A stretch of 47,120 bases of DNA from the UHGV virus genome UHGV-0008871; one strand, written 5' to 3'. The stretch comes from a virus. Shown here one piece after another: positions 1 through 47,120 of the stretch (its first letter is position 1; the number at the start of each line of letters is the position of its first letter). The notes under the pieces are model-generated. The model searched no databases and was not told where the DNA came from. It worked only from the letters and a program-made list of their open reading frames with translations. The translations under genes were made by a program, and so were the position numbers.

Positions 1-441
1 ACGTAAACTTTTTCCGGTTGTTGTCGATAGCTCTATATCCCTCAACCGGAAAATAATAATAGTAAAATGCTTAGCCCTGCTAATAATCGCCTAATCCAAA
101 CGCCTCATTCATGTTCTGGTACAGTCGCTCAAATGTACTTCAGATGCGCGGTTCGCTGATTTCCAGGACATTGTCGTCATTCAGTGACCTGTCCCGTGTA
201 TCACGGTCCTGCGAATTCATCAAGGAATGCATTGCGGAGTGAAGTATCGAGTCACGCCATATTTCGCTATCAGGATTCTGTGTGATGGTTACATCGCCCG
301 GCCCAGGGCTGTTTAGTCATCAGCGCTTTCTGACAGTGCTGAGATTTCAACCTGTTGCAGTAAAAATGAGTAGATATAAGGCAAGTGTGCTGCCAAACCC
401 ATCTTTTACGGGGTGAAGGTAGATTTCGTTTGAAGGGTATC

Positions 442-456
442 TGGTGTCCCCTGCAG
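442..456. repeat. Prophage attachment-site core (distal copy): 15-bp direct repeat tggtgtcccctgcag, identical to the 3' end of the argW tRNA gene at 44352-44366
   Basis: Exact 15/15 match to 44352-44366 read from the sequence; lies just beyond torI, as expected for the junction far from the integrase. Confidence 0.8.
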
Positions 457-529
457 ACATCTACTTGGCGCGGCAGGGGATTGATTGGAATGATGTTTTT
501 TAGATGTGAAAAATATTTTACCCGCTATT

Positions 530-730
530 TTACCCATTGGCGCGGCTTAAGAGCTTATTTTTGAATTCACAATGGTCACGATATAACCATCTTGCTCGTC
601 CGTGGATAACTTTGGCTTTTGGCAGGTCGCCGGACTTAATCCGGTCGTAGATGAAGGTTTTACCGAAGCCAGTATCGGCCATGATGAATTTCAAATCAAC
701 CAGTGAATCAGGCTGTAGTTCGTGTTGCAT
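530..730 (-). CDS. torI: Recombination directionality factor / excisionase, AlpA-TorI family (66 aa)
   Basis: 66-aa ORF MQHELQPDSLVDLKFIMADTGFGKTFIYDRIKSGDLPKAKVIHGRARWLYRDHCEF... matches my recollection of E. coli KplE1 TorI; sits at the prophage end opposite the integrase. Confidence 0.75.
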   Translation of the reverse strand: MQHELQPDSLVDLKFIMADTGFGKTFIYDRIKSGDLPKAKVIHGRARWLYRDHCEFKNKLLSRANG

Positions 731-852
731 GAGTGCTATCTCCGAATAGGGAATCGAACCTGCAAATCAGGCAATAAAAAACCGCATTGATGCGGCGATG
801 GTAGGTCTGGATATCTTGATAAATGAAAATGCCTCATCGAGTGTGAGGCGGG

Positions 853-1197
853 TTAGTCCTTGCGTAGCTCGCTGATTCTTCTGTAAGTCTCTGGTGCTTT
901 GTTCCCGTACGTCTTCATTTCAGACTTCAACAGAGCAACGAGTGAATCCCATTCGTTGAGGATTCCTTTGAATGCCGGAACGCGCTTTGCAACCTTGTCG
1001 AATGAATCTCTGATTTCTGGAATCTGCTCAACAAGTGCAACGCATCGTCGGAAATCTGCTGCGTCATGTGGAGCGCCGAAGTGATGACCATAGATATTCT
1101 TTTTCAGTCCACATGCGATTGAGGCAAGAGTTGCGCTACTGATGCCAACATCGCCAGTTGATTGCCATTTCAAAACCTTCATAGCCAAATCTGACAT
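853..1197 (-). CDS. Hypothetical prophage protein (114 aa)
   Basis: Intact ORF co-oriented with the leftward early operon; no family recognised by eye. Confidence 0.5.
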   Translation of the reverse strand: MSDLAMKVLKWQSTGDVGISSATLASIACGLKKNIYGHHFGAPHDAADFRRCVALVEQIPEIRDSFDKVAKRVPAFKGILNEWDSLVALLKSEMKTYGNKAPETYRRISELRKD

Positions 1198-1269
1198 TTC
1201 TTGTCTCCATAAAACAAAACTCGCCGTAGCGAGTTCAGATAAAAGAAATCCCCGCGAATGCGAGGATTG

Positions 1270-1554
1270 TTATTCAGTGCCGATATTCACCTTTATCGCG
1301 TACACCTTTACCGGTTTATCGCCGAAGTGAGGATGTGTGATTGTCTTGATTTCATATCCGTCATACGGGACGTCAATTCTGCGGCTGGAATCGTCGCGCT
1401 TCGGATATCCCTTTGTGATAATCAGGCGGTCATACTCCCGGAACATAATTCGCTTATTCCAGTAGTCATTACACAGGCGATACTCTTCCGTTTTCTCGCC
1501 CCGCTTCATCTGGTCGAAGTATTCGCCGTTCACTGCCAGTTGCAGATTAGCCAT
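1270..1554 (-). CDS. ASCH/DUF3850-like small protein (94 aa)
   Basis: N-terminal pattern EYFDQMKRGEKTEEYRLCN resembles the ASCH-type beta-barrel signature (xYFxxxKxGxKTxExR); the 3' end overlaps the next gene's start by 8 nt (1547-1554). Confidence 0.45.
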   Translation of the reverse strand: MANLQLAVNGEYFDQMKRGEKTEEYRLCNDYWNKRIMFREYDRLIITKGYPKRDDSSRRIDVPYDGYEIKTITHPHFGDKPVKVYAIKVNIGTE

Positions 1555-2350
1555 TGTCAGCCTCCTGCTGCGGTGGTTCAGGAATCGACATCCATCTGAT
1601 TACATCGCAATTACGTAGACTGATGTCATCTCCAATCCATCCTTGACCTTCAGACCAGCATTGCACGTAATACCCGTCTGCGGCTTCAACTACGCACCAC
1701 TGAGCGTCGTCAGGCATTCGCTCACTACAGCTCATCCAGACAGACGGAGTTACCGGAGAGTTGCGCATTGCGACCTTTAATGCCTCATAGAAGCAACCTT
1801 TCAGATTGTTGAACTGACGCCCATTTAGCGGGCCGTGTTCAGTCAGCATGTCGTGTAATTTCCATGCCGCGTCGTTTACTTCGCTGGATGACAGGGGAGG
1901 CAACTTGTAAGTTTGGCTTACAGGTTCGGCACCATGAAGCATGGCGTCGCTCCGCTCTATGCCATCCAGCGCGATTCGCAGTGCCTGAATTGTGGTAGAG
2001 CTATCGTTTGGAGCTATTCCATATCGCTCGAATACAGCTAAATGGTTGCGCATAATCTCAGGCGTAAGCTCTTTGTAAGCATAAGCGAGAGGCTCTGATG
2101 CATTATCCGGCGCAACCGACGCAGGCGCGGCAGCATAAACAGGAATAACGTCCGCTTGCTCTTTATTGCTTTCATCCGTTAAAGCCCAGAATAATTTCCC
2201 GGCCGGATGTTTGAAAATATAAGCAACTGGCTCTGCTTCCAGCGATGCCAGTGCAATTCGTGCCAGTTCCATTTGTTCGCCACGAGTAAGCCCGTTTTCA
2301 AGCGGATCTTTAATGAACAATTCAATACGCTCTTTGGTAATAGAATTCAT
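1547..2350 (-). CDS. Hypothetical prophage protein with C-terminal Trp/Cys-rich DUF551-like region (267 aa)
   Basis: C-terminal WMSCSERMPDDAQWCVVEAADGYYVQCWSEGQGW resembles the DUF551 motif common in lambdoid early regions. Confidence 0.5.
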   Translation of the reverse strand: MNSITKERIELFIKDPLENGLTRGEQMELARIALASLEAEPVAYIFKHPAGKLFWALTDESNKEQADVIPVYAAAPASVAPDNASEPLAYAYKELTPEIMRNHLAVFERYGIAPNDSSTTIQALRIALDGIERSDAMLHGAEPVSQTYKLPPLSSSEVNDAAWKLHDMLTEHGPLNGRQFNNLKGCFYEALKVAMRNSPVTPSVWMSCSERMPDDAQWCVVEAADGYYVQCWSEGQGWIGDDISLRNCDVIRWMSIPEPPQQEADNG

Positions 2351-2351
2351 G

Positions 2352-2585
2352 CTATTTCACCTTAATCTCAACATTTCGCAGCTTTAGCTCTACTGGCAGG
2401 TCTGACTTTCCGGTTAATGCCAATGCGAGATTTTCTGGAGTAATGAGAGCAGTTATTGTTTTCCCCATTGCCAGACGAATAATCATTCGTATCTCGCAAT
2501 CGTCACATGCTCCAGGTCGAACAATTGATATTTCTCCATTCATCTCACTCTCCTTTGATGCGAATGCCAGCGGCACGGGAATCAT
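2352..2585 (-). CDS. Hypothetical small protein (77 aa; alternative start at 2543 gives 63 aa)
   Basis: ORF in the operon; its 5' end overlaps the Ea22-like stop, so the start is uncertain. Confidence 0.4.
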   Translation of the reverse strand: MIPVPLAFASKESEMNGEISIVRPGACDDCEIRMIIRLAMGKTITALITPENLALALTGKSDLPVELKLRNVEIKVK

Positions 2586-3162
2586 TCCATCGCTTTACTT
2601 CTTCACGAATTACGTCAATGCATTCTTTCGAATCCATTAGGTAATCTTCATCAAAAAGCCTTTCCTGTTCGTTTTCTATCGCAACAATGATTGCTTCAAC
2701 TAACTTTTGTGCCTGAGAACCACTTTCTAACTCTGCAATGCGCTTCTCTGCGGCTTCCAGCTTCTCGCGCATATCGTCAACGTACTCGACCAGAGATCCG
2801 CCAGCAGGAATTTCGCACTCCTCAACCAGTTGGAAGTAGATATCAGCTGCGGCCCGTGTGTTGCTATGCCTAGCGTCGCCCATCTCACCTTCACGAAGAG
2901 CATCGCGTTCGGCGGTAAGATTGGCTATTTTGCTGTCTTTGCCTTCCAGCTCAACGCGCAGCTTCCCTACCGTTAGCGCAATATCCTCGTTCTCCTGGTC
3001 GCGGCGTTTGATGTATTGCTGGTTTCTTTCCCTTTCATCCAGCAGTGTCAGCACAATCGATGGTGTTACCAGCTCATGGAAAAGGTCCGCGTCAAATCCC
3101 CAGTTGTCAGGCATTGCCTGCTCTGCCGCTTCACGCAGTGCCTGAGAGTGAATTACGCTCAC
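2545..3162 (-). CDS. Ea22-like coiled-coil early protein (205 aa)
   Basis: Position in the exo-xis region and acidic coiled-coil composition typical of lambdoid Ea22-type proteins. Confidence 0.5.
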   Translation of the reverse strand: MSVIHSQALREAAEQAMPDNWGFDADLFHELVTPSIVLTLLDERERNQQYIKRRDQENEDIALTVGKLRVELEGKDSKIANLTAERDALREGEMGDARHSNTRAAADIYFQLVEECEIPAGGSLVEYVDDMREKLEAAEKRIAELESGSQAQKLVEAIIVAIENEQERLFDEDYLMDSKECIDVIREEVKRWNDSRAAGIRIKGE

Positions 3163-3380
3163 TTCGAACCTCTCTGTTTACTGATAAGCTCCAGATCTTC
3201 CTGGCAACTTGCACAAGTCCGACAACCCTGAACGGCCAGGCGTCTTAGCTCATCTATGGGATCGCCACACTCACAACAATGAGTGGCAGATACAGCCTGG
3301 TGGTTCAGGCGGCGCATTTTTATTGCTGTGTTGCGCTGTAATTCTTCAATTTCTGATGCTGAATCAATGATGTCTGCCAT
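3159..3380 (-). CDS. TraR/DksA-family C4 zinc-finger protein (lambda orf73-like, 73 aa)
   Basis: CxxC...CxxC motif (CCECGDPI...CRTCASC) in a 73-aa protein; 4-nt overlap with the downstream gene. Confidence 0.7.
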   Translation of the reverse strand: MADIIDSASEIEELQRNTAIKMRRLNHQAVSATHCCECGDPIDELRRLAVQGCRTCASCQEDLELISKQRGSK

Positions 3381-3478
3381 CTTCCATTAATCCCTGAATT
3401 GTTGGTTAATACGCTTGGGGGTAAATGCGAGCAATAAAAAAGGAGCCTGTAGCTCCCTGATAATTTTGCTTTTCATGT

Positions 3479-3694
3479 TCATCGTTCCTTAAAGACGCCG
3501 TTTAACATGCCGATTGCCAGGCTTAAATGAGTCGGTGTGAATCCCATCAGCGTTACCGTTTCGCGGTGCTTCTTCAGTACGCTACGGCAAATGTCATCGA
3601 CGTTTTTATCCGGAAACTGCTGTCTGGCTTTTTTGATTTCAGAATTAGCCTGACGGGCAATGCTGCGAAGGGCGTTTTCTTGCTGAGGTGTCAT
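3479..3694 (-). CDS. Lambda exo-xis region protein, orf60a-like
   Basis: MTPQQENALRSIARQANSEIKKARQQFPDKNVDDICRSVLKKHRETVTLMGF... matches my recollection of lambda orf60a; start set at the internal Met (ORF track starts at 3760). Confidence 0.6.
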   Translation of the reverse strand: MTPQQENALRSIARQANSEIKKARQQFPDKNVDDICRSVLKKHRETVTLMGFTPTHLSLAIGMLNGVFKER

Positions 3695-3770
3695 TGAACA
3701 AGCCCCATGTCGGCAAGCATAAGCACACAGAATATGAAGCCCGCTGCCAGAAAAATGCATTCAGTGGTTG

Positions 3771-3962
3771 TCATACCTGGTCTCTCTCATCTGCTTCTGC
3801 TTTCGCCACCATCATTTCCAGCTTTTGTGAAAGGGATGCGGCTAACGTATGAAATTCTTCGTCTGTTTCTACTGGTATTGGCACAAACCTGACTCCAATT
3901 TGAGCGAGGCTATGTGCCATCTCGATACACGTTCTTAACTCAACAGGAGATGCTTTGTGCAT
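3771..3962 (-). CDS. Lambda exo-xis region protein, orf63-like (63 aa)
   Basis: [63 protein letters not shown]; recalled lambda orf63. Confidence 0.6.
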   Translation of the reverse strand: MHKASPVELRTCIEMAHSLAQIGVRFVPIPVETDEEFHTLAASLSQKLEMMVAKAEADERDQV

Positions 3963-4123
3963 ACAGCCCCCCGTTTATTATTTATCTCCTCAGCCAGCCG
4001 CTGTGCTTTCAGGGGATTTCTGATAACAGAAAGGCCGGGAAATACCCAGCCTCGCTTTGTAACGGAGTAGACGAAAGTGATCGCACCTACCCGGATATTA
4101 TCGTGAGGATGCTTCATCGCCAT
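3935..4123 (-). CDS. Lambda exo-xis region protein, orf61-like (62 aa)
   Basis: [62 protein letters not shown]; recalled lambda orf61; overlaps the end of exo. Confidence 0.55.
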
Positions 4124-4794
4124 TGCTCCCCAAATACAAAACCAATTTCAGCCAGTGCCTCGTCCATTTTTTCGATGAACTCCGGCACCATCTCGTCAAA
4201 ACTCGCCATGTACTTTTCATCCCGCTCAACCACGACATAATGCAGGCCTTCACGCTTCATACGCGGGTCATAGTTGGCAAAGTACCAGGCATCTTTTCGC
4301 GTCACCCACATGCTGTACTGCACCTGGGCCATGTAAGCCGACTTTATGGCCTCGAAACCACCGAGCCGGAACTTCATGAAATCCCGGGAGGTAAACGGGC
4401 ATTTCAGCTCAAGGCCATTGCCGTCACTGCATAAACCATCGGGAGAGCAGGCGGTGCGCATACTTTCGTCGCGATAGATGATCGGGGATTCAGTAACATT
4501 CACGCCGGAAGTGAATTCAAACAGGGTTCTGGCGTCGTTCTCGTACTGTTTTCCCCAGGCCAGCGCCTTAGCATTAACTTCCGGAGCCACACCGGTGCAA
4601 ACCTCAGCCAGCAGGGTGTGGAAGTAGGACATTTTCATGTCAGGCCACTTCTTTCCTGAGCGGGGCTTTGCTATCACGTTGTGAACTTCTGAAGCGGTGA
4701 TGACGCCGAGCCGTAATTTGTGCCATGCATCATCCCCCTGTTCGACAGCTCTCACGTCGATCCCGGTACGCTGCAGGATAATGTCCGATGTCAT
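4114..4794 (-). CDS. exo: Lambda exonuclease (Red alpha), 226 aa
   Basis: Near residue-for-residue match to recalled lambda Exo (…[53 protein letters not shown]…GEQWR); ATGA-type overlap with bet. Confidence 0.95.
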
Positions 4795-5576
4795 GCTGCC
4801 ACCTTCTGCTCAGTGGCTTTCTGTTTCAGGAATCCAAGAGCTTTCACTGCTTCGGCCTGTGTCAGTTCTGACGATGCGCGAATGTCGCGGCGAAATATCT
4901 GGGAACAGAGCGGCAATAAGTCGTCATCCCATGTTTTATCCAGGGCGATCAGCAGAGTGTTAATCTCCTGCATGGTTTCATCGTTAACCGGAGTGATGTC
5001 GCGTTCTGGCTGACGTTCTGCAGTGTATGCAGTATTTTCGACAATGCGCTCGGCTTCATCCTTGTCATAGATACCAGCAAATCCGAAGGCCAGACGGGCA
5101 CACTGAATCATGGCTTTATGCCGTAACATCCGTTTGGGATGCGACTGCCACGGCCCCGTGATTTCTCTGCCTTCGCGGGTTTTGAATGGTTCGCGGCGGC
5201 ATTCATCCATCCATTCGGTAACGCAGATCGGATGATTACGGTCCTTGCGGTAAATCCGGCATGTACAGGATTCATTGTCCTGCTCAAAGTCCATGCCATC
5301 AAACTGCTGGTTTTCATTGATGATGCGGGACCAGCCATCAACGCCCACCACCGGAACGATGCCATTCTGCTTATCAGGAAAGGCGTAAATTTCTTTCGTC
5401 CATGGATTAAGGCCGTACTGGTTGGCAACGATCAGTAATGCGATGAACTGCGCATCGCTGGCATCACCTTTAAATGCCGTCTGGCGAAGAGTGGTGATCA
5501 GTTCCTGTGGGTCGACAGAATCCATGCCGACGCGTTCAGCCAGCTTCCCAGCCAGCGTTGCGAGTGCTGTACTCAT
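4791..5576 (-). CDS. bet: Lambda Bet (Red beta) single-strand annealing protein, 261 aa
   Basis: Matches recalled lambda Bet ([66 protein letters not shown]…). Confidence 0.95.
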
Positions 5577-5581
5577 CCGTT

Positions 5582-5998
5582 TTATACCTCTGAATCAATA
5601 TCAACCTGGTGGTGAGCAATGGTTTCAACCATGTACCGGATGTGTTCTGCCATGCGCTCCTGAAACTCAACATCGTCATCAAACGCACGGGTAATGGCTT
5701 TTTTGCTGGCCCCGTGGCGTTGTAAATGATCGATGCAGAGTGATTCAAACAGGTGCTGGGGCAGACCTTTTTCCATGTCGTCTGCCAGTTCTGCCTCTTT
5801 CTCTTCACGGGCGATCTGCTGGTAGTGACGCGTCCAGCTCTGAGCCTCAAGACGATCCTGAATGTAATAAGCGTTCATGGCTGAACTCCTGAAATAGCTG
5901 TGAAAATATCGCCCGCGAAATGCCGGGCTGATTAGGAAAACAGGAAAGGAGGTTAGTGAATGCTTTTGCTTGATCTCAGTTTCAGTATTAATATCCAT
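5582..5998 (-). CDS. gam: Lambda Gam, RecBCD inhibitor (138 aa long form)
   Basis: [55 protein letters not shown]… matches recalled lambda Gam. Confidence 0.95.
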
Positions 5999-6096
5999 TT
6001 TTTATAAGCGTCGACGGCCTCACGAAACATCTTTTCATCGCCAATAAAAGTGGCGATAGTGAATTTAGTCTGGATAGCCATAAGTGTTTGGTCCAT
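5953..6096 (-). CDS. kil: Lambda Kil (host cell-division inhibitor, 47 aa)
   Basis: [47 protein letters not shown] inside the longer track ORF; start at the internal Met, overlapping cIII as in lambda. Confidence 0.85.
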
Positions 6097-6229
6097 TTTT
6101 TGGGACTCCTGGCTGATTAAGTATGTCGATAAGGCGTTTCCATCCGTCACGTAATTTACGGGTGATTCGTTCAAGTAAAGATTCGGAAGGGCAGCCAGCA
6201 ACAGGCCACCCTGCAATGGCATATTGCAT
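6065..6229 (-). CDS. cIII: Lambda cIII (FtsH/HflB inhibitor that stabilises cII), 54 aa
   Basis: Hand translation of the minus strand gives [54 protein letters not shown]; below the 60-aa track cutoff. Confidence 0.9.
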   Translation of the reverse strand: MQYAIAGWPVAGCPSESLLERITRKLRDGWKRLIDILNQPGVPKNGPNTYGYPD

Positions 6230-6301
6230 GGTGTGCTCCTTATTTATACATAACGAAAAACGCCTCGAGTGAAGCGTTATTGGTATGCGGTAACGCCGCG
6301 C

Positions 6302-6670
6302 TCAGGCGGCTTTGATAGTCATATCATCTGAATCAAATATTCCTGATGTATCGATATCGGTAATTCTTATTCCTTCGCTACCATCCATTGGAGGCCATCC
6401 TTCCTGACCATTTCCATCATTCCAGTCGAACTCACACACAACACCATATGCATTTAAGTCGCTTGAAATTGCTATAAGCAGAGCATGTTGCGCCAGCATG
6501 ATTAATACAGCATTTAATACAGAGCCGTGTTTATTGAGTCGGTATTCAGAGTCTGACCAGAAATTATTAATCTGGTGAAGTTTTTCCTCTGTCATTACGT
6601 CATGGTCGATTTCAATTTCTATTGATGCTTTCCAGTCGTAATCAATGATGTATTTTTTGATGTTTGACAT
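6302..6670 (-). CDS. ea10: Lambda Ea10-like early protein (122 aa)
   Basis: Size, position between cIII and sieB, and acidic C-terminus match lambda ea10 as I recall it. Confidence 0.6.
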   Translation of the reverse strand: MSNIKKYIIDYDWKASIEIEIDHDVMTEEKLHQINNFWSDSEYRLNKHGSVLNAVLIMLAQHALLIAISSDLNAYGVVCEFDWNDGNGQEGWPPMDGSEGIRITDIDTSGIFDSDDMTIKAA

Positions 6671-6692
6671 CTATTCATATCCTCACAGATAA

Positions 6693-6712
6693 AAAATCGC
6701 CCTCACATTGGA
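6693..6712 (-). terminator. Putative rho-independent terminator on the leftward transcript (hairpin gccctc/gagggc followed by a U-run)
   Basis: Minus-strand reading: gccctccaatgtgagggcgatttttt. Confidence 0.4.
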
Positions 6713-6930
6713 GGGCAAAGAAGATTTCCAATAATCAGAACAAGTCGGCTCCTGTTTAGTTACGAGCGACATTGCTCAGTGTATTCACTCGTTGGAATGA
6801 ATACACAGTGCAGTGTTTATTAGTATGCCTGTCTTTTAACCACATCAGGCTCGGTGGTTCTCGTGTACCCCTACAGCGAGAAATCGGATAAACTCTATTC
6901 ACCCCTACAGAGAGCAAAAGAGAAACGCCG

Positions 6931-7512
6931 ATGAACAACTCATGGTGGCAGGAACTAATGCATTTTTTCCTGCAAGGAATGACACTTAAACAGTTGATTC
7001 ATATGCTAATCATCCTAATCATATTGATTATTGTTATGCCTGTAAGCGTAAAAGAATGGATAAACCTGCATAATCCAGAAATCCTTCCTCATTACTGGAT
7101 GTATTACATCCTGTTGTTTTGCGTTAGCTATGTGCTTAACGGCGTTGTTAATTCCGCTTATCACGCTGTGACTGAAAGAATTGAGATATTCGCTGCTCAG
7201 AAGCGCAAATCTAAAGAAGAGAAATACGTGCAAGATTTGTTTGATTCGTTAACTCTTGGAGAAAGAGCGTATTTGGCATTCGCTGTAGCCGCTAATAACC
7301 AGCTAAAGACAGAAAAGGGAAGCCCTGAAGCAATCTCATTGCTCGAAAAAGGGCTTCTTATTCGGGTACCTTCTGCTACTGGATATCCTGAAATCGACCG
7401 TTTTGTTATCCCGGAACGCTATAGAAATGAGTGCTACATTAGGTTTGCTGGGAAGAAAGACAGTCTTATGGATGAACTTATCGCTCAGGATAAGCATGGC
7501 AAAAACAAGTAA
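6931..7512 (+). CDS. sieB: Superinfection exclusion protein B (193 aa, N-terminal membrane segment)
   Basis: Opposite orientation to the pL operon between ea10 and N, as lambda sieB; hydrophobic N-terminus (LIHMLIILIILIIVMPV). Confidence 0.7.
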   Translation: MNNSWWQELMHFFLQGMTLKQLIHMLIILIILIIVMPVSVKEWINLHNPEILPHYWMYYILLFCVSYVLNGVVNSAYHAVTERIEIFAAQKRKSKEEKYVQDLFDSLTLGERAYLAFAVAANNQLKTEKGSPEAISLLEKGLLIRVPSATGYPEIDRFVIPERYRNECYIRFAGKKDSLMDELIAQDKHGKNK

Positions 7513-7528
7513 TTAGCAAATTAATTTA

Positions 7529-7801
7529 TCATCTCGCCGTCAGTTGTTTTGATTTCCGGTAGCCTGCCGCGTAAATGGCTACGTTTGGCAGGCAAATACT
7601 TCCACTGCATTCATCTGCCTTCTTGCAGCGAAGGCTTCCGAGTGATGCTGCTTTGTCTGCTCTGACGCAACCAGAGAGCTTTAGCGCAATTTTTCGCGCC
7701 AGTCGCTGTTCTTGCATTGCCTGCTCACGTTGAGCCTGTCTGCGTGCTCTGCGGCGATTTCTGGCGTTATCGTCAGCCAGATATGTAATGACTACTGCCA
7801 T
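7529..7801 (-). CDS. N: N-type transcription antiterminator, P22 gp24-like (90 aa)
   Basis: Arginine-rich motif NARNRRRARRQAQRE and C-terminus VAIYAAGYRKSKQLTAR resemble recalled P22 gene 24 protein; first gene of the leftward operon. Confidence 0.75.
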   Translation of the reverse strand: MAVVITYLADDNARNRRRARRQAQREQAMQEQRLARKIALKLSGCVRADKAASLGSLRCKKADECSGSICLPNVAIYAAGYRKSKQLTAR

Positions 7802-7909
7802 GTTGACCTCCGATGATTGACTTTGGCGGTGACGCGCCGGGTGCTTATCTTCCGGTTGCCGTCGTGCAGCTGCACTTCACGTCACCCCAAAGCCAACTAC
7901 TCTTTGGTT

Positions 7910-7949
7910 CCCGCATTTCGGCGGGACAATCCCATCAATGTTAAAGAGC
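7910..7949 (-). promoter_or_regulatory. nutL candidate: boxA (gctctttaaca) and boxB hairpin (cccgccgaaatgcggg) on the leftward transcript
   Basis: The same boxA/boxB pair recurs downstream of cro at 9037-9079. Confidence 0.6.
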
Positions 7950-7954
7950 CTGCC

Positions 7955-8092
7955 AATCTGTTCCGTTTGGCTACCAGCGTCCTGCCGATGACTTAAATTT
8001 AAGATTTCTTTAACTATTGGTCAAGAGCGTTTTTGAAGAAAACTTAAATTTTGTTGCGAAGCTTAAGTTTTGCTTTGATTTTTAAAGGAAAG
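7955..8092. promoter_or_regulatory. OL/pL region: AT-rich tract with repeated TTAAGn/ACTTAA half-site-like motifs
   Basis: Repeats acttaaatttaaga, aaacttaaatttt, gcttaagtttt upstream of N; analogous motifs occur in the OR region. Confidence 0.5.
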
Positions 8093-8114
8093 AAAAAAAG
8101 GGGCGAATGCCCCT
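8090..8114 (-). terminator. Rho-independent terminator right after the repressor gene (hairpin aggggc-gaat-gcccct plus U-run on the minus strand)
   Basis: Read from the sequence; abuts the cI stop codon. Confidence 0.6.
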
Positions 8115-8764
8115 TATGGAAGGTTTGCTATTTTTGCATCGACAACTACACCGATGATTTTGCAGTTCCCGTTGATCTCAATCATCGGATATTGTGGGTT
8201 AAGTGGTTTTAGAAACCTTCTGCCAGCATCAATAACTAACTTCTTGAAAGTTGCCTCGTTTTCTCCTTCGAGCTTTGCCACTACCAGCTTCCCATTACGA
8301 GGTTCTACTTCAGGATCGACTAGTATTATCATCCCTTCCGGGATGCTAAGACCGGCTGGAGCCGTCATCGAATCACCCTTTACGTCCAGCCAAAACGAAT
8401 CTTCTGAACAATCTACGGTTGTATCGTACCAGTTATCTATTGCACGCTTATGATATGGCTCTACAGCTTCCATCCAACATCCTGCGCTTACCCAACTAAT
8501 TAGAGGATACGAACCTCTTGGATCATGCCTGCTGTGATAGGCAATGTTTGAAAGACTATCTTCTCCTTTCAACAAGTAATCAGGGGAGCACTGTAAAGCC
8601 TTGGCTAAAGCCAATAGGTTTTCGCCATTGGGCTCAGTTTCAGAACGCTCCCATTGGGAAATAGCAACATTAGACACGCCAACCATCTTGCCAAGGGCAG
8701 CCTGCCTAATCTTAAGTTCTTTTCTGCGAGCGCGAATACGCTCACCCATCAGTTGTGTATTCAT
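8114..8764 (-). CDS. cI: Prophage repressor, P22 C2-like (HTH plus LexA-like S24 self-cleavage domain), 216 aa
   Basis: MNTQLMGERIRARRKELKIRQAALGKMVGVSNVAISQWERSETEPNGENLLALAKALQCSPDYLL… plus GDSM…KL motifs; near-identical to recalled P22 c2. Confidence 0.9.
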   Translation of the reverse strand: MNTQLMGERIRARRKELKIRQAALGKMVGVSNVAISQWERSETEPNGENLLALAKALQCSPDYLLKGEDSLSNIAYHSRHDPRGSYPLISWVSAGCWMEAVEPYHKRAIDNWYDTTVDCSEDSFWLDVKGDSMTAPAGLSIPEGMIILVDPEVEPRNGKLVVAKLEGENEATFKKLVIDAGRRFLKPLNPQYPMIEINGNCKIIGVVVDAKIANLP

Positions 8765-8844
8765 AGTTAAGACATCTTAAATAAACTTGACTTAAGATTC
8801 CTTTGATAGATAATTTAAGTGTTCTTTAATTTCGGAGCGAGTCT
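8765..8844. promoter_or_regulatory. OR/PR/PRM divergent regulatory region between repressor and cro
   Basis: 80-bp AT-rich intergenic region with TTAAG-type operator half-sites. Confidence 0.6.
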
Positions 8845-9030
8845 ATGTACAAGAAAGATGTTATCGACCACTTCGGAACCCAGCGTGCGGTAGCTAAAGC
8901 GTTAGGCATTAGCGATGCAGCAGTCTCTCAGTGGAAGGAAGTCATCCCAGAGAAAGACGCCTATCGACTGGAAGTCGTTACAGCTGGCGCCCTGAAGTAT
9001 CAAGAAAGTGCTTATCGCAAAGCGGCATAA
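8845..9030 (+). CDS. cro: Cro repressor, P22-type (61 aa)
   Basis: MYKKDVIDHFGTQRAVAKALGISDAAVSQWKEVIPEKDAYRLEVVTAGALKYQESAYRKAA; HTH motif, divergent from cI. Confidence 0.9.
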   Translation: MYKKDVIDHFGTQRAVAKALGISDAAVSQWKEVIPEKDAYRLEVVTAGALKYQESAYRKAA

Positions 9031-9036
9031 GCAAAT

Positions 9037-9079
9037 TGCTCTTTAACAGTCATGGTCCTTATTCCCGCCGAAATGCGGG
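9037..9079 (+). promoter_or_regulatory. nutR: boxA (tgctctttaaca) and boxB hairpin (cccgccgaaatgcggg)
   Basis: Read from the sequence; same boxB hairpin as nutL. Confidence 0.65.
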
Positions 9080-9138
9080 AATACAACGCGCATCAGTTGG
9101 TGCGTATAACTTCTTATTTGTTAAGGAAATACTTACAT

Positions 9139-9417
9139 ATGCAACTTACAAGTACTCGCAAGAAAGCGAATGCAATCACAAGCAACATCCTGAATCGAAT
9201 TGCTGTACGTGGTCAGCGAAAGGTTGCTGATGCATTAGGGATTAATGAATCGCAAATTTCGCGATGGAAAGACAGCTTTATCCCAAAGATGGCCATGCTT
9301 CTGGCTGTGCTGGAGTGGGGTGTTGAAGACGAGGAATTAGCAAAGCTAGCAAAGAAAGTAGCCATGGTGCTGACAAAAGAAAAGCCTCAAGACTGCTGCA
9401 ACAGTTTTGAGGCCTGA
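9139..9417 (+). CDS. cII: cII-type transcription activator (P22 C1-like), 92 aa
   Basis: MQLTSTRKKANAITSNILNRIAVRGQRKVADALGINESQISRWK…; start at the internal Met of the track ORF. Confidence 0.8.
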   Translation: MQLTSTRKKANAITSNILNRIAVRGQRKVADALGINESQISRWKDSFIPKMAMLLAVLEWGVEDEELAKLAKKVAMVLTKEKPQDCCNSFEA

Positions 9418-9451
9418 TGTAGAAAGACTGGATCAATCCACAGGAGTCATT

Positions 9452-10351
9452 ATGACAAATACAGCAAAAATACTCAACTTCGGCAGAGGTAACTTTACCG
9501 GACAGGAGCGTAATGTGGCAGATCTCGATGATGGTTACGCCAGACTATCAAATATGCTGCTTGAGGCTTATTCAGGCGCAGATCTGACCAAGCGACAGTT
9601 TAAAGTGCTGCTTGCCATTCTGCGTAAAACCTATGGGTGGAATAAACCAATGGACAGAATCACCGATTCTCAACTTAGCGAGATTACAAAGTTACCTGTC
9701 AAACGGTGCAATGAAGCCAAGTTAGAACTCGTCAGAATGAATATTATCAAGCAGCAAGGCGGCATGTTTGGACCAAATAAAAACATCTCAGAATGGTGCA
9801 TCCCTCAAAACGAGGGAAAATCCCCTAAAACGAGGGATAAAACATCCCTCAAATTGGGGGATTGCTATCCCTCAAAACAGGGGGACACAAAAGACACTAT
9901 TACAAAAGAAAAAAGAAAAGATTATTCGTCAGAGAATTCTGGCGAATCCTCTGACCAGCCAGAAAACGACCTTTCTGTGGTGAAACCGGATGCTGCAATT
10001 CAGAGCGGCAGCAAGTGGGGGACAGCAGAAGACCTGACCGCCGCAGAGTGGATGTTTGACATGGTGAAGACTATCGCACCATCAGCCAGAAAACCGAATT
10101 TTGCTGGGTGGGCTAACGATATCCGCCTGATGCGTGAACGTGACGGACGTAACCACCGCGATATGTGTGTGCTGTTCCGCTGGGCATGCCAGGACAACTT
10201 CTGGTCCGGTAACGTGCTGAGCCCGGCCAAACTCCGCGATAAGTGGACCCAACTCGAAATCAACCGTAACAAGCAACAGGCAGGCGTGACAGCCAGCAAA
10301 CCAAAACTCGACCTGACAAACACAGACTGGATTTACGGGGTGGATCTATGA
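9452..10351 (+). CDS. O: Lambda O replication initiator (299 aa)
   Basis: MTNTAKILNFGRGNF… with RBS aggag upstream; the iteron array lies inside the ORF. Confidence 0.9.
   Translation: MTNTAKILNFGRGNFTGQERNVADLDDGYARLSNMLLEAYSGADLTKRQFKVLLAILRKTYGWNKPMDRITDSQLSEITKLPVKRCNEAKLELVRMNIIKQQGGMFGPNKNISEWCIPQNEGKSPKTRDKTSLKLGDCYPSKQGDTKDTITKEKRKDYSSENSGESSDQPENDLSVVKPDAAIQSGSKWGTAEDLTAAEWMFDMVKTIAPSARKPNFAGWANDIRLMRERDGRNHRDMCVLFRWACQDNFWSGNVLSPAKLRDKWTQLEINRNKQQAGVTASKPKLDLTNTDWIYGVDL
9799..9925. repeat. Lambda-type origin: four ~19-bp iterons (tccctcaaaacgaggga-like) plus flanking AT-rich tract, inside O
   Basis: Four iteron copies read directly, followed by acacaaaagacactattacaaaagaaaaaagaaaag. 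Confidence 0.85.
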
Positions 10352-11049
10352 AAAACATCGCCGCACAGATGGTTAACTTTGACCGTGAGCAGATGCGTCG
10401 GATCGCCAACAACATGCCGGAACAGTACGACGAAAAGCCGCAGGTACAGCAGGTAGCGCAGATCATCAACGGTGTGTTCAGCCAGTTACTGGCAACTTTC
10501 CCGGCGAGCCTGGCTAACCGTGACCAGAACGAAGTGAACGAAATCCGTCGCCAGTGGGTTCTGGCTTTTCGGGAAAACGGGATCACCACGATGGAACAGG
10601 TTAACGCAGGAATGCGCGTAGCCCGTCGGCAGAATCGACCATTTCTGCCATCACCCGGGCAGTTTGTTGCATGGTGCCGGGAAGAAGCATCCGTTACCGC
10701 CGGACTGCCAAACGTCAGCGAGCTGGTTGATATGGTTTACGAGTATTGCCGGAAGCGAGGCCTGTATCCGGATGCGGAGTCTTATCCGTGGAAATCAAAC
10801 GCGCACTACTGGCTGGTTACCAACCTGTATCAGAACATGCGAGCCAATGCGCTTACTGATGCGGAATTACGCCGTAAGGCCGCAGATGAGCTTGTCCATA
10901 TGACTGCGAGAATTAACCGTGGTGAGGCGATCCCTGAACCAGTAAAACAACTTCCTGTCATGGGCGGTAGACCTCTAAATCGTGCACAGGCTCTGGCGAA
11001 GATCGCAGAAATCAAAGCTAAGTTCGGACTGAAAGGAGCAAGTGTATGA
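10348..11049 (+). CDS. P: Lambda P (DnaB helicase loader), 233 aa
   Basis: MKNIAAQMVNFDREQMRRIANNMPEQYDEKPQVQQVAQIINGVFSQLLATFPASLANRDQNEVNEIRRQW… matches recalled lambda P. Confidence 0.95.
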   Translation: MKNIAAQMVNFDREQMRRIANNMPEQYDEKPQVQQVAQIINGVFSQLLATFPASLANRDQNEVNEIRRQWVLAFRENGITTMEQVNAGMRVARRQNRPFLPSPGQFVAWCREEASVTAGLPNVSELVDMVYEYCRKRGLYPDAESYPWKSNAHYWLVTNLYQNMRANALTDAELRRKAADELVHMTARINRGEAIPEPVKQLPVMGGRPLNRAQALAKIAEIKAKFGLKGASV

Positions 11050-11336
11050 CGGGCAAAGAGGCAATTATTCATTACCTGGGGACGCATAATAGCTTCTGTG
11101 CGCCGGACGTTGCCGCGCTAACAGGCGCAACAGTAACCAGCATAAATCAGGCCGCGGCTAAAATGGCACGGGCAGGTCTTCTGGTTATCGAAGGTAAGGT
11201 CTGGCGAACGGTGTATTACCGGTTTGCTACCAGGGAAGAACGGGAAGGAAAGATGAGCACGAACCTGATTTTTAAGGAGTGTCGCCAGAGTGCCGCGATG
11301 AAACGGGTATTGGCGGTATATGGAGTTAAAAGATGA
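11046..11336 (+). CDS. ren: Lambda Ren (96 aa)
   Basis: MTGKEAIIHYLGTHNSFCAPDVAALTGATVTSINQAAAKMARAGLLVIEGKVWRTVYYRFATREE… matches recalled lambda Ren. Confidence 0.9.
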   Translation: MTGKEAIIHYLGTHNSFCAPDVAALTGATVTSINQAAAKMARAGLLVIEGKVWRTVYYRFATREEREGKMSTNLIFKECRQSAAMKRVLAVYGVKR

Positions 11337-11361
11337 CCATCTACATTACTGAGCTAATAAC

Positions 11362-11394
11362 AGGCCTGCTGGTAATCGCAGGCCTTTTTATTTG
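11362..11394 (+). terminator. Rho-independent terminator (tR2-like) between ren and ninB
   Basis: Perfect 8-bp stem aggcctgc/gcaggcct, 8-nt loop, followed by ttttta ttt. Confidence 0.8.
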
Positions 11395-11409
11395 GGGGAG
11401 AGGGAAGTC

Positions 11410-11850
11410 ATGAAAAAACTAACCTTTGAAATTCGATCTCCAGCACATCAGCAAAACGCTATTCACGCGGTACAGCAAATTCTTCCAGACCCAACCAAAC
11501 CAATCGTAGTAACCATTCAGGAACGCAACCGCAGCTTAGACCAGAATCGAAAGCTTTGGGCTTGCCTTGGTGACGTCTCTCGTCAGGTTGAATGGCATGG
11601 TCGCTGGCTGGATGCAGAAAGCTGGAAGTGTGTGTTTACCGCAGCATTAAAGCAGCAGGATGTTGTTCCTAACCTTGCCGGGAATGGCTTTGTGGTAATA
11701 GGCCAGTCAACCAGCAGGATGCGTGTAGGCGAATTTGCGGAGCTATTAGAGCTTATACAGGCATTCGGTACAGAACGTGGCGTTAAGTGGTCAGACGAAG
11801 CGCGACTGGCTCTCGAATGGAAAGCGCGATGGGGAGATCGGGCTGCATGA
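11410..11850 (+). CDS. ninB: NinB (Orf-family recombination protein), 146 aa
   Basis: MKKLTFEIRSPAHQQNAIHAVQQILPDPTKPIVVTIQERNRSLDQNRKLWACLGDVSRQVEW…; start at the internal Met of the track ORF. Confidence 0.9.
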   Translation: MKKLTFEIRSPAHQQNAIHAVQQILPDPTKPIVVTIQERNRSLDQNRKLWACLGDVSRQVEWHGRWLDAESWKCVFTAALKQQDVVPNLAGNGFVVIGQSTSRMRVGEFAELLELIQAFGTERGVKWSDEARLALEWKARWGDRAA

Positions 11851-12374
11851 CTATCAAATCAAATACGCCAGCACACGACAAGGACTGCTGGCAAACGCCG
11901 CTTTGGCTTTTTGATGCACTGGATATTGAGTTTGGATTCTGGCTGGATTCGGCAGCGAGCGACAAAAATGCTCTGTGTGCTCACTGGCTAACTGAGGCCG
12001 ACGACGCGCTCAATTCTGAGTGGGTAAGCCACGGTGCAATCTGGAATAACCCACCGTACAGCAATATCAGGCCGTGGGTGGAAAAAGCCGCTGAGCAGTG
12101 CATACAACAGCGACAGACGGTAGTTATGCTTGTGCCAGAGGATATGTCAGTCGGATGGTTCAGCAAGGCTCTGGAGAGTGTCGACGAAGTTCGCATTATC
12201 ACTGATGGACGGATTAATTTTATCGAACCATCGACAGGGCTGGAGAAGAAGGGAAACAGCAAAGGCTCCATGCTGCTGATTTGGCGACCGTTCATCAGTC
12301 CTCGACGGATGTTTACTACCGTATCCAAAGCGGCATTGATGGCGATCGGGCAGGGCGTCAGGAGGGCGGCATGA
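11847..12374 (+). CDS. Phage N6-adenine DNA methyltransferase, orphan (no partner restriction gene nearby), 175 aa
   Basis: NPPY catalytic motif ([10 protein letters not shown]); ATGA overlap with the ninB stop; occupies the lambda ninC/ninD position. Confidence 0.8.
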
Positions 12375-12547
12375 GGCGACAGCGACGAAGTTTCACCGAC
12401 ATCATCTGCGAAAACTGCAAATACCTTCCAACGAAACGCTCCAGAAATAAACGCAAGCCAATCCCAAAAGAATCTGACGTAAAAACCTTCAACTACACGG
12501 CTCACCTGTGGGATATCCGGTGGCTAAGACATCGTGCGAGGAAATGA
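12371..12547 (+). CDS. ninE: NinE (58 aa)
   Basis: [58 protein letters not shown]; ATGA overlap with the methyltransferase stop. Confidence 0.85.
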
Positions 12548-12951
12548 CAATGCTTTTAATTCAACCAGGATTTGGCCTTAGCATCAAAAAAGGGCACATG
12601 TTTGGCGAGAAAGAATCTCAACGAAAAATGGTGTCGATACAGTTGCCATTTATCAGTATTTATTGGCTAAACAGGGAGGCAACAAATTATTGGTATACAT
12701 GCGCCAGAGCAGCATTTAACGACCCTGACTGGTTTGTGAAAAACCACCACGCAGTTCGTCAGGCAAAGAGAAAGGCCAATACGACATACATGAAGGCGTA
12801 TCGAAAAGCATGGAAAGAACACCGCGATCGATACCAGCAAGATATGGAAAAGCTTGAATCAGAAAACATGGAATTAAGACGAAAGCTTGGTGAAGCAAAA
12901 CGAGACATTGATGCTTACAAGCGACTTTTTAATGGTGAAAGCCATGCTTAG
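12544..12951 (+). CDS. Hypothetical nin-region protein with basic coiled-coil C-terminus (135 aa)
   Basis: Translationally coupled on both sides (ATGA overlap with ninE; overlaps the ninF start); lower-GC 5' part; no family recognised. Confidence 0.5.
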
Positions 12952-13129
12952 TCCATCCCAATCTCTTCAATACCAGAAAGAAAGCGTCGAGCGGGCTTTA
13001 ACGTGCGCTAACTGCGGTCAGAAGCTGCATGTGCTGGAAGTTCACGTGTGTGAGCGTTGTATATATGAATGCTTAAATATGGTGGAACATAATGAGAAAT
13101 ATAAGCAACATAGACGAATTAAGAAATAA
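12944..13129 (+). pseudogene. ninF: ninF disrupted: first 37 codons of NinF fused to a foreign AT-rich C-terminal tail
   Basis: [37 protein letters not shown] matches recalled lambda NinF, then diverges; the missing NinF C-terminus (…[19 protein letters not shown]) is encoded at 13597-13659 in another frame. Confidence 0.6.
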
Positions 13130-13598
13130 ATTATCATATGATGATGTTTTAGGTGTACTTAGATGGAAAGTGTCTCCTTCTAATAATGTTAAGGTTGGCA
13201 GTGTTGCTGGTTACATTAGGAGTGATGGTTATAGGATGTTAACTATCGATGGTGTAATTACTTATGCTCACCACGTTATATGGATGATAAATAATGGTGA
13301 GATTCCATTAGGGTATAAAATTGATCATATAAATGGAGTAAGGTCAGATAATAGGCTATCTAATCTTCGATTGGTTACACACCAACAGAATGCACAGAAC
13401 CAAAAGAGAAAAATAACCAATTCGTCAGGAGTGACTGGAGTATATTTCAATAAAGAGAGATGTAAGTGGATTGCGAATATATGCGTAGATGGGCGCACCA
13501 AATATCTTGGAATATTTGCTAGCATCATTGACGCTATTGCAGAAAGGAAGAGGGCAGAAAAAGAACTGGGTTTTCATGAAAACCATGGTAGACCATAA
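13092..13598 (+). CDS. HNH-family endonuclease, homing-endonuclease-like (168 aa)
   Basis: HNH motif IDHINGVRSDNRLSNLRLVTHQQN; markedly AT-rich relative to neighbours; sits inside ninF. Confidence 0.75.
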   Translation: MRNISNIDELRNKLSYDDVLGVLRWKVSPSNNVKVGSVAGYIRSDGYRMLTIDGVITYAHHVIWMINNGEIPLGYKIDHINGVRSDNRLSNLRLVTHQQNAQNQKRKITNSSGVTGVYFNKERCKWIANICVDGRTKYLGIFASIIDAIAERKRAEKELGFHENHGRP

Positions 13599-13651
13599 CT
13601 GCGCAGAACTGATGAGCGATCCGAATAGCTCAATGTACGAGGAAGAAGACG

Positions 13652-14263
13652 ATGGCTAAACCAGCGCGAAGACGATGTAAAAACGATGAATGTCGGGAAT
13701 GGTTTCACCCTGCATTCGCTAATCAGTGGTGGTGCTCTCCAGAGTGTGGAACCAAGATAGCACTCGAACGACGAAGTAAAGAACGCGAAAAAGCGGAAAA
13801 AGCAGCAGAGAAGAAACGACGACGAGAGGATCAGAAACAGAAAGATAAACTTAAGATTCGAAAACTCGCCTTAAAGCCCCGCAGTTACTGGATTAAACAA
13901 GCCCAACAAGCCGTAAACGCCTTCATCAGAGAAAGAGACCGCGACTTACCATGTATCTCGTGCGGAACGCTCACGTCTGCTCAGTGGGATGCCGGGCATT
14001 ACCGGACAACTGCTGCGGCACCTCAACTCCGATTTGATGAACGCAATATTCACAAGCAATGCGTGGTGTGCAACCAGCACAAAAGCGGAAATCTCGTTCC
14101 GTATCGCGTCGAACTGATTAACCGCATCGGGCAGGAAGCAGTAGACGAAATCGAATCAAACCATAACCGCCATCGCTGGACTGTCGAAGAGTGCAGGACC
14201 ATCAAGGCGGAGTATCAACAGAAACTTAAAAAACTGCGAAACAGCAGAAGTGAGGCTGCATGA
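13652..14263 (+). CDS. ninG: NinG (Rap-family recombination endonuclease), 203 aa
   Basis: [59 protein letters not shown]… matches recalled lambda NinG. Confidence 0.9.
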
Positions 14264-14931
14264 ATATCTACGAAAGAATTGATGGCAGCAAATACCGAAA
14301 TATTTGGGTAGTTGGCGATCTGCACGGATGCTACACGAACCTGATGAACAAACTGGATACGATTGGATTCGACAACAAAAAAGACCTGCTTATCTCGGTG
14401 GGCGATTTGGTTGATCGCGGTGCAGAGAACGTTGAATGCCTGGAATTAATCACATTCCCCTGGTTCAGAGCTGTACGTGGAAACCATGAGCACATGATGA
14501 TTGATGGCTTATCAGAGCGTGGAAACGTCAATCACTGGCTGCTTAATGGCGGTGTCTGGTTCTTTAATCTCGATTACGACAAAGAAATTCTGGCTAAAGC
14601 TCTTGCCCATAAAGCAGATGAACTTCCGTTAATCATCGAACTGGTGAGCAAAGGTAAAAAATATGTCATTTGCCACGCCGATTATCCTTGTGATGAATAC
14701 GAGTTTGGAAAGCCAGTTGATCATCAGCAGGTAATCTGGAACCGCGAACGAATCGGCAACTCACAAGACGGGATCGTGAAAGAAATCAAAGGCGCGGACA
14801 CGTTCATCTTTGGTCATACGCCAGCAGTGAAACCACTCAAATTTGCCAACCAGATGTATATCGATACCGGCGCAGTGTTCTGCGGAAACCTCACATTGAT
14901 TCAGGTACAGGGAGAAGGCGCGTGGGCATAA
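14260..14931 (+). CDS. ninI: NinI Ser/Thr protein phosphatase (lambda PPase-like), 223 aa
   Basis: Metallophosphatase motifs GDLHG, GDLVDRG, GNHE; no ninH between ninG and ninI. Confidence 0.85.
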
Positions 14932-15440
14932 GAGAACTAAACCTCACCAAAGAACAGCATGAGTGGCTGAATGGCTGGCTTGAACTGTGGGGCGCATGGG
15001 TTTATTCAGGTCGTCTGGAAAAGCGCATGAGCAGCGTAATAGCGAAGTTCATGGAGAGCGTAGAGCCGGGAAGAGTTATGACAAGGCCAATGTGTAATGA
15101 TGATGATGGAATGTTGATTTCTCAGGTCGTCGATTCCGTCATGTACATTGACAAGAAAGCCTTTGGCATCCTCCTAAGCTACTACGCTCATGGTTCATCT
15201 AAGCGAGCAATTGCATCCTACTATCACGCGACTGCAAAGCCACGCAAGATGTGTGGACGTGGTGGAGAGGGATGGAGAAAACCTTCACTGGCAACCTGTA
15301 GAAACGAAATTGACGACATCCTGAAAGCGTCATTATTTGTTTTATACCAGCCAATGCAAAATGCTTTTAAAATGCGTAAACGTGTTGAGAAAGTTAAGCA
15401 TGTTGCTGTTAAAAGCCTTGACATGCAATTATCCATTTAG
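14922..15440 (+). CDS. Putative late-gene antiterminator Q, non-lambda type (172 aa)
   Basis: Last gene before the late-operon leader and lysis cassette; not lambda Q in sequence; called by position only. Confidence 0.45.
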
Positions 15441-15502
15441 CCATAATTAGAAGGTAAGCTGCCATTAGTGACTCTTAAGTTGCAACGGTGGCTTTTTTAT
15501 TT

Positions 15503-15577
15503 GGGTCAGTCGTATAAAGGTCATTACGGAAGGCTGTTAACCTTCTTATCGTGGTTCGAGTCCACGCTGTCCCGCCA
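15503..15577 (+). tRNA. Phage-encoded tRNA, anticodon GUU (Asn) by manual fold; slightly non-canonical
   Basis: Hand-folded cloverleaf: acceptor gggtcag/ctgtccc (one mismatch), anticodon stem gaagg/ccttc, loop ctGTTaa, T-arm cgtgg-ttcgagt-ccacg, CCA encoded; D-stem only 3 bp. Confidence 0.5.
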
Positions 15578-15582
15578 AACAT

Positions 15583-15658
15583 GCTGTTTTAGCTCCAATG
15601 GTAGAGCGGTCGCCTTGTAAGCGAATGGGTAGCGGTTCAAGTCCGTTAAACAGCACCA
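15583..15658 (+). tRNA. Phage-encoded tRNA, anticodon UGU (Thr) by manual fold
   Basis: Perfect 7-bp acceptor gctgttt/aaacagc, D-stem gctc/gagc, anticodon loop ctTGTaa, T-loop ttcaagt, CCA encoded. Confidence 0.65.
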
Positions 15659-15745
15659 TAACTGAGCCGTAGCCACTGGCTATCCTGAATTCATCAGTGA
15701 TAGTTACGCTGCGGCCTTCTACACATGATCTTCGTGAAAGCGGGT

Positions 15746-15781
15746 GGCAGGAGGTCGCGCTAACAACCTCCTGCCGTTTTG
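15746..15781 (+). terminator. Rho-independent terminator (tR'-like) in the late-operon leader
   Basis: 10-bp stem ggcaggaggt/acctcctgcc, 10-nt loop, followed by gtttt. Confidence 0.75.
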
Positions 15782-15900
15782 CCCGTGCATACCGATCACG
15801 AACAAATCTGATTACTAAACACAGTAGCCTGGATTTGTTCTATCAGTAATCGACCTTATTCCTAATTAAATAGAGCAAATCCCCTTATTGGGGCTAAGAC

Positions 15901-16224
15901 ATGAAGATGCCAGAAAAACATGACCTGTTAGCCGCCATTCTCGCGGCAAAGGAACAAGGCATCGGGGCAATCCTTGCGTTTGCAATGGCGTACCTTCGCG
16001 GCAGATATAATGGCGGTGCGTTTACAAAAACAGTAATCGACGCAACGATGTGCGCCATTATCGCCTGGTTCATTCGTGACCTTCTCGACTTCGCCGGACT
16101 AAGTAGCAATCTCGCTTATATAACGAGCGTGTTCATCGGCTACATCGGTACTGACTCGATTGGTTCGCTTATCAAACGCTTCGCTGCTAAAAAAGCCGGA
16201 GTAGAAGATGGTGGAAATCAATAA
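15901..16224 (+). CDS. S: Lambda S holin/antiholin (S107 with dual-start Met1-Lys2-Met3)
   Basis: [67 protein letters not shown]… matches recalled lambda S; upstream hairpin ccccttattgggg at 15881-15893. Confidence 0.95.
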
Positions 16225-16684
16225 TCAACGTAAGGCGTTCCTCGATATGCTGGCGTGGTCAGAGGGAACTGATAACGGACGGCAGAAAACCAGAAATCAT
16301 GGTTATGACGTCATTGTTGGCGGAGAGCTATTCACTGATTACTCCGATCACCCTCGCAAACTTGTCACGCTAAACCCCAAACTCAAATCAACAGCCGCCG
16401 GACGCTACCAGCTTCTTTCCCGTTGGTGGGATGCCTACCGCAAGCAGCTTGGCCTGAAAGACTTCTCTCCGAAAAGCCAGGACGCTGTGGCACTGCAACA
16501 GATTAAAGAGCGTGGCGCTTTACCGATGATTGATCGCGGTGATATTCGTCAGGCTATCGACCGTTGCAGCAATATCTGGGCTTCACTGCCGGGGGCTGGT
16601 TATGGTCAGTTCGAGCATAAGGCTGACAGCCTGATTGCAAAATTCAAAGAAGCTGGCGGAACGGTCAGAGAGATTGAGGTATGA
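16208..16684 (+). CDS. R: Lambda R endolysin (lytic transglycosylase), 158 aa
   Basis: [51 protein letters not shown]… matches recalled lambda R. Confidence 0.95.
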
Positions 16685-17139
16685 GCAGAGTAACCGCGAT
16701 TATCTCCGCTCTGGTTATCTGCATCATCGTCTGCCTGTCATGGGCTGTTAATCATTACCGTGATAACGCAATCGCCTACAAAGAGCAGCGCGATAACAAG
16801 GCCAGTGAACTGGAGAAGGCGAACGCCACCATCGCTGACATGCGGAAGCGTCAACGTGATGTAGCAGAACTCGACACAAGATACACAAAGGAGCTTGCTG
16901 ATGCTAACGCGACTATCGAAAGTCTCCGTGCTGATGTTTCTGCTGGGCGTAAGCGCCTGCAAGTCGCCACCACCTGTGCAAAGTCAACGACCGGAGCCGG
17001 CGGCATGGGCGATGGAGAAAGTCCAGGACTTACAGCAGATGCTGAACTCAATTATTACCGTCTCCGAAGTGGAATCGACAAGATAACCGCACAGGTCAAC
17101 TACCTGCAGGAATACATCAGGGCGCAATGCCTGAAATAA
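16681..17139 (+). CDS. Rz: Rz inner-membrane spanin subunit (152 aa)
   Basis: N-terminal TM segment ([18 protein letters not shown]) plus coiled-coil; lambda Rz-like. Confidence 0.9.
16895..17086 (+). CDS. Rz1: Rz1 outer-membrane lipoprotein spanin, embedded in the +1 frame of Rz (start uncertain)
   Basis: Lipobox LLGVSAC followed by a Pro-rich mature region ([13 protein letters not shown]), fully inside Rz. Confidence 0.75.
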
Positions 17140-17170
17140 TTTTTTTGCAAATCACAAAGTCCATTTAATG

Positions 17171-17196
17171 AGCCTCGCGATGCGGGGCTTTTTTAT
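17171..17196 (+). terminator. Rho-independent terminator after the lysis cassette
   Basis: Hairpin agcctcgc-gat-gcggggct followed by tttttt. Confidence 0.6.
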
Positions 17197-17337
17197 GTCC
17201 GCAGTAAATGCGCATCTCACGCGCATATTCACGAGAGCCTTTCAGTAAGCGAGCCTGAGAAATGCCGTTATAGGTGGCGACCTCTCTCGGGCGGCTTTTC
17301 TGTGAGACAGGCTCACTTTCTAAAAGGTAAAGACGCT

Positions 17338-17862
17338 ATGAATAATCATTCAGTTATTCCAGCCTTCGACTTCCGAGAAATGGTGCAAGCCAAAAACGGA
17401 GAGGTCGTTACCACATCCAGAAAAATTGCCAAGTACTTCGGCAAGCGACACGGTGATGTTCTCAGGAAAATCGAGCAGGTTAAGGCTGATTGCTCGCGTG
17501 AGTTTAGCCAACGCAATTTTGCGTCGGCTGATTATATCGATGAGCAGGGCAAGGTTCGCCCGATGTACAGCCTGACGAAAGATGGCTGGATCATGGTTGT
17601 GATGGGGTTCACCGGGAAAGCTGCTGCGGCAATCAAGGAGAGCTATATCGCAGCATTCAACTGGATGGCAGAACAACTGAGCCGCCGCATGGCAATTGGC
17701 GAAGAAATGCAGCACCGCTACGCCATCAAAGAAACACGCTCAAAGCTGAAAGGTACGATCGGCAGTCGGTTAATGAACGAACGGAAGAAAGAGAAGCGTG
17801 TCCTGGCTGTCGAGCATGAATACATCTTGCAGGTGACACAGCCTGAACTGCTGATTAATTGA
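17338..17862 (+). CDS. rha: Rha-family phage regulatory protein (174 aa from Met at 17338)
   Basis: N-terminal VTTSRKIAKYFGKRHGDVLRKIEQ is characteristic of the Rha family. Confidence 0.7.
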   Translation: MNNHSVIPAFDFREMVQAKNGEVVTTSRKIAKYFGKRHGDVLRKIEQVKADCSREFSQRNFASADYIDEQGKVRPMYSLTKDGWIMVVMGFTGKAAAAIKESYIAAFNWMAEQLSRRMAIGEEMQHRYAIKETRSKLKGTIGSRLMNERKKEKRVLAVEHEYILQVTQPELLIN

Positions 17863-17923
17863 AGATGTCATTACAAAGCCTATCTACGGGTGGGCTTGAT
17901 AATGTCACTACGAGGTAAGGACT

Positions 17924-18664
17924 ATGGCAAAACCGGACTGGGGAGCACTGCAACACCAGTTCCTCGCCGAGCATGCCAAAACAGGAATATCCCCGAAAGA
18001 CTGGTGCGCAGCGCAGGGACTGAATTATTCATCTGCGAAACGCTATATCAAAGTAACGACTTACGGTGCGAATTCGCAAAAAAAAAGTGCGAACAAATCT
18101 GCGAATTCGCAGAAGGAGAAAGGCGGGGTCAGTAAAAACGGGGAGGTGAAAAAAAACCAGCCCGACACAGGCGCCCACTCAAAATCTCCAGAAACGAAAC
18201 CGATACGCGGATCGCGCACTGCTCCGCCGACGAACGCCTTCCAGCCTGGCAACCAGAACGCATTAAAGCATGGTGGCTATGGCCGCCGGATGCTGCTCTC
18301 TGACGCCATCACCGAAGATGCCCAGATGCTCACGCTCGACGATGAGCTTTTCTGGCTGCGAGCGGCGAGCCTGACAGCGGCAGAGAATATCGGGCGCTGG
18401 CAGACAGAGCTGGAGACAGCCGCCAGCGAGCAGGCCAAAGATCTGCACGACCTCATCTCTCAGGCGCAGAAAGCCATGCATCGCAACACTGCGCGCATTG
18501 AGTCGCTGGAGTACACCAAGGCGGCGATTATCAAGCAGCGCGTTGATGCCGCTTACCGCGAAGCCGCGACCGAAAAGGTTGAGCTCGAAATTGATGTACT
18601 GAAAGACGGCGACAAGGATAACGCGATCGTCGTGCATAACTCGCTGCCAATACCGGGAAGATAA
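17924..18664 (+). CDS. Terminase small subunit (putative), 246 aa
   Basis: Immediately upstream of the large terminase; N-terminal HTH-like region and GNQNALKHGGY motif. Confidence 0.6.
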   Translation: MAKPDWGALQHQFLAEHAKTGISPKDWCAAQGLNYSSAKRYIKVTTYGANSQKKSANKSANSQKEKGGVSKNGEVKKNQPDTGAHSKSPETKPIRGSRTAPPTNAFQPGNQNALKHGGYGRRMLLSDAITEDAQMLTLDDELFWLRAASLTAAENIGRWQTELETAASEQAKDLHDLISQAQKAMHRNTARIESLEYTKAAIIKQRVDAAYREAATEKVELEIDVLKDGDKDNAIVVHNSLPIPGR

Positions 18665-18667
18665 ATC

Positions 18668-19999
18668 ATGGCCGACATTTACCTACCCACGCTACACAAC
18701 GGGCAGTTAACGGTCTGGTCTGATTCCTGGGATCACCAGTTGAATGCGGTTCGCTGTGGTCGACGCTGGGGGAAAACCTTCATGCTGTCGAGCGCCGCGG
18801 TGACCTACGCAACGTCGCAGTTTCGGCGCCCGGGCATGGACATCGAGCTGGGCGGCCGGGTCGGTATCTTCACTGCCGAGTATCGCCAGTACCAGGAGAT
18901 CTACGACAAGCTGGAAGAAATCCTGTTGCCGCTGAAAAAGAGCTTCAGCCGGCAGGAAAAGCGACTGCTGCTGAAGAACGGCGGGAAGATTGACTTCTGG
19001 GTCACCAACGACAACAAACTGGCCGGTCGTGGTCGTGAATATGAAATTATCCTGATCGATGAGGCGGCGTTTACCAAGTCGCCTGAAATGCTGAAGGAAA
19101 TCTGGCCGAAGTCGATTAAGCCGACGCTGCTGACGACAAAGGGCCGGGCTTACGTATTCTCAACGCCTGACGGTGTGGACGAAGAAAATTTCTTCTATGC
19201 CATCTGCCATAACAAAGACCTCGGCTTCCATGAGCATCACGCGCCGACGTCATCAAACCCCTTCGTTCCTCCCGAGGAGCTGGAGAAAGAGCGACAGAAC
19301 AACGATCCTCGCGTTTTCCGGCAGGAGTTCTTGGCCGAGTTCGTCGACTGGTCCGCTGCGTCGCTGTTCGACGTCCGCAAATGGTTCGAGGGTGAAAACC
19401 AGGATCAGCCTGTCGATTACCCTGAGATGTGCCAGGCCGTTTTCGCTGTCATGGATACCGCCGTTAAGGGCGGTACTGAGCACGACGGCACGGCGGTGGT
19501 TTACTACGCCGTCGACACCCGGCCCGGAATTCAGCGCCTGACCATTCTTGACTGGGATGTGGTGCAGATCGACGGCGCGCTGCTGGAAGAGTGGATTCCG
19601 TCCGTTTTCACCAGGCTGAATGAGCTATCCGGCCAGTGCGTCGCTGTAAATGGCAGCCTCGGCGTTTTCATTGAAGACGCCAGTATGGGCAGCATCCTCC
19701 TGCAGAAAGGCGAGAGCCTGGGATGGCCGGTCAACAAAATTGAATCCGCCCTGACCAGCAAAGGGAAGGACGAGCGCGCCATTATGGCCTCTGGGTATCA
19801 CTACCGCGGGCTGGCGAAAATATCCCGATACGCCTACGAGAAGACGGCAGTCTTCAAGGGCGAAACAGCAAACCATCTGCATAAGCAGGTATCACGATTC
19901 CACCTTGCCGATAAGAACGCGCACAAGCGCGCCGACGATTTGCTGGATGATTACACCTACGGGCTGATCATCGCGTTCGGTAGCGGCGACGCACTCTAG
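18668..19999 (+). CDS. Terminase large subunit (ATPase plus nuclease), 443 aa
   Basis: Walker A GRRWGKT and Walker B ILIDEA; size and position. Confidence 0.85.
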   Translation: MADIYLPTLHNGQLTVWSDSWDHQLNAVRCGRRWGKTFMLSSAAVTYATSQFRRPGMDIELGGRVGIFTAEYRQYQEIYDKLEEILLPLKKSFSRQEKRLLLKNGGKIDFWVTNDNKLAGRGREYEIILIDEAAFTKSPEMLKEIWPKSIKPTLLTTKGRAYVFSTPDGVDEENFFYAICHNKDLGFHEHHAPTSSNPFVPPEELEKERQNNDPRVFRQEFLAEFVDWSAASLFDVRKWFEGENQDQPVDYPEMCQAVFAVMDTAVKGGTEHDGTAVVYYAVDTRPGIQRLTILDWDVVQIDGALLEEWIPSVFTRLNELSGQCVAVNGSLGVFIEDASMGSILLQKGESLGWPVNKIESALTSKGKDERAIMASGYHYRGLAKISRYAYEKTAVFKGETANHLHKQVSRFHLADKNAHKRADDLLDDYTYGLIIAFGSGDAL

Positions 20000-20010
20000 C
20001 GAGAAAACCA

Positions 20011-21426
20011 ATGAACGAAGATGATATCGCAATCGGCAGTTGCTCGCCGGAGCTGATCACGCTCCTGGACAGCGATGACATTCAGCCGGGTATGTCGGCT
20101 GGCTATCAGACCTGCAAAACGATTTACCTCTTCCACCCGTTGGGCGGGAAAATGGTAGATCGCCCGATCAAGATGGCGATGAACGAGTCGCGCACGGTTC
20201 ACATTTCGCAGGCGTATGGCATTGAGCAGCGTCTCCGCGATGCATTTGAGCGGGAGTGGAAAGCACTGGGCGCCGATAAGCACATCGCTAATGCGGCGCG
20301 CATCTCTCGCATTTACGGTGTTTCGGCGATCGCAATGCTGGTTGATAACCAGGAGCCGTCCTCTGCGGTGGACTACCGCACGCTGTATAAGCACAACGTG
20401 ACATTCAACATTCTCGACCCGCTGAACACTGCCGGAAGCATCGTCCTGAACCAGGATCCGAACGCGCAGGACTTTCAGAAGGTCGACGGGATCAGAGTGG
20501 CGGGCAAGCCGTATCACAAATCCCGCTGTGTTGTGCAACAGAACGAGGACCCGATTTATCTGGCCTATAACTCTGCTGCCTTTGGCTTTACCGGTCGCAG
20601 CGTTTACCAGCGCGCTCTGTTCCCGCTGAAATCCTTCATCCAGACCATGCGCACCGATGACATGGTTTCCGTGAAGGGTGGCTTGCTGGTAACGAAGATT
20701 CAGGGACCTAGCTCAGTCGTCAACAACATGATGCAAAAGCTCAGCGGCATCAAACGAATGATGCTGAAGCGAGGGAAGACAGGCGAAGTCCTGCAGATCG
20801 GCGCAAATGACAGCATCGAATCCATCGACCTGAGCAACCTGGAAAAGCCGCTCGACTCCTCCCGGAATCACATTCTGGAGAATATCGCTGCGGCAGCTGA
20901 CATGCCGGCTATCATTCTGAACTCGGAAACATTCGCCCAGGGCTTCGGCGAGGGGACGGAAGACGCTCGATCTGTTGCAGTCTACATCGACAACATCCGC
21001 GAGTGGCTTGAGCCGCTGTATGACTATTTCATCCGTATTTGCCAGTATCGCGCCTGGAGCATTGAGTTTTTCAATTCTCTGCGTGCTGACTTCCCGGAGC
21101 TTAAAAACACGTACAGCCTGTATTTCTCCTCATGGATTAACAACTTCGAATATCGCTGGCCGTCATCCCTGAAAGAGCCGGAAAGCGAAAAAGTGAAGGT
21201 CGACGAAATCCGCTTTAAGGCCATCGTCAGCATGCTGGAAGTCCTTCTCCCGCAGGTCAACACGGATGATGAGAACCGCGCGCTTCTTATCGAGTGGGCG
21301 CAGACCAACGCGAACGCTAACGAAAGCCTGTTCCCGCAGCGACTTGATCTCGATATCGACTCGTTAAAGGCTAACCGGCCTGAACAGCCACGGGATGAAG
21401 AGCCCGGCGGCGGGATGATGCTATGA
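20011..21426 (+). CDS. Portal protein (putative), 471 aa
   Basis: Gene following the large terminase, size typical of portal proteins; acidic C-terminus. Confidence 0.65.
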   Translation: MNEDDIAIGSCSPELITLLDSDDIQPGMSAGYQTCKTIYLFHPLGGKMVDRPIKMAMNESRTVHISQAYGIEQRLRDAFEREWKALGADKHIANAARISRIYGVSAIAMLVDNQEPSSAVDYRTLYKHNVTFNILDPLNTAGSIVLNQDPNAQDFQKVDGIRVAGKPYHKSRCVVQQNEDPIYLAYNSAAFGFTGRSVYQRALFPLKSFIQTMRTDDMVSVKGGLLVTKIQGPSSVVNNMMQKLSGIKRMMLKRGKTGEVLQIGANDSIESIDLSNLEKPLDSSRNHILENIAAAADMPAIILNSETFAQGFGEGTEDARSVAVYIDNIREWLEPLYDYFIRICQYRAWSIEFFNSLRADFPELKNTYSLYFSSWINNFEYRWPSSLKEPESEKVKVDEIRFKAIVSMLEVLLPQVNTDDENRALLIEWAQTNANANESLFPQRLDLDIDSLKANRPEQPRDEEPGGGMML

Positions 21427-22244
21427 AGACTTTCACGCGCACCGTACGCGAGGCGGTGAAGTTCTTTCTGCGCAATGGCTACACCTCGAGGCAGGAGCTG
21501 GAGCAATGGCAGGCCATTATCCGGCAGGCGGGCGAAAGCGAAACCGATGACGACTACATGAGCATGGTGTCGGATCGGTTGCGTAAGACCTATGACCTGC
21601 AGGTGAGCAAGGCTGGAGCGCTGGAGCGCCACAAGGGGCTTTCGCGCTTCACGCTGAACTACATGGAGCCGAAGTTACGCAGCGAGCTGGATCGCCGCAT
21701 CCTGGCCAGCGCTGACCTGATAAAGCTGAATCGCAAGAAAGCCATCGACACTACTCTGTCGCGGTTTAGCGGATGGGCCAGCAGCATTCCCTCAGCAGAC
21801 AGCATTGCGCTGACCGGCATTCAGGGAACGATGCGGGAGACGGCGGCGCACATTCAGAAGGCCGCCGAGAAGGTGGACTATGAAGCGCGCCGCGTGATGA
21901 TTGACCAGAGCCATAAGCTGATCGCCAATATCGACAACATCATCGCGACGGGCAACAACGCGATTGCTGCCGAGTGGCATAGCCACTGGCGCCAGCCAGG
22001 GTACGACTACCGGGAAGATCACAAGGAGAGGGACAAGCTGATCTATCTCATCCGCGGGAACTGGGCGCAGAAAAATGGCTATGTCAAAGCTGGCCCCGCC
22101 GGCTATCTCGACGAAATCACACAGCCTGGCGAAGAGGTTTTCTGTCGGTGCTACGTCACCTATCTGTACAACCTCCGCAGCATTCCCGAGGACATGCTGA
22201 CCCAGAAGGGCCGCAAGTTCCTGGAGTCCATGAAAGCAGCATAG
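21423..22244 (+). CDS. Head morphogenesis / minor head protein (putative MuF/SPP1 gp7-like), 273 aa
   Basis: Position after portal with translational coupling; called by synteny. Confidence 0.5.
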   Translation: MKTFTRTVREAVKFFLRNGYTSRQELEQWQAIIRQAGESETDDDYMSMVSDRLRKTYDLQVSKAGALERHKGLSRFTLNYMEPKLRSELDRRILASADLIKLNRKKAIDTTLSRFSGWASSIPSADSIALTGIQGTMRETAAHIQKAAEKVDYEARRVMIDQSHKLIANIDNIIATGNNAIAAEWHSHWRQPGYDYREDHKERDKLIYLIRGNWAQKNGYVKAGPAGYLDEITQPGEEVFCRCYVTYLYNLRSIPEDMLTQKGRKFLESMKAA

Positions 22245-22256
22245 GAGCATTAAAAC

Positions 22257-23870
22257 GTGGCTATTTTTGGCAGCGGGATAATGTTCCGTCAGGGGAAGTT
22301 CGTCTTCCTGATCCAGCGCTCGGATGATGGCACATGGTGCCAGCCGGGCGGGACGATAGAGCCGGGAGAGTTAGCCATAGACGCCGCACGGCGCGAGGTG
22401 CTGGAGGAAACAGGCTATCAGTACGATGGCCCGCTGACGCCGCACAGCGTACATGGTGACTACCTGACCTACCGCGCCGACGTGCCGGAGCAATTCGAAG
22501 CGAAGATAAACGACGAATCGCTGGCCGCCGGATGGTTCCATATTGAAGATCTGCCAAAGCCGCTTCATCAGCCATTCGCTGAAATGCTGGCGCAGCAGGC
22601 GCTCAACGAAACCGACGTGGCCGCGCTCATCGCTGACGGAACGCTCAGCAGCCCGCAATATTTTTACAACATGTGGATGTTCGCCATCCGGGTGACCGGA
22701 ACAGGGGTTACCTGGCGATCTGCAGATCAGGAGATGACGTTCCGTAACCCGGACGACTATCTCACCCCTGAATTTCTCCAGCGGGTAGCTGGCGTACCAC
22801 TTATCTGGCTTCACCCCGAAAAAAGAACACTTGATAGCGACGAGTTCTCAAAGCGCGTTATTGGCACCCTGACAAATGCCTGGGTTGCCGATAAGGGCGA
22901 AGTGTGGGCCGTTGCGCGTGTGTACGACGCCGAAGCTGCTGAAATTATGGCAACAAGGCAATTAAGCACCTCGCCAACTGTGAAGTTCTCAGAGGTTGCT
23001 CAATCAATCATTGTCGACGGTCAGCCTCTACTGGTGGAGCCATCCCCCGAGCTGCTCGACCACGTTGCAATTTGTGAACAGGGCGTGTGGGACAAGCTCC
23101 TTGCCCCTACCGGTGTTAAATCTGATTCCATTCCTGAAGAGGCTGAAAAGATGGACGAGGAAAAAATCGTAGCGCTGATTAATAAGGCGATCGATGCGCG
23201 TTTGGCTAAGGCCGACGAAGAGAAGGAAGCGAAAGCCAAGGCTGACGCCGAAGAGGCCGCCAAGAAAGAAAAGGCTGACGCAGAAGACAAAGAAGCGGAA
23301 GAGGCGAAAGCTAAAGCCGACGCGGAAGAGAAAGCCGCGAAGGAAAAAGCTGATGCTGAAGCCAAAGAAAAGGCGGATGCCGAAGAGGCTGAGAAAATGG
23401 CAAAAGAAAAAGCCGACTCTCAAATCCTCCAGGAAATTGCTGAGCTTCGCTCCCGCATTCCTACCGAACTGAGCGACGAAGAGCGCAACGAAGTTGCAGA
23501 AGCGCAGGTGAAAGCCGATAGCGTCTTCTCCAGCTTTGGCAAACGCGCCCCGATCCCGCTGTCCGGTGAAAAACCGATGGCGTATCGCCGCCGTCTGATG
23601 ATTCAACTGCAGGAGCATTCTCCGGACTACAAAGCCGTCGATCTCTCTGCCATCGCTGATTCTCAACTGCTGAGCACTGCCGAAAAGCATATCTACGCTG
23701 ATGCGCAGAAGGCGGCCAGCCTGTCAGTTGGTCCCGGTATGCTGCGCGAGATTAAGCGCGCCGATGCAACCGGTCGCCAGATCAGCACCTTTGAAGGCGA
23801 TCCCGCCGTCACCTGGGCGCCGTTCCAGTCTGGCAAGCGTCAGGTCACCAGTTTTAACAACCAGGCTTAA
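22257..23870 (+). CDS. Head scaffold-like protein with N-terminal Nudix hydrolase domain and internal Lys/Ala/Glu/Asp-rich repeat region (537 aa)
   Basis: Canonical Nudix box [23 protein letters not shown] (GX5EX7REUXEEXGU) at residues ~30-53; KADAEE-type repeats at residues ~315-380; position between head morphogenesis and capsid genes. Confidence 0.6.
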
Positions 23871-23885
23871 CGGGAGCTCTGAAGC

Positions 23886-24746
23886 ATGGCTAATTTATCT
23901 CTTAACCCGATGGCGACCACGAATGCCGCTGGTTCCTTCGGTGTGCAGTCTGATGGCTTCATTCAGGGCGTTGCTCTGGATGATCCGGCAAATCGCTTTA
24001 ACCTGGCGTCCGGCACTGTCGCCGCCACCGAAACCAAACCGCTGTGGGGTGGCCTGCCGGTTGCCGAGTTGCTGCCCGGCGTGAACTCCAGTCCTCGCGG
24101 GTCGACTATTCGTCGCGCTGTGTCACTGGCTGAACTCGAAGGCTTCACCGTCTTCAACCAGGCCCACAACGGCCTTACCACTCCGCAATCACCGGTTCCG
24201 CTGTATGCGTCCGGCATGAGCGTTTCATTCTACCGCCTTGGATCCAACATGCGCGTTCCGCTGAAAGCTTCAGCGCAGGTGGTAGCGCTCGGAACCGCTG
24301 GCGCATCGGTGAAAACGCCGCTGGCGTGGGACTTCGTCAATAACCAGGTGACCACCGCAGCCGCGGCGGCTTTTGCCGGTGCTGACATTGACACGACCGC
24401 TGTTACCTACTCGAACGGCGTGGCCACCGCCACCACTGCCTCTGCACATGGTCTGACTGCAGGCCAGTACGTGAAGATCAGCGGCGTAGCTCCGACTGCC
24501 TATAACGGCACCGTCGTTGTGCTGAGCGTACCGAGTACGACAACCTTCACCTATGCGCCTGCCAGCGCGCCGGGCGGCTCCACGACCACGCAGGGCACTA
24601 TCGGCGCTGTTGCTCAGGCAGACATCACCCTGCCAGTGAAAGTCATCTCCATCGAGAGTGGGAACTCTAAAACTGTCAGCTATGACAGCGCTACGGGCTT
24701 CCTTACCTGGAACAACACCGACAGCTGCGCGCTGGTCTTACTTTAA
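23886..24746 (+). CDS. Putative head structural/decoration protein with Ser/Thr/Ala-rich beta domain (286 aa)
   Basis: Between scaffold-like and capsid genes; contains a ~55-aa domain also found in the sheath-like protein (28129-29523). Confidence 0.45.
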   Translation: MANLSLNPMATTNAAGSFGVQSDGFIQGVALDDPANRFNLASGTVAATETKPLWGGLPVAELLPGVNSSPRGSTIRRAVSLAELEGFTVFNQAHNGLTTPQSPVPLYASGMSVSFYRLGSNMRVPLKASAQVVALGTAGASVKTPLAWDFVNNQVTTAAAAAFAGADIDTTAVTYSNGVATATTASAHGLTAGQYVKISGVAPTAYNGTVVVLSVPSTTTFTYAPASAPGGSTTTQGTIGAVAQADITLPVKVISIESGNSKTVSYDSATGFLTWNNTDSCALVLL

Positions 24747-24759
24747 TCGGGAGCTTTAA

Positions 24760-25791
24760 ATGGCTGCAATTACCCCCAGCTACACCATCGTCAACCCGTC
24801 GTATATTGCGCCGGAGTTGATCATTGGTTACCAGCAGGCGTCCGGTGCGTTCGAAACCATCGCCAGCGGTAACCCGCAGGTCCGCCTTGGCGTAGGCGAC
24901 CAGTACGTTTATATGCGCCGCCTGGATATTCGTACCCAGGTAACCTCCAGCCAGTCCGGCAACGCCAACCAGCTGCCGAGCGTGGCGCTCGAGGCGCGCA
25001 TGATCTCCACTCCAACCTACCTGTTCCGCTGCCGTGGTATCTACGATCACCACGACACCGCGGCGGCCGGTAACTGGAACGTGGCTCTGCCAGAAGCTCA
25101 GCGTCTCGGCATGCGTCAGGGCATCTTCCAGCAGTTGCGTTCTGCGCTGCTGTACGGCATGAACCCGGCAGGCGGCGAAGGTCTGCTGAACACCGCAGGC
25201 GCGACCACCGAAACCCTGCCGCCGGACAGCAACAGCAACACCACTGTGCTGACCTACGACCATGGACAGATGGCTGTCTATCTGCTGGGCCATGTACAGG
25301 CCGCGCTGACCCGCACCATGCAACTGGGTCGCCAGCAGCGTGTTGTTATCCTCGGTCCGCAGCGAGTGCTGGGCGCGATGGAGATTCAGCAGATCGTTCA
25401 GCTGACATCTTATCAGCGTCCTGGCGGCGGTACTGATACCGTCGGCGGCACCGTGAAAGAGGTTCTCCGTGGCGCGAATGTTCAGGTTGACTGGGTGTAC
25501 GACGACACGCTGATCGGCGCCGGTGCCGGAGGTACTGACGCGGTGGTTATCACCATCCCGGAAGTGGAAGTGCCGATGGTTAACTCCACCGTGAACACCA
25601 ACGAATTCGCCAAACTGAGCCCGTCTCTTGCGGCGAACGCCCTGATGTTCACCGACATGGCTGCACCGATGGAAATCCCGACGCCAATCCCCGGGGGCGC
25701 TATCGACGTGCTGTCAGAAATGCGCTCTACGGCTGGCTGGGCAGTCCGTCCGGAAGCTATCACCATCCTGTCGATGAAATACAGCGACTAA
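24760..25791 (+). CDS. Major capsid protein (putative), 343 aa
   Basis: Size, position and a strong terminator immediately downstream; no sequence-level recognition. Confidence 0.55.
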   Translation: MAAITPSYTIVNPSYIAPELIIGYQQASGAFETIASGNPQVRLGVGDQYVYMRRLDIRTQVTSSQSGNANQLPSVALEARMISTPTYLFRCRGIYDHHDTAAAGNWNVALPEAQRLGMRQGIFQQLRSALLYGMNPAGGEGLLNTAGATTETLPPDSNSNTTVLTYDHGQMAVYLLGHVQAALTRTMQLGRQQRVVILGPQRVLGAMEIQQIVQLTSYQRPGGGTDTVGGTVKEVLRGANVQVDWVYDDTLIGAGAGGTDAVVITIPEVEVPMVNSTVNTNEFAKLSPSLAANALMFTDMAAPMEIPTPIPGGAIDVLSEMRSTAGWAVRPEAITILSMKYSD

Positions 25792-25815
25792 AACTCGAAA
25801 TTGAGAAGTGCTTAA

Positions 25816-25849
25816 GCCTCTGCATGGTTCGCTGTGCAGGGGCTTTTTT
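25816..25849 (+). terminator. Rho-independent terminator after the putative capsid gene
   Basis: Hairpin cctctgca…tgcagggg followed by cttttttac. Confidence 0.6.
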
Positions 25850-25863
25850 ACGAAGGGTAAACA

Positions 25864-26346
25864 ATGAAACTGTACATCGCCAACACTACCAAGCAGCGCC
25901 ACATCTTCACTTTCCGCCAGCTGGAAACCGGGCGCCTTCGCCAGATCCCCATTGAGCACGGCTCACAGATGCTGGTTCTGGATGGCTCGACCGAAGAAGT
26001 CGAAGCGGTTATTCAGCATCATCAGGTTTACGGTCTGGTTGACTCAACCAAAATCGACCAGAGCCAGGCATTTGTCGGCCTGTGCTACAGCATCAACAAA
26101 CCCGTTTCCGCCAGCGTTATTGAGAAAACCATTCGCGATAACGATGGTCATCTGACCCGCGGGGCTCATAACCGCCGGCAGGCATCAGTCGCCGCGCTGG
26201 ATAACACACTGCGCGAAAGCGGTATCGGCTACGAAGGTGACATGGAATTCAGCGCAGAGCAGGCCAAGGGGCGCGATGACCATTCAGACGACCCGACCAT
26301 CAACGAAAAAATTGTCACGCCGAAAGCCGGGAGCAAGAAGAAATGA
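25864..26346 (+). CDS. Hypothetical head-tail joining region protein (160 aa)
   Basis: ORF in the co-oriented structural operon. Confidence 0.5.
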   Translation: MKLYIANTTKQRHIFTFRQLETGRLRQIPIEHGSQMLVLDGSTEEVEAVIQHHQVYGLVDSTKIDQSQAFVGLCYSINKPVSASVIEKTIRDNDGHLTRGAHNRRQASVAALDNTLRESGIGYEGDMEFSAEQAKGRDDHSDDPTINEKIVTPKAGSKKK

Positions 26347-26771
26347 CCACCAGTCTGTCGGGATTCATCGAATTCGTTCGATCTGATATGGGAATCACCC
26401 CCGACAAGGTTCCCGACGACTCGCCGTCTTTTTCTCTCGCCTATGGCGGCGCCATTGAATGGGTTAACCCGGACATCGCGTGCGTTATGCCTAACATGTA
26501 CAGCATCGCGGTTTATAACCTTGGGGCATCGTTTCTCATCAATTACGGGACAGAGGCTGTGTTTGCTGAGTTCCGTAAACAATATGGGCTGAATGACTTC
26601 AAAGCCGGGGTTATCACGGGAGCCGGGGATAACTCTACCAGCGCACAGCGCCTGGTCCCTGATTTCTTCAAAGACCTGTCGCTGGCAGATCTGCAGATGC
26701 TCCAGGACCCGTGGGGCCGTCGCTACCTGATGATCGCTCAGCAGTTCGGTAGCCTGTGGGGCTTGTCATGA
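26343..26771 (+). CDS. Putative head-tail connector/neck protein (142 aa)
   Basis: Translationally coupled small structural ORF; role assigned by position. Confidence 0.45.
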   Translation: MTTSLSGFIEFVRSDMGITPDKVPDDSPSFSLAYGGAIEWVNPDIACVMPNMYSIAVYNLGASFLINYGTEAVFAEFRKQYGLNDFKAGVITGAGDNSTSAQRLVPDFFKDLSLADLQMLQDPWGRRYLMIAQQFGSLWGLS

Positions 26772-27202
26772 TCACCTTTCATCTGGGCGTTATCGATATC
26801 CCCTACGAGGACGAGGACACCACGACGGGGAGCGTAGCGGAAGAGCTGGAAGCGAGGTATCAGATTATGCAGACGTTCTTTGACCGCTACGGGAACGACA
26901 TCGCTGAGCTGATGAGCAAAGACCTGGCCGCAGCGCTTGAAAACATGTTCGCTGGCGCGCCGCCGGCAAAAGACCCGCTCGCTGAGTCAATGTCCAAAGT
27001 TCACGATCTCTTTGTCGGCTTCCTCGATAACACCGAGATGAACGGCCTCCCTGGTGTTCCAACGCGCCGCGCGCTTGAGGGTATATCGAAGCGCTTTAAA
27101 GGCAAAAAGGGGCCGCCGCGCCCTTCGTTCATTGACACAGGAACCTATCAGGCAGCTATGCGCGCCTGGGTAAGCGGGGTGATGAATGCCTTCCCTGAGT
27201 GA
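26756..27202 (+). CDS. Hypothetical head/tail completion protein (148 aa)
   Basis: Overlapping ORF in the structural operon. Confidence 0.45.
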   Translation: MGLVMITFHLGVIDIPYEDEDTTTGSVAEELEARYQIMQTFFDRYGNDIAELMSKDLAAALENMFAGAPPAKDPLAESMSKVHDLFVGFLDNTEMNGLPGVPTRRALEGISKRFKGKKGPPRPSFIDTGTYQAAMRAWVSGVMNAFPE

Positions 27203-28124
27203 GTTACAGAACGCCAAAACCGAGCTTAACGCTACCCTGACGCAGGGGCTGGATGATCTGAGCCGGTTCCAGGTGGTCACGTTCACGAAGTACATCAGAA
27301 AGGTGCTTCCGCTCGATGGCTTCGTGTTCTGGGTGAAAGCCTCGGTCCTGTCTGACGATCCGAACAATGAGCCGGATACGGTGGATGTGAAAGGTTATTT
27401 GCACCTGACGACAGAAACCATTCAGGACGACGAGCAACTTTACGATCGCAACGTGGTGACGTTCACCGCACAGGCGGACATCGACCCGTTTAACGACATC
27501 GGGTCAGAGGTGCTGTACATCGGCGAGTTTTTTGGCGTTCAGTTCTCGTTCTCCCGGCGTACCGGGCTGAATGAGCCGGCGAACCTGTACCACTACACCG
27601 GAGAGGCAATTTTCCCGCACATGCGGTCGCAGATCATCAACTCTGCGGATGACATAGACCTCTCTGACGTAGTGGTGTCGAGCTCGTTGCCGATCTGGTT
27701 GGCACTGAATCAGTACATGCCGATGTTCCCGGCGATGCTCTCAACGCAGAACCTTTCTCCGCCCTATGCGACGGTGAAATGCAGTAACACGTCACCGATC
27801 GCCGGCGCTTTCTATCTGGACGAGAAGCAAAACCAGTATCAGCTGGTATCGGAAGATGTGACGCTTTCGGTCACCGGCCTGCGTAACGCCAGCATTGAAG
27901 ACTTTGTGCGGTATGTGCAGGACTACACGACCGGCGATGCCCCGGAGATGGGGATCATGAATATTCCCGTCGTGCAGGATGAGCGAGTCACTCAGAACGA
28001 GCTCAACATCATTGCCATGCGTAAGACCATCAAATTCAAAATCAATTACTACCAGCAACGGATGCGTAATTTAGCGCGCCAGTTGATCACGTCTGCAATT
28101 CCGTCCATTGACCCGGAGAAATAA
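27186..28124 (+). CDS. Hypothetical structural protein (312 aa)
   Basis: ORF in the structural operon immediately upstream of the sheath-like gene. Confidence 0.45.
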   Translation: MPSLSELQNAKTELNATLTQGLDDLSRFQVVTFTKYIRKVLPLDGFVFWVKASVLSDDPNNEPDTVDVKGYLHLTTETIQDDEQLYDRNVVTFTAQADIDPFNDIGSEVLYIGEFFGVQFSFSRRTGLNEPANLYHYTGEAIFPHMRSQIINSADDIDLSDVVVSSSLPIWLALNQYMPMFPAMLSTQNLSPPYATVKCSNTSPIAGAFYLDEKQNQYQLVSEDVTLSVTGLRNASIEDFVRYVQDYTTGDAPEMGIMNIPVVQDERVTQNELNIIAMRKTIKFKINYYQQRMRNLARQLITSAIPSIDPEK

Positions 28125-28128
28125 GTAA

Positions 28129-29523
28129 ATGGCAATTGTTAATATTAACGTGTCGGTGACGAATCCGCCGAAGCCCTCGCAGTTGTTAAAGTCCGGGGCG
28201 ATGATTTCTATGGGCGGCACGACGCTGAATGCCGGTGAATATCAGCTGCTGACCAGTGAAACCGACCTGGCCGACATCCTTGCACCGGCGAAAACCATCT
28301 CGACGCTCGCCTGGGCTACTGGCGTGGTAACCGTCACGCTGGCTGCCGCTCACGGATGGACTAACGGGTCGCAGGTCCCGGTGATCATCTCCGGCGCGAC
28401 TCCGGCGGGGTACAATGGCGCCTATACCGCTACGGTGACAGGAGCCAACACCTTCACCTATCCGCTGACGACCAACCCAGGAACCGCAACGGCAATGGGA
28501 ACGGTAAAAACGGTAGTGCAGACCGAAATTTCCCAGATGAATACTTCGTTCTGGGCCCAGGGTAAAACGCGGGCTGTTTATGTGCTGGAACTGGGCGATG
28601 TGTCCATGGAGGCAGCTGTCGCAGCGCTGACAACCTTCATTGCTGAAGACGTCTCCCTGGGTAACACCTACCAGAAGTTTTTCTCCTATCTGGTGCCGCG
28701 CGAATGGGATTCGGTCGATGAATTTAAAACCCTGACCAGCCTCTATACTTCACCGGGAAGTCTGGTTTACTTCTTTGTCACCACAACGATCGCGACCTAT
28801 GAAGTGTGGACTGCGACGAAATACAAAACTGTCTTTGCCGGCGTCGAGGCTCCGGATATTCCGGCGAGCGAGTTTTCCATGGCCGGCCCGTTCCAGTCAT
28901 CCCTGGCAAACGACCCGGGGTCGAGCAACATGGTGCCGCCGATGTCGTACCGCTTTATGTACGGCCTGACTGAGTATCCGCTGGAAGGCAACAGCGCACT
29001 GCTGAAATCGCTTCAGGACAGCAACATCAACTACATCGGTACCGGCGCCGAAGGTGGCCTCAGCAATAAAGTGCTGTTCACCGGCCGCATGCTCGACGGT
29101 AACCCGTTCAACTACTGGTATTCGGTGGCGTGGACGGCGATCAACCTTGAGCTCGACCTGGCGAATGAAATCATCAACGGCTCCAACACGACCGTTAACC
29201 CGCTGTACTACGAGCAGAAGGGCATTGACCGCCTGCAGCGTCGCGCTCTGAAAACCATGCGTAATGGCATCAGCTACGGGCTGATCCTCGGTCGCGTCAT
29301 CGACACGCAACTGACGCAGGAAGATTTCAACACCGAGTATGACAAAGGCACTTACGCCGGCAACGCCGTGATCAACGCCGTGCCGTTCAGTAACTACAAC
29401 AGCCTGAACCCCTCCGATTACCAGGAAGGAAAATATAACGGGCTGAGCGCCGTCATGACGCCGCGCCGCGGCTTCGAATCCATCACGTTTAACGTGAACG
29501 TAACGAACTTTGTAGGGGCGTAA
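28129..29523 (+). CDS. Tail sheath protein (putative, contractile tail), 464 aa
   Basis: Large protein directly followed by a ~145-aa tube-like gene, a chaperone-like gene and a tape-measure-like gene; assignment by gene order. Confidence 0.5.
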   Translation: MAIVNINVSVTNPPKPSQLLKSGAMISMGGTTLNAGEYQLLTSETDLADILAPAKTISTLAWATGVVTVTLAAAHGWTNGSQVPVIISGATPAGYNGAYTATVTGANTFTYPLTTNPGTATAMGTVKTVVQTEISQMNTSFWAQGKTRAVYVLELGDVSMEAAVAALTTFIAEDVSLGNTYQKFFSYLVPREWDSVDEFKTLTSLYTSPGSLVYFFVTTTIATYEVWTATKYKTVFAGVEAPDIPASEFSMAGPFQSSLANDPGSSNMVPPMSYRFMYGLTEYPLEGNSALLKSLQDSNINYIGTGAEGGLSNKVLFTGRMLDGNPFNYWYSVAWTAINLELDLANEIINGSNTTVNPLYYEQKGIDRLQRRALKTMRNGISYGLILGRVIDTQLTQEDFNTEYDKGTYAGNAVINAVPFSNYNSLNPSDYQEGKYNGLSAVMTPRRGFESITFNVNVTNFVGA

Positions 29524-29526
29524 AAA

Positions 29527-29964
29527 ATGGCGAACCCATTAGTACCGCAGGGCTTTCTTAACCGCGTACGCGGGGCTCTTTCCGTCACGGATACACCGGC
29601 GCTGAACGTTTCGGCGTCGTACCTGGCAAAGGACGGCATTAGCCTACGTCCGGATGGCCCGGCGACCGACATCATCCCTACGATGACCGGAACCGTCGGC
29701 AGCCAGGCGCCGTATCAGCAGGTAACGCTGACCGTGCATCTCCTGAAAACTCAGGGGCTGGGCGAAAGCTACCGGCAGCGCTTTTTAACCGACACGTCGC
29801 TGGGTGAAATCGTGGTGACGCCGGATGCAACGACGTTCGGCAATATCACGCTGCTCAACTGCTACCTGGTCAACTTCAACGAGCTGGCTTTCAGCGGGAT
29901 GGACCCGGCTTTTGTGGTAACCATCAGCGGCTATATGGTTACCAACGACAACATGTGGGTGTAA
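29527..29964 (+). CDS. Tail tube protein (putative), 145 aa
   Basis: Size and position after the sheath-like gene. Confidence 0.5.
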   Translation: MANPLVPQGFLNRVRGALSVTDTPALNVSASYLAKDGISLRPDGPATDIIPTMTGTVGSQAPYQQVTLTVHLLKTQGLGESYRQRFLTDTSLGEIVVTPDATTFGNITLLNCYLVNFNELAFSGMDPAFVVTISGYMVTNDNMWV

Positions 29965-29967
29965 CGC

Positions 29968-30540
29968 ATGAAAATTGACAAGAAACTGAATCTGGTCACC
30001 AGCGTTACCCGCGAAGACGGCTCGATCGTATATCTGCACGTGACGCCGTTCCCCTATGAGGTGGTGGAAGAGCACTGCATCCTGCTGGGGAACCTGTTCA
30101 CCAAATTCATCTCGCAGGTTGGTGGTCTTGGCGCCGCCAGAATCGCCGCGATGATGCTGAGGCAGAGCCTGAAAGCGGAAATCGATAACGGTCGGACAGG
30201 CCCGAACATCGTTGATGAAATTCAGCGACTGACGGTCGTTATCCATAACGTCGGCGGCCAGTGGAAAACCACGCCTCTTGAGGTGGCATTCAAGCAGGGG
30301 GTTATCGACCCTGATGAGTATCGCGAGGTCGAAGGCGAAGTGGTTTTTTTTATGGTTTCCTCTGCTATTCAGAAGGCAAACCTGATCGCGCCGACCGTGG
30401 GAACGGTGATCAAAATGTACGATGGGCAACTAACCTCATCGAGCGTTACGGCGTTCCGCGATTCGTTGCAGACGTCGAAGCCGGATACCGATACCCCGAC
30501 CCAGAATGCCCAGCCGGAAACGTCATTTATACCCTCTTAG
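29968..30540 (+). CDS. Tail assembly chaperone (putative), 190 aa
   Basis: Position between tube and tape-measure genes. Confidence 0.4.
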   Translation: MKIDKKLNLVTSVTREDGSIVYLHVTPFPYEVVEEHCILLGNLFTKFISQVGGLGAARIAAMMLRQSLKAEIDNGRTGPNIVDEIQRLTVVIHNVGGQWKTTPLEVAFKQGVIDPDEYREVEGEVVFFMVSSAIQKANLIAPTVGTVIKMYDGQLTSSSVTAFRDSLQTSKPDTDTPTQNAQPETSFIPS

Positions 30541-30597
30541 ACTGGGCGTCTAATGAGGGCTTCTGGCAGGTGATAAGGGAGATCACCGGCGAGGAGT

Positions 30598-32481
30598 ATG
30601 CAAGCCCGGCGCAGTACCGGCAGCGCTACCTCCTCGCCGCGCTCAAAGAAAGAGGTTTCTTCAATGGTAGCTAAGTCGATCGTCGACATTGACGTAAATG
30701 ACGACAAGTTTGTCGCGTTTATGGAAAAGTTTCGCGAATACCAGAGCGCGCTGGATGATTTACCGGAAGCCTGGCGGGTAGCTGCCGTTGGTATTGGCGA
30801 AAGCAGCAAGCAGACCGAAAAAGCCAAAGGTGAGGCGAAGGAGTTAGGCGCGGAGTTTAATGCCGTGGCCGAGGCCATCCTGACCATCAACAGCGGTATC
30901 GATCGGCTCAATACCAACCTGGAAGACTCGAAGAAAAAGCAGGACGAATTCAACAAAAGCACCCGATCTGCGAAGGGCTTCCTCAGCGATGCGACGAAAG
31001 ACGCTAAATCGCTGGCAGGGCATATCAAGGAAGCGACGGCCAGCCTTCTGTCCTGGGGTGGTATTGTCGGGATATTTACCGGCGTCCTGGGCGTTGGCGG
31101 CCTGTTTGGCATCAACCGGCTGGCGGCCACCACCGGCGCCCAGCGGTTTACCTCTCTCGGGCTCGGGACGAGCATCGGCGCACTTGATTCCACCGCCATA
31201 AACTACCAGAAAGCGCTGGGTAATCCGGCGGGTACGCTGGGCGCTATCCGCGATTCGCAAATGGACCTGTCGAAGCGCTGGACGTTTCAGGCGATGGGGA
31301 TTAACAACCCCGACCAGGACCCGGCCAAACTGCTCCCGCAGATGATCCGTAATGCGCGCGATATTTTCGTGCAGAGCGGCAGCACGCTGCAGGGCGCACA
31401 GGCGCACGGCCTGACAAACTTCTTTACGCTGGACGACCTGAACCGCTTCAAAAACATGAGCGATGAGGAGATCACCGCCATGGAGAAGCGCGCGCAGCAG
31501 GATGCGCGTATGTTGCAAATTACCGACCAGCAGGCGCGTCAGTGGCAGGATTTTAACGTCCAGCTCGATTACAGCAGCCAGAGCATCAGAAACACGTTTG
31601 TGCGCGGCCTGGGGCCTCTCACACCTCAACTGAGAAAACTGTCTGATGCGCTGTCAGGCGCGATCGATACCGTCCTGAAATCCCCCGAACTCGGCAAGTG
31701 GATTGATGCGCTTGCCGGCGGCATTGAGCGATTCGGTAATTACCTCGCTTCTCCTGAATTTTCCACAGATGTAAGCAACTTTATGGACAAAGTAGAGAAA
31801 ATGGGAAATCTAATTGGCAAGGTTATTGATTGGGTAACAGGGAAAGCGAGTATCTCTACTGCGGATATATCATCCGGGTCAACGATGTTGAGCCAAAGCA
31901 CCATCATCGATCCGAAAACGGGAAAATCCTATACTCCTGGAAGCAATGATGACCCGCATGTATGGGGCTGGCTCAAGGGTGTTAGGCGCTTCTTTGAAGA
32001 TGGAACCGTTAAAGCTGTTGATCCCACACCTGCAAATACTTCCGACAGAAACAGGACTATTGCAGATCGATTTAATAATCCGGGAAATCTGCGGTGGGCT
32101 GAAGGATACAGCAGCGAGAATACGAGAAGCGGTAAATTTGCCGTCTTCCCAACGCTGGATGAAGGCGTACTGGCGGCGACAAAGCAACTTCAAATGTATG
32201 GCGCTAAAGGAATAAATACGGTAGGAGATATTGCAAGAAAATGGGCTCCTCCTAAGGAAAATAATACCGCTGAGTATATTCGGCATGTGGTTAAAACTAC
32301 TGGATTTAATGAGAATCAGAAACTGAATCTCAATGATCCTCAGGTTATCGCGAAACTCATTTCTGCTATATCTCAAAAAGAAGGGGCTGGTAGCAGAGTT
32401 TCTGAGAGCACAGTCATTCAGATCTATAACAATACCGGTGGGAATGCAGTGGTAACTTCAGCGCAATTGGGGGCGAGGTAA
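30598..32481 (+). CDS. Tape measure protein (putative) with lower-GC C-terminal domain; alternative start at 30664
   Basis: Long Ala/Gly-rich helical protein with a Gly-rich hydrophobic segment (GGIVGIFTGVLGVGGLFG); C-terminal ~200 aa are clearly AT-richer. Confidence 0.6.
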   Translation: MQARRSTGSATSSPRSKKEVSSMVAKSIVDIDVNDDKFVAFMEKFREYQSALDDLPEAWRVAAVGIGESSKQTEKAKGEAKELGAEFNAVAEAILTINSGIDRLNTNLEDSKKKQDEFNKSTRSAKGFLSDATKDAKSLAGHIKEATASLLSWGGIVGIFTGVLGVGGLFGINRLAATTGAQRFTSLGLGTSIGALDSTAINYQKALGNPAGTLGAIRDSQMDLSKRWTFQAMGINNPDQDPAKLLPQMIRNARDIFVQSGSTLQGAQAHGLTNFFTLDDLNRFKNMSDEEITAMEKRAQQDARMLQITDQQARQWQDFNVQLDYSSQSIRNTFVRGLGPLTPQLRKLSDALSGAIDTVLKSPELGKWIDALAGGIERFGNYLASPEFSTDVSNFMDKVEKMGNLIGKVIDWVTGKASISTADISSGSTMLSQSTIIDPKTGKSYTPGSNDDPHVWGWLKGVRRFFEDGTVKAVDPTPANTSDRNRTIADRFNNPGNLRWAEGYSSENTRSGKFAVFPTLDEGVLAATKQLQMYGAKGINTVGDIARKWAPPKENNTAEYIRHVVKTTGFNENQKLNLNDPQVIAKLISAISQKEGAGSRVSESTVIQIYNNTGGNAVVTSAQLGAR

Positions 32482-33191
32482 TGGGATTCACACGTGAAAT
32501 GTATAAGCTGGGTTTTGAAATATCCCCAGTAATACTTTGCGGAGGGATAGCACAGGCCATTCCTGGAGGAATGCTCCCGATCGTCGCTTTGACGCAGAGC
32601 TCGAGCTTTGTTACGGGACTGCTTGGAGGAGCCATAAACCTAACCGATCTGGATAAATATTTCTGCCACTGGCGACCGGTTCAGGGCGCCACAATGGTTG
32701 ATTATGAAATTGCCAGATACCCTTTCGCCAACCAGGTAGTAGCTGCGAACGCCTTGCTTGCTCAGCCTTTGCGCGTTTCGTTGGTAATGGAGGCCCCGGT
32801 CAATGAAAACACCGGGGCGATGACAAAGCTCGTCACTATGAGTGCTTTGCAGTCTGTCCTTCAGGCGCATTCTAACTTAGGCGGCACGTTTATCGTCGCC
32901 ACCCCATCCGTTATCTATAGCAACTGCATTTTGCGTGTAGTGAGGGACATTACCTCTGGTAACGATCCATTACCACAGCGTTCATGGATATGGGATTTCG
33001 AGCAGCCACTGATAACCGATAATGGTGCAGAGCAGGCCGTGAACAATTTTTTAAACAAGATTGGCGCCGGGGATATGGTAACCGACCCATCCTGGACTAA
33101 TACCGCCAATGCTCTTGGCAACACGCCACTCGGGAGCTCTGTATCGGAAGCAATAACCGGCCTATTGGGTAAGTTGGGGGTAGGGCCATGA
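32481..33191 (+). CDS. Hypothetical tail/baseplate protein (236 aa)
   Basis: ORF in the tail operon. Confidence 0.45.
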   Translation: MGFTREMYKLGFEISPVILCGGIAQAIPGGMLPIVALTQSSSFVTGLLGGAINLTDLDKYFCHWRPVQGATMVDYEIARYPFANQVVAANALLAQPLRVSLVMEAPVNENTGAMTKLVTMSALQSVLQAHSNLGGTFIVATPSVIYSNCILRVVRDITSGNDPLPQRSWIWDFEQPLITDNGAEQAVNNFLNKIGAGDMVTDPSWTNTANALGNTPLGSSVSEAITGLLGKLGVGP

Positions 33192-33466
33192 CAACCCAGA
33201 ATTATCCGTTTACCGGCAATGATCGTCAAAGCATGACATTTACACCGATCCTTGATGGTACCGTCTATAACTGCCAGGTTAAATGGAACATTGCCGGGCT
33301 GAGGTGGTATGTCCTCATTACAGATGGCTCTGGGAATACCATTCTAAATACCCCGCTCGTTGGCTCCGAGCTTAACGGTGGAATAAATATTATCTCCGGA
33401 GTGTTTAATTCGTCCTCCATGTACTGGCGCGAACAGAATGGACTGATTGAGGTAAACAGTTCATGA
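33188..33466 (+). CDS. Hypothetical small tail protein (92 aa)
   Basis: Translationally coupled ORF. Confidence 0.4.
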   Translation: MTTQNYPFTGNDRQSMTFTPILDGTVYNCQVKWNIAGLRWYVLITDGSGNTILNTPLVGSELNGGINIISGVFNSSSMYWREQNGLIEVNSS

Positions 33467-34500
33467 GATATTATGATATTGAGATAACCATTCCTGCTGA
33501 AGGTGCCTCTCCGGAAAGAACGATAAAATACAGTAGCCATAAGAACGGAGTTTACAACCCCGGCGCCCTGATGATTGAGTTTGATATCCTCAGGTACGGT
33601 GAATCGACTCCCCAGGGCGAAACTCACCTGACCATCTGGGGTATTGGCCCAAAAGAAATGCAGCAGGCTCGCCAGAATTTTTTTGGCAAAAAAATTAAAA
33701 TATTCCTTGGGATGAAAGACGGGCTGCCATTGGCTGGCAAGGTTACCGCACCAAAACTGGTATTGGATGGCGTGATAAATCAGGTCTTTGGTAACTGGCA
33801 GGGTATTGAGTTACGACTTGACTTCATAATCGTGGTTGGTCCTGTCCAGAACGTGCCAAATAACAAACCCGTACCCCTTCCTTTAACCTTTGACTGGAAG
33901 GAGGGGCAGAAGCTTTCTGTAGCCCTCACGCAGTGTTTTATGAACATCAGAGGGTATACGTTCAATATCAACATAAGCGACCGGCTAATCCTTAATCATT
34001 ACCGGGGGCTGTTTTGTGATGACATTGTCACCCTGGCCAAGGACCTTAATGCTTTTTCACGTTCCAGAATTCGCGATAGCGGGTACTCTGGTGTAGAGAT
34101 CGCAATAGTGAATGGTAATGAGATCCGGGTATGGGATAACGATTATGATAACCACCCGGATAAGACTTCTGTTTCCAGCGCCGTAGCCAGAAGCAACAGC
34201 CCAACCCAAATAGATTTCAAGGATTTGATAGGGCAGCCGACATGGGTGGCATTTAACACAATCAGCATGGCGTGCGTAATGCGCGGTGATATTCAGGTTG
34301 GCGATCACATCCTGATGCCTAAAAAAAGCACTCCGTTGATACAGGCCTCTTCGTATTCTCAGTATCGAGAAGACTCTGCCTTTACTGGCGACTTTATTGT
34401 GAACTCCGTTCGCCTGTTAGGGAATAGCAGGCAACCAACGGCAGAGGCATGGGTAACAATTATTGAGGCTTCCCCTTTCATTAAGGCAGGTAGTGCATGA
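33463..34500 (+). CDS. Putative baseplate hub / tail protein (345 aa)
   Basis: Position upstream of the spike-like and J-like baseplate genes. Confidence 0.45.
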   Translation: MRYYDIEITIPAEGASPERTIKYSSHKNGVYNPGALMIEFDILRYGESTPQGETHLTIWGIGPKEMQQARQNFFGKKIKIFLGMKDGLPLAGKVTAPKLVLDGVINQVFGNWQGIELRLDFIIVVGPVQNVPNNKPVPLPLTFDWKEGQKLSVALTQCFMNIRGYTFNINISDRLILNHYRGLFCDDIVTLAKDLNAFSRSRIRDSGYSGVEIAIVNGNEIRVWDNDYDNHPDKTSVSSAVARSNSPTQIDFKDLIGQPTWVAFNTISMACVMRGDIQVGDHILMPKKSTPLIQASSYSQYREDSAFTGDFIVNSVRLLGNSRQPTAEAWVTIIEASPFIKAGSA

Positions 34501-35213
34501 GCATCGACAACAAGCTTAATTTTGCCTCAAGCATGAACAGGTTTACTGAAAGAAAGATTGAAAATGCGCTTCAAAAATCAGGGAAAGTTCTTCCGGCGAG
34601 CGTGGTTAAGCAAACTGGGAATATGATCACCGTCTCCTTCGAGCTAAGGGATATCCCATATGTTTTGCCGCAAGTGACTATCCCCTTATTTGGCCCTCAA
34701 TATATTCGTTACCCTATGCAGCCGGGAGATAAGGGGATTGTTATCCCCGCAGATACTTACATTGGCGGGGTTAGCGGTCAGGGAGGCGGCATTGCAGATA
34801 TGACTCCGCCAGCAAACTTAAGCGCCCTCGTTTTTTTGCCGATCAGTAATACCGAGTGGCAGGGTGTCGACGGACAGGTGGTGACGGTATACGGTCCGGA
34901 GGGTGTAACGCTGCGCGACAGCGGCAACAACACGACGTTTCTCCTGAAGCCTGACAGCATCGCTATTTCCACACCTGACAGCTTCACCGTCACCGTTGGC
35001 GGGACAGTTTTTTCACTGACCGGTAGCAAATGGAGCCTTTCAGGAGAGGCAGGGCATCTGCAGGATTCAGTGGCCAGTACCAGCCCGGCAATCATGCACG
35101 CCGGATGGCAGTCGCTTCTGGCCTGGCTTAACAGCCATGAGCATTCAAACGGCAACGATGGAAATGATACCGGGGGGCCGACTTCAACGTATAACGGGAG
35201 TATCACCGAGTGA
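34497..35213 (+). CDS. Putative baseplate spike (gpV-like) protein (238 aa)
   Basis: Size and position; Gly-rich beta segments. Confidence 0.4.
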   Translation: MSIDNKLNFASSMNRFTERKIENALQKSGKVLPASVVKQTGNMITVSFELRDIPYVLPQVTIPLFGPQYIRYPMQPGDKGIVIPADTYIGGVSGQGGGIADMTPPANLSALVFLPISNTEWQGVDGQVVTVYGPEGVTLRDSGNNTTFLLKPDSIAISTPDSFTVTVGGTVFSLTGSKWSLSGEAGHLQDSVASTSPAIMHAGWQSLLAWLNSHEHSNGNDGNDTGGPTSTYNGSITE

Positions 35214-35542
35214 GAACCTATGGCCGAAACTCTGAGGGGAAGTGGGTCCTGGTGGAAACCGACGAATATGGGTTTAATGACTCGGTGTATTTGACGACCC
35301 TGATCCAGAATCTGAAACTGGCGCCGCAGGAGTCGCCATTTTATGCGAACAACGGAATCCCGGCCGCCGGGTCGGTGATCCAGCAAATCCTGCCGACGTA
35401 TTACGTAAACCGTATTCAGAAACAGTTCAGCCAGTATTTTTCCTCGCTGCAGATTGCGCTGATCAGCGACGACCCGCCTGTTTATAACATCTCGGCAATC
35501 ACAAATGCAGGTTCAAAAATAATTACACAGGTGGCCGTATGA
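35210..35542 (+). CDS. Putative baseplate wedge protein (110 aa)
   Basis: Small ORF immediately before the J-like gene. Confidence 0.4.
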   Translation: MRTYGRNSEGKWVLVETDEYGFNDSVYLTTLIQNLKLAPQESPFYANNGIPAAGSVIQQILPTYYVNRIQKQFSQYFSSLQIALISDDPPVYNISAITNAGSKIITQVAV

Positions 35543-36957
35543 GCGATTTACCAGTCAGCTATACGTCAGCAGGCCCGGTTCCTCTGACGCCGGAAGAGCT
35601 ACGAGCACAGCTCGTTTCTCAGGCAATTGCGCTATCTCCGGGACTCACAACTGATTTGCCTGGATCTCTGATTGAGGACGTGGCCAGTACCGATGTCGGC
35701 GCGCTCATCGTTTGTGATCAAGCAAGGGTTGACCTGATTAACTCGGTGGGGCCACTAAAGGCTAACCTGGCCATGCTGGAGCTTCTCGCACAGCAGGCTG
35801 GTATTCCTGGGCAGAAAACGGCTGGCACAACAACAGTCCCGGTTCAGTTTTCCGGCCCCGCGGGATTTGTTATCCCACAGGGGTTTATTGTTTCTGATGG
35901 GACCTATACCTATTCAGTCAGTGATGCGACGATTATCTCGTCGTCTGGAGTATCTGCCAGCGTATCATGCGAGGGAACGGAGACCGGGACCTGGGCGGTG
36001 CCGGTAAATACGGTTAACCAGATCATATCCAGTCTACCGTCTGACGTCACCATCACCTGCACCAACCCGATCGCCGGCACTCCGGGTGCTGACCCGGAAA
36101 CGAACTATCAGTTTCGTGATCGCGTATGGCAGGCGCAGATGGCCACCGTTCAGGGATATCCTGGATTTATCCGGCAATATCTCACCAGCCTTGATAACGT
36201 GCAGGCGCGCCTGGTTTCTGTCATTCAGGACGGGGATAAATGGATAGTCATGTGTGCCGGCGGTGATATTTACGATATTGCTGGCGCGCTCTATAAGTCT
36301 GCGGGGGATATCAGCCGGCTGAAAGGGTGTTCACTGAACGTAACGGGGATCACGAATGCAAATCCTGGTGTCGTCAGCACAGACCTGACTCATGGTTACA
36401 CTGACGGCCAGGTTATCCGGATCACTGGCGTTACCGGGATGACGGGTATTAATGACGTCCCTCTGACCGTGACGGTACTGTCTCCTCACACGTTTTCCAT
36501 CGGGATTGACACCACGTCATCCGGGACCTGGGGAGGCGGCGGCGAGGTGACACCGAACGTCAGAAACAATACCGTGACGGTGAATGACTGGCCTGATAAC
36601 TACGTGATCCCGTTCGTGACGCCATTGCTGCAGCGGGTCACTGTGACGTATCAGTGGGGGACAGAAAGTGTTAATTACCTGACAGATGCCACGGTCGCCT
36701 CTCTGGTCTCGGCGCCTACGATTCAGTATGTGAACGGCATATTCGCCGGGAAACCGCTGAACGTTAACAACCTGAAAGACGCATTCTTACAGGCGATTAA
36801 CTCGACAATCGACATGGGGCTGATCAGCACTTTAAACGTCGTGGTCACCATCAATGGTGTGATAACACCACCGGATGCCGGGACGAATATCATCAGCGGC
36901 GATAAGTTCAGTTATTTTTATATCGCGTCGGATGGCGTGATCGTAACAGGGGCGTAG
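35539..36957 (+). CDS. Baseplate J-like protein (472 aa)
   Basis: Size and N-terminal pattern typical of baseplate J family; position before the fibre genes. Confidence 0.55.
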   Translation: MSDLPVSYTSAGPVPLTPEELRAQLVSQAIALSPGLTTDLPGSLIEDVASTDVGALIVCDQARVDLINSVGPLKANLAMLELLAQQAGIPGQKTAGTTTVPVQFSGPAGFVIPQGFIVSDGTYTYSVSDATIISSSGVSASVSCEGTETGTWAVPVNTVNQIISSLPSDVTITCTNPIAGTPGADPETNYQFRDRVWQAQMATVQGYPGFIRQYLTSLDNVQARLVSVIQDGDKWIVMCAGGDIYDIAGALYKSAGDISRLKGCSLNVTGITNANPGVVSTDLTHGYTDGQVIRITGVTGMTGINDVPLTVTVLSPHTFSIGIDTTSSGTWGGGGEVTPNVRNNTVTVNDWPDNYVIPFVTPLLQRVTVTYQWGTESVNYLTDATVASLVSAPTIQYVNGIFAGKPLNVNNLKDAFLQAINSTIDMGLISTLNVVVTINGVITPPDAGTNIISGDKFSYFYIASDGVIVTGA

Positions 36958-36958
36958 C

Positions 36959-37663
36959 ATGCTGGACGATATCATCCGGTCGTATATGTATACGCAATAC
37001 AACGACGATGAAAATCTGCGGGCGTTTTTTACTGCGTATAACTCGATGGCGCAGGGCATTTATGACTGGATGGTTAATGCCAACCTGCCGATTTTCATCG
37101 GTGACTACAACACCGGAGATCAGCTCCGGTGGATTGCCCATGGCATCTATGGCGTTTTGCCGCCGGTGATTTCCAGCAGCGATCAGCAGGAGATAGGCCC
37201 ATATAACACCTTCGAATTTAACCAGCTGGCATTCAATGAGTACCGGGTGATTGACCAGTCAAACCAGGTTGTTGTCTCTGATGACCTTTTTAAGCGGATC
37301 ATGACCTGGAATTTTTACAAAGGTGACGGCTTCTATTTCTCTATCCCATGGATAAAGCGGCGTATTCTGCGGTTCCTTTTGGGAGTGAATGGCACCGACA
37401 TTCTCAACGACCAGCGATGGAGTATCTCGATCCAGTTTGTGGATGGCGGTATCGTGATTTCCATCTATAAAGGGCGCCGCATGTTCACGCGGAGCGCTAT
37501 CTACAATGCATCGGCCTATAACTCCAGGAAGTACAACCAGAAGGACACGGCCTTTGTGATCACTGAGGATTTCGAGTTCGCCATTTTTTTCAAGCAGGCC
37601 ATGGATAGCGGCCTGCTGCACATGCCGTTTTACCAGTCAGTCACGGTTGAGATATTTGATTAG
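36959..37663 (+). CDS. Putative baseplate/tail-fibre attachment protein (234 aa)
   Basis: Last + strand structural ORF before the tail fibre. Confidence 0.4.
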   Translation: MLDDIIRSYMYTQYNDDENLRAFFTAYNSMAQGIYDWMVNANLPIFIGDYNTGDQLRWIAHGIYGVLPPVISSSDQQEIGPYNTFEFNQLAFNEYRVIDQSNQVVVSDDLFKRIMTWNFYKGDGFYFSIPWIKRRILRFLLGVNGTDILNDQRWSISIQFVDGGIVISIYKGRRMFTRSAIYNASAYNSRKYNQKDTAFVITEDFEFAIFFKQAMDSGLLHMPFYQSVTVEIFD

Positions 37664-37915
37664 GTTTTTATCTCGATTATCTATTGTTATATACAGATGT
37701 GATTTAACGCTCTGACAAATTATATACAGCACAACTATTGATAAAAACAAAATGGATGACATTTTTATCATATCTATTGGCGGCATTCCTTGCTGAAAAA
37801 GAAATCCAAATAAAATAATAAGCAAGGCGCACGAAAGGAGTATTAATAAAGTAGATAGAGTTCCTAAAAGTATTTTTAAAATAGCAATAGAAGCATTATT
37901 CATAATATTCACCAT
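37637..37915 (-). CDS. Small two-TM membrane protein encoded by an AT-rich reverse-oriented insert in the tail operon (92 aa)
   Basis: Only minus-strand gene within ~25 kb of + strand structural genes; local GC far below flanks; two hydrophobic helices (ILKILLGTLSTLLILLSCALLIILFGFLF and SSILFLSIVVLYIICQSV). Confidence 0.6.
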   Translation of the reverse strand: MVNIMNNASIAILKILLGTLSTLLILLSCALLIILFGFLFQQGMPPIDMIKMSSILFLSIVVLYIICQSVKSHLYITIDNRDKNLIKYLNRD

Positions 37916-37964
37916 TTAAAAGGCCGCGCTTGCGGTTTTTTTATTGCCTAATCCCGGAGGATAC

Positions 37965-40900
37965 ATGGCACTAACCCTTTTGGCTACAAACAACGCAGAA
38001 AGCACGCTGGCTTCTGCTATCAGCGCAACCGACACGTCGCTGATCGTTAGCGCTGGAACTGGTGCCGAGTTCCCTGATGCTGTGGCAGGCGAGAGTTACT
38101 TTAAGCTCACTCTCACCGATGCCGCCACCGGCTCACAGGTTGAGATCGTGAACGTGACAGCTAAGGCCGGAGACATCTTCACGATTGAACGTGCGCAAGA
38201 AGGAACGCTGGCGCGTGCGTGGGCGGCCAACGACATGGTTGCCAACATGATGACGGCGGATACGCTGAACATTATCGCTCAATATGCCCAGCAGGCAGCT
38301 GCATCAGCAGATCAGGCAATTGAGGCTGCTAATAACGCCTCTGAATACGCAAAGAACAAATACACATTCTATAAGACTGCCAGCGATCCTGATGGCACCA
38401 TTGCAGGGTTGGCAGCAACTACTGACGGCCAGTCGTTCTGGGTAGCTCAGGGGCCAGATGCGCTTTCTGCTGCATGGCAGTATCAAAACAATGCTGGCGT
38501 GGCCGTGTTGCAGGCCAAGCAGCCAGGGACAGCGGCCATAACAGGGACAATCCGCGAGTTTCCGACGCTGGCTGCGGCGCAGGCAGACGCAGCTGCGGGT
38601 AATATACCGGTGGGATCAACTGCTTATTATCGCAGCTCAGATGACAATAATCTTTCAATTGAGGTTATCAATACCGCTGGTACGTTGGTAGCAACCGGAA
38701 GAAAAATTCCAGCGTATTCCGCTTTGCGTAGAGGCAACATTTTATTCGACGCATTTAATGAATATTCCTCAAGCCTTTTAACATTCGCTAACTGGGATTG
38801 GTATAAAGGCGCTACGCCAACATTTTCTACTACTGATGTTAATTTGCCGCTTCCAACACCTGTTATTCAAGCTTCTGGTGTAACATCGTTTGATAAATAT
38901 TACGATGTGTCAAAATTACAGGTAAAACCAGGAGACACTTTAGCTTTCTCTGTTTTGGTATGGTTCGAGAACGCTGGAGGCAAGTTACAGATTTATTGGC
39001 TTGATTCAGCAGGAGTAACCATCACTACAGGGGAGGCCTCTCCACTGGTTGCTGGTATATCTTCGCCGGTTGTGGTCATTGCTGTGCCATCTGGCGCATC
39101 ATCCATACGAATTCGGGTGCAAAACACTGTGTCAGGGGCGTTCAAAATCGGTGCCTATGCCGCAGCTATTGGTGATGTTACTCCTGAATTCACAAGGTCT
39201 TTCCCTTCAAAAGCGTACCAGGAGGCATTGGGTACCCCTGATAACCTCGTGTACGATCCTTTTGGCGAGATGCTTTCCGTTCGCCCTAAGCAAGGACTCC
39301 CAGCAGGCGTGGTTGACGCCATGAGTTACGCAGGAACATTGATTCAGAACAGCGCAAATTCACCATGGGGTAAGACCGGGATCCAAAACACGTCAGGAGT
39401 TGGTGCTGATCGTATTATTTCTCTCAGTTCGATGGGGGTTAAGCCGGGAGACACAATCACTGTCCGTCTGGCTGCATGGTTCGCGTCAACGGGTGGCACG
39501 TTTCAGGTTTTCTGTCGTAATGCATCCGGAGTACTTTCTTCGGCAACTATTGCCGCATCAGCATCCGGCTTTAATGATGGAAGTACCACGCTGACAATAC
39601 CAGCATCAACGACATACCTTACGCTTCGCGCATCAGGGGCTATGGTCAAGGAGCTGGTTGCCATAGGTGTAGCTTTCGGACGATCTCGCCCTGAGTTTAT
39701 TTACGGTAGCCTTCCAGCAGAGTATTCAGGATACCAGCGCCAGCAGATTAACCTGTGGCCTGATCCCTGGTATCGCCGCTACGAGTGCGGGGAAACGTGT
39801 ATTGATGGTTGGGGTCCTGCTCAAGTAGCAGGGGTTTCACTACCAGCATATGTTGCGGATTATTCTGGCAGCCCGTTTCTTAGGAAAAAATCTCTGATTA
39901 TCCCAGTAGGTGGTGGTCAGACGGATATTAACATTTCAGCAAAGCGGCTTGGACTGCGTGCTGGAGATTCGCTGACAGTAGCGCTGGGTGTGGTATCGTC
40001 TCAGGCAATCAACGTGGCAGCATATTTCCGGACGGCTAGCGGGACTGTTATTAGTGACAGTTCGTCTCAGTTGTTCCAGTTCCCAACCCAGCAATATCAG
40101 ACTCTGGTTCGCACAATAGCTATCACCCAGACTATTGTTGATACGGCTGGATATCTGCAAATCCGCCTTATGAATGGGCAGACTGTTGGCGCTGCAGGTG
40201 TTTATGTTGTTGCCAGGGGGCTCTTTGTTGGGAATGGCTCTCCTGTACTGAGTGATGATACGTACCGACAGGATGTCGATTACACAACTTCCAGAGCATT
40301 CACGTTAAATCAGGATTCACTCAGAGAGACACATAAGCGCCTGATGAACAGGCGGCTTTCTCAGTCAGCAACACTGGTAACAGCGCACATTGGCGATAGC
40401 TGGACTCACCTGTGGAACCGATGGAGCGGAATTTTTGCCGGAAAAATGCAGGCTGACTATGGCAGTGCAGGTATCGGCTATATCGGATTTGGCTATCCGT
40501 CTGAGGCGGGTTTCGGGCAGTATAACGGCAATATACTTGGTCAGATAACTTTGACCAAAACAGGAACATGGACGCCGACATATGCGGCAGCACAGAGCGC
40601 AGATATTTGTAGCGTCTCGTCTTCTGATACCACCGCTACTTTCAGGGCGAACGGTATACCGGCAAATGCATCGTCAGTCCGCCTTTTTGCTAAACCTCAG
40701 GGGAGTGTTAAATACAGCACAGATGGTGGAGTTAACTGGACAACTATCGACCTGAGCACGTTCACTGACCTTGCGGTTGTCAGCCTCACGGTACCGGCAA
40801 CAGCTTTCAATATCTGGTTCAGTCCGGTATCAGGAACCGTTGAACTGTACGGTCTGGATGTGCAGACCGCGACAGATGGTGTCCGGTCTCACAAGCTGGG

Positions 40901-41354
40901 TGCGACGGGGAGTTCTGCTCAACAATGGGCGGCGCAGGTTACCAGCGCAACATGGAAAGCAGCATTCACCGCGCTGGCCCCCAATCTGGTGACAATTCTG
41001 CATGGGACCAATGACCAGACATCATCCCGTGATCCATCCGCGTTTGCTGCCGATATTCAGACGATAATCACAGCAGTTCGCACTGCATGCCCGTTGGCTG
41101 ATGTTCTGGTGATCATGCCATGTGAAAACCAGAGGAATAACAATGTGGCAATGGCGGCGTATGCGTCTGTTGTACGGGATGTTTGTGCGCTAAACAGGGT
41201 GGCTTATCACAATCTCCAGATTGACTACGGAGACAAGCCATCTGATTACGCATCGACATCTCCACGCAACTGGTTCAATGCTGATGGAATCCATCCTGAC
41301 CCTGCAACTGGAGGTGGGCTGCCGATCGTTTCTGCTGTTTTGAAGTTAATGTAA
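37965..41354 (+). CDS. Long tail fibre: conserved N-terminal anchor domain, three internal ~110-aa repeats, C-terminal SGNH/GDSL-type esterase-like domain (1129 aa from Met at 37965)
   Basis: RBS ggagg before ATG 37965; SGNH blocks HIGDSWT, HGTND and DGIHPD in the last ~330 aa; N-terminus homologous to the second fibre. Confidence 0.75.
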   Translation: MALTLLATNNAESTLASAISATDTSLIVSAGTGAEFPDAVAGESYFKLTLTDAATGSQVEIVNVTAKAGDIFTIERAQEGTLARAWAANDMVANMMTADTLNIIAQYAQQAAASADQAIEAANNASEYAKNKYTFYKTASDPDGTIAGLAATTDGQSFWVAQGPDALSAAWQYQNNAGVAVLQAKQPGTAAITGTIREFPTLAAAQADAAAGNIPVGSTAYYRSSDDNNLSIEVINTAGTLVATGRKIPAYSALRRGNILFDAFNEYSSSLLTFANWDWYKGATPTFSTTDVNLPLPTPVIQASGVTSFDKYYDVSKLQVKPGDTLAFSVLVWFENAGGKLQIYWLDSAGVTITTGEASPLVAGISSPVVVIAVPSGASSIRIRVQNTVSGAFKIGAYAAAIGDVTPEFTRSFPSKAYQEALGTPDNLVYDPFGEMLSVRPKQGLPAGVVDAMSYAGTLIQNSANSPWGKTGIQNTSGVGADRIISLSSMGVKPGDTITVRLAAWFASTGGTFQVFCRNASGVLSSATIAASASGFNDGSTTLTIPASTTYLTLRASGAMVKELVAIGVAFGRSRPEFIYGSLPAEYSGYQRQQINLWPDPWYRRYECGETCIDGWGPAQVAGVSLPAYVADYSGSPFLRKKSLIIPVGGGQTDINISAKRLGLRAGDSLTVALGVVSSQAINVAAYFRTASGTVISDSSSQLFQFPTQQYQTLVRTIAITQTIVDTAGYLQIRLMNGQTVGAAGVYVVARGLFVGNGSPVLSDDTYRQDVDYTTSRAFTLNQDSLRETHKRLMNRRLSQSATLVTAHIGDSWTHLWNRWSGIFAGKMQADYGSAGIGYIGFGYPSEAGFGQYNGNILGQITLTKTGTWTPTYAAAQSADICSVSSSDTTATFRANGIPANASSVRLFAKPQGSVKYSTDGGVNWTTIDLSTFTDLAVVSLTVPATAFNIWFSPVSGTVELYGLDVQTATDGVRSHKLGATGSSAQQWAAQVTSATWKAAFTALAPNLVTILHGTNDQTSSRDPSAFAADIQTIITAVRTACPLADVLVIMPCENQRNNNVAMAAYASVVRDVCALNRVAYHNLQIDYGDKPSDYASTSPRNWFNADGIHPDPATGGGLPIVSAVLKLM

Positions 41355-41387
41355 AACTCCTACATTGATCTTCCCTCACAACAATAA

Positions 41388-41407
41388 TACTGTGTGTTTG
41401 TACAGTA
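41388..41407 (+). promoter_or_regulatory. LexA (SOS) box taCTGTgtgtttgtACAGta within the promoter of the downstream two-gene cassette
   Basis: Perfect CTGT-N8-ACAG palindrome with TA flanks, 18 nt upstream of a gggaggg RBS; overlaps a TATTAT -10-like hexamer. Confidence 0.7.
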
Positions 41408-41425
41408 TTATTGGGAGGGCAGATC

Positions 41426-41665
41426 ATGCTTCGACAGTCAGACATCGCAGCGGCGTTCCGCGAGTCGGTATTGCGCAGTTCCAAGGGGTTCCAGTACCTT
41501 CACACCCGCGACTTCGTTACCGCGCTGCGCCGGCGCGGCATCCATTTTTCCGAGGTGGAGGCGAACTCCTGGATCGCACGCGAGCAAACGTATTTCGTCG
41601 ACAAAACGGCAGAGCATAGTGAAAACTGCCTGTGGATGATGGCCAACATGGGGAGGATTCTGTAA
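41426..41665 (+). CDS. Hypothetical SOS-regulated protein (79 aa)
   Basis: Strong RBS gggaggg 7 nt upstream; LexA box in the promoter; TAATG coupling to the next gene. Confidence 0.55.
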   Translation: MLRQSDIAAAFRESVLRSSKGFQYLHTRDFVTALRRRGIHFSEVEANSWIAREQTYFVDKTAEHSENCLWMMANMGRIL

Positions 41666-41982
41666 TGGGCTTTCCTTCACCCGCGACGGATTACGTTGAG
41701 CAGCGACTGTCTGTCAACTCGATCTGCAATGTTGGGCCTAATACGTTGCTCTTCGAACGGTCTGGCGGTTACGTTGTGCTGGATATCTCCCTGAAGCCAA
41801 AGCAGGGTAGCCAACTACTTATACAGCACGGCGGCGGGACGGAGCTTGCCACGCTGAGAGGAAGGTCGCTGATTACTGAAGATGGTGAAGCGATCGAGGG
41901 CGAAGCCCTGGACGATGTTACTGTCATCGGCGTCGTGACGTTTACTATCTGCGATGTTCGTTCCGATAATTCTATTATTTAA
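41665..41982 (+). CDS. UmuD'-like protein lacking a recognisable serine-protease motif (105 aa)
   Basis: N-terminus MGFPSPATDYVEQRLSVN matches the UmuD/MucA post-cleavage N-terminus (GFPSPAADYVEQRIDLN); QLLIQH and VIGVV also echo UmuD; no GDSM motif. Confidence 0.55.
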   Translation: MGFPSPATDYVEQRLSVNSICNVGPNTLLFERSGGYVVLDISLKPKQGSQLLIQHGGGTELATLRGRSLITEDGEAIEGEALDDVTVIGVVTFTICDVRSDNSII

Positions 41983-41993
41983 CTGGGGTATAT

Positions 41994-43025
41994 ATGGCGC
42001 TGAAGCTATTAGCCAATAATAACGCAAAGAGTGTTCTCGCTGCGGGTATTAGCGCGTCCGCTACCGTTATTACCGTGGGTACTGGAGCGGGGTCTTTATT
42101 CCCGTCCCCTGTATCAGGGCAGAGTTATTTCAAATTAACGATAACCGACGCGGCCACGAAAACAATTTCTGAAATTATGCACGTCACGTCTGTATCCGGT
42201 GACGTGATGACAGTAATTCGTGGTCAGGAAGGAACTACGGCACGTGTATGGTCAACGAATGACATTGTTGCGAATTTAATGACCGCCGGGTCTTTATTAT
42301 CTTTCCTGCAGATCAGCAATAACCTGTCAGAAATTAAAGATGCCGGTGATGATGCGGTAAATGAAGCCCGTTATAACCTCGGAATATCTGATTCCTCTGG
42401 TTTTGTCGGGCGTTCTCTTGGCGCACCAAAAACTTTCTATACAAATGGAACTTATACTCGCTCACCGCTGGCCCGTTATGCAAAAGTAACGTTGGTCGGA
42501 GGTGGCGGCGGCGGTGGCGGGTGCCAGGCATCTAATAACACCGAAACCTTTTCCGGTGCCGGCGGCGGCGCGGGTGCGACCATTATCGTATGGGTTGACC
42601 TGTCTGCTGCCAGTTCTTACGCGATTACTGTCGGCAAGGGTGGTAAGGGCGGAGTTGGCGCAGTAAGTGGTGCGGATGGTGGTGCTACCTCGTTTGCCAG
42701 CCTGTTCTCAGCTCCTGGCGGGAAAGGCGGCGTGAAGTCAGGCGTGTCCAATACCGCCGGCGGCGCCGGAGGTACGGCGGCGACCGGAGATATCAGGATC
42801 AACGGTGGTACCGGCTCAGATGGACAGACAGGCTCAAGCCTTCTGACGGGCAACGGCGGGGCGTCGTATTTTGGCGGCGGTGGCCGGGCGGGTTCTCAGG
42901 CCGGTATTGCTGGCGCAGCTCCCGGATCCGGTGGTGGTGGCGCGTATGACCTTGGGTTTACCGGTACGGCATTTACCGGTGGTGATGGTGCTACTGGCAT
43001 GGCGATCGTGGAAGAATTCGCGTAA
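41994..43025 (+). CDS. Second tail fibre: same N-terminal anchor domain as the long fibre, Gly-rich C-terminal domain (343 aa)
   Basis: N-terminal ~100 aa alignable by eye with fibre 1; C-terminal half is Gly-rich (GGGGGGG, GGxGG repeats). Confidence 0.7.
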   Translation: MALKLLANNNAKSVLAAGISASATVITVGTGAGSLFPSPVSGQSYFKLTITDAATKTISEIMHVTSVSGDVMTVIRGQEGTTARVWSTNDIVANLMTAGSLLSFLQISNNLSEIKDAGDDAVNEARYNLGISDSSGFVGRSLGAPKTFYTNGTYTRSPLARYAKVTLVGGGGGGGGCQASNNTETFSGAGGGAGATIIVWVDLSAASSYAITVGKGGKGGVGAVSGADGGATSFASLFSAPGGKGGVKSGVSNTAGGAGGTAATGDIRINGGTGSDGQTGSSLLTGNGGASYFGGGGRAGSQAGIAGAAPGSGGGGAYDLGFTGTAFTGGDGATGMAIVEEFA

Positions 43026-43029
43026 TGGC

Positions 43030-44226
43030 TTACACTCCTGCACGACCATCGATGTAATCAGCCCACCATTGCATCATTTCTCTGCGCTTATCGAGATACT
43101 GAGCATGGTTGTAAATTCCACGTACAGATCCGCCGTTGGCATGTGCCAGCTGCACTTCAATAGCGTCAGCAGGCCATTCGTGCTCGTTCATAATCGTGCT
43201 GAATTCATGCCTGAATCCGTGACCGCTTTCCAGACCTTCATAGCCGATTTGTTTGATCACAAGCAATACCGCGTTCTCGCAGATTGGCTTCTTCTTATCG
43301 TTGCGCCCGGCAAAAACAAACTCTGAGACTGGTTTGGTGATTGAGCTTAGCGTAGTGAGAAGTTCAACCACCTGGTCTGACATCGGGACCACATGAATTT
43401 TGCGTCCCTTCATCACACTGGCGTCGATGGTGATAATCCTGTTTTCAAAATCGACGTTCTTCCATAGCATGGAACGAAGCTCTTTTGTTCTTAGGGCTGT
43501 GTAGCGTAAAACTTTGGTCGCAATGAGCGATACGATACTTCCTGAAAATGTTGCAAGTGCTTTGTTGAATGCCGGGATCTGGTCGGCAGGTAAAAACGGG
43601 AAGTTCTTCTTGCGGTATCCCTTCATGGCGTCAGCAAGGTCAGGTGCCGGGTTATATTTAGCCCTACCAGTGACAATAGCGTAACGGAAAACCTCGCCGC
43701 ATCTTCTGCGGGCTTTGTTGGCTCGCTCCATTGCACCGCGATCTTCAAATCTGCGGATTACTTCCAGCAGTTGCATCGGCTCAATATCCTGAATTTCAAG
43801 GCCGCCGATGATAGGTAAAATGTCGTCATCAAACATTTTTGCAAGTTCAGTCGCATACCCTACTGACCATACTTGCTTCTTGTGCTCGTACCATTCCTTG
43901 TAAATCGCACTAAAGGAATTGTTGTTAGACGAAGCCTTTTTCGCCTTTACCGGATCGATGCCAACCGAGATGTCTTTCCTCGCAGTCCATGCCTTATCCC
44001 TTGCTTCCTGCAAAGTCATAAGCGGATATTTTCCGACGGTCAGGATTTTCTCCTTACCGTCAATCTTGTAGCGAAGCTGCCATACCTTTTTCCCTGACAC
44101 AGGGACATAAAGGTACAGGCCATTACCATCGAGAAGGCGGTATGGTTTTTCTTTCGGCTTTGCTGCTTCAATCTGCTTAACGGTGAGCATGGGTAAAAAT
44201 CCGGTGGGTAAAATTATTTTATCCAC
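43030..44226 (-). CDS. intS: Tyrosine integrase, P4/IntS-type (398 aa; alternative start at 44190)
   Basis: Adjacent to the tRNA-Arg gene; catalytic HGFRH…Y region; matches my recollection of E. coli IntS (CPS-53/KplE1). Confidence 0.85.
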   Translation of the reverse strand: MDKIILPTGFLPMLTVKQIEAAKPKEKPYRLLDGNGLYLYVPVSGKKVWQLRYKIDGKEKILTVGKYPLMTLQEARDKAWTARKDISVGIDPVKAKKASSNNNSFSAIYKEWYEHKKQVWSVGYATELAKMFDDDILPIIGGLEIQDIEPMQLLEVIRRFEDRGAMERANKARRRCGEVFRYAIVTGRAKYNPAPDLADAMKGYRKKNFPFLPADQIPAFNKALATFSGSIVSLIATKVLRYTALRTKELRSMLWKNVDFENRIITIDASVMKGRKIHVVPMSDQVVELLTTLSSITKPVSEFVFAGRNDKKKPICENAVLLVIKQIGYEGLESGHGFRHEFSTIMNEHEWPADAIEVQLAHANGGSVRGIYNHAQYLDKRREMMQWWADYIDGRAGV

Positions 44227-44351
44227 TTTTTACCCGTCATGGAGTGCGGCTGTCAACGATCTGACGCGAACCATGACGAACTGTGAATCTACGGGAGGCT
44301 TGATATTCAGGGGATTTTGCGGACTGGTACGGATGGGAGCGAACTGATAAA

Positions 44352-44426
44352 TGGTGTCCCCTGCAGGAATCGAACCTGCAATTAGCCCTTAGGAGGGGCT
44401 CGTTATATCCATTTAACTAAGAGGAC
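44352..44426 (-). tRNA. argW: tRNA-Arg (anticodon CCU), prophage integration target
   Basis: Hand-folded cloverleaf from the minus strand: GTCCTCTTAGTTAAATGGATATAACGAGCCCCTCCTAAGGGCTAATTGCAGGTTCGATTCCTGCAGGGGACACCA; last 15 nt repeated at 442-456. Confidence 0.85.
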
Positions 44427-44501
44427 AATGCGGCATGAGTATACCCGCTAATGGAGTGCGGGGTAAGTACGCTGCCGCTCGATTGCTTAAACCCTCGCCA
44501 T

Positions 44502-45434
44502 TTATGCCGGGTTTTTATAATTTTTCTTAATGTTTTCCGCACGTTCTGCTTTTTGGCGTGCTTCTGCTTTACGCTTATTGCTCATGTCGTTACGAATCTG
44601 TGCATGACTCATTAACGCGAAGATAAAGGTGCCGCCGCAGATGTTCCCCGCTAAAGTAGGTAGTGCGAAGGGCCAGATGAAATCGCTCCAGTGCAGCGTG
44701 CCGTTAAACACCAGATAGAGGATTTCAACAGAACCGACAACGATGTGGGTGGTGTCACCCAGTGCAATAAGCCAGGTCATCAATATAATCACCACAATCT
44801 TTGCCGCACCCGCAGCAGGAAACATCCAAACCATAGTGGCGATCAGCCAGCCGGAAATGATCGCGTTGGCAAACATCTCGCTGGGGGTGTTCTTCATCAC
44901 ATCCATGCCGATTTTGACAAATGCATCGCGAGTTTCTTCATTGAAGATAGGCATATATTCAAATGCCCATGCAGCAATACCTGTCCCGAGAATATTACCC
45001 AGCAGCACGACGCCCCATAATCGCATAAGTAAGCCGACGTTGCTCATTGTCGGTTTTTGCATGACGGGTAGTACCGCAGTCACGGTGTTTTCGGTAAATA
45101 ATTGCTGGCGGGCCATAATGACGATAATAAAACCAAAGGTATAACCGAGATTCTCCAGTAAGAAGCTGCCTGGCACTCCTTCCAGTTCGACATGAAATAT
45201 CCCTTTTGCCAGTAGCGAAGCGCCCATCGACAGACCCGCCGCAATGGCTGACCACAGTAGCGCCATTGCGTCGCGTTCCAGCTCTTTTTCACCATCCTGG
45301 CGGATATGCTCATGAATTGCCATCGCCCGGGAGGGGAGTCGATCTTCATCTATTTCTATTTTTTTGCCGCGCTCTTTTTCTTCGCTCTCAACTTCAATTT
45401 CGTCGCTGTGTTGATCAATTTTGTCGTTGTCCAT
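44502..45434 (-). CDS. yfdC: Formate/nitrite-transporter-family inner membrane protein YfdC (host gene), 310 aa
   Basis: Multi-TM protein matching my recollection of E. coli yfdC, the chromosomal neighbour of argW. Confidence 0.8.
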   Translation of the reverse strand: MDNDKIDQHSDEIEVESEEKERGKKIEIDEDRLPSRAMAIHEHIRQDGEKELERDAMALLWSAIAAGLSMGASLLAKGIFHVELEGVPGSFLLENLGYTFGFIIVIMARQQLFTENTVTAVLPVMQKPTMSNVGLLMRLWGVVLLGNILGTGIAAWAFEYMPIFNEETRDAFVKIGMDVMKNTPSEMFANAIISGWLIATMVWMFPAAGAAKIVVIILMTWLIALGDTTHIVVGSVEILYLVFNGTLHWSDFIWPFALPTLAGNICGGTFIFALMSHAQIRNDMSNKRKAEARQKAERAENIKKNYKNPA

Positions 45435-45727
45435 GGTCTCTTCTCTTGAATTAGCACGTATAGCTAAAGCGTAGCGGCTTTTTTGCTCGCAACTGGCGGG
45501 AGTTACTCTGAAAATGTAGAAAAGGCTGCGTTTGCCTTTTTCTGTTTCTATAGAATCAAGTAGCCTACAGGGCGGCGATTACCAGGCTATGATCAAATCA
45601 GCAAATCAGGGCGTCTGGACATCAGTTGACGTGCTGTTACAATCGCCCACACCTAAACAGGCGGATACGGTATCGTTCCGTCATGGATGGCAAACTGCAT
45701 AAGCCATAAAAAAACAGGGAGACATTT

Positions 45728-46483
45728 ATGAAGCTTCGCCTGTCGGCGCTTGCTCTGGGAACTACGCTTCTGGTGGGGTGTGCGAGTTCCGGTACAGATC
45801 AGCAAGGGCGTTCTGACCCGTTAGAAGGGTTCAACCGCACCATGTACAACTTCAACTTCAACGTATTAGACCCGTATATTGTTCGACCGGTCGCTGTCGC
45901 CTGGCGTGATTATGTTCCGCAACCGGCGCGTAATGGTTTGAGCAACTTTACTGGCAACCTTGAAGAACCTGCGGTGATGGTTAACTACTTCTTGCAGGGC
46001 GACCCTTATCAGGGGATGGTCCACTTTACCCGCTTTTTCCTGAACACCATTTTGGGGATGGGCGGCTTTATTGATGTTGCAGGGATGGCGAACCCGAAAC
46101 TGCAACGGACTGAACCTCACCGCTTCGGTAGTACGCTTGGTCATTATGGCGTGGGTTATGGGCCTTACGTTCAGTTACCGTTCTACGGTAGCTTCACGCT
46201 GCGTGATGACGGTGGTGATATGGCGGATGGTCTTTACCCGGTTCTTTCCTGGCTGACCTGGCCGATGTCTGTGGGTAAATGGACGCTTGAAGGGATCGAA
46301 ACCCGCGCTCAGCTGCTGGATTCCGATGGTCTGCTGCGTCAGTCGTCCGATCCTTATATTATGGTGCGCGAAGCGTACTTCCAGCGTCATGATTTCATCG
46401 CTAATGGCGGCGAACTCAAACCGCAGGAAAATCCGAACGCACAAGCGATTCAGGATGATTTAAAAGATATTGATTCTGAATAA
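45728..46483 (+). CDS. mlaA: Outer-membrane lipoprotein MlaA/VacJ (host gene), 251 aa
   Basis: Lipobox LLVGCAS and MlaA-like sequence; neighbour of yfdC in E. coli. Confidence 0.85.
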   Translation: MKLRLSALALGTTLLVGCASSGTDQQGRSDPLEGFNRTMYNFNFNVLDPYIVRPVAVAWRDYVPQPARNGLSNFTGNLEEPAVMVNYFLQGDPYQGMVHFTRFFLNTILGMGGFIDVAGMANPKLQRTEPHRFGSTLGHYGVGYGPYVQLPFYGSFTLRDDGGDMADGLYPVLSWLTWPMSVGKWTLEGIETRAQLLDSDGLLRQSSDPYIMVREAYFQRHDFIANGGELKPQENPNAQAIQDDLKDIDSE

Positions 46484-46496
46484 GAAACAAATAAAA

Positions 46497-46527
46497 AAGG
46501 TGAGTCGCAATACTCACCTTTTTTGTT
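46497..46527 (+). terminator. Rho-independent terminator downstream of mlaA
   Basis: Hairpin aaggtgagt-cgcaat-actcacctt followed by tttttt. Confidence 0.7.
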
Positions 46528-46664
46528 GTTATCCCTCAATTACCACAAGTAAAAGGAGATAAACCGACAATGACCCGGACGTAATGATGTAAAAATACTG
46601 ATGTTCGTCACTGACTATTTCCGATATTCAGGCGTTGAAAAATCAAAAAACTGGAAAAATAATT

Positions 46665-47000
46665 TTAAATATCATCAAAATTAACACCTGGCGCAGATAG
46701 TTGATTAATTTCATTTTGATATTTCGCCTGGCGATTTTGAAGTCTTTTTTCAACGTTATCTTCGAGATCCTTAAAGTCTTTGTATTTATTTTCAGGATGG
46801 TCAACGTCAACTTTGTTAGCGAATAAATTAGAAATTGTTTCTTTTACATTGTCGCGTCTAAATTTTGCATCGTCCACTTGAAAATTATATCTTATTGCTC
46901 GACCTAAACGTTTAAAAACTTCGTTAGGTTCTCTCAGTCTTTCCCCGTTGAGCTCGTTTACAACCTGATGATCGGAACCTGTTGCAAATGATTCTGCCAT
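46665..47000 (-). CDS. Hypothetical host protein, AT-rich (111 aa as listed; true start may lie upstream or beyond the window)
   Basis: ORF track only; not recognised. Confidence 0.35.
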   Translation of the reverse strand: MAESFATGSDHQVVNELNGERLREPNEVFKRLGRAIRYNFQVDDAKFRRDNVKETISNLFANKVDVDHPENKYKDFKDLEDNVEKRLQNRQAKYQNEINQLSAPGVNFDDI

Positions 47001-47120
47001 GATAGCTTTACTGCTTTCAAACCACGCTGAAGCATTCCTGGCTTTTTCACTACAATATTGGGTGAGACTATCACCATTAATACGAATTCCTCTTTGAATG
47101 TGGTAGTCGTCCTGATCGTA

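Follow-up and report, generated by a model that had tools for sequence, protein, structure and literature searches.

Lambdoid phages that carry IntS and integrate at argW are already well known, and include HK620, Sf6, CUS-3, Kapi1 and VT2phi_272 (PMC2951348). Together with HK633, IME10 and the KplE1 element, they have the same recombination module as the prophage described here, although most are P22-like and short-tailed, as judged from their Lederbergvirus assignment and vB_EcoP names. In the KplE1/HK620-type module, as in this prophage, the target is the 3' end of argW and the intS promoter lies inside attL (PMC2951348, PMC3509656). KplE1 itself is not SOS-inducible, a statement for which the authors cite unpublished data (PMC2951348). 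A second group of described relatives belongs to the Felixviridae (ICTV 2025), namely the plaque-forming vB_Kpn_Chronis (Chronisvirus chronis) and RothC and RothD (Nakavirus sapi). The Felixviridae core has been likened structurally to the myophage Pam3 (PMC12629751).

The window analyzed here is the whole 47,120-nt stretch of the virus genome UHGV-0008871. With a probability of roughly 0.9, it holds a 43,910-bp temperate phage genome that has integrated at the 3' terminus of the argW gene in a csc-positive E. coli and is composed of three known modules (Table 1). The first is the IntS/TorI/att recombination module common to KplE1, HK620, Sf6 and CUS-3. The second is a lambdoid early and regulatory region with lambda red, O/P, nin and S/R genes, P22/phage 21 immunity, an N-nut system, and a 21-type Q with two tRNAs. 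The third is a Felixviridae (Chronis/Roth-type) virion module encoding a contractile-tailed particle with two receptor-binding proteins.

Table 1. Features of the argW prophage, in window coordinates
Feature	Position	Strand	Basis and remarks
attR core (K-12 nomenclature), torI end	442-456	.	Exact 15-mer repeat, empty-site test; equivalent to K-12 pawZ
attR phage arm with GGGTAAAAT-type repeats	457-529	.	Few differences from K-12; collinear with HK620 attP
torI, recombination directionality factor/excisionase	530-730	-	PHROG 66; last gene of leftward operon
Early-left accessory genes	853-3380	-	PHROG/Pfam: phrog_1229, phrog_625, DUF551, Ead/Ea22-like, DksA/TraR-like zinc finger
Lambda-type block orf61, orf63, orf60a, exo, bet, gam, kil, cIII, ea10	3623-6670	-	
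sieB, superinfection exclusion	6931-7512	+	Pfam SieB, PHROG 1301; P22 SieB 85% aa
N-type antiterminator	7529-7801	-	PHROG 271; tblastn segments
nutL	7908-7949	-	boxA GCTCTTTAACA and boxB hairpin CCCGCCGAAATGCGGG
PL/OL operator region	7996-8113	-	Promoter-like TTGACC site, 8024-7996
Prophage repressor, P22 C2/phage 21 cI type, 216 aa	8114-8764	-	HTH_3 and full-length Peptidase_S24
OR1-3/PRM/PR	8765-8844	.	PR-like TTGACT-16-GATAAT at 8787-8814
cro	8845-9030	+	95-97% identical to P22 and 21 Cro
nutR	9038-9081	+	boxA/boxB equal to those of nutL
cII/C1 homologue	9139-9417	+	C1 89% identical
O, P, ren	9452-11336	+	99.7%, 100% and 99% aa to lambda, all full length
nin region: ninB, N6-adenine methyltransferase, ninE, orf133, ninF, HNH endonuclease, ninG, ninI	11410-14931	+	tblastn to lambda; PHROG, Pfam and PADLOC matches
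Late antiterminator Q, phage 21 type	14922-15440	+	85% aa identity to Q21
tRNA-Asn(GTT) and tRNA-Thr(TGT), late-operon leader	15503-15658	+	ARAGORN, Rfam
Lysis cassette: holin S, endolysin R, Rz/Rz1	15901-17139	+	
Rha-family protein	17302-17862	+	Annotation in near-identical genomes; P22 Rha 36% identical
Terminase, small; large	17924-18664; 18668-19999	+	PHROG 370; PHROG 2
Head module	20011-25791	+	PF06381; PHROG 146, 324, 530/2229, 264
Four conserved genes, capsid-to-sheath interval	25864-28124	+	Chronis gp7-gp10, full length, 92-99.7%
Tail sheath; presumed tail tube	28129-29523; 29527-29964	+	
Tape measure and baseplate genes	29968-37663	+	PHROG 2276/873, 196, 6; Pfam Baseplate_J
Tail spike, 1129 aa	37965-41354	+	PHROG 38670, Pfam Lipase_GDSL_2; uninterrupted frame
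UmuD'/HumD-like small protein	41632-41982	+	PHROG 3469; NCBIfam HumD E 1e-12, under curated cut-off
Second, short tail fibre	41994-43025	+	N-terminal anchor and Gly_rich_2; PHROG 863/6202, Pfam PF21722
intS, tyrosine integrase	43030-44190	-	Arm-DNA-bind_3, Phage_int_M and Phage_integrase domains; adjoins argW
attL phage arm, overlaps intS promoter	44191-44351	.	Comparison with K-12 argW-intS interval
argW, tRNA-Arg(CCU)	44352-44426	-	3'-terminal 15 nt (44352-44366) = attL core copy, the right-hand repeat; ARAGORN/Rfam

Junctions and the recombination module

The repeat TGGTGTCCCCTGCAG occurs exactly twice in the window, even with one mismatch allowed, and a shuffled-sequence control returned 0 matches. 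A virtual empty site, made by fusing window positions 1-456 to 44367-44966, gave one gapless alignment at 100% coverage and 99.7% identity, and is present in 1414 of 5426 complete E. coli genomes when at least 80% of it is required in one place. The empty locus of strain 190 reads cscA-cscK-cscB, 441 bp, argW, yfdC and mlaA. Because the repeat is exact and unique, and the empty site contiguous in other genomes, this reconstruction identifies the two copies as the true prophage junctions, with an inserted element of 43,910 bp (457-44366). An earlier note on this DNA had drawn the same boundaries from the 15-bp repeat (~43.9 kb) and raised the question of whether 442-456 is the true junction, which is answered in the affirmative. 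One small correction is that the left host flank is the csc sucrose locus and not dsdC, making the host a csc-positive E. coli.

Similarity to K-12 begins precisely at the core copy at 442. At the other end, attL with PintS is identical to the K-12 argW-intS interval at 247 of 251 nt, and its arm has the same TTGACA box and all of the same GGGTAAAA and TTTTACCC repeats. When the prophage ends are joined in silico, the virtual attP (the int-attP-torI interval of 249 bp) aligns gap-free to that of HK620 with 239 identical positions (96%). Whereas the attP core of HK620 is annotated as 16 nt, the duplication here measures 15 nt, since a G follows the tRNA CCA end in this host flank. IntS, the only integrase in the window, shares 379 of 385 residues with K-12 IntS by global alignment (99.5% over 381 aa by tblastn) and is 98-99% identical to the integrases of CUS-3, Sf6 and HK620, with a range of 97-99.5% over all the phages listed above for this module. 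TorI matches its K-12 counterpart at 66 of 66 residues. The two lie at opposite ends of the prophage, with IntS beside argW, in the split arrangement of KplE1 that had been recognized earlier; this follows from the positions of the integrase and directionality factor genes on either side of attP.

The shared integration site, the 100% identical TorI, the 98-99% identical IntS and the conserved att arms could be taken to mean that the K-12 KplE1/CPS-53 remnant derives from an intact prophage of this type, and the earlier note had described the present one as an intact version of that element. However, CPS-53 DNA is absent outside the recombination module. The DNA common with K-12 comprises only the att-torI segment at 442-849 (93%) and intS with the host flank at 43058-47120 (98%), and only three of the 18 CPS-53 proteins, IntS, TorI and a weak 38% YfdO, are matched in the window. 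Instead, the CPS-53 genes yfdG, yfdH, yfdL, yfdM, yfdN and yfdP-ypdJ are 82-97% identical in DNA to Shigella phage SfV, which shares with the window only a 437-bp endolysin stretch and, at E 1e-3, no detectable virion protein similarity. By these alignments, SfV is a relative of the CPS-53 remnant and not of this prophage, to which it is alike in concept only, through its lambda-like gene order and sheathed contractile tail. Descent of the K-12 remnant from a prophage of this type is very improbable, and gene content already refutes it. The HK620-type phages also differ from this prophage throughout, outside of the IntS/TorI/att module.

Early region, immunity and lysis

The leftward lambda-type block is 97.5% identical to lambda in nucleotides and 93-100% in amino acids, and contains the cIII thermoregulator RF01804 at 6184-6242. 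The proteins Exo, Bet, Gam, O, P and Ren are 97-100% identical to those of lambda, and the range widens to 96-100% when ninB/G/I and S/R are included. Within the lysis cassette, identity to lambda is 99% for S and R and 59% for Rz. Unlike lambda, the prophage has no int/xis of lambda type, rex, ninC, ninD or ninH, and its nin region contains an extra methyltransferase and HNH endonuclease (13092-13598).

Immunity is of the P22/phage 21 type. The repressor shows 93% identity to C2 of P22 and 98% to the cI of phage 21. Both phages also have nearly the same OR operators as this prophage, with ~75 of 80 nt matching P22 OR by inspection of the printed sequences; the OL region resembles P22 OL on side-by-side inspection. 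Each early transcript carries the identical boxA and boxB once, at nutL and nutR, and these are found nowhere else in the window. Here torI ends a complete repressor-controlled PL operon, whereas KplE1 is without a cI regulator module (PMC2951348). The N antiterminator is a chimera of three parts, of which the middle resembles phage 21 and the C-terminus P22 gp24. Downstream of Q, the tR' hairpin is conserved with phage 21, in which the tRNA-Asn/Thr pair also occupies the same place. Owing to the chimeric nature of N and the identity of Q to Q21 of only 85%, the antitermination competence of both is assumed.

Virion module and mosaic relatives

Lambda, phage 21 and P22 have unrelated virion modules. 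Across the stretch running from TerL to the final baseplate gene (18668-37661, ~19 kb), the module here is 95-97% identical in nucleotides to Klebsiella phage vB_Kpn_Chronis. Each of the 21 core virion genes has its full length, and all but the tape measure (66%) share 90-99.7% identity with their Chronis counterparts. For TerL, the identity to Chronis gp1 is 99.5%. The head proteins, which include a portal, a head-morphogenesis protein, a NUDIX-prohead protease fusion (22257-23870), a 286-aa protein and the major capsid protein (24760-25791), are full length and 90-99.6% identical to gp2-gp6. Gene order and published work on the family (PMC12629751) indicate that the next four genes probably encode head-tail connector or neck proteins. 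The 464-aa sheath matches PHROG 205 (tail sheath) across the whole protein at E 1e-51, and the sheath and tube are 97% and 99% identical to gp11 and gp12. The counterparts of gp13-gp21 are likewise all full length, among them a tape measure with a lytic transglycosylase domain (30598-32481), a baseplate hub (33463-34500) and a Baseplate_J protein (35539-36957). The tail spike has a conserved anchor at its N-terminus and an SGNH/GDSL hydrolase domain at its C-terminus, and the central cassette between them is swapped. Its match to Chronis gp23 is limited to the first ~257 aa, after which the receptor-binding part is replaced.

Chronis also resembles this prophage in its lambdoid layout, its IntS-type integrase (85%), its TorI-type directionality factor (57 of 66 residues) and a tRNA-Asn in the late leader. 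Its early region, however, is almost wholly different, and whole-genome similarity is ~45%, under the 70% genus line. The hosts of Chronis and the Roth phages are Klebsiella, whereas the host here is E. coli. As the earlier note had proposed, the argW element is a lambdoid prophage with a complete set of genes, having lambda-type recombination and replication genes, P22-type immunity and, from its sheath, hub and Baseplate_J proteins, a contractile tail. To call the mosaic itself notable was an overstatement, given how well known lambdoid phages with IntS at argW are.

At least 32 complete E. coli genomes have the same right half at their argW locus, and 38 related viral contigs are present in IMG/VR, most with the same tail backbone; those that reach past int end in argW-yfdC. 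None of the complete E. coli genomes holds at least 80% of the left half (window 1-25000) in one place, and the exact early-region combination is thus without a tested sibling. This last result could also suggest a chimeric assembly, or a pair of tandem elements with a single set of att sites. Against this, elppa10 is collinear with the window at 1-796 and, in blocks, at 9427-28000, and MEI008 is collinear at 15854-47120, overlapping elppa10 across the early/late boundary. Furthermore, there is a single integrase with only two core copies, gene order is canonically lambdoid throughout, and the breakpoints fall at gene boundaries, as is typical of lambdoid mosaicism. A chimeric or tandem origin is very improbable. 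Non-coding gaps do not exceed ~310 bp, and no transposase or IS-family matches occur among the annotated genes.

Proposed life cycle

The sequence itself shows that IntS joined the attP core to the final 15 nt of argW by recombination, such that the phage copy restores the tRNA. By analogy with homologues, the C2/cI-type repressor would hold PL and PR in the lysogen, where sieB and a self-repressed intS would be expressed. Gene content and order suggest that the SOS response would trigger self-cleavage of the S24 repressor and open PL and PR. Acting at the matching nutL and nutR, N would then let leftward transcription proceed past the red genes as far as torI, with which the operon ends, and TorI, together with IntS and IHF, would excise the genome. 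Its replication would be carried out by O and P, and Q would turn on the lysis and virion genes.

It is possible, though on balance unlikely, that the prophage is gene-complete but cryptic, persisting stably with SieB and repressor immunity while excision, replication or assembly has been lost through lesions invisible to ORF-level comparison, which is blind to inactivating point mutations that cause no truncation. The chimeric N and diverged Q may mismatch their target sites, and among IMG/VR contigs with a joined attP none has this virion module. Additionally, the repressor of the elppa10 sibling prophage is annotated as a pseudogene, which indicates that decay does occur in this lineage. 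Against a cryptic state stand the intact core virion genes, so similar to those of a plaque-forming phage, and the full-length lambda O, P, exo, bet, S and R (98-100%), along with the retention of both repressor domains, the identity of boxA and boxB between nutL and nutR, and the conserved att arms. With full-length core virion genes, a repressor bearing both HTH and S24 domains, and matching nutL and nutR, the prophage is plausibly inducible. As a combination of three well-known phage modules rather than an intact KplE1, it is, on the comparisons made here, an ordinary new member of known groups.

Integration at argW

On its gene content, the element is a lambdoid prophage at argW that carries a Felixviridae virion module. 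The insertion is delimited by the 15-mer TGGTGTCCCCTGCAG. This 15-mer has exactly two copies in the window, also in a search tolerant of one mismatch, against a chance expectation of none, and the right copy coincides with the 3' end of tRNA-Arg(CCU). To reconstruct the unoccupied locus, window positions 1-456 and 44367-44966 were joined and queried against 5426 complete Escherichia coli genomes. This virtual empty site returned one gapless alignment with 100% coverage and 99.7% identity, and it is found at 80% or more in one place in 1414 of the 5426 genomes. Because the empty site is contiguous in these genomes, the insert measures 43,910 bp, and the earlier note was correct in taking the repeat as the prophage boundary. 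On these alignments the phage integrated by exchanging cores with the 3' end of argW, the tRNA being regenerated by its own copy. E. coli strain 190, with an empty site, has the order cscA-cscK-cscB, 441 bp, argW, yfdC and mlaA. Correspondingly, the torI-side flank (window 1-441) is intergenic DNA downstream of cscB, of the csc sucrose-utilisation locus, and has no blastn match in the K-12 argW-dsdC region. The gene dsdC was considered as the left flank and rejected, as it represents the K-12 arrangement and the csc locus sits there instead.

Principal features of the prophage, in window coordinates
Feature	Position	Strand	Remarks
Core copy, attR	442-456		torI side
TorI	530-730	minus	66/66 identical to K-12 TorI
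N antiterminator	7529-7801	minus	three-part chimera
nutL	7908-7949
nutR	9038-9081
HNH_3 endonuclease	13092-13598	+	between ninF and ninG
Terminase, small and large subunits			family search
Portal	20011-21426	+	PF06381, PHROG 146; 471 aa
Head-morphogenesis protein			family search
NUDIX-prohead protease fusion	22257-23870	+	family search; 537 aa
Major capsid protein			family search
Tail sheath			PHROG 205, E 1e-51
Tape measure with transglycosylase domain			family search
Baseplate hub and Baseplate_J protein			family search
Tail spike	37965-41354		1129 aa; Chronis N-terminal anchor kept over ~257 aa, then divergent; SGNH hydrolase domain at end
UmuD'/HumD-like small protein	41632-41982	+	between the two receptor-binding genes
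Second short fibre	41994-43025		between spike and int
IntS	43030-44190	minus	379/385 identical to K-12 IntS, differences confined to last few residues
Core copy, attL	44352-44366		intS side
tRNA-Arg(CCU)	44352-44426	minus	argW

The placing of an IntS-like integrase beside this tRNA and a TorI-like excisionase at the opposite end was likewise borne out. IntS belongs to the tyrosine integrases and has the N-terminal arm-binding domain (Pfam Arm-DNA-bind_3, Phage_int_M and Phage_integrase), and the integrases of CUS-3, Sf6, HK620, HK633, IME10, Kapi1 and VT2phi_272 are 97-99.5% identical to it. In KplE1, the interval between argW and intS holds attL and the overlapping intS promoter, and the flanking of attP by the int and RDF genes was defined there (PMC2951348). 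The corresponding 251-nt interval here matches K-12 at 247 positions, with the TTGACA -35 box and all GGGTAAAA/TTTTACCC arm repeats unchanged. As in the KplE1/HK620-type module, the att core is the argW 3' end, duplicated at both prophage ends, and the int and RDF genes occupy opposite ends of the prophage, lying on either side of attP once these are joined. Such joining yields a 249-bp int-attP-torI interval that aligns with the attP region of free phage HK620 at 239/249 positions and with no gaps; the core annotated in HK620 is ATGGTGTCCCCTGCAG. The recombination module is thus, by sequence identity, the published argW module (PMC2951348, PMC3509656), and TorI/IntS-dependent excision is predicted. 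Two terminator-like hairpins (849-831 and 796-781) immediately precede torI on the leftward, minus strand; in HK620, the region matching window 781-849, upstream of its TorI gene, carries an annotated cII-activated promoter.

Relation to KplE1/CPS-53 and SfV

The earlier note had described the element as an intact version of KplE1/CPS-53, the K-12 remnant at the same tRNA. A gene-complete lambdoid prophage at argW is indeed present, but it is not an intact copy of that remnant, as shared gene content stops at the recombination module. The proposed alignment against K-12 argW-dsdC was run and recovered common DNA only at 442-849 (93%) and 43058-47120 (98%; intS and host flank). Of the 18 CPS-53 proteins, only IntS, TorI and, at 38%, YfdO have a match in the window, and the gtr, tail fibre and yfdM-yfdT genes have no DNA counterpart in it.

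The K-12 genes instead resemble those of SfV. When the CPS-53 locus (L003; K-12 2466369-2476583) was compared with SfV (L073), nucleotide identity was 96.8% between yfdP to ypdJ and SfV orf32-orf28, 96% for yfdM/yfdN, 92% for yfdL and ~82% between yfdG/yfdH and gtrA/B. Outside intS and torI, the K-12 remnant is SfV-like by these identities. SfV was also weighed as kin of the virion module described here and rejected, since the window and SfV have in common only a 437-bp endolysin stretch and no shared virion protein was found. Given that the KplE1 genes are SfV-like and that the window shares the cassette only, the two are different phages with the same integration cassette. The K-12 remnant is therefore to be read as an SfV-like relic, and not as a decayed copy of the phage in the window.

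Lambdoid control regions and the virion module

Segment maps and protein identities reveal the canonical lambdoid order of recombination, N, repressor/cro, cII, replication, nin, Q, lysis and virion genes. Over window 2927-6821, identity to lambda is 97.5%, with Exo, Bet, Gam, Kil, CIII and Ea10 at 97-100% amino acid identity, and lambda is again the close relative for O, P, Ren and NinB (99-100%), NinG and NinI (96%), and S and R (99%). The immunity region is, as judged by sequence, of the P22 immC/imm21 type. Its 216-aa repressor, comprising HTH_3 and a full-length Peptidase_S24 domain, shares 93% of its residues with P22 C2 and 98% with 21 cI; Cro is 95-97% identical to its P22/phage 21 counterparts, SieB shares 85% identity with that of P22, and OR matches P22 at ~75/80 nt by inspection and is near-identical to that of phage 21 too.

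Lambdoid N/nut and Q antitermination elements are both present. The N protein has an arginine-rich N-terminus of its own, a middle part resembling phage 21 and a C-terminus resembling P22 gp24, and nutL and nutR carry identical boxA and boxB sequences found nowhere else in the window, the boxB hairpin at both being CCCGCCGAAATGCGGG. Q shares 85% identity with Q21. A tRNA-Asn/tRNA-Thr pair comes after it, as in phage 21, where the same pair takes the same place. For non-coding RNAs, an Rfam scan of the window returned nothing beyond three tRNAs and the lambda cIII thermoregulator element. The HNH_3 gene lies in a local low-GC stretch (~42%). It is missing at the corresponding position in lambda, phage 21, P22 and E. 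coli strain elppa10, and resembles a free-standing homing endonuclease. A PADLOC scan for defence and anti-defence cargo gave two matches only, to a homing endonuclease and to an orphan methyltransferase.

The virion genes belong with another lineage. Felixviridae (ICTV 2025) is defined by Klebsiella phages vB_Kpn_Chronis and RothC/D, which conserve a structural core of ~20 kb, gp1-gp24 (PMC12451628; PMC12629751). Window 18668-37661 corresponds to this structural core and is 95-97% identical to Chronis in nucleotide sequence; for RothC and RothD, coverage of the virion query is 72%, at 95% identity. From TerL to the last baseplate protein (Chronis gp1-gp21), 21/21 core proteins are full length and 90-99.7% identical to Chronis, except for the tape measure (66%). 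The element falls outside the genera Chronisvirus and Nakavirus, with ~45% whole-genome similarity to Chronis, a BLAST-based estimate over 43.5 kb of its 45.7 kb, against a threshold of at least 70%.

A contractile tail is predicted, and is well supported by gene content. The sheath is assigned from its PHROG match together with the literature, and a sequence search of solved structures with it gave no significant match. The published core has been structurally likened to the minimal myophage Pam3 (PMC12629751); no statement on Chronis or Roth morphology was found in the literature. In sibling RefSeq genomes, the 471-aa portal bears the PGAP label 'anti-CBASS Acb1 family', which was rejected as an annotation artefact given its PF06381 and PHROG 146 matches; an NCBIfam search produced no Acb1 match. 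The 537-aa head protein joins an N-terminal NUDIX domain to a prohead protease (DUF2213, PHROG 530/2229) and a TolA-like stretch, the latter probably a scaffold. It is 99.6% identical to Chronis gp4, and its NUDIX box is intact (GGTIEPGE...REVLEETGY). Capsids may carry the NUDIX enzyme inside them. No paper on a NUDIX-prohead protease fusion was found in the literature.

Receptor-binding genes, distribution and significance

Ahead of its SGNH domain, the tail spike contains three mutually similar internal segments (VKPGDT...WF...GG...Q). An IMG/VR search with the short-fibre protein identified 38 related viral contigs (L010-L047), most of them prophages of isolate genomes, which keep 32.4-38.3 kb and 41.4-43.0 kb. 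Most have a common tail backbone and differ across ~38.3-41.4 kb, and where their DNA reaches beyond int, argW-yfdC is found at the end. The central and C-terminal spike (window 38300-41400) is, on this comparison, a swappable cassette. RefSeq treats the spike of the sibling prophage in strain MEI008 as a pseudogene plus CDS, a reading that was rejected because its 1136-codon frame is open, with 3 nt differences; the frame is open in the window too. The UmuD'/HumD-like protein starts with the motif GFPSPAxDYVEQR, where processed UmuD' begins. Over part of its length it shares 97% identity with Chronis gp25, and it has no Peptidase_S24 match in Pfam.

At 80% or more, the right half of the prophage occurs at argW in at least 32 complete E. 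coli genomes, and the left half in none. In the collections searched, no E. coli phage isolate carrying this virion module was found. IMG/VR was also scanned with an attP-type junction 26-mer; none of the 25 loci recovered was an excised or circular form of the prophage. Those with both phage arms joined are contigs of at most ~41.5 kb without Felixviridae tail genes beside int, and the remainder are attR ends with the host flank ...GGATAAA before the core. In some E. coli lineages the torI-side junction reads ...GGATAAA-TGGTG... (L049, L052, L053, L057, L067, L069, L070), as opposed to ...GGGTATC-TGGTG.... The former flank lengthens the match with the int-side phage arm to ~20 nt, and the 26-mer consequently matches those attR ends as well. 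The pattern is therefore not attP-specific, and the scan is evidence neither for nor against activity. No gene truncation or large non-coding gap was found in the prophage, nor any transposase or IS-family match among its annotated genes.

In the lysogen, the repressor would hold PL and PR, with intS self-repressed from its own promoter inside attL. RecA-stimulated repressor cleavage would start early transcription, and leftward transcription modified by N would run on as far as torI, which closes the leftward operon. Replication through O and P would come next, along with late expression dependent on Q. With torI so placed, excision would come under repressor control, unlike in KplE1, which is without a cI regulator module (PMC2951348).

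A more ambitious proposal sees here an inducible prophage that represents, in E. coli, the recently named and mostly Klebsiella-associated Felixviridae, and whose NUDIX-prohead protease-scaffold fusion travels into the next host inside the particle and hydrolyses nucleotides there, as an enzyme of counter-defence or host takeover. This is considered unlikely, at a probability of roughly 0.15.

The mosaic, which had been put forward as itself notable, is ordinary, such construction being typical of lambdoid phages, and the wider significance is small. The prophage is a clean case of module exchange: the IntS/TorI/argW recombination module works with no fewer than three unrelated virion types, namely P22-like, SfV-like and Felixviridae-like. 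The virion module moves across the Klebsiella-E. coli divide: nucleotide identity stays at 95-97%, and the receptor-binding cassette is the one part exchanged. If the prophage is inducible, the family would gain a host amenable to genetics, and both Felixviridae biology and repressor-controlled TorI expression would be open to study in E. coli.

Follow-up and report, generated by a model that had tools for sequence, protein, structure and literature searches.

Between ea10 and ral, phage lambda encodes a small RNA, LPR1, since renamed PreS (Silverman et al., 2024 preprint, bioRxiv 10.1101/2024.10.31.621285). Lambda PreS is about 88 nt long, with a processed form of about 68 nt. It is strongly enriched with Hfq and depends on it, its expression is confined to the lytic cycle, and its 3' end is a known terminator, tL2a. 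Its seed—the 18 nt removed in the lpr1 seed-deletion mutant—activates translation of the host dnaN mRNA and represses alaS, as compensatory mutations attest, and regulation is abolished by the M1 mutation, by the M2 mutation, or by deletion of the seed. When PreS is deleted, the spontaneous yield of phage falls 2- to 4-fold and phage DNA replication is reduced. On how the 5' end of PreS is formed, the preprint is silent (all bioRxiv 10.1101/2024.10.31.621285).

A second control element of this kind of phage is known from P22, the annotation of which (BK000583) includes a sieB promoter, a 'sieB RNA start site', sieB itself and, inside sieB, the esc coding sequence. By pairing with the sieB mRNA, the P22 RNA sas switches which of the two sieB-encoded polypeptides is translated (PMC12197685, PMC7067206). 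This switch is credited to Ranade & Poteete 1993 (as cited in PMC12197685), and the sequence of sas RNA is given in a 2026 paper (PMC13397905).

The DNA considered here is the virus genome UHGV-0008871, 47,120 nt in length, which we call the window, and within it the interval 6671-6930, between ea10 and sieB. A preliminary description, made from the sequence, held that this interval is non-coding and structured, that it lacks the ral gene found in lambda at this position, and that it carries in its stead a terminator-like hairpin, an inverted repeat and a direct repeat. That the stretch is non-coding and structured was borne out, and all of the features noted were confirmed as real and non-random. 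They are known elements: tL2a and PreS at one end; the sieB promoter, mRNA start and sas region at the other. We are confident that 6671-6930 is the ordinary ea10-sieB spacer of the lambdoid early-left (pL) operon, in a common variant without ral and orf28, in which two described RNA-level control elements lie back to back. The region is already known and ordinary, and not a new element.

THE EARLY-LEFT OPERON AND ITS MISSING CASSETTE

The window is a lambdoid phage. On the minus strand, in the leftward operon and downstream of tL2a, lies ea10 (6302-6670; DUF2528, PF10800 at 2e-47, and annotated as such in lambda); bet (4791-5576, minus), gam, kil and cIII are also nearby. On the other side of the interval come sieB (6931-7512, plus; 193 aa; PF14163 at 1e-25, phrog_1301 at 6e-124), the gene for an N-type antiterminator (7529-7801, minus), that for a cI-like repressor (8114-8764, minus), and cro (from 8845, plus). 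On the minus strand at 6184-6242 is a full-length lambda cIII thermoregulator (Rfam RF01804; 88.5 bits, E = 1e-21), the one match outside 6671-6930 when 6000-8200 is scanned with Rfam in E-value mode. The N-type antiterminator is short (90 aa), and the annotation of VT1-Sakai assigns it to the phage-21 type; upstream of its gene, at about 7905-7950 on the minus strand, are a boxA-like sequence (GCTCTTTAACA) and a boxB-like hairpin (CCCGCCGAAATGCGGG). The window is thus a mosaic, in which the recombination genes resemble those of lambda, sieB that of P22, and N that of phage 21.

Between the N-like and cI-like genes, the promoter scan finds a pL-like promoter (TTGACC-17-TAAATT; 7996-8024, minus), from which the leftward transcript over 6671-6930 presumably comes. 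Early leftward RNA begun at this promoter (8024-7996) would pass through N, run antisense to sieB, traverse 6930-6671 and proceed into ea10. Further along, between ea10 and cIII, there is a second intrinsic-terminator-like hairpin on the minus strand at 6259-6278 (AACGCTTCACTCGAGGCGTT followed by TTTTCG), which is probably a further member of the lambda tL2 terminator cluster.

Over the 401 nt around 6671-6930, several environmental 'Lambda_...' phages match the window at 100%, and VT1-Sakai does so at 99.8%. Aligned with lambda, window positions 6600-6821 correspond to 33834-34055 (219/222 identical) and 6826-6910 to 34396-34480 (80/85 identical). Between these two blocks, by alignment and coordinate mapping, a 4-nt filler, AGTA (6822-6825), replaces the 340 bp of lambda 34056-34395, which hold ral (34087-34287) and orf28 (34271-34357). 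The preliminary description was right, then, about the absence of ral: no Ral-like ORF occurs between ea10 and sieB, and when the whole window was searched by tblastn with lambda Ral and Orf28, the best match had E = 0.72 and lay elsewhere. Since the cassette is absent, the window phage should be without restriction alleviation. Such phages are common. A 51-nt query that matches the ral-less junction exclusively finds it in 455 of 5426 complete E. coli genomes, and among the matches listed from these RefSeq genomes no annotated feature lies at the junction. This figure supersedes a count of 907 genomes, which was discarded because the two pieces that flank ral could be merged as one place.

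Where the preliminary description went astray was in supposing that the structures stand instead of ral. All three are present in lambda, too, flanking ral in the alignment, and since lambda and the window are collinear on either side of the gap, the structures are conserved flanks of ral and not substitutes for it. A phage-specific structured element in ral's place—a new small RNA or regulatory region that compensates for ral, or replaces it—might be argued from the facts that ral is missing and that the region is structured and non-coding, but we give the idea almost no credence. Every one of the elements is found also in lambda, in P22-like phages and in other relatives that carry ral; all of them lie outside the ral cassette and match known functional RNAs; and the sequence unique to the junction amounts to 4 nt. 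What the window does show is that the ral cassette is optional, inserted in some phages between two elements of RNA control, and that in ral-less phages sas and PreS share one short, leftward, non-coding stretch.

THE PreS HOMOLOGUE AND ITS TERMINATOR

Judged by its sequence, the minus strand of 6690-6777 is a homologue of PreS with seed and terminator intact. Its 88 nt match lambda LPR1 at 87 positions, the sole difference being one base in the loop of the terminator. The limits of LPR1 are those of the authors' cloning and T7 primers, P810, P1103 and P1104 (GAGCAATGTCGC...GGGCGATTTTTTA), and the 5' end rests on these construct boundaries and on a band of ~88 nt rather than on a mapped end. 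Processing to about 68 nt would put the 5' end of the window RNA near 6757 on the minus strand. The seed (TGTTCTGATTATTGGAAA; 6725-6742, minus) is identical to that of lambda at all 18 positions and retains the M1 and M2 nucleotides; its duplex with the dnaN leader is predicted at -29.7 kcal/mol in the window, against -30.2 for lambda. The RNA as a whole folds with a z of -3.85. As in lambda, PreS of the window would act together with Hfq, its seed opening the ribosome-binding site of the dnaN leader and pairing with alaS as well, and by so acting would support phage DNA replication in the lytic cycle.

The hairpin at the 3' end of this RNA had been reported at 6693-6712 as terminator-like. 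It is indeed a terminator, but both its coordinates and its strand need correction. GCCCTC (6699-6704) pairs with GAGGGC (6711-6716) in an extended stem at 6697-6718, and the terminator scan returns tL2a on the minus strand at 6689-6718, stem and U-tract together, with 8 pairs (5 G-C) and then TTTTTTAT (minus strand). The T-run is on the minus strand (6690-6696), and so the hairpin terminates leftward transcription and is no terminator related to sieB. tL2a supplies the 3' end of PreS and its Hfq-binding module, directly upstream of the ea10 ribosome-binding site.

PreS-like sequence is widespread. It occurs in 2215 of 5426 complete E. coli genomes, at 3188 places in all and up to 6 in a single genome, and among the matches listed from E. 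coli RefSeq no annotated feature lies upon it. Nor does Rfam 15 have a family that exceeds its gathering threshold over 6671-6930; PreS and sas both go unmatched, and a RyhB match over PreS was rejected as being at chance level (17.5 bits versus a gathering score of 55, E = 5.6). The locus goes unmentioned in the Hfq CLASH study of EHEC by Tree et al. 2014. For annotators there is a practical value in recognizing the PreS region, which will keep surfacing as an 'unexplained structured spacer'.

P22 (BK000583) has a diverged PreS-like sequence of its own (GAGCAATATCGCTCGTAAC...CGTTCTGGTTATTGGAGA...), at about 438-541 on the minus strand, upstream of gene 17. A separate terminator (GCCGCTC/GGGCGGC and a T-run) belongs to it, as does a 5' hairpin at the same position but of different sequence, and it falls outside the set of >=92% identity reported for LPR1. 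Among the sncRNA loci of PMC13397905 that were inspected, none lies at this position, and sas is apparently the first in genome order.

A COVARYING HAIRPIN AT THE PreS 5' BOUNDARY

The inverted repeat of the preliminary description is real, with gtgtattca at 6779-6787 and tgaatacac at 6798-6806, and the repeat search extends its arms to 6769-6790 and 6795-6816 (22 nt, 82% complementary). Perfect stems of at least 9 bp turn up in 8 of 1000 dinucleotide shuffles of 6671-6930. In the leftward strand, the repeat makes up a conserved RNA hairpin (6774-6811, minus), with a 14-bp stem, a CAAC loop and 2 outer pairs, situated directly 5' of PreS, and with a 3' foot that includes PreS nucleotides +1 to +4.

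The repeats are conserved among relatives. These were drawn from IMG/VR by the pattern GAGCAATNTCGCTCGTAAC, which gave 124 usable sites, the window and loci from phage records included, with 46 different 60-mers upstream. At the identical position they carry four unrelated stem sequences—GUGUAUUCAUUC/GAGUGAAUACAC, UAUAGCAGAUU/GAGUCUGCUAU, UAAUGCGGAUU/AUUCCGCAUU and UAAUGACCAUU/AGUGGUCAUU—each of which is predicted to fold there. When 55 distinct sequences are aligned, 98.2% of the cells of the 16-pair helix are paired, and 8 of the 16 pairs display double-sided changes. Slid controls reach 54% paired at most, and the covariation score of the hairpin is reached by none of 500 shuffles.

It is conceivable that the inverted repeat acts as DNA, instead, as a dyad to which a protein binds or as a recombination hot spot at a mosaic boundary. 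Mosaic junctions do lie immediately upstream, where many different genes converge on ...CGAATAAGCAC before the hairpin, and in phage 2G7b an extra gene is inserted at the edge of the repeat. Pairing is kept, however, by four unrelated stem sequences, more variety than any one DNA-binding protein would accept. Three positions, moreover, are G.U on the minus strand, where the plus strand or a cruciform would have C.A; this places the constraint on the leftward RNA. A role at the level of DNA is, on this evidence, improbable, and we regard the repeat as an RNA hairpin. The convergence has a further aspect: the TAA within CGAATAAGCAC is, in P22, the stop codon of orf87, and so the hairpin lies a few nucleotides past a stop codon.

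The stem is not quite perfect in the window. Both here and in VT1-Sakai, position 6778 is U, not G, producing a U.U mismatch (6807 x 6778) and a stem energy of -18.9 rather than -22.8 kcal/mol. Among the sampled loci, U at 6778 is confined to ral-less upstream contexts of the window type.

How might PreS arise? The consensus scan finds no sigma-70-like promoter in 6671-6930 on either strand, and inspection of the four hairpin variants discloses no consistent -10 or -35 for PreS. It seems likely that PreS is cut from the pL transcript rather than made from a promoter of its own. Leftward RNA from pL, after running antisense through sieB, would contain the conserved hairpin (6774-6811) and then PreS (6690-6777), and would end at tL2a; the hairpin, abutting the PreS 5' end, might mark the processing cut or shield it, and leave the upstream RNA with a 3' hairpin. 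A hairpin at the PreS 5' boundary may be undescribed so far, and its covariation provides a testable handle on PreS biogenesis, a matter that the preprint leaves unaddressed.

SMALL OPEN READING FRAMES

A 60-codon ORF with a PHROG match occupies the minus strand at 6756-6938, but it does not behave like a gene. Were it a real gene that has taken the place of ral, its match to phrog_31828 (function unknown; E = 4e-12, residues 24-60) would be accounted for, and so would the openness of its frame in other ral-less relatives, L073 for example. Other features argue the other way. It starts with TTG, opposite the start codon of sieB, and inspection finds no Shine-Dalgarno motif. The ORF is peculiar to the ral-less junction, which it crosses; in lambda and P22, its frame meets a TAA just before the hairpin. 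Its last 21 codons coincide with the hairpin and the 5' end of PreS, where variation takes the form of compensatory changes in base pairs and does not follow codons. It has no Pfam match, and in the phage, VT1-Sakai and RefSeq E. coli records examined no gene is annotated at its position. A real gene is very improbable, in our opinion, and we judge the ORF to be a gene-caller artefact, reaching from sas across the junction and the hairpin into the 5' end of PreS. As a family, phrog_31828 is probably made up of false gene calls over non-coding RNA elements. The other small ORFs of the region match nothing in PHROG or Pfam, and a 29-codon ORF inside PreS loses its ATG in the ATA variants.

THE sieB PROMOTER AND THE sas REGION

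The sieB promoter, PsieB, is at 6864-6894 on the plus strand (-35 TGTACC, 19-nt spacer, -10 TAAACT), and matches that of P22 (BK000583) at 31 of 31 positions. The P22 'sieB RNA start site', at 29727, maps to A6901 of the window, and the sieB 5' UTR is 6901-6930 (plus). The consensus scan misses PsieB because its -35 is weak and its spacer is 19 nt. In about 125 relatives from IMG/VR the -10 is TAAACT, TAAAAT, TATAAT or TAACAT, always TAnnnT and always at the same fixed position, which supports the assignment. The promoter, weak, constitutive and rightward, would start the sieB mRNA at 6901.

Opposite this start, on the minus strand at 6826-6935, is the homologue of sas, which agrees with the P22A-sas sequence of PMC13397905 at 107/110 positions. 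Its complementarity to sieB takes in the 5' UTR, the Shine-Dalgarno sequence and the AUG, and the homologue ends 68 nt before the start of Esc, an internal, in-frame ATG at 7003 (plus) that is M25 of sieB (by a frame check, and by the esc CDS annotated in P22). sas thus covers the AUG of sieB but not the Esc start, which fits the published translational switch. Leftward RNA over 6826-6935 would be the homologue of sas, which in P22 blocks SieB synthesis while translation of Esc, here from 7003, is still possible, and by such a switch the phage could evade its own exclusion system. The sas segment folds no better than shuffles (z = -0.9). Production of sas probably depends on pL transcription of the incoming phage. 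A promoter-like site on the minus strand at 7046-7018 was considered for sas and set aside, as the RNA would also cover the Esc start and does not fit; inspection upstream of 6935 revealed no consistent -10 or -35.

Within the first codons of sieB, at 6948-6973, there is a 13-nt inverted repeat (GCAGGAACTAATG/CATTTTTTCCTGC). As a leftward hairpin it ends about 12 nt before the sas 5' end, an arrangement that resembles the layout of PreS, hairpin first and 5' end next.

THE 10-NT DIRECT REPEAT

The direct repeat, too, exists, although its first copy had been placed at 6876-6886, about 10 nt away from its true position. The exact 10-mer acccctacag occurs at 6867-6876 and at 6901-6910, and at no other place in the 47-kb window; the 11-mer cacccctacag occurs once. 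Direct repeats of at least 10 nt appear in 18 of 1000 dinucleotide shuffles of 6671-6930. Copy 1 (ACCCCTACAG, plus strand) overlaps the -35 and spacer of PsieB, and is the centre of a perfect 12-bp palindrome (TGTACCCCTACA). Copy 2 (plus strand) is +1 to +10 of the sieB mRNA, with the start as annotated in P22. Both copies fall inside the homologue of P22 sas.

The repeat is constrained. In about 115 of about 125 IMG/VR loci with the promoter cassette, copy 2 stays 34 nt from copy 1, and this spacing is kept although the downstream leader and gene fall into at least 8 unrelated types. PsieB-type cassettes with both ACCCCTACAG copies drive at least 8 unrelated genes (in L073, at 1097-1600 on the minus strand, and in L134, L130, L161, L176, L129 and L187, for example); in L073, the place of sieB is occupied by the gene for a 167-aa Cys-rich protein. 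One possibility, that the copies are displayed in hairpin loops of sas in the manner of IS10 RNA-OUT, was rejected as unsupported by folding: the region of copy 2 folds much as shuffles do (z = -0.35 in the window, +0.35 in lambda), and good folds are limited to the L073 variant and to an invariant hairpin at copy 1. A literature search for the 9-mer of the repeat returned nothing relevant.

The direct repeat is real and constrained, then, and part of a promoter/leader cassette. ACCCCTACA could be a pair of operators, or a common nucleus for antisense pairing. The first of these, in which the ACCCCTACA repeat brackets the PsieB -10 as sites for a DNA-binding regulator and is not an RNA-level feature, would account for the fixed 34-bp spacing in about 115/125 relatives despite variation of the -10 and of the downstream gene, and for the perfect palindrome of copy 1. 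But copy 2 has no palindrome, the two copies do not covary across the IMG/VR cassette loci, a minority of relatives (the L042 type) retain the promoter but have lost copy 2, and neither a candidate protein nor a matching known operator was found. We consider operators unlikely. A shared ACCCCTACA site of either kind, if real, would let phages control one another's exclusion genes. What we retain is the constrained promoter/leader cassette, of which the conserved, 34-nt-spaced ACCCCTACA motif may be an undescribed component; the 10-nt repeat points to a constraint on this cassette, which in many prophages serves genes of the superinfection-exclusion type.

More can be made of the hairpin and the repeat together, if with much less assurance than we have in the identity of the spacer. 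The hairpin might be a dedicated module that releases PreS from the pL transcript and caps the upstream mRNA, the whole forming a portable 'hairpin-sRNA-terminator' cassette behind many genes, the diverged P22-like version included; and ACCCCTACA, at about -33 and +1, might be a shared recognition site. We offer this joint reading tentatively, as a possibility that may well prove wrong.

COMPARISON WITH KNOWN SYSTEMS

The hairpin at the PreS 5' boundary invites a functional analogy. RNase III sites of the T7 type are long imperfect hairpins in polycistronic early transcripts. Like them, the hairpin of the window comes directly after an upstream stop codon, and the 5' end of the downstream RNA is at its 3' foot, beside a 1x1 internal mismatch. 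Its stem differs in being just 14+2 bp, and the likeness here is one of geometry alone; processing of PreS by RNase E, or by another route, is equally possible.

RalA of the Rac prophage (PMC4041452) is likewise an Hfq-dependent sRNA beside a ral-type gene in a lambdoid prophage, but it is a different element. RalA, 179 nt long and encoded within ydaC opposite to ralR, is transcribed from a start site of its own and acts on the ralR mRNA, whereas the window has no ral and its RNAs are on the pL strand; by description the two are set apart.

With the sas/sieB-esc system of P22, the correspondence is close: the sieB allele is of the P22 type, the mRNA starts at the same nucleotide, and Esc begins at M25. 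The leader is 30 nt in the window and 31 nt in P22. In P22 the segment is followed by ral, whereas in the window it runs into the PreS hairpin, so that sas and PreS come to lie ~50 nt apart in one transcript.

Lambda is matched on both sides of the gap, where the flanks of its ral/orf28 cassette are conserved in the window; the cassette itself is absent. Like lambda PreS, the PreS of the window is on the leftward strand, immediately upstream of ea10, and it has the same terminator stem and U-tract. It differs in the base 5' of +1, which is U and not G and weakens the upstream hairpin, and in its upstream neighbour, which in lambda is ral and in the window is the sas/sieB region, instead.

Follow-up and report, generated by a model that had tools for sequence, protein, structure and literature searches.

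Most work on homing endonuclease genes (HEGs) concerns virulent phages, for example T4, SPO1 and ICP1, and most known HEGs are intergenic or reside within introns or inteins. I-HmuI of Bacillus phage SPO1, for instance, is encoded in a group I intron and nicks one strand. Free-standing HNH HEGs that split their host gene have been described as well, namely mobE in nrdA of Aeromonas phage Aeh1 and mobA in the T4 topoisomerase gene (39/60) (PMC2988022; PMC10448857). Furthermore, the combination of an HNH and an AP2 domain defines a described HEG family (PMC10448857), the HNH-AP2 homing endonucleases (Magnani et al., 2004, as cited in PMC10448857), whose members, including 'IPA-HNH' of ICP1, are found in phage genomes, often in several copies per genome. 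For an HNH-containing insertion in another phage protein-coding gene, the authors report active homing.

Here we analyze an interrupted ninF gene in a viral genome of 47,120 nt (UHGV-0008871; this whole stretch is referred to below as the window). As in Aeh1 mobE and T4 mobA, an HNH gene lies inside a coding gene in the absence of an intron or intein, splits it into ORFs and overlaps the upstream one. In Aeh1, nrdA is an essential gene, and its two halves assemble into a functional enzyme. By contrast, ninF has 58 codons and belongs to the nin region, a dispensable part of the temperate phage, and its 3′ piece is probably not expressed. Moreover, the reviewed mobE and mobA cases are transposition-like one-off insertions, whereas the ninF element recurs at one site on many backgrounds. 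Compared with the insertion reported as actively homing, the one in ninF lies out of frame (3n+2) and brings its own start and stop codons. With a probability of roughly 0.85, judged from sequence comparisons and a structural model, we consider the insert to be a free-standing HNH-AP2 homing endonuclease gene within the ninF coding sequence of a P22/lambda-like E. coli prophage. An HNH-AP2 target site inside ninF of lambdoid prophages is not described in the literature searched, and searches for ninF together with HNH and for free-standing lambdoid homing endonucleases returned no paper describing the element.

Anatomy of the interrupted ninF gene

An initial annotation, made from the sequence of the window, had proposed that an HNH endonuclease gene was inserted into ninF. 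Alignment with intact alleles bears this out: the insertion is clean, its junctions are fixed at 13060 and 13598 (Table 1), a target-site duplication is absent, and taking out exactly 539 nt restores the 58-codon ninF. The first 37 codons, read there as intact from the ATG at 12944, do match the uninterrupted NinF of HK630, PA28 and Louie in the alignment; some annotations choose an alternative start, the upstream ATG at 12911. DNA identity with intact ninF alleles runs to 13055. The following two bases are GT instead of the AC of intact alleles, changing codon 38 from CAC (His) to CGT (Arg), and the next two (TG, 13058-13059) are common to interrupted and intact alleles, which places the insert within Cys codon 39, between TG and C. 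Because the first base of the insert, a T, rebuilds this codon as TGT (Cys), the 5′ ORF retains all four zinc-ribbon cysteines (C21, C24, C36 and C39); the Pfam NinF zinc-ribbon motif lies whole within the 5′ segment (E = 6.4e-12, profile positions 1-25 of 25). The resulting chimeric NinF′ ORF ends with the stop codon at 13127-13129 and overlaps the start of the HNH gene by 38 nt. Its insert-coded tail is not conserved in a sister lineage (L154), where the counterpart reads IYVLLNAGDDHEDNN, and thus is probably incidental.

Directly after the TAA of the HNH gene (13596-13598), the DNA reads C, TGC GCA GAA CTG and so on through the missing NinF C-terminus to the stop codon at 13657-13659, as had been claimed, and the overlap of the ninF stop with the ninG start is retained, with the ninG ATG at 13652 as in intact phages. 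The two parts of ninF indeed lie in different frames, which is the plain result of the 3n+2 length of the insert and no extra anomaly. Intact ninF is by far the commoner form (at least 1,451 E. coli genomes with a ninF place vs. 44 with the insert).

Table 1. Features of the interrupted ninF locus (positions in the window)
Feature	Position	Strand	Content or evidence
ninF 5′ segment	12944..13059	+	codons 1-38 and the first two bases of Cys codon 39
Chimeric truncated NinF′ ORF, 61 aa	12944..13129	+	39 NinF-derived residues (with His38Arg) and 22 insert-coded residues (IYECLNMVEHNEKYKQHRRIKK)
GT dinucleotide, -4/-3 from the insert	13056..13057	+	GAGCGT in 31/31 interrupted alleles
Putative homing endonuclease gene cassette (insert)	13060..13598	+	junctions against 121 intact alleles; exactly 539 nt (3 x 179 + 2)
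32-nt leader of the cassette	13060..13091	+	read from the sequence
Predicted HNH-AP2 endonuclease gene, 168 aa	13092..13598	+	Pfam HNH_3, PHROG 99, AlphaFold2, Foldseek
Orphaned ninF 3′ remnant	13599..13659	+	last base of codon 39, codons 40-58, stop
ninG (context gene)	13652..14263	+	Pfam NinG 1.8e-90

The insert is AT-rich, as first noted, its GC content (0.35) lying below that of both the flanks (0.46) and the window (0.51); its base composition is foreign. It measures 539 nt at 26 loci, and one further locus has 540 nt. The leader contains a Shine-Dalgarno-like GGTGGA at 13081-13086, 5 nt upstream of the HNH ATG; it is invariant among 31 copies and is also 32 nt long in L154, and the 3′ end of the cassette coincides exactly with the stop codon of the HNH ORF. 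No terminal inverted repeats were found, the two ends of the insert matching at best at 13 of 40 bases. Scans for promoters and terminators over 12400-14300 gave counts at or below chance, and a terminator-like hairpin at 13040-13055 followed by the T-rich start of the insert is not above expectation. Neither the cassette nor the sequence just upstream of it contains an above-chance promoter match, so that its transcription would depend on that of the surrounding nin region, part of the delayed-early rightward transcript in lambda.

The nuclease and its relatives

The 168-aa HNH endonuclease reported in the initial annotation is confirmed by a match to Pfam HNH_3 (E = 1.2e-19, 70.1 bits; curated cut-off 24.8) that spans residues 58-102 and profile positions 2-46 of 46, and by a match to PHROG 99 (3.4e-70). 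This catalytic core is preceded by an N-terminal beta-strand region and followed by an AP2-like DNA-binding domain at approximately residues 112-160. By sequence, the Pfam AP2 match is sub-threshold (15.4 bits vs. 33.3, E = 0.024); several homologues have a precomputed PF00847 match. In the AlphaFold2 model (pLDDT 92.3), the HNH motif is predicted to form two strands (75-79 and 92-96) and a helix (97-101), and the C-terminal domain three strands (117-120, 125-132 and 135-142) and a helix (145-159). The latter domain matches the AP2 domains of TEM1, AtERF1 and WRI1 in Foldseek with probabilities of 0.97-1.00, the TEM1 and AtERF1 fits having an rmsd of 1.7-3.1 A over 50-59 alignment columns.

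The best Foldseek match of the whole model is I-HmuI (PDB 1u3e; probability 1.00), which likewise belongs to Pfam HNH_3 and to whose motif, 'vDHkdGnkdNNlstNLRwVTqkiNveNq', that of the ninF nuclease can be aligned. Overall identity between the two is approximately 21%, and the fold search matched the C-terminal domain of the ninF nuclease to AP2/ERF domains instead. Across 70 homologues, D78, N91, R93 and N103 of the motif are invariant, and H79, N87 and N100 are conserved in at least 90%. The ninF nuclease thus is predicted to combine an I-HmuI-like HNH_3 core with an AP2-type DNA-binding domain, a known homing endonuclease architecture. It shares the order of an N-terminal HNH and a C-terminal AP2 domain with the HNH-AP2 HEGs, but those of ICP1 are too divergent for the Pfam HNH_3 profile (PMC10448857), which the ninF nuclease matches strongly. 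Relatives were detected by tblastn in 3,805 phage records, some of them annotated as homing endonucleases; the closest phage relatives are only approximately 50% identical, and the single sister copy, L154, 85%.

The HNH ORF is under purifying selection. Its polymorphisms comprise 12 synonymous and 8 non-synonymous changes against 105 and 399 sites, respectively, and comparison with the L154 copy yields dN/dS = 0.07 at dS = 1.24. The L154 element occupies the same nucleotide position in a diverged ninF, in which codon 38 is Lys; the ybcO-like gene downstream shares only approximately 74% identity with the E. coli and Shigella genes. L154 has lost the 3′ junction along with six ninF codons, and its intact nuclease ORF reads through the rest of the ninF remnant in another frame. 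A search of IMG/VR for an uninterrupted counterpart of this ninF lineage gave two matches, both chance matches in unrelated genes.

Distribution across genomes

All claims on mobility made below are based on the distribution of the insert across genomes. Full copies under a ninF annotation are carried by 44 of 5,426 complete E. coli genomes, and a further 29 IMG/VR contigs contain the insert. Strains E2348/69 and B7A are among the E. coli carriers, with copies at 99.5-100% identity. The 47 places found in E. coli consist of these 44 full copies, the two halves of one copy split by IS3 (Eco_70239), and one that was not located; every placeable copy sits inside ninF. In strain FXCREC035, a second place of the insert query does not lie within 4 kb of the element. 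The target is far more widespread, at least 1,451 E. coli genomes having a place that covers at least 80% of the 177-nt ninF query, so that ninF occurs in approximately a quarter of E. coli genomes and the insert in 44 of about 1,450 ninF-bearing ones. The intact target sequence (...GTGTGTGAGCACTGCTGCGCAGAACTG...) is among the most conserved stretches of ninF, a 41-nt pattern with six free positions having matched more than 120 IMG/VR contigs, and HEG targets usually lie in conserved stretches.

The left junction is identical in 31 of 31 loci with the leader pattern. A metagenome scan with a 20-mer common to both lineages added five main-lineage copies, which have the same junction wherever the contig covers it, as well as six chance matches and no new lineage. 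A DNA search of the insert against 50,697 sequenced phage records found no match; all known cases of the interrupted arrangement come from prophages or from viral contigs of metagenomes. Since a protein-pattern scan of one genome per species (GTDB) yielded 63 pattern matches, none of which was confirmed, there is no evidence for the element outside E. coli-type hosts apart from L154. The HNH ORF is intact in 27 of the 28 complete IMG/VR copies. Decayed copies are L145, with a frameshift, and Eco_70239, with the IS3 insertion.

Flank haplotypes and the case for homing

Intact alleles read GAGCAC (115) or GAGTAC (6) at the codon-38 site (n = 121). The GT at -4/-3 is present in 30 of 30 scored interrupted alleles and in 0 of 121 intact ones (Fisher p = 2.5e-32), and appears to be inherited with the insert. 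Footprint alleles, that is, intact ninF with CGT, were sought in the 5,426 E. coli genomes and in IMG/VR, and none was found; hence neither precise excision nor a CGT target that predates the insert is indicated. At the next informative sites, -42, -66, +34 and +38, association with the insert is not significant. The insert sits on at least 20 flank haplotypes, and its own diversity is 0.0054, compared with 0.034 at -80..-24 and 0.026 at +21..+56 in the flanks. The flank diversity of insert-bearing alleles equals both that of intact alleles and the divergence between the two classes, and matching intact haplotypes were found, so that the insert is polymorphic for presence and absence on otherwise identical haplotypes.

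Copying initiated by a break would be expected to leave this pattern: an insert that is young and uniform, backgrounds that are old and diverse, and exchange points no more than a few tens of nucleotides from one fixed site. Complete linkage at -4/-3 and none at the next sites would fit very short conversion tracts, short of proof. Ordinary mosaic exchange contributes to the flank diversity, lambdoid phages recombining heavily. Together, the pattern across genomes suggests that the element copies itself into intact ninF genes, and the proposal of the initial annotation, that a free-standing homing-type endonuclease has invaded ninF, is supported by the clean insertion and by the description of the HNH-AP2 family as homing endonucleases.

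Under this reading, the enzyme would encounter its target during lytic growth in a cell that also contains a phage or prophage whose ninF is intact. It would recognize the conserved sequence spanning ninF codons 36-42 (GTGTGTGAGCACTG^CTGCGCAGAACTG) and nick or cut nearby, whereupon recombinational repair from the HEG-bearing allele would insert a copy of the cassette along with the neighboring GT (His38Arg). Since 539 nt separate the two half-sites in the HEG-bearing allele and two of its bases differ, this allele should be immune to its own enzyme. More specifically, the element might be an actively homing, possibly nick-initiated HEG whose transfers between infecting phages and lambdoid prophages involve conversion tracts below ~35-65 bp, with His38Arg (CAC to CGT) as a self-immunity mutation in the recognition site; we advance this detailed scenario tentatively and give it considerably less than an even chance. 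The GT/AC difference could instead be a hitch-hiking marker. As ninF lies in the nin region, which is dispensable in lambda, its interruption is probably tolerated rather than compensated, and there is no indication of ninF being restored in either RNA or protein.

Alternative explanations

The same distribution could arise if the insert had arrived once by illegitimate recombination and, now immobile and with a nuclease that no longer homes, had been spread when lambdoid phages exchanged the ninF module by ordinary homologous recombination. Mosaicism is pronounced in lambdoid nin regions, and the same flank breakpoints, at gene boundaries, are seen in intact alleles. The insert is also rare and has degenerate copies, and in strain 14EC007 a single insert was found alongside two ninF places, so that the second ninF may have escaped conversion. 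The strong purifying selection seen in the nuclease, both within the lineage and in comparison with L154, would nevertheless be hard to explain for a functionless gene. Moreover, association with the flanks is lost within 34-66 nt at an insert diversity of 0.5%, which needs many exchanges near one fixed point, and the second, old lineage sits at exactly the same nucleotide of its diverged ninF. We regard spread by exchange alone as unlikely.

Purifying selection would also be expected if the nuclease were kept mainly as a weapon that cuts ninF of co-infecting or co-induced lambdoid phages and excludes their markers, gene copying being a by-product. In T-even phages, free-standing HEGs are an established cause of such marker exclusion (PMC2988022), and approximately one in four E. 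coli genomes contains the target. A strong advantage is difficult to reconcile with the rarity of the element, and expression in lysogens is unlikely given the promoter scan. Although compatible with homing into ninF, this seems to us an improbable account of why the nuclease is maintained.

NinF function might, furthermore, persist in pieces, either through two separately translated fragments or through the N-terminal zinc ribbon alone, which is likewise compatible with a homing element. Precedents, such as nrdA split by mobE in Aeh1, have been reviewed (PMC2988022); the 5′ ORF has all four cysteines and the full Pfam motif, and the 3′ remnant is undamaged in the main-lineage copies and keeps its overlap with the ninG start. 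However, no convincing ribosome-binding site precedes any of the in-frame ATGs available to the remnant (13576 and 13585, both within the HNH ORF, 13612 and 13633), L154 has lost six remnant codons and its nuclease ORF reads through the others in a different frame, and the insert-coded tail of the 5′ ORF differs between lineages. The main lineage, with its 0.5% diversity, is too young for an undamaged remnant to reveal selection. Retention of function by the fragments is accordingly a doubtful proposition, to which we assign a small probability.

A self-splicing intron of group I or II with an endonuclease ORF, whose removal restores the ninF mRNA, is very improbable. The ninF frame does return when exactly 539 nt are removed, HNH endonucleases of the same catalytic family are intron-encoded in some phages, as is the best structural match, I-HmuI, and the RNA fold is slightly better than that of shuffled sequences (z = -1.85, with 4 of 100 shuffles as good). 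Yet no Rfam family, group I and group II models included, matched 12700-13900 on either strand at E <= 10, and the insert leaves 32 nt alone outside an ORF whose stop codon is its end. In group I introns, a U precedes the 5′ splice site and the final base is G; here, with the junction set by 121 intact alleles, the 5′ flank ends in CGTTG (G, not U) and the insert in CCATAA (A, not G). In addition, L154 has lost the 3′ junction and ninF codons yet keeps an intact nuclease ORF, which is unexpected if splicing mattered. The initial annotation had thus rightly judged a group I intron improbable, and its exclusion of an intein also stands: the 3n+2 length precludes an in-frame insertion, the ninF frame stops after 22 insert codons, and Pfam detects HNH_3 and the weak AP2 match with no splice features of a Hint domain. 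An insertion sequence or transposon was rejected for want of terminal inverted repeats, a target duplication and a transposase domain.

Implications

The ninF insert is a fresh case of a well-known kind of mobile element and leaves the knowledge of how such elements work as it was. What it offers is a minimal 539-bp cassette within a coding sequence of temperate lambdoid phages, whose natural copies, in 44 E. coli genomes and 29 IMG/VR contigs, are numerous enough for a signature of transfer to be read from population data. Conservation of the target among lambdoid ninF alleles, that of HK630 (genus Lambdavirus) included, makes homing, conversion-tract length and self-immunity amenable to standard lambdoid-phage genetics. 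Should the active-homing reading be true, the locus would provide a tractable temperate-phage model for HEGs that seed the boundaries of mosaic exchange.

With respect to the translation products of the locus, a NinF-HNH fusion produced by frameshifting was considered and dropped, the HNH frame having a stop at 13074-13076 and the 38-nt overlap no slippery site. In other genomes, PGAP annotates a 27-aa 'NinF' begun at the equivalent of 13576. RefSeq records show two 'NinF' CDS on either side of an 'HNH endonuclease' and do not flag them as one interrupted gene; a practical point for annotation is that such split 'NinF' CDS pairs represent a single interrupted gene.

Anatomy of the interrupted ninF gene

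The initial annotation, which proposed that a free-standing HNH endonuclease gene has invaded ninF, matches the sequence of this region as read. Alignment with the uninterrupted NinF of phages HK630, PA28 and Louie confirms that codons 1-37 are intact; the AT-rich stretch behind them holds a 168-aa ORF (13092-13598) that matches Pfam HNH_3 (E 1.2e-19), and the missing NinF C-terminus is encoded right after the TAA of this ORF, its stop codon (13657-13659) overlapping the ninG ATG at 13652, the same overlap that is found in intact phages. The comparison with other nin regions, which that annotation had left to be made, yielded exact junctions (Table) and no target-site duplication. When aligned to intact alleles and anchored from both sides, the sequence matches through 13055, reads GT instead of AC at 13056-13057 (codon 38, His to Arg), shares TG with the intact alleles at 13058-13059, and resumes as ninF at 13599; removal of the 539 nt restores a 58-codon ninF. 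The ninF 3' remnant does lie in another frame, as had been noted, but this merely reflects the insert length of 3n+2. The insertion point falls within Cys codon 39, which the insert rebuilds as TGT, and therefore the 61-aa 5' ORF (12944-13129; NinF') retains all four cysteines; it matches the entire Pfam NinF motif. The GC content of the insert is 0.35, versus 0.46 in the flanks and 0.51 in the window.

Traced upstream into the 3' end of the HNH ORF, the ninF 3' frame runs 36 codons without a stop (13489-13659, + strand); the chance of this in AT-rich sequence is roughly estimated at about 7%, so it is not significant. In other genomes, PGAP calls a 27-aa 'NinF' from the ATG equivalent to 13576.

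Features of the prophage and its host flank
Feature	Position	Strand	Remarks
Early, immunity and replication genes	~0.5-11 kb		
SieB superinfection-exclusion homologue	6931-7512	+	Immunity region; Pfam SieB, 1.1e-25
nin region	11.4-15.4 kb		
ninF start (ATG)	12944	+	Upstream in-frame ATG 12911 in some annotations
Insert	13060-13598	+	Exactly 539 nt, from anchored alignment
Following the nin region, in order			Q, two tRNAs, lysis genes, terminase, portal, head and tail genes, large tail protein with GDSL esterase domain
tRNA-Asn(GTT)	15503-15577	+	
tRNA-Thr(TGT)	15583-15658	+	
Portal ORF	20011-21426	+	Pfam Phage_portal_3, 2.2e-20
537-aa ORF, head-gene module	22257-23870	+	NUDIX hydrolase domain at the N-terminus (residues 9-112, E 3.1e-16); remainder without a domain assignment
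1,136-aa tail protein	37944-41354	+	C-terminal GDSL-like esterase domain, residues 980-1121, E 6.1e-14
Tyrosine integrase	43030-44226	-	Adjoins tRNA-Arg(CCT)
tRNA-Arg(CCT)	44352-44426	-	
Formate/nitrite transporter family protein	44502-45434		Host-type
MlaA	45728-46483		Host-type

The nuclease and its relatives

The HNH_3 match of the insert protein is well over threshold, its HNH motif can be aligned with that of I-HmuI, and PHROG 99 ('HNH endonuclease') matches it at 3.4e-70. Among 70 homologues, D78, N91, R93 and N103 are invariant and H79, N87 and N100 nearly so. The AlphaFold2 model built from this alignment is confident (pLDDT 92.3); its top PDB match, and hence the nearest solved structure, is I-HmuI, whereas residues ~112-160 match plant AP2/ERF DNA-binding domains (probability 0.97-1.00). 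Unlike I-HmuI, the nuclease is not encoded in an intron. The combination of HNH and AP2 is an already described homing-endonuclease architecture (PMC10448857, citing Magnani et al. 2004), and a literature search found no description of a member that targets ninF. The HNH-AP2 family is thus known, and the ninF insert is a further member, real and well explained. A total of 3,805 phage records contain relatives, frequently in multiple copies per genome, the best being only ~50% identical.

The closest functional parallels are mobE in Aeh1 nrdA and mobA in the T4 topoisomerase gene, free-standing HNH genes that likewise split their host genes (PMC2988022). In contrast to these, the gene that is split here is very small and belongs to a non-essential part of a temperate phage genome, its 3' piece is probably not expressed, and the element turns up at one site on many backgrounds.

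Distribution and a probable signature of transfer

A 546-nt insert query matched 45 of 5,426 complete E. coli genomes in 47 places. Full-length copies with at least 98.2% identity, every one under a ninF annotation, account for 44 of these; two more are the halves of one copy interrupted by an IS3 element, and the position of the last, in strain FXCREC035, was not located (the ninF copy of NZ_CM135826.1 lies at L170:4001-4546, with no second query place within 4 kb of it). RefSeq lists the arrangement as 'NinF', 'HNH endonuclease', 'NinF'. The insert is absent from the sequenced phages of the INPHARED set; in IMG/VR it is present on 29 contigs, with intact ninF on more than 120, and a metagenome scan added 5 copies with the identical left junction wherever the contig extends to it.

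Copies differ from that of the window at 0-5 of 539 positions (diversity 0.0054), and polymorphisms of this main lineage comprise 12 synonymous changes at 105 sites and 8 non-synonymous changes at 399. Of 28 complete IMG/VR copies, 27 have an undamaged ORF, the exception (L145) carrying a 1-nt insertion that cuts it to 86 aa; in E. coli Eco_70239 an IS3-family element splits the gene (L168:263-1491). Both decayed copies are consistent with the degeneration that homing endonuclease genes usually go through.

The backgrounds, by comparison, comprise at least 20 distinct flank haplotypes: among them the ninF 5' end comes in two unrelated forms, the neighbouring genes on both sides are of several kinds, and the same haplotypes also occur with intact ninF. 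Diversity at -80 to -24 is 0.034 among interrupted alleles, 0.030 among intact alleles and 0.033 between the classes; at +21 to +56 the values are 0.026, 0.023 and 0.025. Allele frequencies at -42, -66, +34 and +38 show no significant difference between the classes, whereas every one of the 30 interrupted alleles scored carries GT at -4/-3, which all 121 intact alleles lack (p = 2.5e-32). No CGT-codon footprint was detected in intact ninF of E. coli genomes or IMG/VR. General mosaic recombination surely contributes to the flank pattern, but boundaries this tight are not easily accounted for by it. The insert is young and uniform, its backgrounds are old and diverse, and the exchange points fall at most a few tens of bases from one fixed position, which is the pattern that break-initiated copying should produce.

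A sister lineage at the same site

An 85%-identical relative of the nuclease (P0002) is encoded on a 909-nt Logan contig, L154, whose insert occupies exactly the same point in a diverged ninF (...IHVCEKC|IY...), begins with TATATATG as does the main-lineage insert, and likewise has a 32-nt leader. Between the two lineages the nuclease gene shows dS of 1.24 and dN/dS of 0.07, so that the enzyme has evidently been maintained in functional form over a long association with the ninF site. The sequence background of L154 shares only ~74% identity with its E. coli and Shigella counterparts, and a search of IMG/VR for the empty site of this ninF lineage did not find it.

The two ninF pieces might also be kept as a working split gene. 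In L154, however, a 27-nt stretch across the 3' junction is absent, which takes away the stop codon of the nuclease together with the codons for CAELMS, and the nuclease ORF continues through the ninF remnant to end at the start of a ybcO-like gene; this deletion argues against such a split gene, as does the lack of conservation in the tail that the insert adds to the 5' ORF.

The insert is no intein or transposon, and it is very unlikely to be an intron. The initial annotation considered a group I intron improbable, and this is borne out: 12700-13900 has no Rfam match at E <= 10, group I and II models included, all but 32 nt of the insert is ORF, the last bases of flank and insert are G and A where those of a group I intron would be U and G, and RNA folding scarcely beats shuffles (z = -1.85). 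A transposon would be at odds with the absence of terminal inverted repeats and target duplication. An intein, also rejected in that annotation, is incompatible with the 3n+2 length and an in-frame stop 22 codons inside the insert.

Proposed mechanism

Anatomy, protein family, fixed site, population pattern and purifying selection all have direct support. For break-initiated copying of the cassette we propose the following steps. The cassette would be transcribed together with the nin region; a signal scan of the region gave no above-chance promoter or terminator for the cassette itself, and the putative ribosome-binding site of the nuclease gene (GGTGGA, 13081-13086) is embedded in the last translated part of the NinF' ORF. 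Should intact ninF be present in the same cell, the enzyme would recognize the conserved sequence around codons 36-42 and nick or cut it, and the interrupted allele would serve as the repair template, such that the cassette and the adjacent GT are copied in. The interrupted allele would escape cutting, its half-sites being separated and two of its bases altered. From the nin deletion of lambda, ninF is presumably dispensable.

The nin region and the prophage

The window represents a P22/Sf6-like lambdoid prophage integrated beside a tRNA-Arg(CCT) gene; host genes form its right end, and the prophage ends within 43030-46483. In the related locus L169, annotation places a torI-type gene close to the left end (530-730); integrase and excisionase at opposite ends match the arrangement of argW-integrated KplE1/HK620/Sf6-type prophages.

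This same locus, from a close prophage of E. coli elppa10 with intact ninF, has a gene for a 200-aa NUMOD4 domain protein (L169:11745-12347) that separates ninB from the Dam methylase gene; the window (11392-12374) lacks this endonuclease-type gene, and its ninB and dam are directly adjacent. Elsewhere, HNH genes lie right behind ninF in phage Louie (L004:1814-2591) and strains CH4794, STEC1588 and 14EC007. The nin region thus resembles a hot spot in which endonuclease genes of several unrelated kinds are found. A NinI-type Ser/Thr phosphatase ORF (14260-14931) directly follows ninG, with no ninH at 14260; in the otherwise similar locus L001, ninH sits between the two.

The tRNA-Asn/tRNA-Thr pair, also annotated in FXCREC035, lies between the Q antiterminator ORF (14922-15440) and the lysis genes. 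A close homologue of the portal ORF bears the RefSeq product name 'anti-CBASS protein Acb1 family protein' in other genomes, which looks like a naming problem and not an anti-defence gene. The head-gene module is an unusual location for a NUDIX enzyme, and the GDSL-containing tail protein could be a tailspike acting on host surface polysaccharide.

Follow-up and report, generated by a model that had tools for sequence, protein, structure and literature searches.

The final part of the untranslated late-operon leader 5' of the holin gene S contains a predicted hairpin, H1, whose 3' arm (A') can pair either with its 5' arm (A) or with a further copy of the same repeat (A2) that runs into the sdi stem–loop at the start of S. 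The best explanation, to which we give a probability of roughly 45%, is a structured leader RNA: H1 would sequester A', and A2 and the sdi/dual-start region would fold autonomously, insulated from the variable sequence upstream, with pairing of A' to A2 as a latent alternative. Support comes from the non-randomness of the repeats, a consistent predicted stability, arms that stay conserved while the loop between them is hypervariable, and polymorphisms that keep G·U pairing on the transcribed strand only. That the RNA folds in this way in vivo, and any effect of the fold on S translation, we infer. The sdi stem–loop and the annotation of this block as a boundary sequence were known before; H1, the third copy A2 and their overlap with sdi appear to be new, as literature searches brought up no description of H1, A2 or the sdi overlap, although key older papers did not turn up in them. 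Clark et al. are said to have described the lambdoid "boundary sequences" (bsq) of HK620 and CUS-3 in 2001, and a tandem-terminator paper by Luk and Szybalski reportedly dates from 1983. The window analysed was a stretch of 47,120 nucleotides from the virus genome UHGV-0008871, and the features discussed below are collected in Table 1.

Table 1. Features of the window in and around the leader of gene S
Feature	Position	Strand	Description
Q-type gene	14922–15440		upstream of the leader
pR'-like promoter	15418–15447		strong, sigma-70-like, TTGACA-18-CATAAT; from promoter scan
tRNA-Asn	15503–15577		upstream of the leader
tRNA-Thr	15583–15658		upstream of the leader
Conserved leader module	15661–15900	+	~240 nt; from pairwise alignment with lambda
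Hairpin T	15746–15780	+	GGCAGGAGGT, 10-nt loop, ACCTCCTGCC, then G + UUUU; stem–loop 15746–15775
Hairpin H1	15800–15841	+	imperfect, ~42 nt; A arm extendable to 15810, A' arm from 15829
A	15800–15808	+	GAACAAATC, exact string
B	15810–15816	+	GATTACT (quoted with a leading t in the original prediction); 3' part is the 5' arm of the H1 apical stem
A'	15832–15840	+	GATTTGTTC; 9-nt perfect inverted repeat of A
B'	15845–15851	+	AGTAATC; in lambda-type leaders only; lies in the hypervariable A'–A2 spacer
A2	15870–15882	+	ATAGAGCAAATCC; core 10-mer GAGCAAATCC at 15873–15882; direct repeat of A
sdi stem–loop	15881–15893	+	CCCC UUAUU GGGG = ccccttattgggg; 3' arm is the Shine–Dalgarno sequence for Met1 (antiholin S107)
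Holin gene S	15901–16224	+	107 amino acids, MKMPEKHD...; annotated S/holin in lambda and relatives

The leader module and its surroundings

Positions 15730–15960 aligned over their full length with lambda (J02459) 45015–45245 at 98.3% identity, and matches to the same region were found in 190 phage records. By pairwise alignment, lambda homology begins directly after tRNA-Thr (~15661) and continues unbroken to S, the lambda counterpart of this module being about 44,946–45,185. R, then Rz, lie downstream of S. In CUS-3 (CP000711), the same block, comprising the 241 nt before S, is annotated as a misc_feature "bsq3; boundary sequence", and it has the character of one: it is non-coding, lies at the border between the Q region and the lysis module, and is conserved in lambdoid phages that are otherwise mosaic. 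The module is common to lambda, P22, HK620, HK97, ES18 and Sf6-like phages. Its identity is 94–98% across phages that differ in the holin after it and in the Q type or tRNAs before it; in PS34, Oslo and SE1, for example, where the holin is unrelated, only the leader is conserved, at 94–97%. At least eight different dual-start N-termini are preceded by it (e.g. MKMPEKH, MKNMADK, MKMDERY, MFRMNT, MYRMDKI, MNKMPYK and MKRMPDK), and at least three Q types occur upstream of it, in some phages along with tRNAs, so that it is not Q-specific. The lambda-type 119-nt stretch was present, always unannotated, in 1110 of 5426 complete E. coli genomes (about 20%).

Between the hexamers of the pR'-like promoter lie the tandem octamers AATTATCC/ATTTAGCC, which the phage L paper proposes as a Q-binding element (PMC8022706). 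The late operon of Sf6 likewise begins with tRNAs for Asn and Thr (PMC8022706). An Rfam scan of 14800–16400 at E-values up to 1 matched only the two tRNAs, apart from a spurious snoU85, the sole match inside the leader, which scored 15 bits against a gathering score of 41.

Hairpin T, which the original prediction took for a tR'-like terminator, is not tR', the intrinsic 6S RNA terminator found a short distance downstream of pR'/qut, in view of its distance of ~300 nt downstream of the pR'-like promoter, its tract of just four U and its alignment outside the lambda tR' region; it corresponds to lambda 45031–45065 (stem–loop, 45031–45060). The repeat finder gave T a stem of 10 bp with 100% complementarity, its predicted dG was −27.7 kcal/mol (z −4.6), and its central base pair is hypervariable among relatives. 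With a 10-nt loop and only four U, T was not scored as a terminator in the terminator scan. At ~15458–15500, where lambda tR' aligns (~15460–15500), a hairpin is followed by a U6 run, and this element fits better as the tR' analogue. A mini-ORF that runs across T and is conserved (frame LRE(D/S)GWQE..., using every one of the four TCN Ser codons) was also considered and judged probably non-coding: several lambda-type variants have premature stops (e.g. L069, L109, L120 and L124), 1-nt frameshifts occur (e.g. in L080, L088, L095, L110 and L115), and some dozen leaders have the ATG in another frame.

The presence of two tRNAs directly upstream, here and in Oslo, Sf6 and L, would suit a role of the module in RNA processing or stability, whereby the transcript is cut in the single-stranded, U-rich tract after T, or the tRNAs are excised, with H1 left as a protective 5' stem–loop of the late mRNA and T shielding the upstream fragment at its 3' end. 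Between the two stable hairpins lies a single-stranded segment (GAUUUGCUCAUGC or GUUUUGCCCGUGC) whose conservation is consistent with such processing, as is the retention of the module even where it does not adjoin a start codon (in L203, ~65 nt separate it from the next one). Stem–loop stabilisers of the ompA type are known from the 5' ends of mRNAs; they share with this leader a stable hairpin near the start of a long mRNA and a single-stranded U-rich segment before it, whereas H1 lies inside the primary transcript and would become terminal only through processing. Processing leaves A2 and its overlap with sdi unexplained, and lambda and P22, which have no tRNAs at this place, still keep the module; we regard it as an improbable account of the conservation.

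Gene S opens with a Met-Lys-Met dual start, with Met1 at 15901 (S107) and Met3 at 15907 (S105), and is annotated antiholin/holin in lambda imm434 and P22. The small hairpin that had been placed directly 5' of this start is present and is lambda's known sdi stem–loop. In lambda, sdi (nt −21 to −7) governs how ribosomes reach the GGGGG Shine–Dalgarno sequence serving Met1; initiation is divided between Met1 and Met3 by sdi, the GGGGG and UAAG Shine–Dalgarno sequences and a hairpin inside the gene, a dual-start control due to Bläsi, Chang and Young and summarised recently (bioRxiv 10.1101/2025.05.14.654169). The hairpin ccccttattgggg, the UAAG Shine–Dalgarno sequence, the Met-Lys-Met start and the intragenic hairpin (GCCGC...GCGGC, predicted in the minimum-energy fold ~30 nt inside S) are lambda's own elements. 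Two differences from the lambda description were found. The sdi sequence is identical except for a G to C change at −7, so that the 3' end of the stem and Shine–Dalgarno sequence reads GGGGC here and not GGGGG, a variant also seen in L110; and H1 and A2 lie upstream of nt −21 to −7, outside that description.

Repeats and competing folds

All strings quoted in the original prediction were present, in the order A–B...A'–B' that it had claimed. Chance levels were estimated from 5000 dinucleotide-preserving shuffles of 15782–15900. A perfect inverted repeat of at least 9 nt arose in 2.2% of the shuffles, from which A/A' is taken to be non-random; one of at least 7 nt arose in 25%, which puts B/B' by itself at chance level. 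Interleaving of a 9-nt with a 7-nt repeat was found in 0.06% of shuffles, a rarity carried by the 9-mer alone. The repeat finder also returned A2, a third copy that lies about 30 nt downstream of H1 and is absent from the original prediction: GGATTTGTTCTAT (15831–15843) is complementary to ATAGAGCAAATCC over 13 nt at 92%, with the mismatch being a G·U pair in RNA, and a 13-nt repeat with no more than one mismatch was seen in 0.1% of shuffles. The last two C of A2 are the first two C of the sdi stem.

The interleaved repeats had been held to be unable to form a simple hairpin. Folding led to the opposite result, with the nested hairpin H1 as the minimum-energy fold in a 178-nt context, where A and A' form 10–11 pairs and a few outer pairs use part of B'. 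The apical stem is made by UUACU (15812–15816) with AGUAG (15823–15827), leaving a loop at 15817–15822. For 15790–15850 alone, H1 had a dG of −16.3 kcal/mol (z −4.3), and eight leader types gave a single H1 topology with dG values between −10.9 and −19.0 kcal/mol (z −1.5 to −4.3). With 133 nt of context, A':A2 takes over as the optimum, with P(A':A2) of 0.82, P(A:A') of 0.18 and P(B:B') of 0, and the outer sdi pairs fall to P of about 0.07; enforcing A':A2 likewise lowers P(sdi). As isolated helices, A:A', B:B' and A':A2 were worth −7.9, −4.2 and −14.2 kcal/mol, respectively. A' has two mutually exclusive partners, A (in H1) and A2, of which A2 competes with the sdi stem. The alternative structure suggested at the outset is thus borne out in so far as competing pairings exist (A:A' versus A':A2), but the partners are not those proposed.

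Those partners implied an H-type pseudoknot, with A:A' and B:B' formed together. The interleaved order is real at the sequence level and, as a 9+7 combination, rare in shuffles, although that rarity is due to the 9-mer and the 7-mer pair is commonplace. B is occupied by the apical stem of H1. The linkers of a pseudoknot would be 1 nt (A–B), 15 nt (B–A') and 4 nt (A'–B'), the last of which is probably short for crossing a helix of 9–10 bp, and the isolated B:B' helix is worth only −4.2 kcal/mol. P(B:B') was 0 in the ViennaRNA ensemble, which holds nested folds only and leaves pseudoknots unscored. Across 45 leaders, B:B' was paired in 53.7% of cells, a value reached by 87 of 500 column shuffles, and uncompensated disruptive variants of B' occur in lambda-type leaders (AGCAATC in L018, AGTAACC in L076 with 4 loci, and AGAAATC in L130). 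B:B' is therefore unconserved and pairs no better than column shuffles do, and the pseudoknot is very improbable indeed; from its sequence distribution, B/B' looks like a chance coincidence of the lambda lineage.

For comparison of the two pairings of A', ensemble free energies were calculated for 87 distinct leaders with either A:A' (state 1) or A':A2 (state 2) enforced. The difference, state 2 minus state 1, was +2.6 ± 2.6 kcal/mol (range −6.5 to +9.8), and H1 with sdi was favoured in 83% of the 87 leaders. Individual values were +3.2 kcal/mol for lambda, +2.7 for HK620, +1.2 for P22, −0.3 for this window and −1.2 for L110. The two states are about isoenergetic in this window, which coincides with GGGGC in the 3' arm of sdi. 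In every leader type, A2 shares CC with the sdi stem. These modelled energies suggest that the A':A2 alternative is thermodynamically within reach in many leaders, but not tuned, and a tuned bistability was rejected as a general property, the energy differences being widely scattered. A point against the structured-RNA reading, on the same models, is that most leaders appear to favour H1 with sdi firmly, and a tuned bistable switch is not evident.

As modelled, a switch is possible. In its full form, A, A', A2 and the 3' arm of sdi would make up a four-segment, attenuator-like translational switch before many unrelated dual-start holins, in which A', by toggling between A and A2, would open or close the Shine–Dalgarno sequence of the antiholin start; we consider this unlikely. 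Leaders with mutually exclusive pairings are well known from attenuators, such as trp (1:2/2:3/3:4) and the translational attenuation of ermC. The likeness lies in four consecutive segments, here A, A', A2 with its CC and the GGGG Shine–Dalgarno sequence, of which pairing 2:3 excludes 1:2 and 3:4, with the ribosome-binding site in the last. Unlike in attenuators, no conserved leader peptide or sensor was found in this leader (the candidate ORF has stops and frameshifts), its energies are untuned, its helices show no covariation, and its switching is putative.

Comparison of A, A' and A2 among related leaders

Leaders were collected from phage records and from loci encoding S relatives in genomes and IMG/VR, and also by means of DNA patterns anchored on A and A', on A only and on hairpin T only. 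In the first test, an alignment of 45 distinct leaders, A:A' and the apical stem were paired in 86.7% of cells, with the A' arm invariant. A showed A-to-G changes (giving G·U) at three positions, and U to C at position 8 in 32 of the 45 leaders, which forces a bulged A in H1. A':A2 was paired in 100% of cells in these leaders, with A-to-G at four A2 positions, under an A2 filter that admitted only purine changes; the pairing was retested with anchors outside A'/A2. Using the A-only anchor, 44 of 45 unique leaders had the exact A' TGGATTTGTTC, and A2 read GAACA[A/G]ATCC in 44 of 45. Using the hairpin T anchor, the exact A' was found in 59 of 61 leaders, and the A2 variants were GAACAGATCC (30), GAACAAATCC (27), GAACAAACCC (1) and GAGCAAATCC (1). 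A2 thus varies almost only between A and G, which is G·U-compatible in RNA of the + strand, whereas the changes in A and A2 would give C·A mismatches on the opposite strand, an argument that is weak in that ~8 of 10 possible transitions in these purine-rich arms keep pairing anyway. Variation within the module, of sequence as well as length, is greatest in the H1 apical loop (7–9 nt) and the A'–A2 spacer (26–32 nt between the 10-mers).

No leader with an altered A' plus a compensating A or A2 was seen in any of four independent collections of relatives, namely the loci encoding S relatives and the three pattern-anchored sets, and no compensatory double substitution was present in H1 or A':A2 among the 45 leaders. 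The pairing is therefore not proven by covariation, for which the A/A' element is too conserved, and with H1 lacking compensatory change, the case for an RNA function is made by the conservation, the variable loops and the predicted energies. For 25 diverse leaders, RNAalifold gave a consensus of H1 and the sdi hairpin, with a covariation term of only −0.15 kcal/mol and a single compensatory pair, in sdi. In the same genomes, sdi covaries freely (CCCC/GGGG, CCUCAC/GUGAGG and CCUCC/GGAGG).

The invariance of A' would fit both a strand constrained by two partners, where a change would need three coordinated substitutions, and recognition of the 10-mers as sequence. More distant relatives are uninformative on H1, since S homologues at 81–83% amino-acid identity have unrelated leaders, as do those at 58–67%. 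An sdi-like hairpin is still present in the homologues at 81–83%, and the module is thus not needed for sdi function.

Recognition as sequence would mean that a protein or a trans-acting RNA binds each copy of GAACAAATCC/GGATTTGTTC, of which there are three and in some phages four, either in the DNA or in the leader RNA, and that the copies do not serve to pair with one another. In keeping with this, the 10-mers are near-invariant in primary sequence while the adjoining structural sdi hairpin covaries freely, some spacers carry the extra copy CAACAACCACGTTAA (L195, L228, L242, L243 and L260), and A2, directly 5' of where ribosomes bind, is single-stranded and exposed in the favoured fold. Against it stands the lack of a known candidate binder, and nothing in the leader reached the Rfam gathering score. 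The spacing between the A' and A2 10-mers is 26, 28 or 32 nt, a variation of more than half a DNA turn that argues against phased cooperative DNA binding. Taken together, we find binding sites quite unlikely as the basis of the conservation.

A further reading places the constraint in the DNA: the block would be a boundary sequence, made of homology patches for the exchange of lysis and regulatory modules or homogenised by such exchange, whose repeats would do nothing as RNA. PMC3029335 cites the concept of boundary sequences that are short and conserved. CUS-3 annotates exactly these 241 nt as bsq3; the bsq elements of HK620 and CUS-3 are the same DNA, conserved across mosaic phages with junctions at the edges, whereas their label is purely one of conservation and recombination and is silent on the hairpin, the three copies and an RNA function. 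The use of one leader before at least eight different dual-start N-termini and the lack of covariation in H1 or A':A2 both agree with a boundary sequence. Mosaic junctions coincide with the repeats: the leader type changes at A in L208 and L297, at A' in L099 and L316, and at the A2/sdi border in PS34, Oslo, L170, L191 and L234. This is partly circular evidence because junctions are detectable only in conserved sequence. Recombination needs homology, however, and not self-complementarity, and the reverse-complement blocks (p about 0.02 and 0.001) would be left unexplained, as would the coincidence of the variable parts with the hairpin loops and the G·U-compatible polymorphisms of A and A2. 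We judge a purely DNA-level role to be somewhat unlikely.

Implications for control of the lysis cassette

In a structured leader RNA, the most likely course of events would be the following. The leader is transcribed within the Q-antiterminated late mRNA, in which it always directly precedes a lysis cassette. H1 would form first during transcription, sequestering A'. A2 would be left unpaired, the sdi and dual-start initiation region would fold on its own, and the choice between holin and antiholin start would be shielded from variable upstream sequence (Q alleles, tRNAs and morons). If H1 were opened, A' could pair with A2 and the base of sdi would melt, which constitutes the latent switch.

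Some information on lysis timing is available from Sf6, whose holin differs from lambda S105 by one residue (PMC5630979). Sf6 evolved for faster lysis acquired changes in the holin coding sequence, nin and PR, with no leader changes reported (PMC5630979), a mild indication that earlier lysis is not readily reached by single changes in the leader.

Lambda S is a textbook model of lysis timing, and its start-site control has been dissected to single nucleotides, only from nt −21 onwards. The present comparison of sequences suggests that selection also acts on a part of the lysis-cassette leader upstream of that region. If the switch is real, lysis timing in lambda and P22-like phages would receive an upstream input not recognised before, which could be the speed at which Q-modified RNA polymerase transcribes, leader or tRNA processing, temperature, or binding of the exposed 10-mer by a factor acting in trans. 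An insulating or switching function would account for the constancy of this block amid reshuffled surroundings, and the module would then offer a portable part for phage engineering; if it has no role at the RNA level, it would be a clean example of a recombination "linker".

The late leader upstream of the conserved module

The late promoter of the window is of the phage L/phage 21 type, and the tandem octamers between its hexamers (AATTATCC ATTTAGCC) are identical to those of phage L, where they have been proposed as the Q-binding element (PMC8022706). The next element after the promoter is a terminator candidate consisting of a hairpin and U6, which lies within the same region. Two tRNA genes are embedded in the late leader, as in phage Oslo; tRNA-Asn and tRNA-Thr are likewise found in the late leader of Sf6 (PMC8022706).

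Features of the late leader and of related leaders (positions refer to the window unless a relative is named)
Feature	Position	Strand	Description
Late-promoter region	15418-15500		Phage L/phage 21 type; TTGACA-18-CATAAT
Tandem octamers	15427-15442		Between promoter hexamers
tRNA-Asn(GUU)	15503-15577		In late leader, between tR' analogue and conserved module
tRNA-Thr(UGU)	15583-15658		In late leader, between tR' analogue and conserved module
Open frame	15697-15849	+	...LRE(S/D)GWQE(V/T)ALT(T/A)SC...; frame of CTT CGT GAA; spans terminator-like hairpin
Terminator-like hairpin	15746-15775		
sdi region	15881-15894		
GC-rich hairpin, L003 (P22)	~675-700		CCCAG...CTGGG
GC-rich hairpin, L203	~570-590		CCCGC...GCGGG
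GC-rich hairpin, ES18	Equivalent position		CCAGC...GCTGG

Variation within the terminator-like hairpin

Among relatives L013-L147, whose leaders are otherwise near-identical, the terminator-like hairpin is hypervariable at its central base pair (5' arm GGCA[G/A/T]GAGG, 3' arm CCTC[C/A/T/G]TGCC), with both paired and mismatched combinations of the arms occurring at this position. The loop was inverted in lambda-type leaders L018 and L110 and in majority-type leaders L171, L205 and L243; in one example, GGTTGTTAGCGCAACC replaces GGTTGCGCTAACAACC. The inverted loop looks like the product of template switching at a quasi-palindrome.

A coding role was considered for the open frame that spans the hairpin. 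The frame has an ATG start (MAGLREDGWQETALTASCLICSCL*) in many P22-type leaders, and the variable position of the hairpin 3' arm is the third base of a Ser codon, for which all four TCN codons were seen. The evidence from other leaders is against such a role: they show stops, 1-nt frameshifts and ATGs that lie out of frame.

The loci collected from genome contigs also included contigs of ~3.5 kb (L021, L023, L026, L030, L032-L034, L047, L055, L064 and others), present in many non-enteric "genomes" (Cohnella, Brevibacillus, Pedobacter, Flavobacterium and MAGs). These contigs begin with TTTTGGAATTTTTT repeats, fused to lambda sequence within the terminator-like hairpin, and look like sequencing-control lambda DNA remaining in the assemblies.

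Additional repeats and hairpins in related leaders

A covarying GC-rich hairpin lies directly upstream of the CTTCGTGAA block in P22, L203 and ES18. An A-run comes before it; on the opposite strand, the hairpin has TTTTCTTTT after it and would form a leftward-facing intrinsic terminator. In some leaders (L195, L228, L242, L243 and L260), the spacer between A' and A2, the alternative A' partner, contains a fourth repeat, CAACAACCACGTTAA; this near-copy of A and the 5' arm of the apical stem of hairpin H1 (GAACAAACCACGTTAC) is a potential further partner for A'.

The Shine-Dalgarno variant of sdi

The 3' arm of the sdi stem-loop, which is the Shine-Dalgarno sequence for Met1, reads GGGGC in the window and in L110, whereas lambda and most relatives have GGGGG. 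The variant gives a shorter sdi stem and is predicted, from modelled folding, to shift the balance of the leader in favour of the A':A2 fold.

Follow-up and report, generated by a model that had tools for sequence, protein, structure and literature searches.

A single head-assembly gene of a prophage joins a Nudix hydrolase domain to a capsid maturation protease and a scaffold, as read from its sequence and predicted structure. The gene was found in a stretch of 47,120 nucleotides from UHGV virus genome UHGV-0008871, hereafter referred to as the window, and encodes one polyprotein of 537 aa. The reading that we favor and regard as reasonably probable is that the protease-scaffold brings an active Nudix domain into the procapsid, where the domain is probably set free and from which it may be injected together with the DNA.

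The gene and its position in the head module

The head module in the window runs from terminase through portal, MuF-like protein, the Nudix-protease gene and a 286-aa ORF to the capsid protein, and the same order was found in Chronis, Yersinia, Pantoea and Shewanella phages. The initial annotation had placed the gene between head morphogenesis and capsid genes; this order holds, except that the 286-aa ORF precedes the capsid gene. The features of the module are as follows.

18668..19999, plus strand: large terminase subunit (Pfam Terminase_6N, PHROG 2)
20011..21426, plus strand: portal protein of the DUF1073/Phage_portal_3 type (Pfam PF06381, E=2.2e-20; PHROG 146, E=3.6e-69)
21423..22244, plus strand: MuF/SPP1 gp7-like head morphogenesis protein (PHROG 324, E=6.1e-29)
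22243..22247, plus strand: Shine-Dalgarno sequence AGGAG, 9 nt 5' of the GTG start (read from the sequence)
22257..23870, plus strand: whole gene for a polyprotein with Nudix and prohead protease domains, a coiled coil and a C-terminal scaffold domain (ORF listing, 537 aa)
23886..24746: 286-aa ORF between the Nudix-protease gene and the major capsid protein gene
24760..25791, plus strand: major capsid protein of the DUF2184/PF09950 type (PHROG 6671, E=5e-183; PHROG 264, major head protein), for which the Pfam PF09950 match was weak

The ORF at 22257..23870 begins with GTG and contains zero frameshifts or internal stops. Its Shine-Dalgarno sequence overlaps the stop codon (22242-22244) of the preceding MuF-like gene, and this start context was also found in phage Chronis and in Yersinia phages. 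PHROG 6216 covers the protein end to end (E=1.8e-245) and homologues of 537-541 aa are 96-99% identical to it. The covalent fusion of the Nudix domain to a head-assembly protein, which the initial annotation had proposed, was thus borne out as one ORF, with no separate start or frameshift that splits the Nudix domain off. We also considered that two genes had been fused by a sequencing or assembly frameshift, or that the motif had arisen by chance. Nothing was found in favor of such an artefact, and it is close to impossible when the same frame of 537-541 aa recurs in thousands of independent assemblies and isolated phages, a PHROG profile matches from end to end and the Pfam E-value is 3e-16.

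Nudix, protease and scaffold modules

The protein is divided into four predicted modules, a Nudix pyrophosphohydrolase (aa 1-115), a protease (aa 118-290), a charged coiled coil and a C-terminal domain, of which the last two would together form the scaffold. The features of the two enzymatic modules are listed here.

22257..22601, plus strand: Nudix hydrolase domain, aa 1-115 (Pfam, Foldseek, family profile against PDB)
22350..22418, plus strand: Nudix box, aa 32-54, [23 protein letters not shown] (sequence, conservation)
22608..23126, plus strand: predicted prohead maturation protease domain (DUF2213, gp21/assemblin-like fold), aa 118-290
22812-22814, 22971-22973 and 23061-23063, plus strand: candidate catalytic residues His186, Ser239 and His269 (invariance, order, spacing)

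A canonical Nudix box had been reported at the N-terminus of the ORF, and the quoted peptide was indeed present there, with [18 protein letters not shown] standing directly before it in the translation. The box fits GX5EX7REUXEEXGU through G32, E38, R46, E47, E50, E51 and G53, and its final position is Tyr instead of Ile, Leu or Val. The domain search that had been suggested for the N-terminus returned Pfam NUDIX PF00293 over aa 9-112 (E=3.1e-16; 60.1 bits against a gathering cut-off of 21.1), which is a match far above chance level. The interval 22257-22650 (aa 1-131) that had been assigned to this feature takes in the Nudix domain and reaches into the domain that follows.

AF2 modelled aa 1-115 with pLDDT values of 90-98, and the top Foldseek matches of the predicted structure in PDB were Ap4A hydrolase, NUDX1, MutT and NudC (probability 1.00, TM-score relative to target 0.6-0.74). 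The full-length model retrieved Nudix chains only from PDB and did not separate their subfamilies. When a family profile was compared with PDB, NudG (2rrk, 4.8e-16) and MutT were the best matches, although the profile matches do not separate NudG/MutT from Ap4A hydrolases, NudI or Dcp2. No Nudix equivalog in NCBIfam scored above its cut-off, all being far below (e.g. 25 bits against 103). The fold and sequence comparisons gave no substrate class beyond "small MutT-like Nudix", and by sequence the closest relatives appear to be NTP pyrophosphohydrolases of the MutT/NudG type. Judging from its residues, the Nudix domain is probably catalytically competent.

The remainder of the protein had been described as a scaffold. 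This description suits the last ~240 aa, but aa 118-290 are predicted to adopt the protease fold of gp21 and assemblins. DUF2213 PF09979 scored marginally (25.2 bits against a Pfam threshold of 22), and the PHROG "head maturation protease" families 530 and 2229 matched at E=1.7e-9 and 4.2e-8, respectively. A sequence search of PDB gave no protease match with either the single protein or the family profile, and the protease identity surfaced in PDB by fold comparison only. Since the full-length model had returned Nudix chains only, the protease domain was modelled by itself, and its predicted structure shares the fold of T4 gp21 and herpesvirus assemblins. This model points to aa 118-290 being a serine prohead maturation protease. 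H186 and S237/S239 were invariant and D268-H269 nearly so among 150 cluster representatives. The spacings of His186-Ser239-His269 are 53 and 30 residues, and order and spacing resemble those of what we take to be the corresponding residues in gp21 (H85/S140/D165) and HCMV assemblin (H63/S132/H157). The putative triad was assigned from invariance, order and spacing only.

The full-length AF2 model had a mean pLDDT of 87.7, with uninterrupted high confidence over the Nudix-protease junction (pLDDT 96-97), where the linker residues E118, A122, G128 and S132-P133 are conserved. The model and the conserved linker suggest that the Nudix and protease domains form a rigid two-domain unit. The L/M-x-E118 motif at this junction was considered as a gp21-type cleavage site and dropped, because the same motif opens the Nudix-less protein of Rac-SA53 and its conservation may be structural.

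The features of the scaffold part are as follows.

23139..23142, plus strand: GAGG, candidate internal ribosome-binding site, 8 nt 5' of the ATG at 23151 (sequence)
23151..23870, plus strand: probable nested in-frame scaffold gene, Met299 to Ala537, 239 aa (sequence, comparison)
23157..23450, plus strand: charged coiled-coil region with KADAEE-type repeats, aa 301-398 (AF2, Tandem Repeats Finder)
23475..23867, plus strand: conserved domain at the C-terminus (aa 407-537), presumed to be the part of the scaffold that binds the capsid (conservation, AF2)

AF2 placed helices at aa 301-341 and 369-398, and its confidence was low over 336-362. The KADAEE-type charged repeat noted in the initial annotation was found at aa ~315-390, and in the DNA, Tandem Repeats Finder detected a tandem repeat with period 75 at 23229-23369. 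A sub-threshold NCBIfam match of the coiled coil to TolA was set aside as compositional and not homologous, and it explains the "TolA protein" label of the Rac-SA53 homologue. The C-terminal domain was predicted with pLDDT values of 86-98, carries the nearly invariant residues Q417, D421, G428, G437, E438, Y443, R446, S455, D482, A483, G506 and G514, and is kept in the Nudix-less Rac-SA53 homologue.

For the coiled coil and C-terminal domain (aa 299-537), separate translation from Met299 is probable as well. A Met stands 14-22 residues past a GVWDK motif (peak at +17) in most of 129 representatives, while the linker around it is otherwise variable. The homologues from Yersinia, Pantoea, Shewanella and Rac-SA53 have GAGG, AGGAG or AGGTGA at the matching position, and a Shine-Dalgarno-like motif before the internal start is kept in five divergent loci. 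In one further locus (L007), the scaffold part is a separate gene. By analogy, the nested arrangement is probably like that of lambda C/Nu3 and Mu I/Z.

Spread and modularity of the fusion

By clustering of sequences, the fusion is old and common, with at least 150 protein clusters at 50% identity carrying both domains. A library of such clusters contained 488 proteins with E<=1e-30 to aa 1-300, and the best 150 of them all spanned the Nudix and protease domains. Among the representatives of these best 150, G32, R46, E47, E50 and E51 were present in 149, E38 in 147 and G53 in 141, and R46, E47, E50, E51, E87, H186, S237-S239 and D268/H269 were invariant or nearly so; the Nudix-box residues were also invariant in alignment A1. 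Mean pairwise identity was 46% for the Nudix domain, 55% for the protease and 39% for the scaffold, and the distances of Nudix and protease co-vary (rho=0.27, above all 200 permutations). A protease-only alignment was used to scan IMG/VR, and the Nudix box was kept in 77 of the 80 closest loci (60-100% identical), a count that describes box retention and not the share of loci without a Nudix domain.

The fusion occurs in thousands of enterobacterial prophages in which it is labelled only "NUDIX hydrolase". Klebsiella, E. coli, Raoultella, Yersinia and Pantoea are represented in the family, as are, more distantly, Shewanella and Burkholderia phages. The initial annotation had left open whether such a fusion was characterised, and our literature search found no paper characterising a Nudix-protease or Nudix-portal fusion. 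Its architecture is nevertheless already catalogued, since the Pfam combination of NUDIX with DUF2213 is mentioned in PMC8770471 and also appears as PHROG 6216 and as the RefSeq "NUDIX hydrolase" WP_021518661.1.

The Nudix domain behaves as a separable module. The Rac-SA53 homologue, from the same head module, has no Nudix domain; it begins exactly at aa 115 of the window protein and is 36% identical from there to the end. In Burkholderia phage Bcep781, the portal gp17 has a Nudix domain at its C-terminus and the DUF2213 protease is separate, and a portal/MuF fusion of Arthrobacter phage Sonali includes a Nudix-like segment. In longer relatives of the window protein, the Nudix domain is preceded by ADP-ribosyltransferase, PBECR1 nuclease, ParB-like nuclease, DUF5710 or rubrerythrin/EncFtn-like domains, and P0208 carries a ferritin-like domain of the encapsulin-cargo type. 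Domains of the ADP-ribosyltransferase and nuclease type are predicted to be packaged effectors (PMC5512222). Together, the Nudix-less homologue, the portal-Nudix protein and the upstream effector domains suggest, at the level of sequence, that the Nudix domain is cargo of the head interior. The idea of a Nudix clade dedicated exclusively to capsids was rejected, because Ralstonia phage RS-CA1 encodes a close relative as a free-standing protein and the domain is thus not confined to head proteins.

Proposed role and comparison with known systems

In the reading that we favor, the full-length protein would co-assemble with the capsid protein through its scaffold tail, which would put the protease and the tethered Nudix domain inside the procapsid. 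Once fired, the protease would digest the scaffold and itself, and we infer that the compact Nudix domain of ~13 kDa most likely remains free in the head, although the protease might simply degrade it. More speculatively, the freed domain could pass into the next host alongside the DNA and, just as infection begins, hydrolyse a nucleoside-diphosphate-X substrate.

A contending explanation, which we hold to be unlikely, is that the Nudix domain works late in the cytoplasm of the producing cell, where it might act on (d)NTP, NAD/ADP-ribose or alarmone pools, or in RNA decapping as for T4 NudE.1. The fusion would then only secure late stoichiometric co-expression, with encapsidation being incidental. 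Such a role would suit the in vitro hydrolysis of NAD and NAD-RNA by T4 NudE.1, a free-standing phage Nudix (10.1101/2024.04.04.588121), the free-standing relative in Ralstonia phage RS-CA1, and the housekeeping nature of MutT and NudG, the closest sequence relatives. However, besides the protease, at least two further head proteins that become part of the capsid (portal, portal/MuF) bear a similar domain as a fusion, and the Nudix domain is accompanied by ART, nuclease and ParB domains, which PMC5512222 reads as packaged effectors. Moreover, co-expression alone needs no covalent link, yet the link has been kept in more than 150 divergent clusters.

We consider it improbable that the Nudix domain regulates the protease, either as a pro-domain or as a nucleotide-gated switch that holds the protease inactive until assembly. 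A steric pro-domain would need none of the metal-binding and catalytic residues, all of which are kept, and the Nudix-less Rac-SA53, Bcep781 gp14 and PB1-like DUF2213 proteins evidently control their protease anyway, while in Bcep781 the Nudix domain is on the portal, away from the protease. Prohead proteases are of necessity inactive until assembly, and the continuous, confidently predicted junction with its conserved linker would fit such a regulator. It is very improbable, in our estimate, that the domain acts inside the procapsid or capsid, for instance on DNA-borne nucleotides or nucleotide-linked modifications, and is never delivered. The portal fusion Bcep781 gp17 would fix a Nudix domain at the vertex of DNA entry and exit, and the encapsulin-cargo-type domain in P0208 hints at in-shell chemistry; a portal-tethered Nudix domain would stay in the capsid unless cleaved, which fits an intracapsid role as well as injection. 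Against this, we know of no pyrophosphate-linked substrate inside capsids, and the ART, nuclease and ParB domains that occur in the same fusions suggest targets in the host.

The carriage of an active Nudix domain into the head can be extended to a more specific proposal, which we put forward as doubtful. The domain would be a capsid-delivered, first-strike counter-defence enzyme that is released by the protease, injected, and destroys a pyrophosphate-linked immune nucleotide before phage gene expression. Its substrates could, speculatively, be ADP-ribose-derived Thoeris signals, ITP/dITP of deaminase defences or chain-terminating NTP analogues. If so, this strategy would be common to hundreds of phage lineages, in which the Nudix domain is sometimes paired with an ADP-ribosyltransferase or nuclease on the same carrier. 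Should packaging and delivery hold in general, a very common prophage family would bring a ready-made nucleotide hydrolase into each new host, one more enzyme class would join the short list of proteins injected from phage heads, and a concrete candidate against nucleotide-based defences would be at hand. Whatever the function, annotation is corrected, as genes currently labelled "NUDIX hydrolase", "TolA protein", "glycosyl transferase" or "hypothetical" are the predicted prohead protease and scaffold of their phages. The N-terminus of this prohead protease takes varied natural cargo, which makes it interesting, too, for directing proteins into capsids.

Several known systems resemble parts of this arrangement. 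In lambda gpC/Nu3 and Mu gpI/gpZ, protease and scaffold share one frame, the scaffold is also made from an internal start, and the shared C-terminus brings the protease into the procapsid. The internal start is established for these nested genes and inferred for the window gene, and neither phage protein is known to have an N-terminal enzymatic cargo domain, unlike the window protein. T4 Alt and the internal proteins are built into the prohead core, processed by a gp21-type protease and delivered with the DNA. Their cargo carries a short capsid-targeting sequence, whereas the Nudix domain and the protease are covalently linked in one polypeptide. The enzyme class differs too, Alt being an ADP-ribosyltransferase, and delivery is proven for T4 but conjectural for the window protein.

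T4 Alt is summarised in PMC5512222 (Iyer et al. 2017), which describes polyvalent proteins. In these, effectors share a polypeptide with virion-associated domains (MuF, portal, assemblin-like peptidase), and their packaging and injection are predicted. The ART, PBECR1 and ParB-like domains typical of these proteins (PMC5512222) occur in relatives of the window protein, which combine ART, PBECR1, ParB or DUF5710 with Nudix and peptidase in one polypeptide, as polyvalent proteins do; Pfam also records DUF2213 with the polyvalent-protein domain LPD3 (PMC8770471). The window protein differs in that it has a single candidate effector domain instead of several, and in that the scaffold comes after its peptidase, whereas the polyvalent proteins compared here have an assemblin-like peptidase at the C-terminus (PMC5512222). 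NUDIX is mentioned in the same paper only as a neighbor or fusion partner of the InPase domain (PMC5512222). T4 NudE.1, which cleaves NAD, NAD-RNA, ADP-ribose, Ap3A and FAD in vitro (preprint 10.1101/2024.04.04.588121), and other free-standing phage Nudix hydrolases have an intact box like the window protein, but enzymes of this type are stand-alone, cytoplasmic and unlinked to head assembly, whereas the window Nudix domain is fused to a protease-scaffold.

The Nudix domain of Bcep781 gp17 is 35-40% identical to that of the window protein and belongs to a head module of the same type, but there the carrier is the portal and the DUF2213 protease gp14 has no Nudix domain. Burkholderia phage BcepB1A has the same portal, MuF, protease and capsid head module as the window, and its head maturation protease gp26 likewise combines a Nudix domain (aa 46-118) with DUF2213 (E=1.6e-35) and a C-terminal scaffold. 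The two Nudix domains are 48% identical, whereas BLASTP found no similarity between the two proteins outside them, and gp26 falls in the canonical DUF2213 branch while the score of the window protein against the Pfam model of DUF2213 is just 25 bits. In BcepB1A, an in-frame internal scaffold gene, gp25, is annotated within gp26 and provides a precedent for the nested start proposed here.

Domain composition of the 537-residue protein

The gene under study and the features used to describe it are as follows.

Gene, domains and landmarks in the window
22257..23870, + strand: Nudix-protease-scaffold gene, a single uninterrupted ORF of 537 aa with a GTG start
aa 1-112: Nudix domain (AlphaFold2 model)
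aa 118-290: beta-rich domain (AlphaFold2 model)
aa 301-341 and 369-398: long helices with a low-confidence stretch between them (AlphaFold2 model)
aa 407-537: C-terminal domain, confidently predicted (AlphaFold2 model)
24760..25791: major capsid gene, separated from the gene under study by a 286-aa ORF
43030..44226: integrase gene, adjoining tRNA-Arg(cct)

In our reading of the sequence, an AGGAG that overlaps the upstream gene's stop codon lies nine bases 5' of the GTG at 22257. The initial annotation had described a Nudix box opening the ORF, and this was borne out: the frame is unbroken and the N-terminus ([54 protein letters not shown]) fits GX5EX7REUXEEXGU with G32, E38, R46, E47, E50, E51 and G53. 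The Pfam search that it had proposed placed NUDIX (PF00293) on aa 9-112 with E=3.1e-16 and 60.1 bits, the cut-off being 21.1 bits. PHROG 6216, a family annotated as function unknown, matched the protein end to end (E=1.8e-245); with this match and the Pfam score, an assembly artefact was rejected.

The remainder of the protein had been read as scaffold, which did not hold for aa 118-290. Pfam matched aa 159-276 to DUF2213 (PF09979), the protein also matched PHROG families named 'head maturation protease', and the AlphaFold2 model, for which 91 diverse homologues were used (mean pLDDT 87.7), gave a beta-rich domain here. Across 150 divergent relatives, H186 and S237-T238-S239 never vary and D268-H269 hardly do; we take this order and spacing of His...Ser...His/Asp to be similar to the gp21 and assemblin triads. 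Because of these matches, the modelled fold and the conserved residues, the middle domain is a prohead maturation protease and not scaffold, with H186, the S239 region and D268-H269 as candidate catalytic residues.

The scaffold reading stood for the last ~240 residues, and the KADAEE-type charged repeat was also found (aa ~315-390; DNA tandem repeat of period 75 at 23229-23369). The Nudix, DUF2213 and tail architecture recurs in gp26 of Burkholderia phage BcepB1A, whose record annotates gp25, 'scaffold protein', as an in-frame nested gene. In the window, a GAGG lies 8 nt 5' of the ATG at 23151 (Met299). Most of 129 relatives have a Met 14-22 residues past the GVWDK motif (peak +17), in an otherwise variable linker, and GAGG, AGGAG or AGGTGA stands at the equivalent upstream distance in the Yersinia, Pantoea, Shewanella and Rac-SA53 genes. 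In the metagenomic island L007, the portion matching PHROG 6216 positions 336-538 is a gene of its own, directly 3' of the Nudix-protease gene. Given gp25, the conserved Met, the Shine-Dalgarno-like motifs and the separate L007 gene, the C-terminal part is probably a separable scaffold module with a nested gene.

Besides its separate scaffold gene, the L007 island (1340..11281 of an ENA metagenome scaffold) contains an AlpA-like regulator, an 849-aa primase/polymerase-like protein, an integrase and a rubrerythrin-Nudix-protease gene (P0208). Neither a capsid nor a portal gene was recognised in this stretch, and the island looks like a phage satellite bringing its own protease and scaffold.

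Prophage setting and neighbouring genes

The window is a lambdoid prophage within an enterobacterial chromosome, and the host genes flanking the integrase/tRNA-Arg(cct) region encode MlaA and a formate/nitrite-transporter-family protein. This tRNA gene (44352..44426), at the prophage end next to the integrase, probably marks the integration site; tRNA-Asn(gtt) and tRNA-Thr(tgt) (15503..15658) lie between a Q-antiterminator-like ORF and the holin. The gene under study is 99.4% identical to gp4 of Klebsiella phage vB_Kpn_Chronis ('putative NUDIX hydrolase') and 99.8-99.9% to WP_021518661.1 ('NUDIX hydrolase'), and 49 of 5,426 complete E. coli genomes have a match.

Head genes run from large terminase through portal (PF06381), MuF-like head morphogenesis protein, the gene under study and the 286-aa ORF to the major capsid protein, an order identical in Chronis and in the Yersinia vB_YenM, Pantoea PdC23 and Shewanella vB_Sb_QDWS phages. 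The earlier placement between head morphogenesis and capsid genes thus holds overall, except that the 286-aa ORF (23886..24746) intervenes before the capsid gene. This ORF matches PHROG 6268 (annotated function unknown), resembles at aa ~165-242 a repeat domain of large virion structural and tail-fibre proteins, and has a PdC23 homologue annotated 'endosialidase'; its product may decorate the head or form a fibre.

Several neighbours also deserve mention. The 471-aa portal (20011..21426; Phage_portal_3, E=2e-20; PHROG portal, E=4e-69) is labelled 'anti-CBASS protein Acb1 family protein' in a near-identical E. coli prophage (WP_001001273.1), and for a portal in a head operon this label looks wrong. 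A 246-aa ORF 5' of the large terminase (17924..18664), in the small terminase subunit position, is intact in the window; its counterpart in E. coli ETEC4091 is annotated as a frameshifted pseudogene. The 1136-aa late protein (37944..41354) has a GDSL/SGNH esterase domain at its C-terminus and is probably a tail spike deacetylating a surface polysaccharide.

Conservation and mobility of the Nudix domain

With aa 1-300 as the query, a search of 1.84 billion representatives of 50%-identity clusters (one for each cluster) gave 488 proteins at E<=1e-30; the top 150 of the 488 all cover both domains. G32, R46, E47, E50, E51 and E87 are each present in 149 of these 150. Mean pairwise identity among relatives is 55% for the protease, 46% for the Nudix domain, 39% for the C-terminal domain and 32% for the coiled coil. 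Nudix and protease identities co-vary (rho=0.27, exceeding 200/200 label permutations), therefore both domains have largely been co-inherited. In IMG/VR, the Nudix box is retained by 77 of the 80 closest viral contigs; the exceptions are E51K (L038), an upstream disruption (L042) and one gene ended by the contig edge. The L038 allele (5650..7269; REVQEK vs REVLEE) is likely inactive and could act as a natural control.

Comparison with related head modules indicates that the Nudix domain is an add-on to the protease-scaffold. A 430-aa homologue in the same head module of Escherichia phage Rac-SA53 starts at the equivalent of aa 115 (36% identity to the C-terminus), and DUF2213 proteins without Nudix also occur in PB1-like phages and Bcep781. 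In Burkholderia phage Bcep781 the DUF2213 protease gp14 has no Nudix; the portal gp17 (L004 3282..5369) has one at its C-terminus (aa 576-679), 35-40% identical to that of the window. Matching annotation points to a Nudix-bearing portal in Bcep1, Bcep43 and BcepNY3 as well, and a similar segment lies within the portal/MuF fusion of Arthrobacter phage Sonali. The domain thus appears to move between head proteins, its carrier having changed within the same head-module type in Bcep781.

Longer relatives have further domains upstream of the Nudix: ADP-ribosyltransferase (ART; P0190, P0192), PBECR1 nuclease (P0215), ParB-like nuclease (P0232), DUF5710 (P0128) and rubrerythrin/EncFtn-like (P0208); in P0226 a GNAT is inserted within it. 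The ART and Nudix pairing could mean coupled NAD/ADP-ribose chemistry. ART, PBECR1 and ParB-type domains are among those assigned to 'polyvalent proteins', for which packaging and injection are predicted and some of which have a C-terminal assemblin-like peptidase (Iyer et al., PMC5512222). Pfam lists NUDIX, the polyvalent-protein domain LPD3 and DUF1073 portals as partners of DUF2213 (PMC8770471). From these sequence comparisons, the Nudix domain looks like head-interior cargo, with the caveat that a close Nudix relative in Ralstonia phage RS-CA1 is free-standing, so that the domain also occurs outside head proteins. The P0208 rubrerythrin domain resembles encapsulated ferritin, and ribonucleotide-reductase fragments are also among the extra domains of relatives (a set including P0195).

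Proposed function and known systems

Every catalytic Nudix residue is invariant, which argues for an active enzyme. The nearest solved proteins by sequence profile are E. coli NudG, a CTP pyrophosphohydrolase (4.8e-16), and several MutT proteins, with Ap4A hydrolases, NudI and Dcp2 close behind. The window protein reached no NCBIfam equivalog threshold, and the profile ranking does not separate NudG/MutT from these. The closest studied phage enzyme, T4 NudE.1, is free-standing (preprint 10.1101/2024.04.04.588121).

Sequence and model together make it very likely that one polypeptide of the head-assembly operon joins an intact Nudix to a protease of gp21/assemblin fold and a scaffold-like tail. 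We lean towards a cargo Nudix carried on a protease-scaffold. The tail would co-assemble with capsid protein and take protease and Nudix into the procapsid, scaffold also being made alone from Met299. The activated protease would then remove scaffold and cleave itself, and a compact Nudix domain of ~13 kDa would stay behind in the head. Encapsidation is quite probable. Exit with the DNA and, in the next cell to be infected, hydrolysis of a nucleoside-diphosphate-X compound are speculative, and delivery with an early function is a tentative suggestion.

A late cytoplasmic housekeeping or RNA-decapping enzyme, fused only for co-expression, seems unlikely. It is improbable that the Nudix is a regulatory pro-domain of the protease, and very improbable that its activity is limited to the capsid interior.

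The architecture is very common, readily tested by experiment and already catalogued, under 'NUDIX hydrolase', 'TolA protein', 'glycosyl transferase' and 'hypothetical'; our literature search found no functional study of it. The Yersinia vB_YenM homologue (L003 5001..6632) is mis-annotated 'glycosyl transferase', and that of Rac-SA53 (L012 5007..6299) 'TolA protein' because the charged coiled coil gives a sub-threshold TolA match.

In concept, polyvalent or packaged-effector proteins (PMC5512222), T4 Alt and the T4 internal proteins come closest. The closest described object is BcepB1A gp26/gp25. In lambda C/Nu3 and Mu I/Z, protease and scaffold genes are nested, and the shared C-terminus brings the protease into the procapsid; the putative start at Met299 would give the window gene the same arrangement.

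What the first reader, a model, noticed from the sequence alone, without database searches (positions are those of the whole stretch)
37637..37943. AT-rich, reverse-oriented small membrane-protein gene inserted between baseplate and tail-fibre genes
In ~25 kb of uniformly + strand structural genes, one minus-strand ORF (37637-37915, 92 aa) sits in a ~280-bp block whose GC content is far below the flanks. It encodes two predicted TM helices and a basic C-terminus and has its own hairpin/T-run boundary (ccgc-gctt-gcgg tttttttatt, 37924-37943). Composition and orientation mark it as independently acquired cargo. Small membrane proteins at this position in other phages act in superinfection exclusion, abortive infection or membrane-depolarising toxicity (P22 carries sieA near its tailspike), so this is a candidate lysogen-expressed defence or exclusion factor.
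Basis: partly seen in the sequence, partly recalled or inferred. Interest (0 to 1): 0.62.

Follow-up and report, generated by a model that had tools for sequence, protein, structure and literature searches.

The report
Small membrane-protein gene beside prophage tailspike
A real but unannotated gene for an 88-residue, two-helix inner-membrane protein sits backwards in an exchangeable cargo slot just before the tailspike gene of an E. coli prophage, in the position where phage P22 keeps its superinfection-exclusion gene sieA, so it is a plausible but untested exclusion factor from a new protein family.

Summary
The ORF, the AT-rich block and the two transmembrane helices are real. The block is the lowest-GC 280 bp of the whole window. 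Only 51 of 20,000 shuffles give an open frame this long.

It is a genuine gene:
- A profile search finds about 110 homologous clusters (82-97 aa) in Enterobacter, Yersinia, Kluyvera, Dickeya and others.
- In every context examined it lies in the same place and orientation: convergent with the 234-aa baseplate-module gene and divergent from the tail-fibre gene.
- dN/dS is 0.08-0.28.

Corrections to the finding:
- The true start is ATG 37903 (88 aa).
- The last 9 codons run antisense into the neighbouring gene.
- The hairpin/T-run is not the ORF's own. It is a conserved plus-strand terminator of the phage backbone, present even in relatives whose slot is empty.

The slot is a cargo hotspot. Relatives have it empty, or filled with lipoproteins or secreted proteins, or with an Arc/antirepressor module. 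This matches P22's gene 16-sieA-mnt-arc-ant-terminator-tailspike layout.

The protein has no homology to SieA, T4 Imm, HK97 gp15 or any Pfam, PHROG, PADLOC or PDB entry.

The function, most likely an inner-membrane block of superinfecting phage DNA entry, is inferred and not shown. This lineage also has no recognisable promoter.

The parts
37637..37903 (-). Gene for an 88-aa two-transmembrane-helix protein (start ATG 37903-37901, stop TGA 37639-37637). It belongs to an uncharacterised Enterobacterales prophage family.
   Evidence: ORF. Homologues align from the second Met. dN/dS is 0.14 against L026 (11 synonymous, 6 non-synonymous, P=2e-4) and 0.08-0.28 across the family. Helical-hairpin model with pLDDT 85.
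37904..37915 (-). They are probably 5' UTR and contain the Shine-Dalgarno GGTGA (37913-37909).
   Evidence: Homologues begin MNN/MSN/MKN at the second ATG. SD-like sequences sit at the same distance in relatives. An in-frame TAA lies immediately upstream.
37637..37663 (.). 27-nt convergent overlap. The last 9 codons of the 2-TM gene are the antisense of the last 9 codons of the 234-aa gene.
   Evidence: Homology to relatives with other cargo breaks exactly at the stop codon of the 234-aa gene. Full-length relatives (97-98 aa) do not overlap and carry a longer basic tail.
37664..37920 (.). AT-rich cargo block (27.6% GC) that fills the variable slot.
   Evidence: It is present in 19 of the 43 E. 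coli genomes that carry the flanking backbone. The other 24 do not match the cassette, and the ones examined carry other cargo there.
37918..37945 (+). Conserved intrinsic-terminator-like hairpin plus T-run. The stem is 37924-37927 / 37932-37935, extended by G-U and A-U pairs, and the T-run is 37936-37942. It is a backbone element upstream of the tailspike gene.
   Evidence: Present in relatives with any cargo and with empty slots. 93.9% of cells are paired, against 45-61% in slid controls, and 4 of 6 pairs show compensatory changes. -11.9 kcal/mol on the plus strand versus -6.5 on the minus strand. The scan tool calls it a plus-strand terminator in L072 and L078.
36959..37663 (+). 234-aa baseplate-module gene (follows the Baseplate_J gene; phrog_8212, unknown function). 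It is the left border of the slot.
   Evidence: Used as the anchor to collect 92 related loci.
37965..41354 (+). Tailspike gene (1129 aa) with RBS GGAGG at 37956-37960, a conserved N-terminal anchor and a C-terminal SGNH/GDSL esterase domain. It is the right border of the slot.

Best explanation
The block is a moron-type accessory gene of a temperate myovirus-like prophage. The prophage is related to Klebsiella phages Chronis, RothC and RothD (proposed Felixviridae) and is integrated at argW in E. coli.

The gene encodes an 88-aa inner-membrane protein. Its inferred topology is N-terminus in the cytoplasm, TM1, a short periplasmic loop, TM2, then a charged cytoplasmic helix. The loop carries the family's conserved Q-x-G-x-P-P-(F-E-N)-I-K motif.

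The most likely role is superinfection exclusion. On this reading the protein is made from the prophage, independently of the plus-strand late operon. It sits in the inner membrane and interferes with the DNA-delivery step of incoming phages of the same lineage, as P22 SieA, T4 Imm and HK97 gp15 do for their lineages.

Shown:
- It is a real gene under purifying selection.
- The 2-TM hairpin.
- The slot is exchangeable.
- Its position and orientation match sieA.
- The family is confined to this phage lineage and does not track tail-fibre type.

Inferred:
- Membrane topology.
- Expression in lysogens.
- The exclusion phenotype and its target.
For: 1. It is a real gene. About 110 homologous clusters were found. 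dN/dS is 0.08-0.28, including within the window's own allele group (P=2e-4).
2. It is dispensable for virion formation. Relatives have an empty slot or other cargo.
3. All seven contexts looked up, plus about 30 slot loci, place it convergent with the 234-aa gene and divergent from the tail-fibre gene. These span E. coli, Enterobacter, Yersinia, Dickeya, Kluyvera and Izhakiella. The downstream tail fibres or spikes are unrelated to each other (SGNH, TolB-like, Gp53-like_C plus Caudo_TAP, Gly_rich_2). The gene therefore goes with the phage's baseplate/delivery module, not with receptor specificity. This is the pattern reported for SieA and the P22 ejection proteins (PMC10883804).
4. The slot architecture parallels P22 16-sieA-mnt-arc-ant-terminator-9.
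5. Alternative cargo in the same sub-slot is almost always envelope-targeted: lipobox or signal-peptide proteins.
6. Most relatives have a -10 or extended -10 element 25-30 nt upstream of the start codon (TGgTAAAAT, TGaTACAAT, TGcTAAGAT, TATAAT). That makes the gene an independent transcription unit on the strand opposite the late genes.
7. In backbones that are 94-95% identical in the 234-aa protein, two alleles only about 50% identical occupy the slot. This fits cassette swapping or arms-race divergence.
Against: - There is no experimental or transcript evidence.
- In the window's lineage (and in the L048/L049 allele) the roughly 30-nt promoter-bearing segment seen in relatives is absent. 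Only about 25 nt separate the hairpin from the ATG. No sigma-70-like site lies upstream on the minus strand.
- The C-terminal basic tail of the family is truncated here and replaced by read-out into the neighbouring gene.
- The window allele departs from the family consensus at 8 of 18 near-invariant positions.
- There is no sequence or profile similarity to SieA, Imm or gp15, and no Pfam, PHROG, PADLOC, NCBIfam or PDB family. A helical hairpin is too generic for fold matching.
- Positional analogy is not homology.
Confidence: 0.42

Rival explanations
1. It is a lysogenic-conversion factor acting on the cell surface, not on DNA entry. The small inner-membrane protein would bind a host envelope-biogenesis protein, for example O-antigen or capsule polymerase, chain-length regulator or flippase. 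This would resemble the small hydrophobic polymerase inhibitors of serotype-converting phages D3 (Iap) and epsilon15 (my own knowledge). The receptor polysaccharide would change and adsorption would be blocked.
For: The gene lies directly next to a polysaccharide-targeting tailspike with an SGNH/GDSL esterase domain. Other cargo in the slot is envelope-targeted. The best-conserved motif is in the predicted periplasmic loop. P22 keeps its O-antigen conversion genes beside its tailspike too.
Against: The same family, and even the same allele, occurs with unrelated tail fibres and spikes, and in genera with very different surface polysaccharides. That argues against a receptor-specific role. There is no similarity to any known conversion protein.
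Confidence: 0.15
2. It is a membrane toxin or effector, in an abortive-infection or addiction role. The 2-TM protein would depolarise or permeabilise the inner membrane when triggered or over-produced.
For: It is a small hydrophobic 2-TM hairpin with a charged tail. A few family members give sub-threshold hits to 2-TM effector or holin models (Saf_2TM, Phage_holin_2, PycTM, KwaA).
Against: All those hits are weak (E of 0.002 or higher) and are seen in only 1-2 of 43 members, so they look like composition matches. No partner sensor or antitoxin gene exists in the 300-bp slot. At 88 aa with 2 TM it is larger than typical type I toxins. Rfam finds no RNA partner.
Confidence: 0.1
3. It is a lytic-cycle accessory membrane protein, for example a holin/antiholin-like lysis-timing factor or a helper for the phage's own genome entry or assembly at the membrane. 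On this reading it is not a prophage-expressed function.
For: Two TM helices plus a charged C-terminus resemble class II holins. The window ORF has two in-frame Met codons four residues apart.
Against: The phage already has a complete lysis cassette elsewhere: S-type holin at 15901-16224 and Rz at 16681-17139. Homologues lack the first Met. The gene opposes the late operon. It is absent from many close relatives, including the plaque-forming phages Chronis and RothC/D.
Confidence: 0.08
4. In this particular lineage the gene is a silent or decaying remnant. It would have lost its promoter and its C-terminal tail and be carried along between two essential genes.
For: There is no promoter-like site. 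The hairpin abuts the Shine-Dalgarno. The tail is truncated and overlaps the neighbour. The allele is the most divergent in the family. PGAP leaves it unannotated in all 19 E. coli genomes.
Against: The frame is intact in every copy. Substitutions within the lineage are strongly biased to synonymous sites (11 versus 6 against L026, P=2e-4). A second allele about 50% identical (L048/L049) keeps the same compact arrangement, which implies long persistence under selection.
Confidence: 0.12

Closest known systems
P22 SieA (superinfection exclusion A; inner-membrane blocker of DNA injection; Leavitt et al. 2024, PMC10883804)
   Same: Both are prophage accessory genes on the strand opposite the virion genes. 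Both lie immediately after the last virion gene and upstream of the tailspike gene. In some relatives both share the slot with an Arc/Mnt-type repressor, an antirepressor and a terminator before the tailspike. Both are integral-membrane proteins, confined to one phage lineage, not present in all members, and found as highly divergent sequence types.
   Different: There is no detectable homology (hhalign probability 0.8%). This protein has 88 aa and 2 TM, against 162-164 aa and 3 TM for SieA. The FxRYPxEAxxFNK motif is absent. The host phage is a contractile-tail type with a Baseplate_J module, not a P22-like podovirus. Function is untested.
T4 Imm (83-aa membrane protein that blocks DNA entry of superinfecting T-even phages)
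   Same: Both are very small and predicted to have two membrane-spanning segments. T4 Imm is an inner-membrane protein acting at DNA entry (annotation; review PMC11436027).
   Different: No homology (hhalign probability 0.3%). Imm is an early gene of a virulent phage, not prophage cargo beside a tail-fibre gene.
HK97 gp15 moron (62-aa superinfection-exclusion protein between tail genes; Cumby et al. 2012, cited)
   Same: Both are small hydrophobic proteins encoded by an insertion between virion genes of a temperate phage. A terminator lies directly before the next virion gene.
   Different: No homology (hhalign probability 0.1%). gp15 is on the same strand as the tail genes and its terminator is its own. 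Here the gene is inverted and the terminator belongs to the backbone.
Receptor-masking lipoproteins linked to tail-fibre genes (T5 Llp; Cor of phi80/N15) and the accessory hotspots beside the tail-fibre genes of P2-like phages (own knowledge; Cor)
   Same: Exclusion or defence cargo clusters next to receptor-binding genes. The alternative occupants of this very slot are lipobox or signal-peptide proteins.
   Different: The window's protein has no signal peptide or lipobox. It is an integral 2-TM protein and does not co-vary with the tail fibre.

Membership tests
P22 SieA family (types A-C) | Sequence homology to SieA, including the conserved cytoplasmic motif FxRYPxEAxxFNK | tested here: not met
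   hhalign of the family profile A2 against P22 SieA gives probability 0.8% and E=0.066. The motif is absent from alignment A2. The motif definition comes from PMC10883804.
P22 SieA family (types A-C) | Inner-membrane protein of about 160-200 aa with 3-4 TM segments | tested here: not met
   This protein has 88 aa and two hydrophobic helices. Membrane localisation itself cannot be tested here.
P22 SieA family (types A-C) | Located in a prophage between the last virion (ejection) gene and the tailspike gene, on the opposite strand | tested here: met
   The window layout is the 234-aa gene(+) / 2-TM(-) / terminator / tailspike(+). P22 has 16(+) / sieA(-) ... terminator / 9(+). The host phage type differs.
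P22 SieA family (types A-C) | Blocks DNA injection of phages of its own lineage without affecting adsorption | not testable with these tools
   This needs plating, adsorption and DNA-entry assays.
Moron (Juhala/Hendrix sense: independent transcription unit inserted between genes that are adjacent in related phages) | Flanking genes are adjacent in related phages | tested here: met
   Among the 98 related loci, the gap between the 234-aa homologue and the tailspike is 0-142 bp in about 19.
Moron (Juhala/Hendrix sense: independent transcription unit inserted between genes that are adjacent in related phages) | Nucleotide composition distinct from its surroundings | tested here: met
   27.6% GC against 51-53%. 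All family members are 24-40% GC against 41-50% in their flanks.
Moron (Juhala/Hendrix sense: independent transcription unit inserted between genes that are adjacent in related phages) | Own promoter and own terminator | tested here: inconclusive
   Relatives have -10 or extended -10 elements 25-30 nt upstream of the ATG. The window lineage has none. No terminator lies downstream of the gene, which runs into the convergent neighbour. The nearby hairpin is a plus-strand backbone element.
T4 Imm | Sequence homology | tested here: not met
   hhalign probability 0.3%.
HK97 gp15 | Sequence homology | tested here: not met
   hhalign probability 0.1%.
Class II holin | Part of the lysis cassette, with a match to a holin family model | tested here: not met
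   The lysis cassette is at 15901-17139, with Phage_holin_3_1 and Rz. Only 2 of 43 members give a weak hit (E=0.025) to a holin model.
Pfam TcpE (PF12648) | Score above the gathering threshold, shared by family members | tested here: not met
   16 bits against a cut-off of 29.9, and only 1 of 43 members hits it.
Known anti-phage defence systems (PADLOC-DB) | Match to a defence-protein model | tested here: not met
   No hit for the window protein. There are scattered hits at E of 0.002 or higher in 1-2 of 43 members.

The most novel reading that the evidence does not exclude
The family is a previously unrecognised type of superinfection-exclusion protein, specific to the recently proposed gut-associated Felixviridae-like temperate phages of Enterobacterales. 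It would be a minimal 2-TM inner-membrane protein whose conserved periplasmic Q-x-G-x-P-P-F-E-N loop jams the genome-delivery apparatus (tape measure or baseplate hub) of incoming contractile-tailed relatives. The slot it occupies would be a dedicated one-of-many exclusion-cassette locus, bounded by the stop codon of the 234-aa gene and a conserved terminator hairpin. That locus would be functionally convergent with the P22 sieA/immI region.
Probability: 0.35. Interest if true: 0.55.

Novelty: new member of a known kind. Interest (0 to 1): 0.4.

Why it matters
If the protein is an exclusion factor, it would be a new, very small tool for studying how contractile-tailed temperate phages cross the inner membrane. 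It would also help explain phage-phage competition among prophages that are common in gut Enterobacterales, including clinical E. coli and Klebsiella. That bears on host-range prediction for phage therapy.

Two results hold whatever the function turns out to be. RefSeq annotation misses a conserved, selected gene in all 19 E. coli genomes that carry it. And the slot before the tailspike is a compact, well-delimited cargo hotspot whose alternative occupants (lipoproteins, secreted proteins, an immI-like module) are all uncharacterised candidates for lysogenic conversion.

Tried and rejected
- **Direct word-indexed homology search.** The 92-aa protein found only its own cluster. tblastn against the phage and plasmid collections found nothing, and nor did a consensus-like member against phages. 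The exhaustive phmmer search was needed to find the family.
- **Family libraries.** Pfam, PHROGs, PADLOC, NCBIfam and PDB sequence searches gave no family-level match. TcpE, AmaP, STM3941 and holin hits are sub-threshold and inconsistent across members.
- **Fold search.** Foldseek of the AF2 model against viral structures gave no match at E of 0.001 or better. The remaining fold-search jobs were not spent, because a two-helix hairpin is uninformative.
- **Known sRNA in the block.** Rfam gave only a chance-level csRNA hit, E=0.51, far below its gathering score.
- **Transposon-like insertion.** There are no flanking direct or terminal inverted repeats of note. Homology breaks at the stop codon of the 234-aa gene and at the hairpin, which points to recombination in conserved flanks.
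- **Back-translated pattern search.** The search for related loci with the family alignment failed because the alignment was not conserved enough.
- **Promoter scans.** No canonical -35/-10 site was found upstream of the gene in the window or in relatives. The -10 and extended -10 elements in relatives come from my own reading and script.
- **Co-variation with tailspike type.** Rejected, because the same allele occurs with SGNH and TolB-like spikes.
Full report
**1. What is in the sequence**

A minus-strand ORF runs from 37915 to 37637 (92 codons). It lies in a block of 27.6% GC (37664-37920), between genes of 51-53% GC. This is the lowest-GC 280-bp stretch of the entire 47-kb window.

The surrounding roughly 25 kb is a plus-strand virion operon: terminase, portal, capsid, sheath/tube, tape measure, Baseplate_J, a 234-aa protein and the tailspike. 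Identical DNA in E. coli MEI008 is annotated with plus-strand CDS only.

An open frame of this length arises in only 51 of 20,000 dinucleotide-preserving shuffles of the block.

The protein has two strongly hydrophobic stretches. AlphaFold2, run on a 43-sequence alignment, gives a helical hairpin with helices 3-36 and 42-87 and mean pLDDT 85.

The window is a prophage with its integrase at 43030-44226 next to tRNA-Arg(CCT). Its closest cultured relatives are Klebsiella phages vB_Kpn_Chronis, RothC and RothD. A preprint places these in a proposed family Felixviridae of gut-associated temperate phages (10.1101/2024.12.02.626457).

**2. Is it a real gene?**

NCBI's pipeline leaves the block unannotated in all 19 complete E. 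coli genomes that carry it. A word-indexed search found only the protein's own cluster.

An exhaustive phmmer search of 1.8 billion representatives found seven distant relatives of 70-143 aa. A profile built from them then found about 110 clusters of mostly 82-97 aa. These come from Enterobacter, Yersinia, Kluyvera, Dickeya, Kosakonia, Citrobacter and others, all labelled hypothetical and without Pfam domains.

The relatives start at the window ORF's second Met. The gene is therefore 37637-37903 (88 aa), preceded by GGTGA at the usual Shine-Dalgarno distance. Other members have AAGGAG or GGAG at the same place.

Codon-level comparisons give dN/dS of 0.08-0.28 across many pairs. Within the window's own allele group there are 11 synonymous and 6 non-synonymous differences against L026 (binomial P=2e-4). 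For L065 against L074 the P-value is 3e-12. This is a protein-coding gene under purifying selection.

Invariant or near-invariant residues are K10, G39, P41, K47, K67, D75 and R77. The most conserved motif is Q-E-G-I-P-P-F-E-N-I-K, between the two helices. By the positive-inside rule, this loop faces the periplasm and the charged C-terminal helix faces the cytoplasm. That topology is an inference.

**3. The slot**

I used the 234-aa gene and the conserved tailspike N-terminus as anchors. With them I examined 98 related loci from genomes, viral contigs and GenBank phages. The interval between the two genes falls into three classes:

- Empty (0-142 bp) in about 19 loci, all among the more divergent relatives.
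- 300-390 bp holding a member of this 2-TM family on the minus strand, in about 31 loci.
- 0.5-3 kb holding other cargo.

The other cargo consists mostly of proteins with lipoboxes or signal peptides, of 133-322 aa, on either strand. None has a Pfam match above its family cut-off. Some slots also contain an Arc-like repressor on the minus strand and an ORF6N antirepressor on the plus strand. All slot contents are AT-rich (30-44% GC).

In E. coli, 43 of 5,426 complete genomes carry the backbone junction. Of these, 19 have this cassette. The other 24 do not match it, and the ones examined carry something else.

Homology between loci with different cargo breaks exactly at the stop codon of the 234-aa gene on the left, and at a hairpin on the right. 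There are no transposon-like repeats. Exchange by recombination in the conserved flanks is therefore the simplest mechanism, though this too is an inference.

**4. The hairpin is not the ORF's own**

The hairpin, the T-run and the RBS form a conserved unit directly before the tailspike ATG. The consensus is AACCCGCTTCGGCGGGTTTTTTTATGCC..GGAGGA. The unit is present whatever the cargo, and also in empty-slot phages, where it follows the 234-aa gene by about 20 nt.

The stem co-varies (CCCGC/GCGGG, CCCAC/GTGGG, CCTCGC/GCGGGG, CCGC/GCGG). 93.9% of cells pair, against 45-61% when the partner column is slid. Four of six pairs show double changes.

In the window the stem uses G-U pairs. These exist only in the plus-strand RNA: -11.9 kcal/mol, against -6.5 kcal/mol (no better than shuffles) for the minus strand. 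The scan tool calls the equivalent element a plus-strand terminator in L072 and L078.

It lies 5' of the minus-strand gene. It is a backbone terminator-like element at the same place as the terminator between ant and gene 9 in P22.

**5. Peculiarities of the window's allele**

- Its last nine codons (37637-37663) are the antisense of the end of the 234-aa gene.
- Full-length relatives stop just outside that gene and carry a 10-15-residue longer, lysine/arginine-rich tail. The tail here is truncated and replaced.
- In most relatives a -10 or extended -10 element sits 25-30 nt upstream of the ATG, between the hairpin and the Shine-Dalgarno. Examples are TGgTAAAAT, TGaTACAAT, TGcTAAGAT and TATAAT.
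- In the window lineage, and in a second allele about 50% identical (L048/L049), that segment is missing. The hairpin abuts the Shine-Dalgarno and no sigma-70-like site is found upstream.
- The window allele also differs from consensus at 8 of 18 near-invariant positions.

Even so, the frame is intact in all copies and evolves under constraint. It must be expressed somehow, and how is unresolved.

**6. What it probably does**

The gene is dispensable for making phage. It opposes the late operon. It encodes an integral-membrane hairpin. In every context examined it belongs to one phage lineage, and always at one position. It is independent of the type of tail fibre that follows: SGNH spike, TolB-like spike, Gp53-like fibre with chaperone, or glycine-rich fibre.

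The slot's full form in some relatives mirrors P22 almost gene for gene: the 234-aa gene(+) / 2-TM(-) / Arc-like(-) / antirepressor(+) / terminator / tailspike(+). P22 has 16(+) / sieA(-) / mnt(-) / arc-ant(+) / terminator / 9(+).

[quoted passage not shown] It is found only in P22-like prophages, at that position. It comes in sequence types less than 30% identical, and it interacts genetically with the ejection proteins rather than with the tailspike (PMC10883804).

The present family shows the same pattern of lineage restriction, position, dispensability and divergence. I therefore rate an inner-membrane block of genome entry by related phages as the most likely function (about 0.4).

The rivals are surface conversion through a host envelope-biogenesis protein, a membrane toxin or Abi effector, a lytic-cycle membrane helper, and a silent remnant in this lineage. 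Each is weighed in the rival explanations. The phage has a separate complete lysis cassette, which argues against a holin role.

**7. Comparison with known families**

Profile comparisons with P22 SieA, T4 Imm and HK97 gp15 are negative, with probabilities of 0.8%, 0.3% and 0.1%. No Pfam, PHROG, PADLOC, NCBIfam or PDB family matches consistently. Foldseek against viral models is uninformative.

The protein is therefore not a member of any described exclusion family. It is a new, uncharacterised family that sits where an exclusion gene sits in another phage group.

**8. Verdict**

Two points weaken it. The cassette is an old resident of this phage lineage, not a fresh acquisition. And the window's lineage has no recognisable promoter.

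It is a new member of a known kind, of moderate interest.

Noticed in passing
L002 3310-3834(+); L003 4308-5000(+); L007 4762-5223(+); L004 4276-4677(-); L053 4763-5395(+); L063 4750-5313(+): Alternative occupants of the same slot in close relatives are uncharacterised lipoproteins (lipoboxes LSSGC, LVGC, IAGC) or signal-peptide proteins of 133-254 aa. None has a Pfam match above its family cut-off. They are candidates for receptor masking or lysogenic conversion.
   Followed up: partly
L070 5055-5408(-) and 5584-7172(+); also L073 and L080: Some relatives carry an Arc-like ribbon-helix-helix repressor gene and an ORF6N-domain antirepressor gene in the slot. A second copy of the terminator hairpin is present. 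This is a P22 immI-like module in a contractile-tail phage lineage.
   Followed up: partly
L004 (Klebsiella phage RothC, PP934563) 4276-4677(-): The GenBank record annotates three tiny minus-strand ORFs (31-43 aa) where a single 133-aa ORF with a clear signal peptide fits. This is probably a mis-annotation.
   Followed up: partly
window 13092-13598 (+): A 168-aa HNH_3 endonuclease gene lies in a second AT-rich block (33-37% GC) among the early or regulatory genes. It may be a homing-endonuclease-type insertion.
   Followed up: partly
window 15503-15658 (+): Two phage-borne tRNA genes (Asn-GTT, Thr-TGT) lie just upstream of the lysis cassette (S-type holin at 15901-16224, Rz at 16681-17139).
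   Followed up: no
window 22257-23870 (+): A 537-aa head-module protein combines an N-terminal NUDIX hydrolase domain with DUF2213. This is an unusual fusion in a virion gene cluster.
   Followed up: no
window 37965-41354 (+), especially 38600-39000: The tailspike has a conserved N-terminal anchor of about 120 aa, then a dip to about 39% GC. It ends in a C-terminal SGNH/GDSL esterase domain (aa 973-1114). Relatives with the same 2-TM allele carry quite different spikes (for example TolB-like), so the gene looks mosaic. PGAP annotates this ORF as a pseudogene plus a fragment in MEI008, although it is one open frame in the window.
   Followed up: partly
window 43030-44426; L005 and L006 right ends: The prophage in the window sits at tRNA-Arg(CCT) (argW) with an IntS-type integrase. 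Relatives with the same virion module and 2-TM allele sit next to ybhB/bioA instead, so the integration module has been swapped.
   Followed up: no
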